Shown here piece by piece: positions 1 to 32,855 of a stretch of DNA of 32,855 bases. Positions within the stretch are counted from its first letter, which is position 1. Every line of letters begins with the position of its first letter. The notes beneath the pieces were generated by a model that did not search any database, was not told the DNA's origin, and saw only the letters and a program-made list of their open reading frames with translations. Position numbers and translations under genes: made by a program. Source of the DNA: Myxococcales bacterium (GTDB lineage Bacteria > Myxococcota_A > UBA9042); the NCBI GenBank assembly GCA_037441385.1, contig JBBISH010000075.1, forward strand, positions 1 through 32,855, given 5' to 3'.

Positions 1-968
1 CCGTCGCCGACAAAGCCGGGCTTGCAGGCGCAGCTGAACGATCCGACGCTGTTGCTGCACGCGGCGTTGGGGTCGCAACCGCCGTTGTTGGTTGCACATT
101 CGTCCACGTCACTGCAGGTCTTGCCGTCGCCGGTGTAGCCCGCGTTGCAGGTGCAGACAAAGCTGCCCACGCTGTTGCTGCAGGTGGCGGTGCTGGCGCA
201 GCCGGCCGTGCCGTTGGCGCATTCGTCGATGTCGGTGCAGGTCTTGCCGTCGCCGCTATAGCCGGGTTTGCAGGCACAGCCGAACGAGCCGGGGGTGTTG
301 CTGCAGTCGGCGTTCTGGTCGCAGCCGCCGTTGTTGGTGGCGCACTCGTTGATGTCGGCGCAGGTCTTGCCGTCGCCGCTGTAGCCCGTCTTGCACGTGC
401 AGATCGCGCTGCCGATGGTGTTGCTGCAATCGGCGGCCAGGTCGCAACCTGCGGTGCCGGCGGCGCATTCGTCCACGTCCGTGCAGGTCTTGCCGTCGCC
501 CGCGTAGCCGGTCTTGCAGATGCAGGCGTAGGTGCCGGCGGTGTTGCTGCAGTCCGCGGCCAGGTCGCACACGGCGGTGCCATTGGCGCACTCGTCGACG
601 TCGGCGCAGGTCTTGCCGTCGCCGGTGTAACCGGTCTTGCAGGTGCAGCTGTAGCTGCCCACGGTGTTGCTGCAGTCGGCTGCCAGGTCGCAAGTGGCGG
701 TACCAGCAAGGCATTCATCCACATCGCCGCAGGCCTTGCCGTCGCCGCCGTAGCCGGTGTTGCAAACGCACTGGTAGGTGCCCGGCACGTTGCTGCAGGT
801 GGCGTTGGGATCGCACACCGCGGTGCCGTTGGTGCACTCGTCCAAGTCGGTGCAGGTCTTGCCGTCGCCGTCAAAGCCGGGCTTGCAGGCGCAAGTGACC
901 GCCAAGGTATCGCCGCCCGTGCAATTGGCGTTGGGGTCGCAGGGGTTCAGCGCGCTCAGGCAAACGTC
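1..968 (-). repeat. At least 8 tandem EGF-like coding repeats, 123-nt (41-aa) period
   Basis: The GDGK(T/A)C-coding motif cttgccgtcgcc recurs near 856, 733, 610, 487, 364, 241 and 118; an eighth unit is truncated at the window edge. Seven units carry the cbEGF D[VIL][DN]EC signature. Confidence 0.9.
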
Positions 969-2126
969 GAACGCGGTCAACGTGGCCGCCGCCGACAAGG
1001 CCAGGGGACCCTGCAAAGTGCCGTCGCTGGCCACCGCGCTGCACTGCAACGTGTCGCCGACCTTGGGCAGCGAACCGTCGGGCAGAGTGACCTGCATCAG
1101 ATCGATCGTCGCGCTGGCCACACCCGGCAGAGTCACGCCGTTGAACAGCCACGTGTAGGAGTAGGTCAGGGTGTCGCCGTCCAGATCGAGCGCCGGCTCA
1201 GCCACCGTGCAGGTGACGATGGCGTTCAGCGCCACGGCGGTGGGATCCAGCGCCAGACCGGCCGCACCCGGAGCGGAATCCTGAATGACTACCTGAGCCT
1301 GGGCAGCCTTACCCGAGCCGTACGGGTCCTTGGGCGTCACTACCACCTGCCAGGTCTCGCCGCGCTTGGCGACACCGGCGGGCAAGGTGGGATCCGTGTA
1401 CGACGTAGGCTGGCCGTCTTTGAACCACGCATAGGTGTAGGTGATTTCGTCAGGCTTGCGGTCGATATCGGTCGCGGGCACCAACACCGTGGCGGTCAGG
1501 GCGTCGGCCGTGGTGGGCGTAGCCGGGGTGATCTCGATGACCGGCGCGTCCGGCGAGGTGTTGATCAACACCGTGACGCTGGCGGTCGCCGTCAGGCCGC
1601 CCGAGTCCTTGACCACCACCGTCAGGGTCTGCTTGCCGGCGGGCAGGCTGGCCAAATCGGTTTGCCACGTGCCGACGGGCGCCGTGCCCGAGAACAGCGG
1701 CGTAGTGATCGCCGTGCTGGTCACGGTGACTTGCAGGGACTTGTCTTCGGCGTCGCCGATGGTCGCCTCGACATGCAGCGGCGCGCCCACGTTGATGCCC
1801 GAGTTGTTCTCGGGCGCCACGATGGTCAGCGTCGGCGCGGTGTTGACCTGCGAGTCGTCGATCAGGCCGTCCTTGCCGTCGGCCAAGATCTCGCCCTTGC
1901 CGTCACCAAGGTTGCTGTCCGTCAGCTTGCTGTCGGTCAGAGTCCCGTCGCTCAAAGCGCCGTCGGACAAGGTGCTGTCCCCCAAGACAAAGTCAGCTCC
2001 GGTATCGCCAGTGCCGCTGGATGGACCGTCGGTGACGCCATCGCCACAACCGACGAGCGCGAACGCAGCCGCCGCCGCAATGGCGAGAAGACGCGTAAGC
2101 GATGAATTCTTGGGGAGGTAGTGCAT
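1..2126 (-). CDS. Surface lipoprotein with Ig-like domains and tandem Ca-binding EGF repeats (3' end runs off window; absent from ORF track)
   Basis: Manual translation from ATG 2126 (AAGGAG SD at 2131-2136): [27 protein letters not shown] lipobox, D/G/S-rich linker, Ig-like segments ([31 protein letters not shown]), then DVDEC...C..AADCSNT.GSY.C.CKTGY.GDGKTC repeats. No stop before position 1. Confidence 0.9.
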
Positions 2127-2152
2127 ATCGCTCCTTGTATGCCCGGCGGGCC

Positions 2153-2167
2153 ACAACACGCGTGCCT
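2153..2167 (-). promoter_or_regulatory. Possible sigma54 -24/-12 promoter of the EGF lipoprotein gene
   Basis: Minus strand reads AGGCACGCGTGTTGT versus consensus TGGCACGNNNNTTGC, ~26 nt upstream of the ATG. The -12 GC is GT here. Confidence 0.3.
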
Positions 2168-2473
2168 TGGCACGAGGCGCGCAGGGTACGAATTCTCGCA
2201 CGCGAGTGCAAAATTGTGAGGGCGGCCGCGGGGCGTCCGCGGTGAATTTCACTGCGAGCAAGGGCACATGCCGAACGCTGGCATTTGGCGGCCCAAACGG
2301 GAACCACCTGAGCCATGCGCGAGATCCGCGGCGCGCACACCGCTGGCAAACGCTTGGACGACCCAGATACTGTTGATTTATTGGCGCTTTGCACTGATCA
2401 GCCGGCACAGACCCTGCTGCGCCGGCGGCGCTTCCAGCCAACCAACGGTCCGCGATCGGCGCAGCTACGGCCG

Positions 2474-4525
2474 CTAACGGAAGAAAAGGTCGTGCGGGGT
2501 CTGGTTGTACTGGCCGTTCCAGTTCTTGACGAGCGCGCTGTGGTCGCCGTAGCCGCTGTTGTAGCCGGTGAACCACGTCCAGCCGGTGTTGCTGAACGAA
2601 CCGCCGTCGCCGCTCCAATCGCGGGTCGCGTAGTGGAAGCGGACGCCGGAAGGCGGCGTGCAGTTCCACTGCGAGTGGTTGTTGGTGTTGCACTTGCCAT
2701 TGCTGTGCGCCTGCCACGCGCCCGTGGACCAGTTCCAGATAGCGATGTTGCCGCCCACGTCGCCAGTCAGGGCGCCCACAAAGTTGTCGCCCTGCAAGTT
2801 GTCGAACTGCTTGAAGTCGTACTTATGCAGGCGTCCCGGCGCCACGGTCTCTTTGATCAGCACCTCGCGGTTCGAGGCCTTCATCATGCTCGTGCTGAAC
2901 TGGAAGGTGCCGTTGTCGACAAACTCCTGGGAGTTGGGCACGCCTTGCAGACCCAAGTAGGCGCCGGCGTTGGGCATGGTCAAATAGCGCGTCCAACCGC
3001 CGCCGTCGGTGGTCATGTCGCAATAACCGCTGTACTTGCCCGCGGCGTGCTTGAGCCAGTAGTTGCCGTCCCCCGCGGAGTCGCCGCCGTCCAAGATGGC
3101 CTTGCACGACGAGGCTGGATTGGCCTCGGTCCCCAGCGGGCCCAGGACCGAAGTGAACTTCTTGCCGTTGCAGACATACATGACCGCGGCAGTGGAGTTG
3201 AAGTAGACGTAGCCGGTGGCAGTTGCGTCACAGGTCACAGGGTCCTTGGCCGAGACCTGCAGGCGTAGGCCCGCGTTGGCGAGTAGCAGGCCATTGGCGG
3301 CCACCTTCTGGGTCGACAGCGTGGCAACACTGATCGAGAAGGCGTTGATCTTGCCGTCTTTCTGGCCGGCGGTCCCGCCCAAGTCGGCGACGGACACCGA
3401 CCACTTGCCCTTGGGATTGGCGCCGATCCACGTCGTCAAGTCGCCGCTGACGGTCTTGGTGGGGCTGGGCCAACTCGTCTTGAGGGTGGTGCCTGTGCCG
3501 CTTTGGTCGTAGAGCAAGTACGATTGGCCCTTGGGGTCGTACAGGGTGATTTTCAGCTTGCTGATGTCGCTGTTGGTGATGTCCAGGTTGACGGTGAGGC
3601 CTTGCGCGATGCCAAGGTCGGGCACGGTCAGGTCGTCGGGCGTCCCGGCGGGGAAGGAATCCGCGATATCGATGGGCGTATGGGTCGATGCAGCCACCTC
3701 GCTAAACTGATTGGTGAGCAAGTCGTTGCTGACTTCGTTCAGTCCGTCTTTGGGCAAGGCGCTGGCGTCCAAGCTGACCGCCGCGCAGTCGTAGCTGCCG
3801 TCGGCCTTGATGCCGCGCATGAACAAGCCCGTGCCGCAGACGGCGCCTAGCTTGGCCGCCACGGGGATGGCCTTCAAGTCGCCGTAGCTGCCGGTCAGGG
3901 CCACGTCGGCCAGCTTGGGCGTGCCGGTCAGATCCGCGTAGTTGCCGGTGCCGGCTACCTTGGCCAGCGAGGCCGCCTTGACGTAGTCGCCCAGATCCAC
4001 GGTCTTGGCGTAGGCCGACAAATCGGTCGTTTTGGCATAGGCAGCCAAATCTGCGGTCTTGGCGTATGCTTGCAAATCAGTAGTTTTGGCCAAGCCTTGC
4101 GTGACCGCGGCGTCCAGGGCGCCGGCTTTGATGCAGCCGCTGCACTCGATCGCTTCGGCCACGGCGGCGCGGAAGGCCAGCGCCACCGCCCGAACAGGCG
4201 CCGCCGGCAGCGCAGGGTCGGTACCGACCTGCACTTGCAGCCAACGGTCACCGGCAAACAACGAGGCCGTCAGCGGCGTCTTGCTCCCCAAGCCGTACGA
4301 GAACGAGCCCCCTTTGACGGGGAGCGTCACGCCCGCCTCGGTCCACAGCGTCTTGCCAGCCTGGGCGTCCAGCAGGTTGAACGTGACCGAGTAGGTGCCA
4401 TCGGCGGCGGGGCCGCCCGCCGAGCTCTGCAGCGCGCCCTCGATGTTCATCGTCTGGCTCTGCGCCAGGGCGGCGCCGGCAACCAGGTTGAGCAACAAGC
4501 CAATCAAAACAAGCAACCGCTGCAT
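2474..4525 (-). CDS. Secreted modular protein: tail-fibre-like repeats, proprotein-convertase P domain, C-terminal fibrinogen-like (YCDxxxxGGGW) domain
   Basis: GGAG SD 7 nt before ATG 4525; signal peptide [21 protein letters not shown]. YAKTxDL 9-aa repeats and [26 protein letters not shown] repeats. P-domain-like [20 protein letters not shown]...[20 protein letters not shown]...GDGNYWL...[12 protein letters not shown]. Confidence 0.85.
3978..4093 (-). repeat. 27-nt (9-aa) coding repeats AKT[TAV]DL..Y, ~4.5 copies
   Basis: [39 protein letters not shown] in the translation. Confidence 0.8.
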
Positions 4526-4878
4526 ATTCATGCTCCGTGGCCGGCGCAGTGCCGCGCGCGGAGTGTACACCAATTGCCCAGCAATCGGCCACGGCAGGTC
4601 ATACCAGTTCCGGCCGAATCGGGTCGAAAACTCGAGCAATTCTTCGGACCCGAACCGAGGTCCCCGTTTGATTCTCGCCAGTTACAGAACAGGGCAGAAA
4701 GGCCGTACAGGCGCAAATTAGGTGGGGTGCGTCTCACACACACCGGAAGACACACGCCGGAAGACCTACGCTTGCGCAGCAGCGCATGTCCGCAGTGCAA
4801 CCGCTGAGCTTTGATTGGGGACCCTGGATCGATTCCCAAGAACTGCACGAGCCTTACGGCCGACGTGAGCGGACTCGT

Positions 4879-6831
4879 TCAGAAGTTGGCCAAGGTCACT
4901 TCGCCCACGGCCAGCGCAGTGGGACCGGCGCCACGCACGGCGAGCCGCAGCCCCGCCAGATGGTCAGCGGCCGCTGCGGGCAAGGGCACCGTCACCGCCG
5001 CCAGGGGCCAAGGCCGGCTACCGTGGCCATCGATCTCGGCAGCTTGGTCCAGCGGCGGCCCAACTTCCACGCTTCCGGCGGGCGTGGCCTGGCCGTGCTC
5101 GTCCAGCCAGGCGGCGTCGAGCAACGTGGGGCCGTGGCGCGGCGCCCCGTCCAAAGCGGCGATGCGGACGATCGCGTGGCTGGCCGGCTCTGTGTCGGCG
5201 GGCTGCCAATGCCACGCGAGCACCGTGCCCTCGCGCGCGTTTCTTGCGACCCAGGTCGCCGCAGTCCGCTGGATCCCGGTCTCGCAGCGCGCCTTTTGGC
5301 AGTCGGTCAGCTGGGCACCATCCGATGCGACCACAGTCTGCCCCGCGGGGACGCGCCGGCCGGCGGGCAGCACCACCGTGCGCAGGTCCACTGGGCTGGC
5401 CACGGGGAGCTGCCCCTGCCCATTCAACCACGGCGGCAGGGCGGTGCCCGTGCGTGCAGCCTCGAGCCAGTCGACCGCGAGGCGCCCCAGCACGCTGCGT
5501 TGGGTCTCGGGCGCGAGCCGGTAGGCGGGATCGCAGTTTTGCTGGTCGATATCCACGGTTTCGTCGCGCCAGCTCTGGTTGAAGGCGTTGTGACTGCCCC
5601 CGCCGAGCAGCCACATGGCGACCCGCGATCCCGGTTGCGCCGCGGCCGCACGGTCCAGGATGTGGCGCCCCTGCAAGGGGTATACGTCAAAGTCGCAGGT
5701 GGGCAAGACGATACCAAGCTCCACGCCGGGGATCGGGCCATGGCTCCAATCCGGCGGCGCGATGAGCAGCAGGCTCTGCAGCCGAACCGTCTCTAGCCCG
5801 ATTGCCGCGGGGTGAACCAGCTTGGCGCCCGCCAACAAGGCAGCGTCGCCACCCGTCGAATGGCCAATCAGGGCCACCTGCTGCAGGTCGGCAGAGGCGG
5901 CAACCTCTGGCGGGATCAAGGGATGAGCGCCGCGCTGCCAGGCCTGCCAGGCGCGCAGATGGGCGATGGTCTGGTCGCTGCGGGCCACGATTGCGTCGTG
6001 ACCGGGCATGCAGACTGCCGGCGCCACGTCCACGATTTCGGCAATCCAGCCCCGCGCCGCCAACTCGTCGGCCACCCAGGCCAGGCCCCCGGGCGTATCC
6101 ACGGGGTGTTGACCGGTGGGGCACGCGGCCAGCGGATCCGCCGGGCAGGTGTCGGGCCCCTGGTCGCCCCGGCAAGTGCCGTGATTACCGTGGATCAGCA
6201 GCGCGAGGGGATGGCGCCCAGGGGTCTTGGGATAGCGGACGATGCCGTGGGGGCGAATGGGCTTGTCGCCCGCGAGCTGGGTGGGTTCGCCCTGCCAGTC
6301 GGCGCGTCCGACTTGGGCCAGCACGGGCGAGGCCAGCGGCGGCAACGCGGCGTAGCGGGCGCTCAAGGCCGCCTGCCAAGTCGAATCCAGGGGTTGCCCC
6401 AACTGCTCGGGCGCCAAGGGCGGCCGATGCGGCAGCGTGGGATGGTGCGCGGGGCCTGCGGCGATCGCCACCGCGGGCGTCACAGCAACGTGATCGGGGT
6501 GGTGGTGCGGCGAGTCGTGGCCGCCGCGAACCAGCAGCCAAGTCACCCCGGCGCTGCTCAAGGCAATGCCAACCATCGCGGCGATGAGCAGCCAGGGCCA
6601 GTGGCCACCTGCCTGGGCCCGGACCGGTCCCGGCATTGCGCCGGTCGGCGGCCGCGCGTAGGCGCCGGTGGGTGGCTTGCCGTGAACGCCAGTTGGCAGG
6701 CGCGGTTGCGCGCCGGTGGCCGGGCGCCGGGGCGGTGGCAGCTGGGGACCGAGCGGATCGGGCACGGCGGACCTCGGCGCGACGGGGGCGCATAGCAGCG
6801 ACGCACGGAAGAGGACAGGCGCCAACGCCAC
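4879..6831 (-). CDS. Membrane-anchored alpha/beta-fold hydrolase (start uncertain; may be an internal ATG)
   Basis: Pro-rich N-terminus, one TM segment (WPWLLIAAMVGIALSSAGVTWLLV), PLALLIHGNH, nucleophile GHSTGG, candidate Asp (CDFDV) and His (GSHNAFN). Confidence 0.75.
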   Translation of the reverse strand: MALAPVLFRASLLCAPVAPRSAVPDPLGPQLPPPRRPATGAQPRLPTGVHGKPPTGAYARPPTGAMPGPVRAQAGGHWPWLLIAAMVGIALSSAGVTWLLVRGGHDSPHHHPDHVAVTPAVAIAAGPAHHPTLPHRPPLAPEQLGQPLDSTWQAALSARYAALPPLASPVLAQVGRADWQGEPTQLAGDKPIRPHGIVRYPKTPGRHPLALLIHGNHGTCRGDQGPDTCPADPLAACPTGQHPVDTPGGLAWVADELAARGWIAEIVDVAPAVCMPGHDAIVARSDQTIAHLRAWQAWQRGAHPLIPPEVAASADLQQVALIGHSTGGDAALLAGAKLVHPAAIGLETVRLQSLLLIAPPDWSHGPIPGVELGIVLPTCDFDVYPLQGRHILDRAAAAQPGSRVAMWLLGGGSHNAFNQSWRDETVDIDQQNCDPAYRLAPETQRSVLGRLAVDWLEAARTGTALPPWLNGQGQLPVASPVDLRTVVLPAGRRVPAGQTVVASDGAQLTDCQKARCETGIQRTAATWVARNAREGTVLAWHWQPADTEPASHAIVRIAALDGAPRHGPTLLDAAWLDEHGQATPAGSVEVGPPLDQAAEIDGHGSRPWPLAAVTVPLPAAAADHLAGLRLAVRGAGPTALAVGEVTLANF

Positions 6832-7224
6832 CGCGCACGCCGCTGCTGTCAGTGTCGCAATCCCCGGCCGCCGGGAAATCCGAAAGCCACAGAGCGATTG
6901 GAATCTTTACTATTCGAAATGATGTGCAGAGTTCGGCACGGGCGCGCGGTCCGGGCGGGCGCAACGCCGCGTCGTTCACCCTGTTGATCGTACGAGCTAT
7001 TTTCCGTTTGGCGACCAAAGGTTTGGGACCAACGCCGCCCCGCGGCCGGCAAGGCCAATGCGGTCACGGTCATGATCGGGGCGCTGGAAAACCCGGCGTA
7101 GCAATGTCATACGGAATCCATCTAGTGCGCAAAATCTCAAGTTCTTTCAGGGTTGCGGTCGTCGGCGTACTGGGCGGCGCAAGCCGCACGCGGGGGTCGC
7201 AGGGGACGCGCCGCAGCTCCGCAC

Positions 7225-8166
7225 CTACGGGGTGCCGGTCGCGCTGGCGCAGCGGGGGAGTCCGACCCAGGTGCGGGTGTCGTGGGCCGTGACGAGGTGG
7301 ACGGCTCCAAGCTCGTGCAAGGCGTGGAGGTGGCCCAAGGTGTCGGCGGTCTGGTCGGCGTCGAAGTCTGCGAACGCACCGGCCAAGCGGCCCTTGGGAA
7401 CCGGTTCTTCAAAACCCTCTTTGACCCAGGCGGCGTCGCCGATGAAGAACCAGGGCTTGGTGCCGTCGCCGGTTTGGACCAGGTAGCTGGTGGCGCCGGG
7501 CGTGTGGCCAGGGGTGGGGACGGCAATCACGCTGCCGTCGCCAAAGACATCGCGCGACGCGGCGAAGCCGAAGAGCGGCGGGCCATCGAAGTCCATGCGA
7601 TCGATACGGTTTTGGAGGCCCGTGAAGTGGTCCTTCATGGCGCCGTCGGCAAAGGAGCTGGTCTGGGCGTCGGTGGCCGCGGCGTCGGCGCGCGCCATGA
7701 CGATGCGGGCGTTGGGCAGGTCGCGCAGGCCGCCGGTGTGGTCCCAGTGGCGGTGAGTAAGGAGGACGTGCGTGACTTGCTCGGGCCGTATGCCGACTTG
7801 CACAAGGAGCTTGCCCAGGCCCGTTGCGGGTCGGGCGGCGTTGCCGATGGCGAGGCGGAACCACCATGGCGCGGCGTCGATGTCGGCGGGGGTGGCCTCA
7901 CCAAGACCGGCGTCGATGAGGACGACCCGGTCGCCTTGGCGGAGCACAAAGGACGAATAGGCCTGCCGCCACGGGCCGCGGAAGAAGCCGCGTGCGCCGT
8001 TGCTCAGGTTTTCGTCGACTTCCAAGTGGATGAGGGCGCAGGGCTGCAGCGGCGGACTGCGCCGGGCCGGAAGCTCGGCGGCGGGGCGGGCGTACTGCGG
8101 GATGTTGGGCGCGCAGGCGCTGAGGAGTGCGGCAGTGGCGGCCACGGCCAGGGATCGAGCGTGCAT
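7225..8166 (-). CDS. MBL-fold metallo-hydrolase lipoprotein, N-acyl-homoserine lactonase-like
   Basis: AAGGAA SD before ATG 8166; lipobox LSA-C; LIDAG, THRHWDHTGG (HxHxDH), PTPGHTPG, FIGDAAW, TAHD. Confidence 0.85.
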   Translation of the reverse strand: MHARSLAVAATAALLSACAPNIPQYARPAAELPARRSPPLQPCALIHLEVDENLSNGARGFFRGPWRQAYSSFVLRQGDRVVLIDAGLGEATPADIDAAPWWFRLAIGNAARPATGLGKLLVQVGIRPEQVTHVLLTHRHWDHTGGLRDLPNARIVMARADAAATDAQTSSFADGAMKDHFTGLQNRIDRMDFDGPPLFGFAASRDVFGDGSVIAVPTPGHTPGATSYLVQTGDGTKPWFFIGDAAWVKEGFEEPVPKGRLAGAFADFDADQTADTLGHLHALHELGAVHLVTAHDTRTWVGLPRCASATGTP

Positions 8167-8340
8167 GGGGCAAGTTCCTTGGGAGGCGGCGCGGCGGTTT
8201 ACGTTGTGCGACGCGCCACACTGGCCGAGTCGGGGCGCGCCTGTCAATGCCGCGGGCCGCAATCAAGTGGCCGCGCGCTGGATTTCGCGTCGCTGGACCT
8301 CGATTCGGGCCGGGCGCTGGGTGGGGCGGCTGCGGTGCGC

Positions 8341-9525
8341 TCACTCGCCGCGGCGCGGGTCTTCTTGTTGCGAGGCCCGGCGGAGGGCGGCGCGGCCAAA
8401 GCGGTCGCGCACGGCATCCAGGGCCTTGTCCAGGCGCTCGTCGCGCTGGCGCTCGCGGTCTGAGAAGAGATCGGGCTGCACGGGCTCGCTGTCGGGCCGG
8501 AGGTCCCATGCCGCCATGCCGATCAGGCGGTAGGGCCGGCGGAGGTCGAAAAGCGGCAGGAGCTCTGCCGCTGTGGCGAGGAGCGCCCGGGCGCTGGACG
8601 TTGGCGGTGCCACGCGCGCCTGATGGGTCAGGAGCTGAAAGTCGGTGGTCTTGAGCTTGACCCGGACACCGCCGGCCCGCAAGTGTTCGCGGCGCAAACG
8701 GAAAGCGATGGTATCCGCAGATTCGATGAGGTGCGGCCAAATCGCGTCGCGGCCGACGGCATCGACCATGAGGGTCTGCTCCGAGCCGATGGACTTGGCG
8801 TCGCGGTCGGGCACGACGGGGCGGTCGTCGCGGCCCAGGGCGAGGTCCTGCAGGAACGGCCCGTGGCTACCCAGGGCGCGGGCGAGCCAAGCGCGATCGG
8901 CGGCCGCCACGTCGCCGATGGTCCGCAGCCCCAGGGACTGGAGCTTGGGTACGGATTTCTCGCCTACGCCCCAGAGGCGCGACACCGGCAGGGGCGCGAG
9001 AAATGCCTGGGTCTCTTGGGCTGGTACCACCACGAGCGCGTCAGGCTTGCGGAGATCCGAGGCGACCTTAGCGACGAACTTGCACGCCGCCACCCCGACC
9101 GAGACGCGCAACCCCGTCTCGCTCCACACACGCTCTTTCAGACGGCGCGCCGCGGCGACAGGGTCGCCCCAGAGGCCGCGCGTGCCGGTCAGGTCGATGA
9201 AGGCCTCGTCTAGCGACAGGCCCTCGACGAGCGGCGAAAAGCTGCCGAAGATCTCGAAGATCTGCGCACTCACCGCCTGGTACTGGGCAAACCGCGGCGG
9301 CACGATGATGGCCTGCGGGCAGCGACGCTTGGCCTGCGCCAACGGCATCGCCGAGCCCACGCCGAAGGGCCGCGCCTCGTAGCTCGCCGTGGTGACGACG
9401 GAACGCGGGCTGTCGTACGCGACCAGCACCGGCTTGCCGCGAAGGGCCGGGTCGTCGCGCTGTTCCACCGCCGCGTAGAACGCGTCCATGTCCGCGTGCA
9501 AGATGGCGCGCGCCGCTCCAGACAA
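8341..9525 (-). CDS. dinB: DNA polymerase IV (Y family)
   Basis: ILHADMDAFYAAVEQRDDP, TASYEAR, SLDEAFID, AKVASDLRKPD, LWGVG, KSIGSEQT; TTG start preceded by AAGGA. Confidence 0.96.
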   Translation of the reverse strand: MSGAARAILHADMDAFYAAVEQRDDPALRGKPVLVAYDSPRSVVTTASYEARPFGVGSAMPLAQAKRRCPQAIIVPPRFAQYQAVSAQIFEIFGSFSPLVEGLSLDEAFIDLTGTRGLWGDPVAAARRLKERVWSETGLRVSVGVAACKFVAKVASDLRKPDALVVVPAQETQAFLAPLPVSRLWGVGEKSVPKLQSLGLRTIGDVAAADRAWLARALGSHGPFLQDLALGRDDRPVVPDRDAKSIGSEQTLMVDAVGRDAIWPHLIESADTIAFRLRREHLRAGGVRVKLKTTDFQLLTHQARVAPPTSSARALLATAAELLPLFDLRRPYRLIGMAAWDLRPDSEPVQPDLFSDRERQRDERLDKALDAVRDRFGRAALRRASQQEDPRRGE

Positions 9526-9546
9526 GATGCATCCTTATGTCATGTT
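9521..9546 (+). repeat. Intergenic repeat site A, GACAAGATGCATCCTTATGTCATGTT (overlaps dinB SD and start codon)
   Basis: 23/26 identical to the reverse complement of site B (11457-11482). Confidence 0.8.
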
Positions 9547-9584
9547 AATGAAGTTGAAATGGAATCTTCGATCTAGTGCGGTTT

Positions 9585-11162
9585 CTAGTACGCCTGTGTC
9601 GGGGTCGAGCTGCCCTTGCCCGCGAGTGGGCCGCACTGGCCCAAGTAGCTGTCGCCCCAGCACCAGACGGTGCCGTCGCCGCGCACGGCGCAGGTGTGGA
9701 CGGTGCCGGCCGCCACGCCCAGGACGTCGCCAAAGCCCTTGAGTTCAGCCGGGAACGCGTTGGACGCGGCGGCGGGCAGGCCCAGCTGACCGTTGCCATT
9801 GCCGCCCCAGCACCAGAGGCCGCCGCCCGTGACCGCGGCGCACGAGTGGCTGCCGCCCGCGGCGATCGCGGTCGCGCTGTCCAAGGCCACGACTTGCGGC
9901 GTGGAGTAGTAGCTGTTGCCGCCGCCCGTGCCGAGTTGCCCAGAGGACTGCTTGCCCCAACACCGCACCGACCCGCCGACGACGATCGCGCAACCGTGGT
10001 TCTCGCCTGCGGAAAGCGTAGCAATGCCTTGCAGGCCGGAGATCACGACTGGGGTGTCCGCCTCTTTGCTGGTGCCGCCGTTGCCGTCGCCGAGTTCGCC
10101 GTCTTCGTTGTAGCCCCAGCAGAGACCTGTGCCAGTGGCGGTGCGGACACAGGTGTGGTTGGGCCCGGCGACGATGACAGTGGCCGCGGCGGCGCCGAGC
10201 TTGGCCTTGACCACGGCCTTGGGAATATTGGCAAGACCGTCGCCGAGTTGGCCAGCAGTGCCCAGGCCCCAGCACTTCACCGCGCCGCCGCCTACGATGG
10301 CGCACGAGTGGTAGCCGCCCGCAGCGACCGCGACCGCGTCGGCGATTTCGGGGACGGCGGTGGGCTTGACGAGAGTCTTGGCCGCAGCCGCCGGGCTACT
10401 TCCGCCGAACTCGTTGTCGCCCCAGCACAAAACGGCCCCGTTTGCGACGGCGCAGCAGTGGCTGGGACCGCAGGCCAGGTCGGTTGCGCCGCTGACGCCC
10501 TCGACAGGGCCCGGCGTGGCGCTGGAATGCCCGCTCCCGGTCTGGCCATCGCCGAGCTGTCCGGTGGCGCCGTCGCCCCAGCATTGCACGGTGCCGTCGG
10601 TGAGACGTGCGCAGGTGGTGTAGCCGGCGGCGACCACTTGGACGGCCTTGACGGGGTCGGCGAGGCAGAGGCCCGAGTGGCACGAATGGCCGTCGCCGCA
10701 CGGGCTGTTGTCGGCCGCGTTGCCGGACGAGCAAGAGCCAATCGCCATGCAGGTCAACTTCTTGCAGGGTGGCGCGGTTCCGCAACCGTTGACAGAACAG
10801 CCCGCGTCCGCTGCGGCGGTGTCCCCAGGCGCGGCATCGGTCGGCGAACCGTCGGGACCGGCCGCGTCGGCGGCTGCGGTGTCTCCGCTTGTCGGGTCCG
10901 GCGAGTCTGGCCCAAGCGTGGCGTCGCCGCCACTGGCCGTGTCAGCCGGTGCCGTATCGTTGCCAGGGGCGCCGTCCAAAGAGCCGCCCGAATCCGCCGC
11001 GGCGGCGGCATCTGCCCCGAATTGGTTGGCATCTGGGACGGCATTGGGGCAGCCGGCTAGGCAGACCGCAAGGGCGGCTCCCAGAGCGGCGAATCGAAGA
11101 ATCTTGAGCCTGTTTCTTGCCTGGGGGGCACAGGACCGGGGGCGGAAGCGGTCTGGAATCAC
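9585..11162 (-). CDS. RCC1-repeat (BLIP-II-like beta-propeller) lipoprotein; start GTG 11162 or 11195
   Basis: Lipobox LAG-C, D/A/P-rich linker, short Cys-rich segment, about 7 repeats of the type AAGGYHSCAI..GG.VKCWG.G..GQLGDG. Confidence 0.88.
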   Translation of the reverse strand: MIPDRFRPRSCAPQARNRLKILRFAALGAALAVCLAGCPNAVPDANQFGADAAAAADSGGSLDGAPGNDTAPADTASGGDATLGPDSPDPTSGDTAAADAAGPDGSPTDAAPGDTAAADAGCSVNGCGTAPPCKKLTCMAIGSCSSGNAADNSPCGDGHSCHSGLCLADPVKAVQVVAAGYTTCARLTDGTVQCWGDGATGQLGDGQTGSGHSSATPGPVEGVSGATDLACGPSHCCAVANGAVLCWGDNEFGGSSPAAAAKTLVKPTAVPEIADAVAVAAGGYHSCAIVGGGAVKCWGLGTAGQLGDGLANIPKAVVKAKLGAAAATVIVAGPNHTCVRTATGTGLCWGYNEDGELGDGNGGTSKEADTPVVISGLQGIATLSAGENHGCAIVVGGSVRCWGKQSSGQLGTGGGNSYYSTPQVVALDSATAIAAGGSHSCAAVTGGGLWCWGGNGNGQLGLPAAASNAFPAELKGFGDVLGVAAGTVHTCAVRGDGTVWCWGDSYLGQCGPLAGKGSSTPTQAY

Positions 11163-11420
11163 GATCTCCTCTCGTCGCCCCGGCAGGTAGATCACGTGCG
11201 CCTGGGTTCGGGTGGAGCATAGCAGGATTTGCCGTGGATGTGTGGAGTCTTGCGTGCGATTGGCCGATGCGGTCGCCCCCAGAGCGAGCGGCCAGGTCGG
11301 GGTCGACGCGCAAGCGCCTAGAGAGCGGATCAGCGGAGCCGGCGGGGTACGTGGGCGTGGGCTTGCCTTGGATTGGGCATCGATTCGGAACGCGCCCCTT
11401 GGGCGCGCGGCGCGGAAACG

Positions 11421-11449
11421 TTGACGGATCGCGGAAATTTACCTATTGC
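11421..11449 (+). promoter_or_regulatory. Possible sigma70-type promoter TTGACG-N17-TATTGC pointing into site B and the Cys-rich gene
   Basis: Good -35 and 17-nt spacing, weak -10, locally AT-rich. Confidence 0.35.
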
Positions 11450-11456
11450 TATCCAC

Positions 11457-11482
11457 AACATGACACAAGGATGCGTCGTGTC
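11457..11482 (-). repeat. Intergenic repeat site B, AACATGACACAAGGATGCGTCGTGTC on the + strand (inverted relative to A)
   Basis: GACAC-N11-GTGTC dyad; inverted copy of site A. Confidence 0.8.
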
Positions 11483-11546
11483 GGCCCGTCGATTGCCTGA
11501 CGGATTGCCGTGCAGTACACTGATTGCAGTCGCGAGGAGCTACAAC

Positions 11547-13709
11547 GTGCCAGGAACGCATACCCGCAATGGTCGCGCCAGTCTCGCTGCCGCGTTTGCC
11601 GTCCTATTGGCGTGCGGAAGTCCAGGCGAGGGTCCGGTTGGGGTTGCCTCGGTTGGGATGGGCGACGTCGGGGACACGTACGGCAACGTCGGCACCCATG
11701 ACCAGGGAACTGGGCGGGTCGCTGCGGATTCGGCACTGGAGGCGATGGACGGCAAACTGAGCCAACCCGAAGCTGGTCACCAAGGAGCGGTGCCGGATGG
11801 GGCTTCGGAAGCGGGCGCCGATGTTGCAGCATCGCTGGACGTGGTTGGCGACTGGGATGCAGACAACGCGCCGGACTGGGCGCCCTGGGACGTCGATGAG
11901 GCGGCCAACGACGTAGCTACCGCTGACGACGCGGTGGACGCCGGCGAAGCGGTGCCATCGGATTCAGACCTGGGCGTTGACCTCGTCGAAGACGCGACCA
12001 AGTTTCTTGATGGGCAACCAGATTCCTCGGCAGAGGATGGCACGGACTCGGACTCGGAGGCCAAGGGGCCAGGGCCCGATGCCGGCGACGCGGCCAAGCC
12101 GCAGGACGTGGCAGCATGCCCGTCGCCTCCAGGCTCGGGTTGCGATGATGCCGACCCCTGCACCGTGGATACCTGCGCTGCCGAGGGAGCGTGCATCCAT
12201 ACGGCTTTGGAGTGCGGCGACGGCAACCCGTGCACCGCGGACAACTGTGGTTCTACCGGAATATGTGCACACGTCCCACTGGATTGTGACGACAGCAACG
12301 CCTGCACTAGCGACACGTGTGGCGGGGCTGGCTCGTGCGTCCATGCGGCGGTAGATTGTAGCGACGGCAATCCGTGCACCCAAGACGGCTGTGCTTCTGA
12401 CGGGTTATGCCTGCACGTTCCCGCTGCATGCGACGACGGGAATGCTTGCACAGTAGACTCTTGCGCTGGTCCAGGTGGGTGTTTCCACGCCCCTGTGCTC
12501 TGCGACGATGCTGACATTTGCACGATCGACGCGTGCGAAAGCGGCGGGACATGCCTGCACGCACCACTCTCGTGCGACGACGGAAAGCTCTGCACGACCG
12601 ATTCATGTGCGCCCAAGAGCGGTTGCCTGCACGCGCCCGTCGACTGCGCAGACGATCTGGTGTGCACGCTGGACGGGTGCGACCCGGCCGACGGAGCATG
12701 TACGCACAGTCCGCAGCCTGACTGTGCTGGGACCTGTTCGAGTGGCGTGCCGTGGTGGCAGGGTCAGAAGTTCTCGTGCAAGGCCTTCGCGAACAGCCCT
12801 GGCTGGCAAATCGCGCCGGGCTTCGTGGCCAGGGTGGTCGCTGGCGCCGCTCAAGGATTCAAGCAACCCAACGCAATCGCTTGGGGTGGTTGCGGCTACG
12901 GCGGCAAGTTGTATGTGGTCGACCTGGTTGCCGCTTCGGTATTTGCCGTGGATTTGATGACAGGCAAGGTAAGCGTCTTTTCGAAAGGCGCCAACTGGCC
13001 AAGTCAGCCCGTCTTGTTGACTTCGGTGGCGTGGGACCAGGACGGTCTGCTTGACGGGGCGCTGTACATTGGCGACCAGGGAACCGACAACGATGGAGAC
13101 GCAAAGGTCTTTCGAATCGACGCGCTTGGCGCGTCGCAGGTATTTGTGGGCGGACCCGGACCCGGTCTAAACGACATCTTCACGATGGTCTTCGTAAATT
13201 CACCTGGGTATCCGGTGGGGCTCTACATCGCTGGCGACACCGACGGGCCTTCGGTGGACTGGGGAGTAGTCGATAAGACGGCAAACTCGATGACGTTTTC
13301 CAAGCTTCGCGATGCCGAGGGCGCGTGCGTCGATCAAGCAGGACAATTTGGCGGCGGACTGCTTGTAGCGCGGCCAGCCAGCGGCGGCTACTTGGGCGAT
13401 GACGGAATCGATCACCTACTGGCGGACGGGAGCAAAGGCGCCTCGTTGATTTCTGGCGTACCTGGCATCCATGCACCCGCAATCGCGCCGCCGGGGCCAT
13501 TTGGCGGCTTTCTGTATGCGGCGAGCTGGCAATCGGGAGAGATTCTTTCGATATCGCCTGCGGGCGCGGCCTCCACATTCGTCTCACAGCTTGCGCTGAG
13601 CAACTACGACGGGAACATTCTTGCCTTTTCGCCAGACGGAACCGCGTTGCTGGTCGCGGAGAGCATGGCGGGGCGGGTGGTCTGTGTCGAGGCCAACAGC
13701 GGCCCCTAG
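11547..13709 (+). CDS. Putative lipoprotein with 8 Cys-rich CDDGNxCTxDxC repeats and a C-terminal beta-propeller (NHL/SMP-30-like)
   Basis: GAGGAG SD 7 nt before GTG 11547; LAAAFAVLLA-C lipobox-like; acidic linker; 24-aa Cys repeats; propeller blades (PNAIAW..GKLYVVD, GALYIGD, LAFSPDGTALLVAES). An in-frame upstream ATG lies inside site B (11460). Confidence 0.82.
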   Translation: MPGTHTRNGRASLAAAFAVLLACGSPGEGPVGVASVGMGDVGDTYGNVGTHDQGTGRVAADSALEAMDGKLSQPEAGHQGAVPDGASEAGADVAASLDVVGDWDADNAPDWAPWDVDEAANDVATADDAVDAGEAVPSDSDLGVDLVEDATKFLDGQPDSSAEDGTDSDSEAKGPGPDAGDAAKPQDVAACPSPPGSGCDDADPCTVDTCAAEGACIHTALECGDGNPCTADNCGSTGICAHVPLDCDDSNACTSDTCGGAGSCVHAAVDCSDGNPCTQDGCASDGLCLHVPAACDDGNACTVDSCAGPGGCFHAPVLCDDADICTIDACESGGTCLHAPLSCDDGKLCTTDSCAPKSGCLHAPVDCADDLVCTLDGCDPADGACTHSPQPDCAGTCSSGVPWWQGQKFSCKAFANSPGWQIAPGFVARVVAGAAQGFKQPNAIAWGGCGYGGKLYVVDLVAASVFAVDLMTGKVSVFSKGANWPSQPVLLTSVAWDQDGLLDGALYIGDQGTDNDGDAKVFRIDALGASQVFVGGPGPGLNDIFTMVFVNSPGYPVGLYIAGDTDGPSVDWGVVDKTANSMTFSKLRDAEGACVDQAGQFGGGLLVARPASGGYLGDDGIDHLLADGSKGASLISGVPGIHAPAIAPPGPFGGFLYAASWQSGEILSISPAGAASTFVSQLALSNYDGNILAFSPDGTALLVAESMAGRVVCVEANSGP
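12141..12722 (+). repeat. 8 x 24-aa Cys-rich repeats (Dictyostelium CTDC/myxobacterial type)
   Basis: CDDADPCTVDTC, CGDGNPCTADNC, CDDSNACTSDTC, CSDGNPCTQDGC, CDDGNACTVDSC, CDDADICTIDAC, CDDGKLCTTDSC, CADDLVCTLDGC. Confidence 0.9.
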
Positions 13710-13727
13710 CGCCCAGACATACACCAA

Positions 13728-13753
13728 GACACCAAGGCAGCCTTGTGTCATGT
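13728..13753 (+). repeat. Intergenic repeat site C, GACACCAAGGCAGCCTTGTGTCATGT (same orientation as A)
   Basis: Shares GCA.CCTTGTGTCATGT with A/B; starts 18 nt after the Cys-rich gene stop. Confidence 0.75.
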
Positions 13754-14147
13754 GGCCACAGGTATTGGGGAACTTGGAGCGCGAGCACCGGCTCCGGCGG
13801 CGGTGGACGAGGCCGGGCGGCCGGTGGTCGTCGGGGACGTGAAGTCGCACGGCCGGATGCCGCGGATGCTGGCGGTGAACGTCGCGGCGTGGATCGAGTT
13901 CGAGGCCATGCTCGACCCGTTCGAAGCGGAATCCGCTGCGGCCCGCAAGGCGTTGAATCGGCACGTCAAGCGCATCGGCGACGCAGTGCGACTGCGCTTG
14001 GTGCGGTTCCCGGAGTACGCCCTGATTGGCGGTGGTGTTGGAGCCCGGCCCGCCTGGAGACGCGACCAACTACTGGACATTCGTTCAGCAATTGGCTCTG
14101 CCAGTCGCGTCTCCAGCTCCAAGTGGGCCGCAAGCGAGCGCCAATAG
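13743..14147 (+). CDS. Hypothetical protein or gene remnant
   Basis: Central part (~13800-14025) has strongly G/C-ending codons in this frame; no recognisable motif; the ORF starts inside site C. Confidence 0.35.
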   Translation: MCHVATGIGELGARAPAPAAVDEAGRPVVVGDVKSHGRMPRMLAVNVAAWIEFEAMLDPFEAESAAARKALNRHVKRIGDAVRLRLVRFPEYALIGGGVGARPAWRRDQLLDIRSAIGSASRVSSSKWAASERQ

Positions 14148-14209
14148 CGACTCGCCGCGCCGGGTTCAAAGGTTCGGACGCGCGGGGAAAGTCCAAGATG
14201 ATCCGCTCT

Positions 14210-15082
14210 CTAGAGGTCCGTGCGGAGCTGCCAGAGCTCTGGGAAGAGCACCGTATCCAGCATTTTGCGCAGGTACCCGACGCCGCTCGTGCCGCCGGTG
14301 CCGCGCTTGAAGCCGATGACCCGCTCCACCGTGGTGACGTGCCGGAAGCGCCAGAGGCGAAATGCGTCTTCCAAATCGGTCAGTTCCTCGCCGAGTTGGT
14401 ACAGGTCCCAGTGCTCTCGCGGCGACCGGTACACGGCCAACCACGCAGCCAGGACAGCGTCACTGGTTCGGTGTGGCTCGGTCCAGTCGCGTTGCAAGTG
14501 CTCACTTGGTATGGAGAATCCTCGACGAGCCAGTAGAGCGAGGCACTCGTCGTAAAGCGACGGCGCGCGGAAGGCCGCCTCGACAACGGCAAACCGCTCG
14601 GTCCGGTGCGCGTGCGGTTGGAGCATCGCCGCGTTCTTGTTCCCCAGTGCGAACTCAATGCACCGGTACTGCCAACTCTGAAACCCGCTGGAATTACCAA
14701 GATATCCGCGAATCGCCGAGTACTCCGGCGGCGTCATGGTCGCAAGCACGTCCCAGGCATGCACCAACTGCTCCAGGATGCGCGACACGCGCGCCAGCAT
14801 CTTGAACGCCGGCGCCAGCTCGTCGCGCTGGATCGCCGCAATCGCCGCCGACAATTCGTGCAGCAGCAGCTTCATCCACAGTTCGCTGGTCTGGTGCTGG
14901 ACGATGAACAGGAGTTCGTTGTGGTCCGGCGACAGCGGATGCTGCGCACCCAGGATCGCGTCCAACTGCAAGTAGTCGCCGTAGCTCATCTTTTTCGAGA
15001 AATCCAACTCGGCACCTTCGTGTCGGATCTCGTGTCGGATCTCGTGTCGGATCTCGTGTCGGACGACGTCAGCGTTGCTCAT
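14210..15082 (-). CDS. kynA: Tryptophan 2,3-dioxygenase
   Basis: [62 protein letters not shown]. Confidence 0.97.
15018..15063. repeat. 12-bp tandem repeat (TCGTGTCGGATC) x3.8 in the kynA 5' end, encoding (RHEI)n
   Basis: Perfect units at 15018, 15030 and 15042, plus a 10-nt partial unit at 15054. Confidence 0.95.
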
Positions 15083-15103
15083 TGCACCCCCCGGAGTCAG
15101 AGT

Positions 15104-16405
15104 CTAGGTCACCGCACCACGGCGGGCGAACTGCGAGCCGCGCCACTCGTCGCTGTGCAGCACTTCGGCGAGTTGCTCCGCTGCGTCCCAAGCGTCGACG
15201 TAGCGCGTGTAGAGCGGCGTGAACCCGAATCGCAAGATGCCTGCGCCACCACGGCGGTCGGGGTCAGCACGAAAATCACCAACGATTCCACGGGCGATCA
15301 AGGCCTGCATGACAGGAAAGCCGTCGGGATGGGTCAAGCTCACCTGGCTGCCCCGCTCGCTTGGATCGGCGGGCGTGATGCAAATCAGGTCAAGACCTGA
15401 ACATTTCTCCTGAACTTGGCGGAGGAAGAGGTCGGTCAAGGCCACGGACTTGGTCCGAATCGCCGCCATTCCGCCCAGCGGCTCGGCGGCCCGCAACGTC
15501 GCAACGCCGCATTCCAGGGCCCGCAGCGCCAAGATGGGCGGGGTGCCGCACGCGAACCTTTGAATGCCGTCGGCGGGGCGGTAGCCGGGCTCGAAGGCAA
15601 ACGGGGCCGCGTGGCCCATCCAGCCGGATAGGGGCTGCCGCACGCCATCCTCCTGCAGCCGCCGAAGGTGGCGCGGGTGCACCCAGGCAAAGGCGGGCGC
15701 CCCGGGACCGCCGTTCAAGTACTTGTAACCACAGCCCACTGCAAAATCGGCATCCTCCGTGTCGTCGCGGTGGCCGGCGAGCTGCAGCGGCACCGCCCCC
15801 GCCGAATGAGCGAGATCCCAGACCACCTGCGTCCCGCTCCGGTGCGCCGCGCGATTCACTTCCGCCATCGGCAGCATCCGCCCAGTGCGGTAGTTCACGT
15901 GCGTCCACAGCACCACGGCCGCCTCTGGCCCCAGCGCCGCGAGCAGCTCGTCGTGGGCCACCAGTCTCAGCTCTAGCCCGTGTTGCGCGGCGACCGACTC
16001 GGCCACGTACAAGTCCGTCGGGAAGTTGCTCCGCTCGGAAAGCAGAACCCGCGCCCCAGGGCGGTCGCGCCGCTGCAGGGCCGCCGCCACGCTGAGCACC
16101 TTGTACAGGTTCACCGACGTCGAGTCGCCCACCGCGACCTGCTCCAGACCTGCCCCAATCACCGGCGCCAGTTCGTCGCCGATCCGCCGCGCCAAGTCGA
16201 TCCAGCCGGCGTCGTTCCAGCTGCGAATCAGACCTTGGCCCCATTCGCCCGCCACCGTCTCTGCGACACGGCGCTGGGTGGCTTTGGGGAGCGCGCCCAG
16301 GGAGTTCCCATCCAAGTAGACCAATCCGTCCGGCAAGTCGAACTGCGCGCGGAGCGGCCCCAACGGGTCGTCCCGGTCGAGTCGTTCGCATTCAGCACGG
16401 TTCAT
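15104..16405 (-). CDS. kynU: Kynureninase (PLP-dependent); start ATG 16405 or GTG 16411
   Basis: YLDGNSLG, NFPTDLY, WDLAHSAGA, VGCGYKYLNGGPG, ERGSQVS, RFGFTPLY. Confidence 0.97.
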   Translation of the reverse strand: MNRAECERLDRDDPLGPLRAQFDLPDGLVYLDGNSLGALPKATQRRVAETVAGEWGQGLIRSWNDAGWIDLARRIGDELAPVIGAGLEQVAVGDSTSVNLYKVLSVAAALQRRDRPGARVLLSERSNFPTDLYVAESVAAQHGLELRLVAHDELLAALGPEAAVVLWTHVNYRTGRMLPMAEVNRAAHRSGTQVVWDLAHSAGAVPLQLAGHRDDTEDADFAVGCGYKYLNGGPGAPAFAWVHPRHLRRLQEDGVRQPLSGWMGHAAPFAFEPGYRPADGIQRFACGTPPILALRALECGVATLRAAEPLGGMAAIRTKSVALTDLFLRQVQEKCSGLDLICITPADPSERGSQVSLTHPDGFPVMQALIARGIVGDFRADPDRRGGAGILRFGFTPLYTRYVDAWDAAEQLAEVLHSDEWRGSQFARRGAVT

Positions 16406-16414
16406 CGCCACCCC

Positions 16415-17038
16415 CTACCGCAACGTCCGCAGCGCCGCGCGCACCGGCGAAGCGCACGCCCCCGCGATCCGCAGTGGCAGCGCCACCAGCTCATAGTCCC
16501 CTTCGGCCACACCGTCCAGCATCAGGTTTTCAAGTACCCGCATATTGGTCCGGAGCAGCATCTGATGACAGGGCAGGTCTTTGCTCTCGGCCGGGTCGAC
16601 CGACGCCGTGTCGATGCCCACCAGGCGCACCCCCAGCTCGGCCAGGAGCGCAACCGTCGCCGGGGCAATGGCCGCGAAATCGGGCGACCATTGCGTGGGC
16701 GCAGACTCGCAAGTCCGCAATAGGACTCGGGGCGGCAGCCCGGCGACGACCCGCCGCACGTGAGCCGGCTCCACGAGCGCCCCACAACCGCGCACATCGA
16801 GCACCCGGCACGGCCCCCAGTACGGCTCCAGGTCCACGTCCGCGATGGACGGCGCCCCGCTGGCGTAGTGCAGCGGCGCGTCCGCGTGCGCGCCCGTGTG
16901 GGGCGAGAGCGACAGCGCCGACAGGTTCACCGGACAGCCTGGGCCGATGGTCGCTGTCCAGCGCAACGCAAACGGCTCGTCGCCGGGGAACAGCGGCGAG
17001 CTTTCGCTGATTCTTGGCGAAATATCCAATATTTTCAT
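16415..17038 (-). CDS. kynB: Kynurenine formamidase (arylformamidase, cyclase family)
   Basis: DISP, SPHTGAHADAPLHY (HxGxHxDxPxH), GIDTASVDP, LENL, YELVALPL, ASPVRA; first gene of kynBUA. Confidence 0.95.
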   Translation of the reverse strand: MKILDISPRISESSPLFPGDEPFALRWTATIGPGCPVNLSALSLSPHTGAHADAPLHYASGAPSIADVDLEPYWGPCRVLDVRGCGALVEPAHVRRVVAGLPPRVLLRTCESAPTQWSPDFAAIAPATVALLAELGVRLVGIDTASVDPAESKDLPCHQMLLRTNMRVLENLMLDGVAEGDYELVALPLRIAGACASPVRAALRTLR

Positions 17039-17040
17039 AG

Positions 17041-17065
17041 CAATGACACGAGGATGCCTTGATGC
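17041..17065 (-). repeat. Intergenic repeat site D, CAATGACACGAGGATGCCTTGATGC on the + strand (inverted relative to C)
   Basis: ATGACAC.AGGATGC core; lies 2 nt from the kynB start codon. Confidence 0.7.
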
Positions 17066-17168
17066 GGCCGGGGGATTCTAGCAGCAGATTCGGCGGCGCG
17101 GCAGATCCTTTGCGCGTCACGTGCGTCTGTGCAGCATCGGCGGCCGTCGCCGCCAAGTCGAGGAGCCA

Positions 17169-17444
17169 ATGGACGCAACCAACCTGGGCGCGGCGAACCA
17201 AGGTGTGCCGGCCGGCGTGGACCCGGCGGCAGAGTTCGAGTGGCACGAGTTGCAGCGCTTGGCGGCCGCAGCGCAGCCTCGCCACATCTTCGGGCGGTGG
17301 TTGGCCGCGGTCTTGGCACTGACGGTGGTCGTCGGCGCCGGCGCCGCGGTATCGGGTCCGCGCGGCTCGGGTCTGTTGGCCGGGGCCTTGGCGCCGATTC
17401 GCTACCTGGCCGTCCAGATCGACGCGAGCCTGACGGACCGGTAG
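17169..17444 (+). CDS. Small hypothetical membrane protein (91 aa)
   Basis: GAGGAG before ATG 17169; one hydrophobic segment WLAAVLALTVVVGAGAAV; GC3-rich codons. Confidence 0.6.
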   Translation: MDATNLGAANQGVPAGVDPAAEFEWHELQRLAAAAQPRHIFGRWLAAVLALTVVVGAGAAVSGPRGSGLLAGALAPIRYLAVQIDASLTDR

Positions 17445-17567
17445 CCCGCCTCGGTTGGGGGCGTTCGCCCGGCCGGCTCGGCTCGGACGCAGGCCGCGGC
17501 GAGACAACGAAACTAGGGTCAAATCCTCAACTCTCTGGGAGCGCAGCTTCGGTTTGGGCGCGGGCTG

Positions 17568-18317
17568 CTACTTGGCCGGTTCGGTGGGCGCGGCCTCGGG
17601 TGCGGCGGGGCTCGGATGTACCGGCTCTTGCGGGAACAGCCGCCGGAATTCCTTGGTGTGCCGCTCGCGGAGTTCGTCTTTGCGCAGGAACCCGGTGAAG
17701 ACCGAAGTGTCCATCGGGAAGACCTCGGGCGACAGGTGCGATCCATACACGTGCCACACGATGAGGACGAGGAGCGCGAGCATCGCCTCGTTGCTGTGCG
17801 CCACGAACGCGGCTGGAATCAGCGCGCCCGGGATCCACGCCGCCAGTGCTGCGGGGTACAAGAGCACTAGACCCGTCACGACCATCACCAGGCCGCCCAG
17901 GACCATGCCCAGGTACTCAAACTTTTGGCGATAGTCGAACTTGGGCAGCTCGGGCGCTTCCTTCTGCAGCCCCAGGTAGTAGCGCAAATTGCCCAGGGCG
18001 TCGCGGAGATCCTGCACGGTGGGCAACAGGCTCCAGCGCATCGTGCCCCGCAGCAGGCCTGCGACAAAGACGCCGATGTGCAAGGTGGCGTGGATCGAAA
18101 ACACGATGCCCGCCGCGCGGTGAATCCACCGCGTCTTGTCCAGCCCGCCCAGCGCCGCCAGGATGCCGTTCGCGTTCGGCCCCTCGAACTTCTGGGGCAG
18201 GCCAGTGACGATGAGCACGACGAAGGTCGCCAGAACCAGGATGTGTTCCGCCCGGCGGATCGGAGTGAACCGCTCGACCCAGACACTGCCGTCTTTGCGC
18301 GTGATGATGCGAGTCAT
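17568..18317 (-). CDS. Di-heme cytochrome b membrane subunit (FdnI/HydC-like)
   Basis: RFTPIRRAEH, TGLPQKF, RWIHRAAG, KFDYRQKFEY, AHSNEAMLA, WHVYGSH; about 4 TM helices with His ligands; AAAGGAGG SD. Confidence 0.9.
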   Translation of the reverse strand: MTRIITRKDGSVWVERFTPIRRAEHILVLATFVVLIVTGLPQKFEGPNANGILAALGGLDKTRWIHRAAGIVFSIHATLHIGVFVAGLLRGTMRWSLLPTVQDLRDALGNLRYYLGLQKEAPELPKFDYRQKFEYLGMVLGGLVMVVTGLVLLYPAALAAWIPGALIPAAFVAHSNEAMLALLVLIVWHVYGSHLSPEVFPMDTSVFTGFLRKDELRERHTKEFRRLFPQEPVHPSPAAPEAAPTEPAK

Positions 18318-18329
18318 GGCATCCTCCTT

Positions 18330-19397
18330 TCAGCGGTGAACCCGCGCTCGCCACAGGTGCAGCAGGATGTGGAGCACCAGGCCGGCCATGATGAGCGGAA
18401 TGAGCACCCGATACCCCCACTGAATCAGCACCACCAGGGGTGCCGTGGCCAGGGTCGGCGGCTCGTGCGACAACCACGCGTCCGCAAAGGCGGGCGGTGC
18501 GTCCTTGTGGCACTTGCGGCAGGTGACGATGACCTCGCTCTGCAGCGTGCCATTCTTCTTGGCGGCGCGGAACGAGCGGATGTCGTGGACGCCGTGGCAG
18601 TCGCTGCAGGTCGCGATCGGTTTGCCGGGCGTGCCGGCGCCCTGGGCATAGCGCTCGTTGCTGCGGCCGTGGAAGTCGTCCAGGTAGGTCTCGACCACTT
18701 TGGTGGAGAGCCCGGTGCCGGCCATCTTCTCCGCGTCGGCGTGGCACTTGCTGCAGATGTCCCACGAGCGGGTGTGGAAGGCGGCCTTGCGCGGATCCAA
18801 GATGGCGTGCGCGCCGTGGCAGTCCACGCACATCGGCACGTTCGCCGAGGCCTTGCCCCACGCCTCGCCGTGCACGGACAGGGCGTATTGCGCGGCAATC
18901 TTGGCGTGGCACGCGCCGCAGCGCAGCGTCACGGCTTGCCGGTCCGCCTTGTCGGTCTCGTTGTGGAGGCCGTGGCAGTCCGTGCAAGTCGGCGCCTTCT
19001 GGTTGCCCTTGGCGAGTTCCTTAGCGTGAATGCTGTCTTGCGCCTTGGTGTGGTAGGCGTAGTGGCAGCGCTTGCAGGATTGGGCGCGGTCTAGCTGGTA
19101 GGCGCGCTTGGTCGGGAAGTTCACGGCCGGGTGCGGGTAGTCCTTGATGGCCGCGTGGCAGTCCTTGCAGCGGACCTCGGCGGCGTGGCCGCTCTTCTTC
19201 CACGCGTCGGCCGAGATGCCAACCGTCAGCGTCGCGCCATCGGCAAAGTGGATCGCGCTCTCTTCGCCGTCGTGGCAGTCCAGGCAGGCCGAGTTGCTGT
19301 CTTCGATGTCGCCCGCCACCGCTGCGGACGACCACAGCAGGCCCGCCGCAGCGCAGATGGCGATGGATCTTGGGATTTTGCAAAGGGGGCTGTTCAT
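18330..19397 (-). CDS. Nine-heme periplasmic cytochrome c with C-terminal membrane anchor
   Basis: GAGGAGGAG SD before ATG 19397; signal peptide; CLDCH, CKDCH, CKRCH, CTDCH, CGACH, CVDCH, CSKCH, CSDCH, CRKCH; C-terminal TM helix. Confidence 0.93.
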   Translation of the reverse strand: MNSPLCKIPRSIAICAAAGLLWSSAAVAGDIEDSNSACLDCHDGEESAIHFADGATLTVGISADAWKKSGHAAEVRCKDCHAAIKDYPHPAVNFPTKRAYQLDRAQSCKRCHYAYHTKAQDSIHAKELAKGNQKAPTCTDCHGLHNETDKADRQAVTLRCGACHAKIAAQYALSVHGEAWGKASANVPMCVDCHGAHAILDPRKAAFHTRSWDICSKCHADAEKMAGTGLSTKVVETYLDDFHGRSNERYAQGAGTPGKPIATCSDCHGVHDIRSFRAAKKNGTLQSEVIVTCRKCHKDAPPAFADAWLSHEPPTLATAPLVVLIQWGYRVLIPLIMAGLVLHILLHLWRARVHR

Positions 19398-19443
19398 GGC
19401 TCCTCCTCGTTGGCCCACCCCACGCGGGCAGAGGCGGAAGCGC

Positions 19444-19875
19444 TTACGACTGCTGGGTCTTGTTGGCCTCGTCGGCGCGCGCTTTCTCGACCTCGCCGTG
19501 CAAATCCTTCAGCTCGGCCGGTACCGCGGTCTCGCCGGGCTTCTTGGGGCTCTTGGTCAGGTACGACATGACCGGCTGCCAGCGCGGGCTGGCCAGGAAC
19601 GCGTGCTCCTGCACGGTCTCGCCCACGGCGGTGGCGGCGATGCGGGCCAGCGCGACGACGGCGCCCAGCAGGACGAGCACCGGGAAGGCCATCACGAAGA
19701 TGCCGCCCAGGACCGGCGCAGCGGCGAGCGCGAGCGGAGTGGGCACGCGGCGGTAGGTCGCGCCCGGCAGGCCGTCCAGGGCCTCGCCCTCGGCGCCCAC
19801 GAAGCGAACGTCCAGCGGCTTGGTCGAGGTGTAAAGGCCATAGCGAGCAGCTTGCAGAGTCTTGTAGGTCTTCAT
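19444..19875 (-). CDS. Small membrane protein, first gene of the cytochrome operon
   Basis: AGGAGG SD; hydrophobic hairpin VPTPLALAAAPVLGGIFVMAFPVLVLLGAVVAL; charged tail. Confidence 0.8.
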   Translation of the reverse strand: MKTYKTLQAARYGLYTSTKPLDVRFVGAEGEALDGLPGATYRRVPTPLALAAAPVLGGIFVMAFPVLVLLGAVVALARIAATAVGETVQEHAFLASPRWQPVMSYLTKSPKKPGETAVPAELKDLHGEVEKARADEANKTQQS

Positions 19876-20031
19876 GGCGTCCTCCTAGCATTTGTGGCGG
19901 GCGATGCGGAAGGGCTTCCTTTTCCTTCCCTCGTCCCGCCGCCCAACATCAAGGTACTCCCTGCGGCCGTGCGCACTATCGGGACGATCGCCCAAGCGGC
20001 GTCGGGAAAAGTGCCTAGGAGCCTGTCGGCA

Positions 20032-20057
20032 AAATGGACGACACTACATGTCCATTT
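20032..20057. promoter_or_regulatory. Inverted repeat AAATGGAC-N10-GTCCATTT, candidate operator for the cytochrome operon
   Basis: Perfect 8-bp arms next to an AT-rich tract (20051-20080), ~160 nt upstream of ATG 19875. Confidence 0.45.
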
Positions 20058-20183
20058 AGTTATACATTATGATCTTATTGGGTGCCGCCAGTCTCCTAGC
20101 CTTTTTCGTTTGTCCAACTGGCCGAAAATCGCCCGAAGTGAATTCGTGCGATTTCAGACAGTTGCCGCCGCGCAAGACGCGGC

Positions 20184-20198
20184 GCTAGGATTGTGCCG
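20184..20198 (-). promoter_or_regulatory. Possible sigma54 promoter CGGCACAATCCTAGC facing the cytochrome operon
   Basis: GG-N10-GC spacing with GGCAC, but ~310 nt from the first start codon. Confidence 0.3.
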
Positions 20199-20300
20199 GG
20201 ATTATCCCGACACGCTCCTAGTACGCCGACGCCGCCGCCCGAGAGCCTGAGCCGGCAGCCGATGACACGAGCTGAGCACTTTTACCCTAAAGGTTCATGC

Positions 20301-20325
20301 ACATGACACACGGGCGCATGGTGTC
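20301..20325 (-). repeat. Intergenic repeat site E, ACATGACACACGGGCGCATGGTGTC on the + strand
   Basis: GACAC-N11-GTGTC dyad as in site B; followed by GG as in B. Confidence 0.7.
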
Positions 20326-20481
20326 GGCGGGTCAACGCGACCGTCCAGTGGCGGACCGAGAGTGTGCGCCGCACCGCGCAGGCCATTGGCCCCAGGGACC
20401 CGGCGCAGCAATGCCGGACCCTGGACGTGTCGATGGTCTGTGCTTGCGCAGTCAGACATCAATTTTCGCTTGATACTCAGC

Positions 20482-20520
20482 CACATGACACAAGCACGTG
20501 ACACAAGGGTGCGATGGGCC
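20482..20520 (-). repeat. Intergenic repeat site F with duplicated arm: CACATGACACAAG-CACGTGACACAAG-GGTGCGATGGGCC on the + strand
   Basis: 13-bp tandem duplication (1 mismatch) of the conserved arm, then a GGGTGCG spacer; ends 10 nt from the aceA stop. Confidence 0.7.
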
Positions 20521-20530
20521 GGAGCGGAAC

Positions 20531-22801
20531 TTACTGCTTGGCGATGAGCGCCTGCAGCGGACCGCGGTCAGTGCCAATCACGCTGCGGACCCACTCGGCG
20601 GCGACGTCAGCGACGATGATGGCGCCGACCTCGGTGTGGACATTGGTGTAGATGCCAACGTCCTTCATCCGCACCGTCTGCCGCTGGTTGTCCTCAGTGG
20701 GCGAGACAAAATGCACCGAGCTGATCTTGTAGCGGTAGACGAGGAACAGGTGGGCGAGCGTCATCAGGCGCTTCTTGCGCAGCGCCGGGTCAAAGTTGTT
20801 CTGGTCGCGTACCGACAGGATGTGGTGGCCGCGCCGATCGACGATGTTCGCGAAGATGACGTTGAGGGCCTTCTTGCCGTCGGCGCCCAGGATCGCCAGC
20901 TCCAGCAGCTCCGAGCCCGCGGAGTGGGGCCGCAGCTGCACCTTGAGCGTGCCCTCGATGCCGTGGTGCGCGGCCCACAACGCCAGCCATTCTTCCAGGA
21001 CCTTTGGCGGAACTTCGGTCTGGACCAGATGCTGGAACTGGGTGGAACCCTTGCCCATCGCCTTGGTGGTCGACGTCCGGCCCGACAGCGACATCAGCGC
21101 TTCGTCGGCGCGCGGCCCGCCCACCAGGGTCTGCGGCGTGCGGTACGGCGACTCGACCAGGCGGAACTTCCGCTGCAGCCGCGCCAGCGCGAGCATGCCG
21201 TCCTGCTTCAGGGCCGCGGCGAATTCCTCGGCCGCCAAGCCGTCGATCTGGTGCCCGCCGTAGGTGATGAAGTTGAACACGAACCCCATCTTGCCCAGCT
21301 CCGCCGGGAACTGGCGCATCTGGTCGTCCGTCATCCCGGTCGTGTCCCAGTTGAACGAAGGCGACAGGTTGTAAGCCAGCATCTTGGTGGGGAACTTGGC
21401 GTGGATCGCGTCCGCAAAGCGCTTCGCATCGTGCAGGTCCGCCGTCTTGGTCTCCATCCACAGGATGTCCGCATAGGGCGCCACAGCCAGCGACTTGGCG
21501 ATCGCGTAGTCGATGCCGCCGCGAATCTGGTAGTAGCCGTCTGGGGTTTTGGCGTGTTCGCAGTCCCACGTCACGCTCGCGCCCAGCTCGGCGGCGCGCC
21601 GGCTCGCTTCGTAGAAACCGACGTGCTCGGCAAAGTCCAACCACTCTTGGCGGCTCACGTTCTTCAGCCGCCCTTCGCTGTGGGCCGAGTCGATCTGATC
21701 CGCCACCGCTTCGGCGTAGGTCTTGATGCCCGCCGCCTCTTGCCACACGTCGACGAACTTGTTGAAAGCACCGTCAAAAGCCACGTCAACATTGAAGATT
21801 TTACGGTCCAGGTAGTCCTTGGCCTGCTTGTCGACCAGTGCCAGCAGCCCCTCGCTGTCCAGCCACGCCTCGGCCTCGGCGTACTCCGCGGCGCAAGTGG
21901 CATAGATGCGGTGCCCGCTCAGTTCGGTGATGCCGTGCCCGTAGAACCGCTTGAGAATCGACAGGAAGCCGGCCTTGAAGGTCGGCACGTCCACGTTCGT
22001 CGCCCCCAAGATGAACGGCTGATCGCGCTCGTCGCCGCGGCCGTCGAGCAAGGTCGCACTCTCGGCGTCGGTGCGGGCCACGATGATGCCGGACACGCCC
22101 ATGATATCCAGCTGGAAGCGCGCCGACGAAAGCCGTTTGATCTGCTCATCTTCCGCGACCAACACCTTGCCGCCTTGGTGGCCACACTTCTTGACGCCCG
22201 GCTTCTGGTCCTCGATGTGGTAGCCCGGAACACCCACTTCCACAAAGCGGCGAATCAGGTTGCGAACATGTGCGTCACCGCCGTGGCCCGTGTCGGCGTC
22301 GGCAATGATGAATGGCCGGAAATCGACTTCTGCAACACCCTTGCGCACTTCCGCGGTCTGACGGGCCCGCGTGTGGGCCTGATTCTTGTCCGCGGTCAGC
22401 AGGGCCCGCACCACCATCGCCGCCTCGTCCGGCACGCGCGACAGCGGATAGCTGGCCAGGTCCGGCCCCGGATCCTCGTCGACAAAGCCCTTGGCGCTCG
22501 TGGCCCAACCGCCAATGTAGATGCCCTCGATGCCGGCGCGCTTGGCCGCCACCGCCTGACCGGGCGAGTACGGGCCAAACGTCGTGATGGCCTCGCCAGC
22601 ACGGAACAGCTCGCGCAGACGGGCATAAAAGCCCTCTGCCGCCGTGCGGGCCACCGTGTAGTCCGTGGGGATCGTACCGCGCTGCTCCGCGATCTCGCGG
22701 GCGCTGTGGAGCCGCACGACATCGGAAAACCGTTCGGAATCAAACCACTCCTGCACACCCCTGACCTTATCGGTCTGGACCTTTTCTCCAACGCTTCCCA
22801 T
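20531..22801 (-). CDS. aceA: Isocitrate lyase, long ICL2-type with C-terminal regulatory domain
   Basis: [56 protein letters not shown]-terminal [27 protein letters not shown] domain as in mycobacterial ICL2; 756 aa from ATG 22801. Confidence 0.95.
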
Positions 22802-22832
22802 AGCATCCCCCAGTGGCCCTTGGCCGCGCACC

Positions 22833-22868
22833 AAGATGCCTGCTGCGACACGCTGCGTCAATTGACGC
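22833..22868 (-). promoter_or_regulatory. Candidate aceA promoter (TTGACG-N17-CATCTT) with a perfect 14-bp palindrome GCGTCAATTGACGC over the -35
   Basis: -35 at 22856-22861, -10 at 22833-22838, palindrome at 22855-22868. Confidence 0.45.
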
Positions 22869-22921
22869 GCCCCGTAACATGTCATGATCAGGCAATTCCC
22901 GTGCGTTGCGCCCGTGTTCCG

Positions 22922-23791
22922 CTACGCGGGCTTCCGGCCGGCCGCCAGCACCGCACCAAACTGGACAACGGCGATGCCAGCCAGCACGGACAGGGCCCCC
23001 AGGCCCTGGCGGAGCGACGGCGACTCACCGAACAAAAGCGCGCCCCACGCCAGCGTACCCACCGGCTGCATCAGCAGAATCGTGCTCCCCTCGATGGCCG
23101 GCAGCCGCGGCAGCGCCGTGGACAGCGCCATCCAGCCGCCCACTTGTACAACCAGCGCCACCGCCACCAGCCAGCCGTGGGCCGGCCACGTCGGCACCAG
23201 CGAAAACCCGGGGTCGATCGTCAGGCCAGCCAGCAGTGCCGTCAGCGCGATCCCCGCCGTCGAGTCGCGCAACTGCCCTACCGGCAACGTATCGCCGCGG
23301 CAGGCCCGCCGGTGCACCAACAGGTAGGCCGAATACGCCAGCGCACCCAGCAAGCCAAACAGCGCCCCCACCAGCGGATTGGCGCCATAGGCCGCCCGGT
23401 CACCCAGACCCGCGCACAGGGCCACCCCGCCCAGCAGCAGCGGCAGCGCCAGCGCCATCCGCAGCGGCGGCCGCTCGCGGTACAGCAGCCACGAAGCCAG
23501 CGTGACCCAAGCAATCTGGGTGTTCACCATCACCGTGGCCAAGCCGGCGCCGATGCGCTCGATGGCCGCGTGCCAACTCACCAGATCGACACCAAACAAT
23601 AGCCCGCCCACCAAGGCCATCCAACGGATCCGCGGCGGCAGCGAGCGGCGCCGGGCCAGCCAAAACAGCACAGGCAGCGAATACAACGCGCGAAAGAACG
23701 CTCCCGTCGCCGGAGCCACGGCCGAGAGCCGGAAAAAGATCGCGGCAAGCGACAGGCCAAGGACGCCCAGCAGCGCGAGCAAGTGGTTCAA
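22922..23791 (-). CDS. EamA/DMT family transporter
   Basis: About 10 hydrophobic helices in two repeats; GAGLATVMVNTQ, LYRERP, LLMQPV, LLFGESPS; GAGGT SD before TTG 23791. Confidence 0.9.
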   Translation of the reverse strand: MNHLLALLGVLGLSLAAIFFRLSAVAPATGAFFRALYSLPVLFWLARRRSLPPRIRWMALVGGLLFGVDLVSWHAAIERIGAGLATVMVNTQIAWVTLASWLLYRERPPLRMALALPLLLGGVALCAGLGDRAAYGANPLVGALFGLLGALAYSAYLLVHRRACRGDTLPVGQLRDSTAGIALTALLAGLTIDPGFSLVPTWPAHGWLVAVALVVQVGGWMALSTALPRLPAIEGSTILLMQPVGTLAWGALLFGESPSLRQGLGALSVLAGIAVVQFGAVLAAGRKPA

Positions 23792-23898
23792 GTGGCGGAC
23801 CTCGCGGCGGCAGTATCGCGTTTGGCTGCCGGCCGGCAGTGTGCCGCGCTTCGCCAAAGATTGCATCCTGGCAAGGCCGCATGCGAAGGTACGCCGCC

Positions 23899-25707
23899 AT
23901 GGCAGCGGCTCCGCAAATTCTCATCATCGGTGGCGCCTCGGTCGATAGCCTGCGCGCGGGCGGCCAGCCCTTGGTCACTCCCGGCGGCGGCGCGCTCTAC
24001 ACCGCAGTAGCGGCCAAGAAAGCCGGCGGGGACGTCGGTTTCTTTGGCATGAAGCCCGACCCGCTCCCCGAGCTCTTCCATCTGGCGGCGCGCGAAGCCG
24101 GCTGGGTCGGCCCGCCGTGCCGGCTCGAGGACATCCCCCACTTCGAAATCGTCTACGACGACGACGGTGCCGCGCGCCTAGTCAACGCCGTGTGGGGCTT
24201 GGAAGACCGCCTGGATCCCGCCACCTTGCCCGACGAGCTCTTGGAGGCCGAGTACATCCACCTCGCCGCCGTCCACGATGCGTCCGTGCAGGTCAAGTTC
24301 ATCGAGCGGATTCGCACCCGCTCCAAGGCCAAAATCTCGGCCGGCACCTTTGGTTACATGGTGCATCGCTCGCCCGACGCCGTGCGCGCGCTCATGGACC
24401 TGTGCGACCTCTTCTTCTTGAACGCCTTCGAGGCTGAGACGGTTTTTGGCAGCCAGCACCCGGTGGTCCGCGCCGGCCAGATCCTGGTCGTCACCCGCGG
24501 CGCCGACGGCGCCGATGTCTGGCAGGGCGACCACTGCACCCGCATCCCGGTGTGTCCGTCGCGACCGGTGGACCTGACTGGGGCCGGCGATTCGGTCTGC
24601 GGCGGCATGCTCGCCGGCCTCTCGCAGGGCATGCACCCCGTCTTTGCGGCCCGCCTGGGCGCCGCGCTCGCCTCGATCACCATCGAAGGGCCCGGCATGC
24701 ACTCGCTCCTGGCGGCGGATCCCTCAGAGGTTTCGCAGCGTTGGGCGCCGCTCATCGACAAACGGGTCGCCGTCGACGACGAGCAGGTCGAGGCGGTGGC
24801 GCGGCTCATCCGCGACCTGGACGACGTACGGCCCTTCGATTTTACCGGCCCCTACTTCCCCGATGCCGGCGATCCGCGAACCATCTCGTGGTTCTTTGCC
24901 GCCATCAAGCACCAGTTCGGCTTCTGGATGCCCTACAACGGCAACTGGGCCGCCTCGACCTATGCGTGTTGGAACGGCCAGCAGCTCAAGGGCTCGGACT
25001 ACTGCTTTGCCGCGTGGAAGCGCGTGCTGGACGACCATCCCGAGTACTTGTCGCCCCTGGGCCACGTCTCGGTCCGCTACAACGCCTTCGAGGCGATTTT
25101 CCGCGACGATCTGGGCCGCACGCCGCTGCCGGTGCTCGCCACCCACTACAACCTGGCCATCAACTACGGCCGCGACCTGCACCAGATGGGCTGGACGCCC
25201 GAAACCCTGGTGTCCGAAGCGCAGTTGCAGCCGCGCCCGGTGCGCTGGCTCCTGCAGCAGTTGGACCACCTGCCCGGCTACCGCGAGGACCCGCTGCGCA
25301 AGAAGTCGATGCTGCTGGTGGTGGCGCTGGGGCAGCGACCCGAGAAATTCATCGAGCTTTCCGAGCAGTCCGACGTCGCGCCGATCATCGACTACCACCT
25401 GATGCGTTCGTGCCTGCGGACCGGGCTGGTGCGCATCGACGACCCGGAGTTGGAGCGAATGGTCGCGGCCCGGCGCCTGCTCAGCCCCACCGACGAAAAC
25501 GCCCTGCGCATGCCGTGTTTTGATGCTGTGCGCCAGCTGTCGCGCCGCTCGGGCCGCAGCATCGCCGCCATCGACTGGTTCTTCTTTGGCGCCCGCAAGC
25601 GCTGCCCCGAGGTCGAGGCCCCGGACTGCGCCCGCTGCGCCATCGACCCTGTGTGCGCGCACCGGGTCGGACTGTTCCAACCCGTCTATCGTACTACGTT
25701 TTACTAG
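23899..25707 (+). CDS. Fusion: PfkB/ribokinase-family kinase + Qng1/DUF2419 (queuosine salvage)-like glycosylase domain + C-terminal 4-Cys Fe-S motif
   Basis: N-terminal half (firm): PGGGALYTAVAA, FLNAFEA, VVTRGADG, VDLTGAGDS. C-terminal half (tentative family call): QFGFW, DPLRKKSML, PIIDYHLMRSCLRTGLV, ENALR, IDWFFF, then C-X7-C-X2-C-X5-C. AAGGT SD before ATG 23899. Confidence 0.75.
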   Translation: MAAAPQILIIGGASVDSLRAGGQPLVTPGGGALYTAVAAKKAGGDVGFFGMKPDPLPELFHLAAREAGWVGPPCRLEDIPHFEIVYDDDGAARLVNAVWGLEDRLDPATLPDELLEAEYIHLAAVHDASVQVKFIERIRTRSKAKISAGTFGYMVHRSPDAVRALMDLCDLFFLNAFEAETVFGSQHPVVRAGQILVVTRGADGADVWQGDHCTRIPVCPSRPVDLTGAGDSVCGGMLAGLSQGMHPVFAARLGAALASITIEGPGMHSLLAADPSEVSQRWAPLIDKRVAVDDEQVEAVARLIRDLDDVRPFDFTGPYFPDAGDPRTISWFFAAIKHQFGFWMPYNGNWAASTYACWNGQQLKGSDYCFAAWKRVLDDHPEYLSPLGHVSVRYNAFEAIFRDDLGRTPLPVLATHYNLAINYGRDLHQMGWTPETLVSEAQLQPRPVRWLLQQLDHLPGYREDPLRKKSMLLVVALGQRPEKFIELSEQSDVAPIIDYHLMRSCLRTGLVRIDDPELERMVAARRLLSPTDENALRMPCFDAVRQLSRRSGRSIAAIDWFFFGARKRCPEVEAPDCARCAIDPVCAHRVGLFQPVYRTTFY

Positions 25708-25779
25708 CACGGCTGGCCAACGCGCCGGGGCTGCCCTACCCTGTAGCGGCAGTGCGGCCCAGTCCGCAGCGTGGGAACC

Positions 25780-26253
25780 ATGGCACACAGCCCCAGCGCG
25801 AGCGCAAGCGGCGAGATCCGCATCATCGCGCAGAACAAGAAGGTCGCCCACGACCTGGCCATCGAGCGGCACATCGAGGCCGGGATCGTGCTGGTCGGCA
25901 GCGAAGTCAAGAGCATCCGCGGCGGCCGGGTGGTGCTGACTGGCGCGCACGTCCGCATCGTGGGCGGCGAAGCGATCGTCTTTGGCCTGACCATCCACGA
26001 GTACGTGTTTGCCCACCAGTTCACCCACGAGGCCACCGCCCAGCGCAAGCTGCTGCTGCACCGCCACGAGATCGCCAAGCTGCAGCGCGACTTGGAGCAG
26101 AAGGGCTGCACCGCCGTAATCGCCCGCATCTACTGGCGGGGCGCCAGGGTCAAGCTCGACATCGCCATCGGCAGCGGCAAGAAGCTCCACGACAAGCGCC
26201 AGACCATCAAAGAAGCCGACGCCCGCCGCGACGTGCAGCGAGCCAAGCGGTAG
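25780..26253 (+). CDS. smpB: SsrA-binding protein
   Basis: IAQNKK, EAGIVLVGSEVKSIR, RKLLLHRHEI, GKKLHDKRQTIKE. Confidence 0.96.
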   Translation: MAHSPSASASGEIRIIAQNKKVAHDLAIERHIEAGIVLVGSEVKSIRGGRVVLTGAHVRIVGGEAIVFGLTIHEYVFAHQFTHEATAQRKLLLHRHEIAKLQRDLEQKGCTAVIARIYWRGARVKLDIAIGSGKKLHDKRQTIKEADARRDVQRAKR

Positions 26254-26259
26254 CCGACC

Positions 26260-26826
26260 ATGCGCGCGCTGGGCCTGCTCGCCGTCGCCATCGCTCTCGC
26301 GGGCTGCATGGCCACGCCGCAGTACATCGCCCCGGTGCGCTACGGCGCCCGCGCAGTGGCCGGCGGCGAAGAGGCCCGCGATCCCGACGACAGCGCGGCC
26401 CGTCTGGCGGATCCACCGCGGTCCGAGCAGCCCAACATGGCGATCTACTACGAGCTTTTGGGCAACGGCGTCTTGTCGAGCCTGAATTTCGAAGTGATCA
26501 TCGACACCAAGATCACCGCCCGCTTTGGCGCGCTGTGCCTGCCGTCAAACCAGATCGCCTGCCCGTGGGTCGCGCCCATGATGATCGGCTACTTGTACGG
26601 CGACGGCCCCAGCAAGCTAGAGCTGGGCATCGGCGCGCTGTGGGTGTGGAACCAGCCGATGCGCGGCTACACCGTGGGCCAAACCGCGACCGTGGCATGG
26701 CGCTGGCAACCCAAGCACGCGGGCATGATGTGGAAAGCGGGTTGGACGCCCATTTTGGCCATCGGCCCGGCGCAAAACGAGTCCGCGCTGCCGTGGATGG
26801 GCGTGGCGACCGGCTACACCTGGTAA
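26260..26826 (+). CDS. Hypothetical lipoprotein with an outer-membrane beta-strand-like C-terminus
   Basis: Lipobox LAG-C; amphipathic strands (IYYELLGNG..SLNFE, KLELGIG); ends PWMGVATGYTW. Confidence 0.7.
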   Translation: MRALGLLAVAIALAGCMATPQYIAPVRYGARAVAGGEEARDPDDSAARLADPPRSEQPNMAIYYELLGNGVLSSLNFEVIIDTKITARFGALCLPSNQIACPWVAPMMIGYLYGDGPSKLELGIGALWVWNQPMRGYTVGQTATVAWRWQPKHAGMMWKAGWTPILAIGPAQNESALPWMGVATGYTW

Positions 26827-26837
26827 GCCTTCGAAAT

Positions 26838-27329
26838 TTACAACTTTTTCTCTAGCGCAAGCCGCGGCGCCGGGGTGAAGCCCGACTTGGCCATAAAGCC
26901 CAGCAAATCAAAGGCCGTCCACTCCACCTCGGTGCGCAGCGTTTCGACCCGCAGCGCCCGCAGGTTCATCTCGAGCTGGGTCAACAGGGCCTTGCCCACG
27001 TGCTTGCCGGCGAATTCCGGGTGAACCCCCACAGCGTCGAGCGACGCCCACGCCTCGGGCCGGCCGAATTCGCCTTGGAAGAAGGTGACCATCATGAACC
27101 CGACCACCAGGCCATCGAACTCGGCGGCCAGCGACAAGAAGATGCTGGAGTCGCGGGCCCGGTCCAGGCGTCGGCGATAGAATTCCGGCCGGGCGACACC
27201 GGTCGCGGCCTCGTCGATGCGCGCCACCGCCTCCAAATCGGCCGGCAGCAACTGCCGCACCACCACCGCGTCGAGCTCGGTGGCGCCTGGGGGCAGGTCG
27301 ACGCTGGCATAGTCCATGGTTTTCGACAT
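26838..27329 (-). CDS. GNAT family N-acetyltransferase
   Basis: GGAG SD before ATG 27329; VVGFM, LDAVGVHPEFAGKHVGKALL (motif A), GFMAKSGF. Confidence 0.9.
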   Translation of the reverse strand: MSKTMDYASVDLPPGATELDAVVVRQLLPADLEAVARIDEAATGVARPEFYRRRLDRARDSSIFLSLAAEFDGLVVGFMMVTFFQGEFGRPEAWASLDAVGVHPEFAGKHVGKALLTQLEMNLRALRVETLRTEVEWTAFDLLGFMAKSGFTPAPRLALEKKL

Positions 27330-27400
27330 GATCGGCGCTCCGGGCGGGTGGTCCGCAACCCAAGAGTAGGCGGACGCCAAGGCAGCGTCGACGCCGCTTC

Positions 27401-27495
27401 GTCACGCGCGTGCCACGCCCGGCAGCTGGGGTCGGGACCGTGGCGATTTTGCAGCCCTCCTTGCAAATTCGCCACAGGTGTCGCAGATTGCCACA
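27401..27495. promoter_or_regulatory. Divergent promoter region: sigma54-like -24 element (TGGCACG, minus strand) and three NtrC/Fis-type dyad sites
   Basis: Minus strand TGGCACGCGCGTGAC at 27401-27415; inverted pair GTGGCGATTTTGCA (27440-27453) / TGCAAATTCGCCAC (27462-27475); TGTCGCAGATTGCCACA (27479-27495). Confidence 0.55.
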
Positions 27496-27537
27496 CAGGT
27501 CGCGTGCCGCCCTTGGGAGCGGTCATGGCCGTTCTGC

Positions 27538-29088
27538 ATGCGCATCACCACACGAATCGCCTTGGCGCTCACATTCTTGGGTCTCGGCCTGTTTGGCAGC
27601 TATGGCCTGTGGATGGTGCGCGTGGAAGAGAGCGACCTGCGCCGCGCCCTAGAGCGCGAGACCCGTCTGCTGGGCCGCGCCCTGCAGGTGGCCGCAGGCA
27701 ATAGCCTGAACACGCGGCAGATCGGCGAAGCAGAGCGGATGCTCGAACGGCTCGAGACCATCGACCCCAGCCTGAAGATCTTGGTGGTGTCGCGGTCGGG
27801 CGAGGTCCTGCTGTCGAGCAACGGCGGCAAGGTGACCGACCTGGTGCTGCGGACGGTGCGCATGGTCGACGACGCCGTGCGCGCCGGCGCTCTACCGCCG
27901 CAAGATCGGGCGCTTTTCTACGACGAACCCGCGGATCCCCGGTTCATCGTCGCCGGCCTGCCCCTTACCTCCGGCGACTTGCACCCAGAGGCGTTCTTGG
28001 TCCTGGTCCAGTCGCTGGACGAGATGCGGCGCGACCTGGCGGCGACCCAAGCCAGCATGCGCCTGAGCATCGGCCTCTTCGTCGCCGTGACGTGGCTGCT
28101 CAGCGCGGCGCTGGGATCGCTGTACCTGGGGCGCCCGTTGCGCCGGCTGGCCCAAGCGATGCGGCGGGTGCGCGCCGGCAACCTCAGCTCGGGCGTCGAG
28201 GCGCCCGACCGCGACGAGATCACCGAGGTGGCGACCGAATTCAACATGATGGTCGTGGACTTGCGGGCCGCGCGCGGGGCGCTGGAAGAGGCCGCCGACG
28301 GCCGCCGCCGCGATCAGAAAGCGCTGCAAGAGGCGGACAAGCTGGTGACCATCGGCCAGCTCTCGGCCGGCTTGGCCCACGAAATCGGCTCGCCGCTGCA
28401 GATCCTGGCCGGGCGGGCCCGCAACCTGCAGACACGCGCCGACGACGCCGACGAGGTCCGCCGACTGGCGCCGATCATGGTGCAACAGTGCGATCGCATC
28501 GCTCGCATCGTGGAGCAGTTGTTGCAGTACGCCCGCCGCAAGGTGGCGCACTCGGTCGAGGTCGACGCCCTGGCCAACGCGCGCAGCGTCGTGGATTTGC
28601 TGCAATTTGAGGCCAAGCGCCGCGGCGTCAGCCTGGAACTCGTCGCCGAGTCGAACCCGCCCACCATCGCTGCCGATGCCGATCAAATGCAACAACTGGT
28701 CATGAACTTGGTCAACAACGCCCTGCAGGCCACCCGCAGCGGCGGCCACGTGCGCGTGATCCTGGCGCGCGGCGAAGACGGCAGCGAGAACAGCTTGAAC
28801 GTCTCGGTCGTCGACGACGGCGTGGGCATTCCGGCCGAGATCCAAAGCAAGCTCTTTGACCCGTTCTTCTCAACGCGGGCGGCCGAGGGCGGCACCGGGC
28901 TGGGCCTGGCGGTCGTGCGCTCGATCGTCACGGAACACCGCGGCCACATCCACGTGGAATCTGCGGTCGGCAAGGGCACCAAAGTCACCGTCAACCTGCC
29001 GTGCCGCCCGTGGTCGCGGCAGCAGGCACCCTCCCACCCCAACGGCGAGTTCCTCCATGCGACCGAACCTGCACAACCCCGCCCATGA
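27538..29088 (+). CDS. HAMP-domain sensor histidine kinase
   Basis: Two TM helices, HAMP (PLRRLAQAMRRV..DEITEVATEFN), H-box GLAHEIGSPL, N-box NLVNNALQA, DDGVGI, FDPFFST, GTGLGL. Confidence 0.95.
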   Translation: MRITTRIALALTFLGLGLFGSYGLWMVRVEESDLRRALERETRLLGRALQVAAGNSLNTRQIGEAERMLERLETIDPSLKILVVSRSGEVLLSSNGGKVTDLVLRTVRMVDDAVRAGALPPQDRALFYDEPADPRFIVAGLPLTSGDLHPEAFLVLVQSLDEMRRDLAATQASMRLSIGLFVAVTWLLSAALGSLYLGRPLRRLAQAMRRVRAGNLSSGVEAPDRDEITEVATEFNMMVVDLRAARGALEEAADGRRRDQKALQEADKLVTIGQLSAGLAHEIGSPLQILAGRARNLQTRADDADEVRRLAPIMVQQCDRIARIVEQLLQYARRKVAHSVEVDALANARSVVDLLQFEAKRRGVSLELVAESNPPTIAADADQMQQLVMNLVNNALQATRSGGHVRVILARGEDGSENSLNVSVVDDGVGIPAEIQSKLFDPFFSTRAAEGGTGLGLAVVRSIVTEHRGHIHVESAVGKGTKVTVNLPCRPWSRQQAPSHPNGEFLHATEPAQPRP

Positions 29089-30445
29089 CAACTCGGCCCA
29101 CGAACTGCCGCTGGCGCAAGGCCGCATCCTGGTGGTCGACGACGATCCCGGCGTGGTGGACTACCTGGTCGAAATGCTCGTAGAGGCCGGCTATCCCACC
29201 CAGGGCGAGGTCTCGCCGCTCCGCGCCCTGGACCGGCTGCGCGACAACGAGGTGTTCGACCTGATCGTCTCGGACGTGGAGATGCAAGAGCTGCGCGGCG
29301 TGGATCTGCTCGACCGCATCCTGGCCGAGCACCCCAGCCAACTCGTGCTGCTGATTACGGCTTTTGGCTCCATCGACCTGGCGGTGCAGGCCGTGCGCGC
29401 CGGTGCGTGCGACTTCTTGACCAAGCCGTTCCAGATCGAGCAGCTGCTGCTGGCCGTGGAGCGCGCCCTGCGCGAGCGGGCCATGCGCAAAGAGATCGTG
29501 CGGCTGCGGTCGACGATTGCCGAAGCGACGCCCGGTGTGTTGGTGGCGCGCAGTACGGCGATGCGGCGGGCCGTGGACCTGGCGCGGCGCGCGGCCCGCA
29601 GCGATGCGAGCGTGCTCCTCACCGGCGAGACCGGCTCGGGCAAGCAGGATGTGGCCAGGTTCATTCACGAATCGGGGTCGCGCGCCGGTGCGCCGTTCGT
29701 GCCGGTCAGCTGCAGCGGTTTGCCGTCGGCCCTGCTCGAAGCCGAGCTGTTTGGGGGTGGCCGCGAGAACCGCCCAGGGCTGCTGGGCCAGGCCAAGGGC
29801 GGCACGCTGTTCCTAGACGAAGTGAGCGAACTGCCTGTGGATCTGCAGCCGCGCCTGCTGCAGGCGCTGGAGATGCACAGCCAGCCGGGCGTGCCCAAGC
29901 TCGACGTGCGGGTGATCGCCTCGTCGCGGGTGCCGCTCGAAGATGCCCTGCGCGATCAGCGCTTTCGGCCCGAACTCTATTACCACCTGAACGTGGTGCG
30001 CATCGAGATTCCGCCGCTGCGCGACCGCCCGGAAGACCTGCAGGGCTTGGTGGATCTGTGTCTGCAGCGCGCCCAACAGCGCGTAGGCCGCGCCGTCCAA
30101 GGGATTTCGACCGAAGCGCTGCGCTGGATGATGCGCTACCCCTGGCCCGGCAACGTGCGCGAGTTGACCAACCTGATCGAGCGCGCGGTGGCGATGACCG
30201 ACCACGACACGGTGGTGCTCGAGGACCTGGCGCAAGTGGCGCAGGGCAGCGACGACGCCCAGTTGCTCGACCGCGCCGCGGCGTTGGGAATGAGCCTGGA
30301 GGAAGTCGAGCACGCGTACATCCGCAAGATTCTAGAGCTTTCGCTGGGAAACAAGTCGGTCGCGGCGCGGATTTTGGGCATCGACCGCCGCACCCTCTAC
30401 CGCAAGCTGGGCGAGAGCGATGCCGGTCTGCCGGCCGGGGAGTAG
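29057..30445 (+). CDS. NtrC-family response regulator (REC-AAA+-Fis HTH) lacking the GAFTGA loop
   Basis: ILVVDDD, SDVEM, FLTKPF; Walker A GETGSGK; GGTLFLDEV; FRPELYYHLNV; WPGNVREL; NKSVAARILGIDRRTLYRKL. Confidence 0.93.
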   Translation: MRPNLHNPAHDNSAHELPLAQGRILVVDDDPGVVDYLVEMLVEAGYPTQGEVSPLRALDRLRDNEVFDLIVSDVEMQELRGVDLLDRILAEHPSQLVLLITAFGSIDLAVQAVRAGACDFLTKPFQIEQLLLAVERALRERAMRKEIVRLRSTIAEATPGVLVARSTAMRRAVDLARRAARSDASVLLTGETGSGKQDVARFIHESGSRAGAPFVPVSCSGLPSALLEAELFGGGRENRPGLLGQAKGGTLFLDEVSELPVDLQPRLLQALEMHSQPGVPKLDVRVIASSRVPLEDALRDQRFRPELYYHLNVVRIEIPPLRDRPEDLQGLVDLCLQRAQQRVGRAVQGISTEALRWMMRYPWPGNVRELTNLIERAVAMTDHDTVVLEDLAQVAQGSDDAQLLDRAAALGMSLEEVEHAYIRKILELSLGNKSVAARILGIDRRTLYRKLGESDAGLPAGE

Positions 30446-30454
30446 CCGCAGCCG

Positions 30455-31177
30455 ATGGACGATCAGCAAAAGTGTCAGAAGATCCAGCAAATTCTCGACC
30501 AGCTCTACCCTGCACCGCCGGTGCCGCTGGACCACCGCGACCCCTACACGTTGCTGGTGGCGGTGCTGCTGTCGGCCCAGTGCACGGATGTGCGGGTCAA
30601 CCAGGTGACACCGCGCCTGTTTGCGCTGGCCGACCATCCGGCCGGGATGGCCAAGCAGTCTGTTGAAACAGTTCGCGAAATCATCCTGCCGTGCGGCCTG
30701 TCGCCGCAGAAAAGCAAGGCGATCGTGCAGCTGTCGCGGCAGCTGATCGAGCACCACGATGGCCAAGTGCCGGCCGACTACGACGCGCTGGTGGCTCTGC
30801 CGGGCGTAGGCAACAAGACGGCGCAAGTCGTGATGGCGCAAGCATTTGGCCTACCGTCGTTCCCGGTCGACACACACATTCACCGGCTGGCGGCGCGCTG
30901 GGGCCTGTCCAGCGGCAAAAACGTGGAGCAGACCGAGCGCGACCTCAAGCGCCTGTTTCCGCGGGACCAATGGAACAAGCTGCATTTGCAGATGATCTAC
31001 TTTGGCCGCGAGCACTGCCCGGCACTGCGCCACGACCCAAAGACGTGTCCAATTTGTGCCTGGGCTGCCACGGAAGCAAAGAAAACGGCTACGGAAGCTG
31101 CAGGTGCCCCGAGCGGCCGCCCCACTTCTCCAGCAGGCGCACGGGGCCAATCACGGCGGCGCGGTCCACCGCCTTGA
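30455..31177 (+). CDS. nth: Endonuclease III
   Basis: LLVAVLLSAQCTDVRVN, HhH LPGVGNKTA, FPVDTHIHRL, LHLQMIYFGREHC. Confidence 0.95.
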   Translation: MDDQQKCQKIQQILDQLYPAPPVPLDHRDPYTLLVAVLLSAQCTDVRVNQVTPRLFALADHPAGMAKQSVETVREIILPCGLSPQKSKAIVQLSRQLIEHHDGQVPADYDALVALPGVGNKTAQVVMAQAFGLPSFPVDTHIHRLAARWGLSSGKNVEQTERDLKRLFPRDQWNKLHLQMIYFGREHCPALRHDPKTCPICAWAATEAKKTATEAAGAPSGRPTSPAGARGQSRRRGPPP

Positions 31178-31565
31178 TCATGTCGTACAAGGCCAACGCG
31201 GCGATGCTGGCCCCGGTCAGCGCTTCCATCTCGACGCCGGTGCGGTCAAAAGCCTCGACCAGCACTTCAAAAACGATGCGGCCGTCGTCTTGGTGCAACT
31301 CGACTTCGACCGCGACCTTGGCGATGCGCAGCGGGTGGCACAAGGGGATCAAGTCTGCAGTTTTCTTGACGCCTTGAATCGCCGCCAAGCGCGCCACCTG
31401 GATCGCATCGCCCTTGGGGCCGCTGGCGTCGCGCACCGCCACAAACGCCTGCGGCGACACGCGAATCTCGCTGCGAGCCCGCGCGCCGCGGTGGGTTTCG
31501 GGCTTGTCGGCCACGCCGACCATGTGCGCTTGCTGCCGGTCGTCCAGGTGCGTCAACTTATTCAT
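31089..31565 (-). CDS. moaC: Cyclic pyranopterin monophosphate synthase
   Basis: LTHLD...MVGV..K, KGD, KKTADLIPLCHPL, TGVEMEAL, LYDMIKAVD, KWGGRSG. Confidence 0.96.
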   Translation of the reverse strand: MNKLTHLDDRQQAHMVGVADKPETHRGARARSEIRVSPQAFVAVRDASGPKGDAIQVARLAAIQGVKKTADLIPLCHPLRIAKVAVEVELHQDDGRIVFEVLVEAFDRTGVEMEALTGASIAALALYDMIKAVDRAAVIGPVRLLEKWGGRSGHLQLP

Positions 31566-32578
31566 GGTGCTACGAATTCCGGATCCTCGGCGGCCAGATT
31601 GGCGTAGAGCTGCACCTCTTCGCGGTTGCCGATGATGAGCGGCGTCCGGGCGTGCAGGCCGTTGGGTACCACATCCATGACGCGGCGGACGCCGTCGCTG
31701 GCCATACCGCCCGCCTGCTCGACGATAAAGGCAAGCGGATGCGCCTCGTACAGAACGCGCAGCTTACCCTTGGGCGACCGCTTGTCGCCGGGATAGAAAA
31801 ACACGCCGCCTTTGAGCAAGTTGCGGTGCACGTCGGCCACCAGGGTGCCGACATAGCGCAGGCTGGTCGCCTTGTAACGCCCTTCGGCCGACGTAAGCTG
31901 GCCCAAGTAGCGGTGCGTCGACGGGAACCAATGCCGGCTGTTGCCGGCGTTCGCCGACCAATGGGTGGCCAGCTCGGGCATACGCAAGTTGCGATGGCTC
32001 AAGATGAACTCACCCACCTGCGGGTCCAGCGTAAAGCCGACCACGCCGTCCCCCGTCGTCAGCACGAACATCGTCGAACTGCCGTAGACGCAATAGCCCG
32101 CCGCCACCTGCTCCGAGCCGGCGCGCAAGAAGTCGGCCTCGCTGGCTTCGCGACCCGTCTCCGCGCGGCGGCGAATCGAGAAGATCGTACCGATGGTGAC
32201 GTTGACATCGATGTTCGAACTGCCGTCGAGCGGATCAAAACAAATCAAATACTTGCCCGTCAAACGGCCGGCGCGCGTGTGTCGGATGTGCTCGTCCTCT
32301 TCGCTGGCGATGGCGGCCACCATCGGCAGATCGTCCAGCACCGAGATGAGCAGTTCGTTGGCCAGCACGTCCAGCTTGGCCACCGCCTCGCCCTGCACGT
32401 TGGTTTCGCCAGTCTTGCCAAGGACGTCGTCCAGCAGGCCCGCACGGGCCACCTCGCGCGACACCACCTTCATGGCCAGGGCCAAGTGGCTCAGCAGCAA
32501 CGTGAAGTCGCCGGTGGCTTGCTCGTGGGCGCGCTCGCCCTGCAGGACATATCGAGAAAGGGTGATGAGTTCCGCCAT
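31562..32578 (-). CDS. fbp: Fructose-1,6-bisphosphatase class 1
   Basis: NVQGE..KLDV, ASEE, FDPLDGSSNIDVN.TIGTIFSI, RYVGTLVADVHR, GKLRVLYEA; ATGA overlap with moaC. Confidence 0.96.
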   Translation of the reverse strand: MAELITLSRYVLQGERAHEQATGDFTLLLSHLALAMKVVSREVARAGLLDDVLGKTGETNVQGEAVAKLDVLANELLISVLDDLPMVAAIASEEDEHIRHTRAGRLTGKYLICFDPLDGSSNIDVNVTIGTIFSIRRRAETGREASEADFLRAGSEQVAAGYCVYGSSTMFVLTTGDGVVGFTLDPQVGEFILSHRNLRMPELATHWSANAGNSRHWFPSTHRYLGQLTSAEGRYKATSLRYVGTLVADVHRNLLKGGVFFYPGDKRSPKGKLRVLYEAHPLAFIVEQAGGMASDGVRRVMDVVPNGLHARTPLIIGNREEVQLYANLAAEDPEFVAP

Positions 32579-32693
32579 GGCCTACCCAATCCGCCGAAAT
32601 CGGGGCGAAAACTGTGGCAGTTGGCGGGGCCCGACTCGGGGTCGCGTCTGCCTCCAGCGCGGCGAGCAGAATGCCACGCTGAAGGGAACACGG

Positions 32694-32855
32694 TCAACGG
32701 CGGCGCTGGTTCGAACTGTTGTTGCGCGACGGCGCGGGCGCAGACGGGGCCGGAGCCGACGGCGCCGGGCGGTACGACGGGGGCGCGGACGGAGCCGGGG
32801 CCGACGGGCGACTGTACACGGGCGGCGGGGCCTCGCGGGCCGGCGGCGAGTAGCG
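32694..32855 (-). CDS. 3' end of an upstream gene with a Pro/Ser/Ala-rich tail (partial)
   Basis: Manual translation RYSPPAREAPPPVYSRPSAPAPSAPPSYRPAPSAPAPSAPAPSRNNSSNQRRR*; open to the window edge. Confidence 0.55.
   Translation of the reverse strand, partial: RYSPPAREAPPPVYSRPSAPAPSAPPSYRPAPSAPAPSAPAPSRNNSSNQRRR

Follow-up and report, generated by a model that had tools for sequence, protein, structure and literature searches.

Intergenic copies of a ~55-base unit in Myxococcota resemble fixed, protein-binding control sites rather than recombination sites

The sfx sites of the R64 shufflon, which are acted upon by Rci, have one arm and a 7-bp centre that are conserved and a second arm that is not. 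The BIME/RIP sequences of E. coli and the Correia sequences of Neisseria are short intergenic units in which a protein-recognised repeat is joined to an IHF-like AT-rich site, and some have outward promoters near gene ends. These units are present in about a hundred or more copies, display strong hairpins or terminal inverted repeats, and show strain-specific insertions. Sigma-54 promoters have the sequence TGGCAC-N5-TTGC, i.e. GG and GC elements at a fixed -24/-12 spacing. The dif and pdif sites are described as 28 bp long with an 11-6-11 arrangement, a variable 6-bp centre and conserved inner inverted repeats (PMC6449649). A search of article full text found no description of the core string reported here, of TGACAC in myxobacteria, or of a Myxococcota family of intergenic palindromic repeats.

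The window, i.e. the whole 32,855-nucleotide stretch of DNA that was analyzed, contains an intergenic family with six copies, A to F. Each copy is ~55 bases long and has an AT-rich box, after which comes an imperfect palindrome of 23 bases. The six strings listed in the original prediction are all present, with the same coordinates and strands. The pattern common to A–F, TGACAYRMGGNYGC (TGACAY-RM-GG-N-YGC), is found six times in the window, between 9.5 and 20.5 kb, with 0.03 expected, and 0 of 100 shuffles reach six, a test that is circular, these six sites being the source of the pattern. The heptamer ATGACAY alone is weakly enriched in the window (9 observed, 4.17 expected; 3 of 100 shuffles reach 9). 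All nine heptamers are at or below position 22885 and at gene borders, in agreement with the earlier statement. The earlier description also stands in other respects: this is a real family of few copies, clustered locally, found in intergenic DNA alone at the borders of genes, and missing from the housekeeping block. The alternating orientation that had been described holds for A–D (- + - +) and not for E and F, which are oriented like D.

Copy A (9516..9572, minus strand; core 9521–9545) is 14 nt past the RCC1 stop codon. Its core contains the AAGGA ribosome-binding site and the TTG start (9525) of dinB, and an orthologue is at the same place in L003, one of seven loci of related genomes. In both the window and L003 the dinB open reading frame has its first start codon at the K-TG of the core; the protein in the related MAG begins MSGVGRS. 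Copy B (11427..11486, plus strand; core 11458–11482) is in the divergent gap between RCC1 (minus strand) and the Cys-rich lipoprotein gene (plus strand), ~100 nt 5′ of a likely lipoprotein signal peptide. Copy C (13728..13779, minus strand; core 13728–13753; orthologue C′ at L001 42–66) is 19 nt past the stop codon of the Cys-rich gene. It has the most symmetric centre (AAGGC-T-GCCTT) and a right arm with one additional base. Copy C adjoins a small conserved open reading frame, for which there is a weak lead to ROK fragments (0.81).

The AT-rich part of copy D (17011..17070, plus strand; core 17041–17065; orthologue D′ at L024 1785–1809) overlaps the first codons of kynB (minus strand); its right arm is degenerate, and a 107-aa gene begins 55 nt downstream. 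Copy E (20273..20330, plus strand; core 20301–20325; orthologue E′ at L024 4831–4855) is within a 655-bp gap that extends from the p143-cytochrome operon to the stop codon of the isocitrate lyase (ICL) gene. Copy F (20461..20522, plus strand; core 20496–20520) is 10 nt from the ICL stop codon. It has lost the right arm and is damaged by a 13-nt tandem duplication (20482–20507); the orthologues F′ (L024) and F′′ (L020) are intact and in the same place.

Four additional copies consisting of an arm only had also been proposed. The sequence at 22879..22885 (minus strand) is the ATG start of the ICL open reading frame and not a member; L020 differs at base 7, and AAGG..TGC does not follow. The one at 20485 is one half of the tandem duplication within F, and that at 20262 is a bare heptamer. 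The fourth (7076..7140, minus strand) has ATGACAT at 7104–7110 and lacks AAGG..TGC. It shares a 9-nt word and ATTCC upstream with copy A and is probably a decayed paralogue of A, a weak assignment made by reading.

An ungapped anchor alignment of 19 copies from the window and the related loci shows information peaks at AATT, at A..TTCA and at the core. All copies display one fixed unit in which AT-rich blocks recur in phase at about 10 bp. A -10-like TAnTTT box (nAnnnT) forms the last block and is followed by CA, and the imperfect palindrome, centred on T, begins 7 bases after the box. Written in ideal form, the palindrome is TGACACAAGGC-T-GCCTTGTGTCA. Its left half, TGACACAAGG, hardly varies; the right half is degenerate, with a free inner part, and D, D′, C′, E′ and F each have a degenerate right arm. 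Between the symmetric arms GACAC/GTGTC there are 11 nt; the centre is conserved and the inner right arm variable. Dyad symmetry amounts to 5–8 of 12 pairs in 19/19 copies, and seven of the 19 reach 8; random 25-mers have a mean of 3.39 symmetric pairs and 0.8% of them reach 8. The box motif nAnnnT is found at offset -13 in 9/17 copies (the best other offsets reach 6/17), and the A at box position 2 is kept in 12/12 orthologous copies as read off the offset table. With RNAalifold, 16 copies yielded no pairs on the forward strand and four weak ones on the reverse (-1.61 kcal/mol), i.e. no conserved fold or stable hairpin. A blastn-short comparison of the intergenic regions for a larger composite repeat gave the core and one unrelated 34-nt hairpin only.

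When 185,579 species genomes were scanned, the family was present in two related Myxococcota MAGs only, with six strict matches in the whole of JACRCU01 and one in CAISBR01. Another 17 matches to the strict pattern agree at the forced core positions only and were taken as chance. TGACAYRMGGNYGC is present 13 times in the seven loci of the two MAGs, and 6 of these 13 occurrences are not forced by the scan pattern. The MAG occurrences are the independent support for the family. Six further copies are within 5 kb of the six strict MAG matches, which shows that copies cluster.

The gene junctions occupied by sites A, C, D, E and F in the window are occupied by them in the MAG too, and F is retained in L020 as well. 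Window and MAG differ at 27–45% of four-fold sites, and the core is kept where the remainder of the ICL-side intergenic sequence is unalignable. There is no lineage-specific gain or loss at the 5/5 comparable sites. The variable triplet is common to the orthologues A/A′ and C/C′, and two of its three bases are common to D/D′; this matching of triplets between orthologues indicates vertical descent and argues against homogenisation among copies.

The copies look like fixed protein-binding control sites, not recombination sites. The reading favored here, which is possible and put forward tentatively, is that they are binding sites of a putative dimeric DNA-binding protein at the start of a promoter that has no -35 element. 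A repressor-type site had been named in the original prediction as the alternative to recombination, and it is this alternative that fits better. Dyad symmetry above chance agrees with an operator for a dimeric transcription factor. Retention in place under strong neutral divergence is counted in favor of the same reading, since it points to purifying selection on the sites. One sequence-specific dimeric protein would bind the unit by way of one strong and one weak half-site. With the site exactly at the start point of a -35-less promoter, the unit would be a promoter-operator module. At dinB it would supply the -10 box, the transcription start, the ribosome-binding site AAGGA and the TTG start codon, and the bound protein would then block initiation. 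The genes that copies B, D and L011 face run in the same sense as these copies. The copies that face the 3′ ends of converging genes may start antisense RNA or may act as roadblocks through the bound protein.

Operators of dimeric repressors that lie over the transcription start, e.g. SOS boxes before dinB, are comparable in that there is a ~23 bp imperfect dyad at the -10/+1 region of dinB together with the ribosome-binding site. Such operators also form a small set per genome and are conserved in place among relatives. The unit differs from them in its very unequal half-sites, in the spacing of the AT box, which is fixed in every copy, and in the many copies at gene 3′ ends. The context also differs, recA, lexA and uvrA being in none of the eight sequences (the window and the seven loci).

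Several observations speak against a promoter-operator module. Copies are found at converging 3′ ends and in convergent gaps, and at L001 1666–1690 the element occupies the entire gap between two stop codons, where a promoter would not be expected. Only about half of the copies have the -10-like box, and a simple sigma-70 two-hexamer scan of 6800–23000 gave 0 promoters. The left inner half, AAGG.TGC, is conserved far beyond the need of a plain symmetric operator. The neighboring genes share no theme (dinB, Cys-rich lipoprotein, kynBUA, cytochromes, ICL, N-glycanase, CHAT, penicillin amidase), and no candidate gene for the binding protein was found near the elements. The 650-aa neighbor was considered for this role and rejected; it looks like a secreted alpha/beta hydrolase (atlas 0.93). 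Gene starts are present in 7/10 element-bearing intergenic regions, and the other three regions are convergent.

If the promoter-operator reading is correct, the unit would be the recognition site of a DNA-binding regulator not yet named, in an uncultured Myxococcota lineage. It would be unusually rigid, with -10 box, start point and operator in one register, and could be read as a portable promoter-operator cassette. The element would also be a handle for finding its protein and for reading the control of dinB, of the kynurenine genes and of the secreted Cys-rich proteins. The copies that face 3′ ends are the odd part; as antisense promoters or roadblocks they would bear on how transcription units are separated in GC-rich bacteria that are poor in hairpin terminators.

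In another explanation the elements are boundary sites, where a site-specific protein sits between transcription units and would prevent read-through or shape the local chromosome, and would not control a regulon. This is unlikely, and we know of no roadblock or boundary system with the anatomy of this element. It is consistent with the even spread of the elements over tandem (3), divergent (4) and convergent (3) gaps, with the unrelated adjacent genes, and with the 8/19 copies that point, within 3–48 nt, at the stop codon of a converging gene. Terminator-like hairpins are also fewer than expected between 6800 and 23000 (4 found, 10.5 expected). However a terminator would be pointless in divergent gaps, the element at dinB constitutes the translation start region, and the sample consists of 10 intergenic regions.

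Tyrosine-recombinase crossover sites of a pdif-like or shufflon-like type, where a recombinase encoded elsewhere moves or inverts gene modules, were the inference of the original prediction. None of the tests run supports it, and it is now quite doubtful. A 7-7-7 reading is geometrically possible, and one arm and a 7-bp centre are conserved while the other arm is not, as in R64 sfx. This likeness in form and the local clustering of copies leave recombination as a less probable reading; the supposed “conserved asymmetric spacer” is, however, the inner part of the imperfect 23-bp dyad (5–8 of 12 pairs; random mean 3.4), with pair 2 symmetric in 19/19 copies. In addition to the alternation of A–D, pairs with outward cores bracket RCC1, the kyn block, a 3-gene block (L001) and an empty 245-bp segment (L014), and an IHF-like A/T tract with TTCAA is beside the core.

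The genomic comparison argues against this type of site. Synteny breakpoints and inversions at the sites had been proposed as a check; at the four-fold-site divergence given above both flanks are unchanged at 5/5 comparable sites, and there is no inversion in the 2/2 testable segments, the RCC1 and kyn-side segments having the same orientation in window and MAG. Two differences in gene content between window and MAG do fall in gaps that contain the element, yet the points at which homology is lost, near 14045 and at the MBL stop codon, are away from the cores. The right arm is lost in at least five copies that are nevertheless retained in place, and sites overlap a start codon and gene ends. 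The search for a nearby xerC/D-like or Rci-like gene found no recombinase or transposase in the window or the seven related loci (27, 25 and 11 proteins scanned).

Acinetobacter pdif/dif modules are alike in that short sites border blocks of 1–4 genes, partly in alternation, with no recombinase gene alongside. The element combines a conserved centre with a free inner right arm, and pdif shows the opposite (PMC6449649). The pdif modules occur in differing contexts and on plasmids, whereas the element is chromosomal with a fixed context at 5/5 sites. An inner dif pattern is matched nowhere in the window when one mismatch is allowed. A dif/pdif identity was rejected on geometry and on module mobility, as the flanks are the same at 5/5 sites and nearby indels do not end at the cores. 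Per-gene GC3 skew follows the gene strand, and no signal of a replication terminus or dif location is readable from it.

The R64 sfx/Rci system also includes inverted copies, but the element has no rci-like gene adjacent to it, is not inside alternative gene ends, and its segments are whole operons with no inversion seen among relatives. A shufflon with an adjacent recombinase and inverted segments was rejected. An integron attC array was likewise rejected (no integrase found, mixed orientations, no conserved fold). A chromosomal variant, also rather improbable, is module-shuffling in a variable island of secreted and accessory genes beside the ICL gene; here sfx-like sites of one arm plus centre, possibly with an IHF-type bend, would be served by a recombinase elsewhere, and the conserved positions would be the slowly changing part of the array. 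If recombination is the true explanation, this would be the first dif-module-like system on a chromosome outside of Acinetobacter.

A small repeat of the REP, MITE or mobile-promoter type, selfish or decaying and with no present host function, is improbable. Copies are restricted to intergenic DNA, are found in both orientations and in tandem and inverted pairs (L012, L014), and show short local duplications (13 nt in F; a 13-nt unit present about four times in L012). The single fixed-register unit of all copies suggests spread by copying. The element resembles BIME/RIP and Correia sequences as a short intergenic repeat joined to an IHF-like AT-rich part close to gene ends; it differs in having few copies, no stable hairpin and fixed positions. 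Against a selfish repeat are the low copy number (six strict matches in a whole MAG), the absence of gain or loss at 5/5 sites, the core retained amid saturated flanks and the lack of a stable hairpin. Plasmid and phage collections gave no match to the element, and no target duplication is visible on reading the flanks of the A–B, C–D and L014 pairs. The segments within tandem or inverted pairs do not align. A REP- or MITE-type repeat was therefore rejected on the strict matches (6 in JACRCU01, 1 in CAISBR01), the 0 and 4 RNAalifold pairs and the lack of gain or loss at 5/5 sites.

A function at the RNA level is similarly improbable, i.e. as a 5′ leader with ribosome-binding site and start, as a leaderless micro-ORF (MTQGC-x-V/L-S), or as a UTR motif bound by protein or small RNA. 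An ATG is 7 nt past the -10-like box in 15/19 copies, AAGG is 7 nt before K-TG, the variable positions are third bases of GGN and TCN, and the ATG in L003 is in frame with dinB. However the third bases of ACA, CAA and TGC never vary despite a genome GC3 of ~0.85, the open reading frames range from 2 to >80 codons, copy A reads MT-stop, and CTG replaces ATG in two copies. A coding micro-ORF was rejected for the lack of conservation in the tails and for a copy that ends after 2 codons. The element is also found in either orientation relative to neighboring transcripts, with no conserved fold. Rfam 15 gave 0 matches at the gathering score in the whole window and none at the elements with E-values up to 5 (6800–21000), and no tRNA or tmRNA was found.

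Other known signals were set aside on sequence: PexR has a palindrome that differs from the element (PMC12754779), and the MrpC motif TGTYN8RAC (PMC4320627) does not fit an MrpC/CRP-type assignment, as the arms of the element are everted. By its consensus a sigma-54 promoter was rejected, since TGACAC has GA for GG and TGC is one base early. In the case of a CsrA-type GGA loop, the A of GGA varies between G, A and C across the copies.

Six intergenic copies (A–F) of a unit of about 55 bp, an AT-rich box joined to a palindromic core, are present in the window. The cores are at positions 9521–9545 (A, minus strand), 11458–11482 (B, plus), 13728–13753 (C, minus), 17041–17065 (D, plus), 20301–20325 (E, plus) and 20496–20520 (F, plus). 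All six display the positions and strings of the original prediction, in which they were read as a dif-like cassette array of tyrosine-recombinase sites, with a repressor regulon as the alternative. The alternation of orientation reported there holds for A–D and ends beyond them. The heptamer ATGACAY alone is weakly enriched (9 matches against 4.17 expected; 9 or more in 3 of 100 shuffles). The 14-mer TGACAYRMGGNYGC, common to the sites, is found six times against 0.03 expected, a count reached in 0 of 100 shuffles; this test is circular because the pattern was drawn from the same six sites. Four arm-only copies were proposed as well. That at 22879 is the isocitrate lyase (ICL) start codon and its motif is not kept in L020, a locus of the MAG CAISBR01; that at 20485 is one half of a 13-nt tandem duplication (two units, 20482–20507) within F; that at 20262 is a heptamer with no further parts of the element. 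The one at 7104 appears to be a paralogue of A that has decayed.

The independent test of the element family is a single scan of public genome contigs, using a degenerate pattern of 25–26 nt that fits A, B, C and E. It gave 24 loci, six in the MAG JACRCU01 (L001, L003, L011, L012, L014 and L024) and one in CAISBR01 (L020). The remaining 17 are single matches in unrelated taxa, and their agreement is confined to core positions forced by the pattern. The seven related loci contain 13 occurrences of TGACAYRMGGNYGC, 6 of them not forced by the pattern, and a profile built from 12 copies gave 16 matches with E ≤ 1.8e-7 in the window and these loci. The working set is 19 copies, two weak ones included. 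Copy number is low, with 6 strict matches in the whole of JACRCU01 and 1 in CAISBR01. A further 6 copies lie within 5 kb of the JACRCU01 matches, thus the copies cluster. The element has no match in plasmid and phage collections.

At about 67% G+C, the window carries genes of the kind usual in Myxococcota. Pfam searches identify EGF, Dicty_CTDC and RCC1 repeat proteins, a sigma-54 activator with its kinase, dinB, kynA/U/B, cytochromes, a long ICL, smpB and fbp. The nearest DNA retrieved is from the two MAGs, named "Deltaproteobacteria bacterium" (JACRCU01) and "uncultured Myxococcales bacterium" (CAISBR01); DinB relatives of about 60% identity carry the names Myxococcota or Vulgatibacter. A large gene for an EGF-repeat protein, with tandem coding repeats of 123 nt, continues past the left end of the window; next to it is the gene of a P-domain protein that contains a fibrinogen-like GGGWT domain (3–2717 and 46–893). 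Terminator-like sites (hairpin plus T-run) are fewer at 6800–23000 than expected from shuffles (4 vs 10.5).

The ungapped, core-anchored consensus is AaTT.c.caatA.tTTCA...ACATGACACAAGGGTGC cTt GTGTCGG. The approximately 35 nt 5′ of the core are AT-rich, with blocks spaced about 10 nt apart, and the final block is −10-like. At offset −13 from the A of the ATG, nAnnnT is found in 9 of 17 copies (at most 6 at the next best offsets) and TAnnnT in 5 of 17. Around a central T, the core forms an imperfect palindrome, copy C having the ideal centre AAGGC-T-GCCTT. All 19 copies have 5–8 of 12 symmetric pairs and seven reach 8; for random 25-mers of the same DNA the mean is 3.39, with 0.8% reaching 8. 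The left half hardly varies. In the right half the three inner bases are free, and the outer arm is degenerate in D, F and the MAG orthologues C′, D′ and E′. Thus the conserved spacer described as asymmetric corresponds to the interior of a dyad with unequally conserved halves. Other short tandem duplications, likewise in or just after cores, are a 13-nt unit repeated about four times in L012 (1690–1742) and an 8-nt unit twice in C (13721–13736). A perfect 12-nt repeat of 3.8 units lies within the 5′ part of kynA (15018–15063); its unit contains GTGTCGGA, an 8-mer of the right arm and flank in several MAG copies, and this array holds 4 of the 5 window matches to the 8-mer.

The evidence best supports a fixed promoter-operator-like unit, with the operator function proposed tentatively; all function considered here is deduced from sequence. 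A −10 box lacking a −35 would stand seven bases ahead of the 23-bp dyad, to which a putative dimeric protein would bind by one strong and one weak half-site. This fits the alternative given in the original prediction, a repressor regulon. At dinB the unit contains the predicted −10 box, an AAGGA site and a TTG start; the dinB start in the MAG annotation is the same codon, and the protein begins MSGVGRS.

By gene borders that were called here using ORFs, GC3 and Pfam, the 19 copies are spread over 10 different intergenic regions, of which 3 are tandem, 4 divergent and 3 convergent. Candidate sense targets are dinB-MBL for the dinB copy, a Cys-rich lipoprotein for B (which precedes the signal peptide by about 100 nt), a 107-aa gene for D and a DUF4215 protein for the L011 copy. 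No common function was found among neighbouring genes; some are paralogues of secreted repeat proteins. On its AT-rich side the element overlaps the first kynB codons (D, D′) and the stop of a Rieske gene (L001b). The core end lies close against a gene end: it overlaps the dinB start in A and its orthologue A′, and in eight copies (C, F, F′, F″, L001b, L012b, L014a and L014b) a converging gene has its stop codon 3–48 nt away. The operator reading leaves copies facing gene 3′ ends and the convergent gaps without explanation. A roadblock or boundary role, or antisense promoters, would be natural extensions for these; a boundary role of the element is itself unlikely.

Collinearity by tblastx links L003 to window 5957–9993, L024 to 15257–21074, L020 to 20486–25554 and the first 400 nt of L001 to 13700–14045. 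In the MAG, copies stand at the corresponding junctions for A, C, D, E and F, and L020 likewise has one for F. Orthologous proteins are 75–96% identical and four-fold sites differ by 0.27–0.45. Since A/A′ and C/C′ have the variable triplet in common and D/D′ share two of its three bases, the comparison favours vertical inheritance and selection acting on the core over homogenisation among copies. In the ICL-side intergenic region only the elements and a 126-nt leader align. This non-coding leader (19893–20018, minus strand; about 145 nt, about 90–93% identical to the MAG) is upstream of a 143-aa gene (19444–19875), has a fold z-score of −1.9 and no Rfam match, and is possibly the conserved 5′ UTR or promoter of a p143-multihaem-cytochrome b operon.

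The idea that the copies are recombination sites draws on their clustering, on pairs facing outward, on conservation of one arm plus the centre, as in sfx sites, and on an IHF-like tract beside the core. Two gene-content differences between window and MAG also fall in element-bearing gaps. L003 has an additional 366-aa Cys-rich secreted-type gene (1215–2315), flanked by MBL and a 650-aa hydrolase-like gene, in the place of the 7104 remnant of the window, and in L001 the genes after the small ORF beside C differ. In both, however, homology ends elsewhere than at the element, in the first case at the MBL stop and in the second near 14045, within an ORF that may be a ROK fragment (a weak lead). 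Flanks are the same on both sides at 5 of 5 comparable sites, and neither of the two testable segments that inverted copies delimit, one on the RCC1 side of A and the other on the C and D sides of the kyn block, is inverted in the MAG. No recombinase or transposase was detected in 27 window proteins, 25 further proteins or 11 NCBIfam queries. According to PMC6449649, dif and pdif sites have an 11-6-11 layout with conserved inner repeats and a variable centre; the element has the reverse pattern, thus the geometry is not dif-like. Recombination is quite improbable.

An RNA-level role is very unlikely: folding showed no conserved structure on either strand, and there is no match to an Rfam family; the ORF that starts at the ATG translates as MTQGC-x-V/L-S, but its tails are unrelated, with lengths of 2 to >80 codons, in A it ends after two, and the third base of its ACA, CAA and TGC codons never varies. 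There is equally little probability that the element is a functionless repeat, and a REP- or MITE-type repeat is unlikely because of low copy number, fixed positions and lack of a hairpin.

The small ORF beside C (13803–14045; L001 100–364) is conserved with third-base changes and may be a truncated gene remnant; its atlas lead to ROK-family fragments is weak (0.81), and window-MAG synteny stops at its 3′ side. Two unrelated convergent intergenic regions (window 14129–14162 and L014 4873–4906) have in common, at 88% identity, a GC-rich hairpin-like 34-mer, which makes a second small motif of intergenic DNA.

What the first reader, a model, noticed from the sequence alone, without database searches (positions are those of the whole stretch)
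22922..25707. PfkB kinase fused to a Qng1/DUF2419-like N-glycosylase, divergent from an EamA transporter: candidate kinase-coupled queuosine (or other modified nucleoside) salvage system
Seen: one 602-aa ORF with an intact PfkB domain (GGGA..., NAFEA, DLTGAGD). It is followed by a ~300-aa helical domain with FGFW, DPLRKKSML, IIDYHLMRSCLRTGLV, ENALR and IDWFFF. Established: Qng1 (DUF2419) has a FxFW / KRAQ / ADYxVPxxLxxxGxL / ExEIR / DxxLW motif series, an HhH-glycosylase-like fold, and prefers queuosine-5'-monophosphate. PfkB members include nucleoside kinases. Inference: this is a Rosetta-stone fusion in which the kinase makes the nucleoside 5'-monophosphate and the second domain releases the base, with the head-to-head EamA gene as importer. 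The motifs are diverged, so the substrate may not be queuosine.
Basis: partly seen in the sequence, partly recalled or inferred. Interest (0 to 1): 0.8.

Follow-up and report, generated by a model that had tools for sequence, protein, structure and literature searches.

The report
Nucleoside kinase fused to Qng1-like glycosylase
One bacterial gene joins a sugar/nucleoside kinase to a metal-binding relative of the enzyme that frees the vitamin-like base queuine from its nucleotide, which suggests a two-step, one-protein route for recycling a modified nucleoside whose identity is still unknown.

Summary
A 602-aa ORF (23899-25707, +) carries an intact PfkB kinase domain (Pfam 94.7 bits) and a 313-aa C-terminal domain. 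This domain misses the Q_salvage cut-off by sequence (19.9-21.8 vs 25 bits). A family profile reaches S. thermophilus Qng1 at E=8e-17, and a confident model (pLDDT 92.7) superposes on all Qng1/QNG1 structures (TM 0.74-0.77).

The Qng1 catalytic core is essentially invariant in 296 relatives: Lys468, Asp498-Tyr499, Glu533, Arg537, Asp559 and a C-terminal Tyr. The queuosine-specific residues are replaced (D69, D207, Y93, W94; N72 becomes Gln). The family also has four invariant cysteines (C-x7-C-x2-C-x5-C) that Qng1 lacks, probably a [4Fe-4S] loop; this is unproven.

It is therefore a new Qng1-like subfamily, fused or stand-alone, not canonical Qng1.

The most likely mechanism is that the kinase makes a nucleoside 5'-monophosphate and the glycosylase releases the base plus ribose-5-phosphate. 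The substrate is guanine-like but unassigned.

The EamA link is weak, conserved only in two near-identical relatives. A CNT nucleoside transporter lies nearby in 4 of 24 loci. No tgt/que genes or riboswitches were found.

I found no publication on this fusion. The kinase that makes queuosine-5'-phosphate was still called unknown in 2025.

The parts
23899..25707 (+). Fusion gene, 602 aa plus stop (P0001): N-terminal PfkB kinase and C-terminal Qng1-like glycosylase
   Evidence: ORF; translation; homologs align from residue 1; full-length AF2 model pLDDT 91.9, pTM 0.92
23899..24765 (+). PfkB (ribokinase-family) kinase domain, residues 1-289
   Evidence: Pfam PF00294 E=8.8e-27, 94.7 bits vs cut-off 25.8. 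G11, G12, D16, G29, G30, N175, E178 and T227-G-A-G-D231 are invariant in 39 fused homologs. Best fold matches by target TM are nucleoside kinases 3kd6 (0.80) and 2c49 (0.79); ribokinases score 0.66-0.74
24577..24591 (+). TGAGD motif (residues 227-231); Asp231 is the presumed catalytic base of the kinase
   Evidence: Coordinates; invariant; the role of the motif in PfkB kinases is recalled knowledge, not tested here
24766..25704 (+). Qng1-fold N-glycosylase domain, residues 290-602
   Evidence: Pfam Q_salvage is sub-threshold (19.9 and 21.8 bits vs 25). Broad family profile A3 vs StQng1 E=7.9e-17 and HsQNG1 E=5.3e-14. AF2 pLDDT 92.7. Foldseek top 10 are all Qng1/QNG1, TM 0.74-0.77
25300..25305 (+). 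Lys468-Lys469; Lys468 is the counterpart of the StQng1 HhH-motif Lys199, which orients the ribose
   Evidence: Alignment, mapped by hand; K468 in 136/136 fused and 156/160 stand-alone; role of K199 from PMC9881137 section 22
25390..25398 (+). Asp498-Tyr499-His500, counterparts of the StQng1 nucleophile Asp231, ribose-stacking Tyr232 and phosphate-binding Lys233
   Evidence: alignment. D498 136/136 and 157/160; Y499 136/136 and 152/160; H500 136/136 and 157/160
25573..25587 (+). Asp559-Trp560-x-x-Phe563, counterparts of StQng1 Asp298 (reads the guanine-type edge of the base), Trp299 and Trp302
   Evidence: alignment. D559 136/136 and 154/160; F563 133/136 and 123/160
25603..25656 (+). Cys569-x7-Cys577-x2-Cys580-x5-Cys586: a putative metal-binding loop ([4Fe-4S] most likely), an insertion absent from Qng1
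   Evidence: All four Cys in 136/136 fused and 158/160 stand-alone. The StQng1 tail is only 15 residues and has no such loop. Model pLDDT here is 91-96. Supporting but weak: ROS1 E=1.2e-3 and EndoIII E about 0.1 with profile A3; Pfam EndIII_4Fe-2S in 1 of 36 members. Tail-only searches were negative
25702..25704 (+). C-terminal Tyr602, counterpart of StQng1 Tyr323, whose terminal carboxylate is part of the active site
   Evidence: The last residue is Tyr in 136/136 fused and 155/160 stand-alone proteins; role from PMC9881137 section 22
22922..23866 (-). Divergent EamA/DMT transporter gene (314 aa); a possible but weakly supported partner
   Evidence: Pfam EamA 1.7e-22. Adjacent only in L001 and L002, 2 of 24 loci, both 95-98% identical relatives

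Best explanation
The gene encodes a bifunctional salvage enzyme. Step 1 is inferred. The N-terminal PfkB domain uses ATP to phosphorylate the 5'-OH of an imported or turnover-derived ribonucleoside. Step 2 is inferred by homology to Qng1. The C-terminal domain binds the resulting nucleoside 5'-monophosphate. The phosphate sits in a basic pocket (His500, Arg566, Lys567, Arg568). The ribose is held by Lys468, Phe342, Tyr499 and the C-terminal carboxylate of Tyr602, which is positioned by Glu533. The base is stacked by Leu472 and Phe563 and read on its 2-amino-6-oxo (guanine-type) edge by Asp559. Asp498 then cleaves the N-glycosidic bond. The products are free base and ribose-5-phosphate. The domain belongs to a distinct, widespread Qng1-like subfamily with a Cys4 loop that probably holds a [4Fe-4S] cluster, as in EndoIII and MutY. 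The pocket for the base's 7-substituent is rebuilt. The substrate is therefore most likely a guanine-type or 7-deazaguanine-type nucleoside other than, or not limited to, queuosine. Shown here: domain identities, fold, residue conservation, the fusion and its spread. Inferred: both activities, their order, the metal, and the substrate.
For: Kinase: Pfam PfkB 94.7 bits; catalytic motifs invariant in 39 fused homologs; nearest folds by target TM are nucleoside kinases, 0.79-0.80. Glycosylase: profile A3 hits StQng1 at E=7.9e-17 over chain residues 24-312; the ten best PDB fold matches are all Qng1/QNG1, TM 0.74-0.77, while EndoIII and MutY score 0.41-0.49. Counterparts of K199, D231, Y232, E267, R271, D298 and terminal Y323 are kept in at least 134/136 fused and at least 148/160 stand-alone proteins. 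Mononucleotide rather than polymer substrate: the Qng1-type terminal Tyr is the last residue in 291 of 296 proteins; basic residues occupy the StQng1 phosphate site (K233 becomes H500, invariant; Q306 becomes K/R in 99/136 fused; R566 is invariant; StQng1 contacts). Both known fusion partners make ribose-5'-phosphate N-glycosides: PfkB (136 fused among stored homologs) and GTP cyclohydrolase II (P0335 and P0391, 63% identical, catalytic C-domain residues kept). Coupling: full-length pTM 0.92. With the two domains given as separate chains, ipSAE is 0.92 against a best control of 0.00; at this mark 116 of 157 solved complexes and 2 of 215 mismatched pairs passed, and these counts hold only roughly because my own alignment was used. 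The runs agree in at least 97% of contacts and partner pLDDT is at least 92. The interface joins invariant H246-P247 to residues 456-467, next to K468. Nucleoside context: a CNT Na+/nucleoside transporter lies near the fusion in L004 (adjacent, divergent), L006, L009 and L010, 4 of 24 loci. Precedent: Qng1/QNG1 prefers queuosine-5'-monophosphate, and a kinase is postulated upstream of it (PMC9881137, sections 4 and 23 read).
Against: No activity was measured. The window protein is below the Pfam Q_salvage cut-off, and no NCBIfam model covers the C-domain. The kinase cannot be assigned a substrate: all NCBIfam hits are far below cut-off (best 43.4 vs 330 bits), the Atlas gives only generic 'carbohydrate kinase' labels, and the fold margin of nucleoside kinases over ribokinases and KDG kinase is small. 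Stand-alone forms (143-160 among stored homologs) work without a fused kinase, and none of the 6 stand-alone loci has an adjacent PfkB; L019 has one about 4 kb upstream among LPS genes. StQng1's own preference for the 5'-phosphate is only 1.7-fold. The Qng1 proton relay (D69, D207) is replaced by hydrophobic residues, so the chemistry of leaving-group activation is unexplained. Fe-S binding rests on motif and position only: tail-only searches gave nothing, and model coordinates could not be inspected. The two domains are halves of one chain, so a pass is less surprising than for separate proteins. No tgt/que gene was found among 237 ORFs in 24 loci or in the window, and no riboswitch was found, so there is no independent pathway link.
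Confidence: 0.55

Rival explanations
1. It is a queuosine salvage enzyme in the strict sense. The PfkB domain is a queuosine kinase that makes Q-5'-monophosphate, and the C-domain releases queuine for TGT, as Qng1 does.
For: The fold and catalytic core are those of Qng1. Qng1's preferred substrate is Q-5'MP, and its kinase is unidentified. W560 (counterpart of W299), one wall of the cyclopentenediol pocket, is W or Y in 119/136 fused proteins. Polar S366, D367 and K364 could in principle bind the side-chain amine or diol. EamA (PF00892) is listed as an untested Q-precursor transporter candidate (PMC11130926 Table 1), and the eukaryotic q/Q transporter SLC35F2 has the same drug/metabolite-exporter fold (PMC12207525 passages).
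Against: Residues that define queuosine handling in StQng1 are replaced throughout the family: D69 becomes T/I/V/C, D207 becomes I/A/V, Y93 becomes S, W94 becomes D, and N72 becomes Q. The proposed proton relay through the queuosine secondary amine cannot exist in that form. EamA adjacency holds in only 2 of 24 loci. There is no tgt/que neighbour and no preQ1 riboswitch. The genomes' Q-pathway status could not be checked.
Confidence: 0.15
2. The order is reversed. The C-domain hydrolyses a nucleoside to base plus ribose, and the PfkB domain is a ribokinase that traps the ribose as ribose-5-phosphate.
For: Ribokinases are among the best sequence and fold matches: 8cqx and 6znx have the top Foldseek E-values, and TIGR02152 scores E=3.2e-10. 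StQng1 also cleaves the free nucleoside at about 60% of the nucleotide rate. Stand-alone forms lack a kinase.
Against: The phosphate-site residues are conserved and basic (H500 and R566 invariant; K/R567 enriched in fused forms, 99/136 vs 63/160 in stand-alone). The second fusion partner, GTP cyclohydrolase II, also delivers a 5'-phosphorylated N-glycoside. Target TM is highest for nucleoside kinases.
Confidence: 0.12
3. The C-domain is a nucleic-acid (DNA or RNA) base-excision glycosylase of the Fe-S HhH type, and the kinase has a separate or regulatory role.
For: The Cys4 loop has EndoIII-like spacing. Profile A3 matches ROS1 at E=1.2e-3 from the catalytic Asp to the loop, and EndoIII at E about 0.1. 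EndoIII and MutY are the next-best folds. Some relatives give sub-threshold AGOG or HhH-GPD hits.
Against: TM to EndoIII and MutY is only 0.41-0.49, against 0.74-0.77 for Qng1. The Qng1-specific C-terminal tail with terminal Tyr, which in Qng1 fills the cleft used for DNA, is invariant. Both fusion partners are small-molecule enzymes.
Confidence: 0.06
4. It is a sugar kinase, and the C-domain is a non-catalytic ligand sensor or scaffold.
For: Sources name the family only 'carbohydrate kinase family protein' or 'hypothetical protein'. The C-domain is below the Pfam cut-off.
Against: The full set of Qng1 catalytic residues is near-invariant in 296 proteins, including stand-alone ones. That is not expected of a degenerate domain.
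Confidence: 0.05

Closest known systems
Qng1/QNG1 (DUF2419, Pfam Q_salvage PF10343), the queuosine-5'-monophosphate N-glycosylase; structures 7UK3, 7U07, 7U1O, 7U91 (S. thermophilus) and 7UGK (human)
   Same: Same two-lobe HhH-type fold over the whole domain (TM 0.74-0.77). Same catalytic and ribose/phosphate-site residues: K199, D231, Y232, E267, R271, D298, W299, F75, W76 and the C-terminal Tyr. It probably also acts on a nucleoside 5'-monophosphate.
   Different: Only 15-16% identity; the window protein is below the Pfam cut-off. The queuosine-specific pocket and proton relay are replaced: D69, D207, Y93, W94; N72 becomes Q; W302 becomes F. An insertion of about 18 residues carries four invariant Cys, whereas Qng1 has a 15-residue tail and the paper mentions no iron or cluster. 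It is fused to a kinase in a large clade.
PfkB/ribokinase-family nucleoside kinases (e.g. Chlorobium tepidum nucleoside kinase 3KD6, M. jannaschii nucleoside kinase 2C49, B. thailandensis nucleoside kinase 3B1N-3B1R) and ribokinases
   Same: Same fold (target TM 0.66-0.80). GG, NxxE and TGAGD motifs are intact.
   Different: 17-23% identity. No equivalog model is reached. The sequence after the GG motif (GGGALYT) matches none of the families tested here. It is fused to a glycosylase.
[4Fe-4S] HhH DNA glycosylases (EndoIII/Nth, MutY, ROS1/DME)
   Same: HhH-GPD-type catalytic Asp followed by a C-terminal four-Cys loop of nearly the same spacing; from recall, EndoIII has C-x6-C-x2-C-x5-C and this family has x7-x2-x5. 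Second-best fold class. ROS1 E=1.2e-3.
   Different: The N-lobe and the C-terminal tail are of Qng1 type. TM is only 0.41-0.49. The predicted substrate is a mononucleotide, not DNA. Loop homology is not shown by tail-only searches.
Other nucleotide N-glycosidases fused or coupled to the enzyme that makes their substrate, e.g. the COG3236 N-glycosidase fused to riboflavin-pathway enzymes (recalled, no paper read here)
   Same: The same logic of a 5'-phospho-ribosyl N-glycoside being made and cleaved by linked enzymes. The rare GTP cyclohydrolase II fusion (P0335, P0391) parallels it.
   Different: Unrelated folds. The comparison rests on recall only.

Membership tests
Qng1/QNG1 (Q_salvage, PF10343) | Reaches the Pfam gathering score (25 bits) | tested here: not met
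   19.9 bits for the full ORF and 21.8 bits for the domain alone, matching only profile positions 4-121 of 285. Of 36 family members, 31 match at E<=0.01, best 5.5e-11.
Qng1/QNG1 (Q_salvage, PF10343) | Qng1 two-lobe HhH-type fold | tested here: met
   AF2 pLDDT 92.7. The Foldseek top 10 are all Qng1/QNG1, TM 0.74-0.77, E from 1e-10 to 3e-9. Profile A3 vs StQng1 E=7.9e-17.
Qng1/QNG1 (Q_salvage, PF10343) | Catalytic Asp231-Tyr232 and HhH Lys199 | tested here: met
   D498, Y499 and K468 align to them. They are kept in 136/136 fused proteins and in 157, 152 and 156 of 160 stand-alone proteins.
Qng1/QNG1 (Q_salvage, PF10343) | C-terminal Tyr whose carboxylate completes the active site, held by Glu267 | tested here: met
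   The protein ends ...TTFY. The last residue is Tyr in 291 of 296 proteins, and E533 is kept in 134/136 and 148/160. This is shown at sequence level only: the last 3-4 residues of the models have pLDDT below 50.
Qng1/QNG1 (Q_salvage, PF10343) | Asp298 reading the guanine-type edge of the base | tested here: met
   D559 is kept in 136/136 and 154/160.
Qng1/QNG1 (Q_salvage, PF10343) | Proton relay Asn72-Asp69-Asp207 coupled to the queuosine side-chain amine | tested here: not met
   D69 becomes I336 (family T/I/V/C). D207 becomes A476 (family I/A/V). N72 becomes Q339 (136/136 and 130/160)..
Qng1/QNG1 (Q_salvage, PF10343) | Aromatic cyclopentenediol pocket (W48, Y93, W94, W299, P46, H53) | tested here: not met
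   Y93 becomes S366 and W94 becomes D367. Only W299 is kept, as W560 (W or Y in 119/136). The W48/H53 region aligns poorly.
Qng1/QNG1 (Q_salvage, PF10343) | Releases queuine from queuosine-5'-monophosphate | not testable with these tools
   Needs an enzyme assay or complementation.
PfkB / ribokinase family (PF00294) | Pfam gathering score and fold | tested here: met
   94.7 bits vs 25.8. 416 PDB matches at E<=0.001, and every listed match is a PfkB-family kinase.
PfkB / ribokinase family (PF00294) | GG dipeptide, NxxE and GAGD catalytic motifs (the roles of these motifs are recalled) | tested here: met
   G29-G30, N175/E178 and T227-G-A-G-D231 are invariant in 39 sequences; coordinates.
PfkB / ribokinase family (PF00294) | Nucleoside (rather than sugar) specificity | tested here: inconclusive
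   Target TM is highest for nucleoside kinases (0.79-0.80) against 0.66-0.75 for ribokinases and KDG kinase. No NCBIfam equivalog is reached.
[4Fe-4S] HhH glycosylases (EndoIII/MutY/ROS1) | Four-Cys cluster loop C-terminal to the catalytic Asp | tested here: inconclusive
   C-x7-C-x2-C-x5-C is present in 294 of 296 proteins. ROS1 E=1.2e-3 and EndoIII E about 0.1. Pfam EndIII_4Fe-2S matches 1 of 36 members. An Atlas neighbour cluster is named 'iron-sulfur cluster loop family protein'. Tail-only searches found nothing. Geometry and metal content were not testable.
[4Fe-4S] HhH glycosylases (EndoIII/MutY/ROS1) | Overall fold and open DNA-binding cleft | tested here: not met
   TM is 0.41-0.49, against 0.74-0.77 for Qng1. 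The Qng1-type tail is retained.
Transporter-coupled salvage locus (EamA importer plus enzyme) | Conserved adjacency of the transporter gene | tested here: not met
   EamA is adjacent in L001 and L002 only, 2 of 24 loci, at 95-98% identity to the window. No EamA was found by Pfam among 237 neighbour ORFs; a DMT_6 gene lies 4 kb upstream in L017. Caveat: my ORF picker missed the EamA genes of L001 and L002, so distant EamA genes elsewhere could also have been missed.

The most novel reading that the evidence does not exclude
This is the founding example of a new enzyme class: iron-sulfur, Qng1-fold mononucleotide N-glycosidases. Their natural fusions, to a PfkB kinase in hundreds of bacteria and to GTP cyclohydrolase II in a few, reveal a dedicated 'phosphorylate, then deglycosylate' route for 7-deazaguanine or other guanine-type nucleosides (queuosine, preQ1/preQ0 ribosides or ring-opened guanine nucleotides). 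By the Rosetta-stone argument, PfkB-family kinases would then be candidates for the still-unidentified kinase that makes queuosine-5'-monophosphate upstream of QNG1 in eukaryotes.
Probability: 0.2. Interest if true: 0.85.

Novelty: new variant of a known kind. Interest (0 to 1): 0.62.

Why it matters
Qng1/QNG1 acts on queuosine-5'-monophosphate. Both the 2023 structural paper and a 2025 transporter paper state that the kinase producing that nucleotide is unknown. A natural, widespread fusion of a PfkB kinase to a Qng1-fold glycosylase is direct genomic evidence that 'kinase then nucleotide glycosylase' is a selected two-step unit. It also gives a concrete kinase family to test. Separately, the four invariant cysteines would make this the first Qng1-type enzyme with an Fe-S (or other metal) site. 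That would link mononucleotide salvage enzymes more closely to EndoIII/MutY DNA glycosylases. The rebuilt base pocket implies a substrate not yet on the map of 7-deazaguanine or guanine salvage. If the substrate proves to be ordinary guanosine, or the coupling is reversed, the finding reduces to a modest addition to nucleoside catabolism.

Tried and rejected
1. Single-sequence searches of the C-domain against the PDB were too weak: QNG1 E=0.66, and only PfkB hits among the 60 of 65 rows shown for the full protein. Profiles were needed.
2. The close-family profile A1 reached only the N-lobe of human QNG1 (E=8.7e-9). The broader profile A3 was needed for a full-length register.
3. Fe-S loop homology from the tail alone failed: the 55-aa tail gave 0 PDB hits, and a 60-aa tail profile of 17 sequences gave no EndoIII/MutY hit.
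4. The window's own EndoIII-like gene was tried as an internal comparator for the Cys loop. It has only three Cys, so it was dropped.
5. Riboswitch search: 0 Rfam matches at gathering score in the window and all 24 loci. The only hit at E<=1 around the divergent promoter was gntR-DTE, 21.8 bits vs 63.6, E=0.23, taken as chance.
6. Context search for Q-pathway genes found none among 99 + 138 neighbour ORFs or in 25 further window ORFs.
7. tblastn of the C-domain against plasmids and phages gave no match.
8. Model coordinates are not exposed to scripts. Cys-Cys distances and the path between the two active sites could not be measured.
9. Literature. 'queuosine kinase' returned 0 papers. 'DUF2419 + kinase + fusion' returned 3, none relevant by title or abstract. 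'queuosine + PfkB' returned 8, none relevant by title. 'PF10343' returned 1, irrelevant. 'Qng1 + kinase' returned 21; the relevant ones call the kinase unknown. Zallot et al. 2014 (ACS Chem Biol), the founding DUF2419 paper, is not held and may discuss bacterial architectures. The one held supplementary file of PMC11130926 has no PF00892, PF00294, EamA or PfkB entries.
10. A phylogenetic profile against tgt/queCDEF/queA was not possible.

Full report
OBSERVATION. The window carries an ORF at 23839..25707 (+), 622 aa from the first GTG. Relatives of 602 aa align from residue 1, and GAAGG lies 10 nt upstream of this ATG, so 23899 is the likely start. The divergent ORF 22922..23866 (-) is an EamA-family transporter (Pfam 1.7e-22). 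The two start codons are 32 bp apart. The gene has GC3 of 0.87 and hundreds of homologs, so it is real.

WHERE IT COMES FROM. The nearest loci are MAGs labelled Deltaproteobacteria or Myxococcales, at 98% and 95% identity. The rest of the window looks like a myxobacterial chromosome: RCC1 and Dicty_CTDC repeat proteins, a kynurenine-pathway cluster, multihaem cytochromes, isocitrate lyase, SmpB, a histidine kinase with a sigma-54 activator, an EndoIII-like gene, MoaC and FBPase. It has no tgt or que gene.

DOMAIN 1, THE KINASE. Residues 1-289 are a PfkB domain (94.7 bits vs cut-off 25.8). In 39 fused homologs, G11, G12, D16, G29, G30, N175, E178 and T227-G-A-G-D231 are invariant, so the kinase is very probably active. 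No NCBIfam equivalog is approached (best 43.4 vs 330 bits). The full-length model's best PDB matches by E-value are ribokinases. By target TM the best are nucleoside kinases (3kd6 at 0.80, 2c49 at 0.79), against 0.66-0.75 for ribokinases and KDG kinase. The Atlas gives only generic 'carbohydrate kinase' labels. The phosphoryl acceptor is therefore unassigned.

DOMAIN 2, THE GLYCOSYLASE. By itself the window sequence misses the Q_salvage gathering score (19.9 and 21.8 vs 25 bits, N-lobe only). It hits human QNG1 in the PDB only at E=0.66. Family-level evidence is decisive.
- 31 of 36 close relatives match Q_salvage at E<=0.01.
- A close-family profile hits human QNG1 at E=8.7e-9.
- A broader profile (A3, 37 sequences) includes divergent relatives, 9 of 16 of which pass the Pfam cut-off.
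- That A3 profile aligns S. thermophilus Qng1 at E=7.9e-17 over chain residues 24-312, and human QNG1 at E=5.3e-14.
- An AlphaFold2 model of the domain (pLDDT 92.7, pTM 0.91) has all ten best PDB matches in Qng1/QNG1 entries (TM 0.74-0.77, 15-16% identity).
- EndoIII and MutY follow at TM 0.41-0.49.

RESIDUE-LEVEL COMPARISON. Functional residues come from PMC9881137 (sections 22, 23 and 27 read). The register comes, where chain 7u07_A numbering equals the paper's, together. I mapped the window residues by hand. Counts are from 136 fused and 160 stand-alone stored homologs.

Kept:
- K199 corresponds to K468 (136/136; 156/160).
- D231 corresponds to D498 (136/136; 157/160).
- Y232 corresponds to Y499.
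- E267 corresponds to E533.
- R271 corresponds to R537.
- D298 corresponds to D559 (136/136; 154/160).
- W299 corresponds to W560 (W or Y in 119/136 fused).
- F75 and W76 correspond to F342 and W343.
- The terminal Tyr is the last residue in 291 of 296 proteins.

Phosphate site:
- K233 becomes H500, which is invariant.
- Q306 becomes K567 (R or K in 99/136 fused).
- The flanking R566 is invariant.
- R80 is not clearly kept.

Replaced:
- D69 becomes I336 (family T/I/V/C).
- D207 becomes A476 (family I/A/V).
- N72 becomes Q339.
- Y93 becomes S366.
- W94 becomes D367.
- D91 becomes K364.
- W302 becomes F563.

The machinery for binding a ribose-5'-phosphate and cleaving its glycosidic bond is conserved, as is recognition of a guanine-type edge. 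The pocket and proton relay that make Qng1 specific for queuosine are not conserved. For comparison, canonical Qng1 does not cleave GMP, AMP, CMP or UMP.

Between the DW..F helix and the C-terminal tail the family has an insertion with four cysteines, C569-x7-C577-x2-C580-x5-C586 (25603-25656). They are present in 294 of 296 proteins and modelled at pLDDT 91-96. StQng1 has only a 15-residue tail here, and the Qng1 paper never mentions iron or clusters. From recall, the spacing and position resemble the [4Fe-4S] loop of EndoIII and MutY. Support from tools is modest:
- ROS1 at E=1.2e-3 from the catalytic Asp through the loop, and several EndoIII entries at E about 0.1.
- One of 36 members hits Pfam EndIII_4Fe-2S at 0.0025.
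- One Atlas neighbour cluster is named 'iron-sulfur cluster loop family protein'.
Tail-only searches found nothing, and I could not inspect coordinates. A metal site is likely. [4Fe-4S] is the leading guess, and zinc is the alternative.

SPREAD AND ARCHITECTURES. The domain profile finds 837 representatives at 50% identity (449 at E<=1e-10). Among the 390 proteins I hold, 136 are PfkB fusions, 160 are full-length stand-alone proteins of about 320 aa (143 by a stricter rule), 92 are partial, and one has a different N-terminal partner. This sample is shaped by my length-binned searches and is not a census. Source names place the fusions in Myxococcota, Chloroflexota and Acidobacteriota. Stand-alone loci come from Kiritimatiellia and Verrucomicrobiota. 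On a FastTree of 297 domains, architecture changes 15 times against 93 expected from shuffled labels (minimum 77). There is one broad fused region and two large stand-alone clades. Some changes may be truncated gene calls. The odd architecture is GTP cyclohydrolase II plus the Qng1-like domain (P0335, Pfam PF00925 at 4.5e-38). It recurs in P0391 (63% identity, 99% coverage), and both keep all catalytic residues and the four Cys. A PfkB nucleoside kinase and GTP cyclohydrolase II both produce ribose-5'-phosphate N-glycosides with a 2-amino-4-oxo ring. This fits the conserved phosphate site and D559.

CONTEXT. EamA is adjacent only in L001 and L002, the two near-identical relatives. My ORF picker missed those two EamA genes, so distant ones elsewhere could also have escaped, but Pfam found none in 237 neighbour ORFs. 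A CNT-type Na+/nucleoside transporter lies near the fusion in four loci: L004 (adjacent, divergent), L006, L009 and L010. That is 4 of 24 loci, or 4 of the 9 fused loci with at least 6 kb of upstream sequence. SmpB follows directly in L001, L002, L003, L005 and L007, and within 3.5 kb in L009, L011 and L015. This is most simply clade synteny. None of the six stand-alone loci has an adjacent kinase; L019 has a PfkB gene about 4 kb upstream among LPS genes. No Q-pathway gene and no riboswitch were found. There is no match in plasmids or phages.

COUPLING. The full-length model has pTM 0.92. With the two domains given as separate chains, each with its alignment, ipSAE is 0.92 against a best control of 0.00. 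At this mark 116 of 157 solved complexes and 2 of 215 mismatched pairs passed, roughly, because my own alignment was used. The runs agree in at least 97% of contacts, and partner pLDDT is at least 92. The interface pairs invariant H246-P247 with residues 456-467. H246-P247 lie one helix after the TGAGD motif, and residues 456-467 form the loop that leads into K468. The model supports a fixed interface near both active sites but does not prove it. The chains are also halves of one protein.

MECHANISM AND RIVALS. The best reading (0.55) is kinase first, then nucleotide N-glycosidase, giving base plus ribose-5-phosphate. The substrate would be a guanine-type or 7-deazaguanine-type nucleoside that is not established and probably not only queuosine. 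The rivals are:
- strict queuosine salvage (0.15);
- reversed order with a ribokinase (0.12);
- a nucleic-acid glycosylase (0.06);
- a sugar kinase with a non-catalytic domain (0.05).

NOVELTY. Sources label these proteins only 'carbohydrate kinase family protein', 'sugar/nucleoside kinase' or 'hypothetical'. My searches found no paper on the fusion, on a queuosine kinase, or on an Fe-S Qng1. Papers from 2023 and 2025 call the Q-5'MP kinase unknown. EamA is listed as an untested Q-precursor transporter candidate (PMC11130926 Table 1). Zallot et al. 2014 could not be read. I rate the finding a new variant of a known kind.

Noticed in passing
P0335 and P0391 (proteins; no locus held): A second fusion architecture: GTP cyclohydrolase II (PF00925) joined to the same Qng1-like Cys4 domain. 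It occurs in two clusters 63% identical, one on an 85-kb contig. It suggests the domain can act on guanine-derived ribose-5'-phosphate N-glycosides.
   Followed up: partly
window 30455-31177 (+): An EndoIII-like HhH-GPD gene (Pfam 5.1e-21) whose C-terminal region has only three cysteines (C-x9-C-x2-C). No fourth Cys lies at the usual spacing, and a long Ala/Gly/Pro/Arg-rich tail follows. L001 has an ortholog (7363-7989).
   Followed up: no
P0365, P0374, P0375, P0377, P0378, P0383, P0385-P0387 (alignment A3): More distant Qng1-like subfamilies carry a longer Cys-rich insert (6-8 cysteines) in place of the four-Cys loop, and still end in Tyr. They may hold a second metal site.
   Followed up: no
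L008 7691-9898, L009 3977-6107, L010 7478-9931: Three tandem AIM24-family genes sit directly upstream of the fusion gene in three Myxococcota loci. Beyond them lie an acyl-CoA dehydrogenase and, in L009 and L010, a CNT nucleoside transporter.
   Followed up: no
L019 9121-12157: In a Kiritimatiellia locus the stand-alone Qng1-like gene overlaps the end of a lipid A acyltransferase gene. An RtcB RNA ligase gene follows 4 nt downstream.
   Followed up: no
L006 and L011 (record titles): The record titles name Klebsiella pneumoniae and Enterobacteriaceae MAGs. However, the loci have 59% and 71% GC, and their gene content (fusion gene, acyl-CoA dehydrogenase; CNT transporter in L006; CoA transferase, SmpB and fatty-acid desaturase in L011) matches the Myxococcota loci. 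The taxonomic labels look wrong.
   Followed up: no
window 14210-17038 (-): A compact kynurenine-pathway cluster: tryptophan 2,3-dioxygenase, kynureninase and a cyclase-family (kynurenine formamidase-like) gene.
   Followed up: no
window 20531-22885 (-): A long-form isocitrate lyase (784 aa; the Pfam ICL match is split into two stretches) lies immediately beyond the EamA gene. It is conserved in L002.
   Followed up: no
window 23867-23898: Only 32 bp separate the annotated start codons of the divergent EamA and fusion genes. Either both promoters lie inside the neighbouring coding sequence, or the EamA start is further downstream than the first ATG.
   Followed up: no
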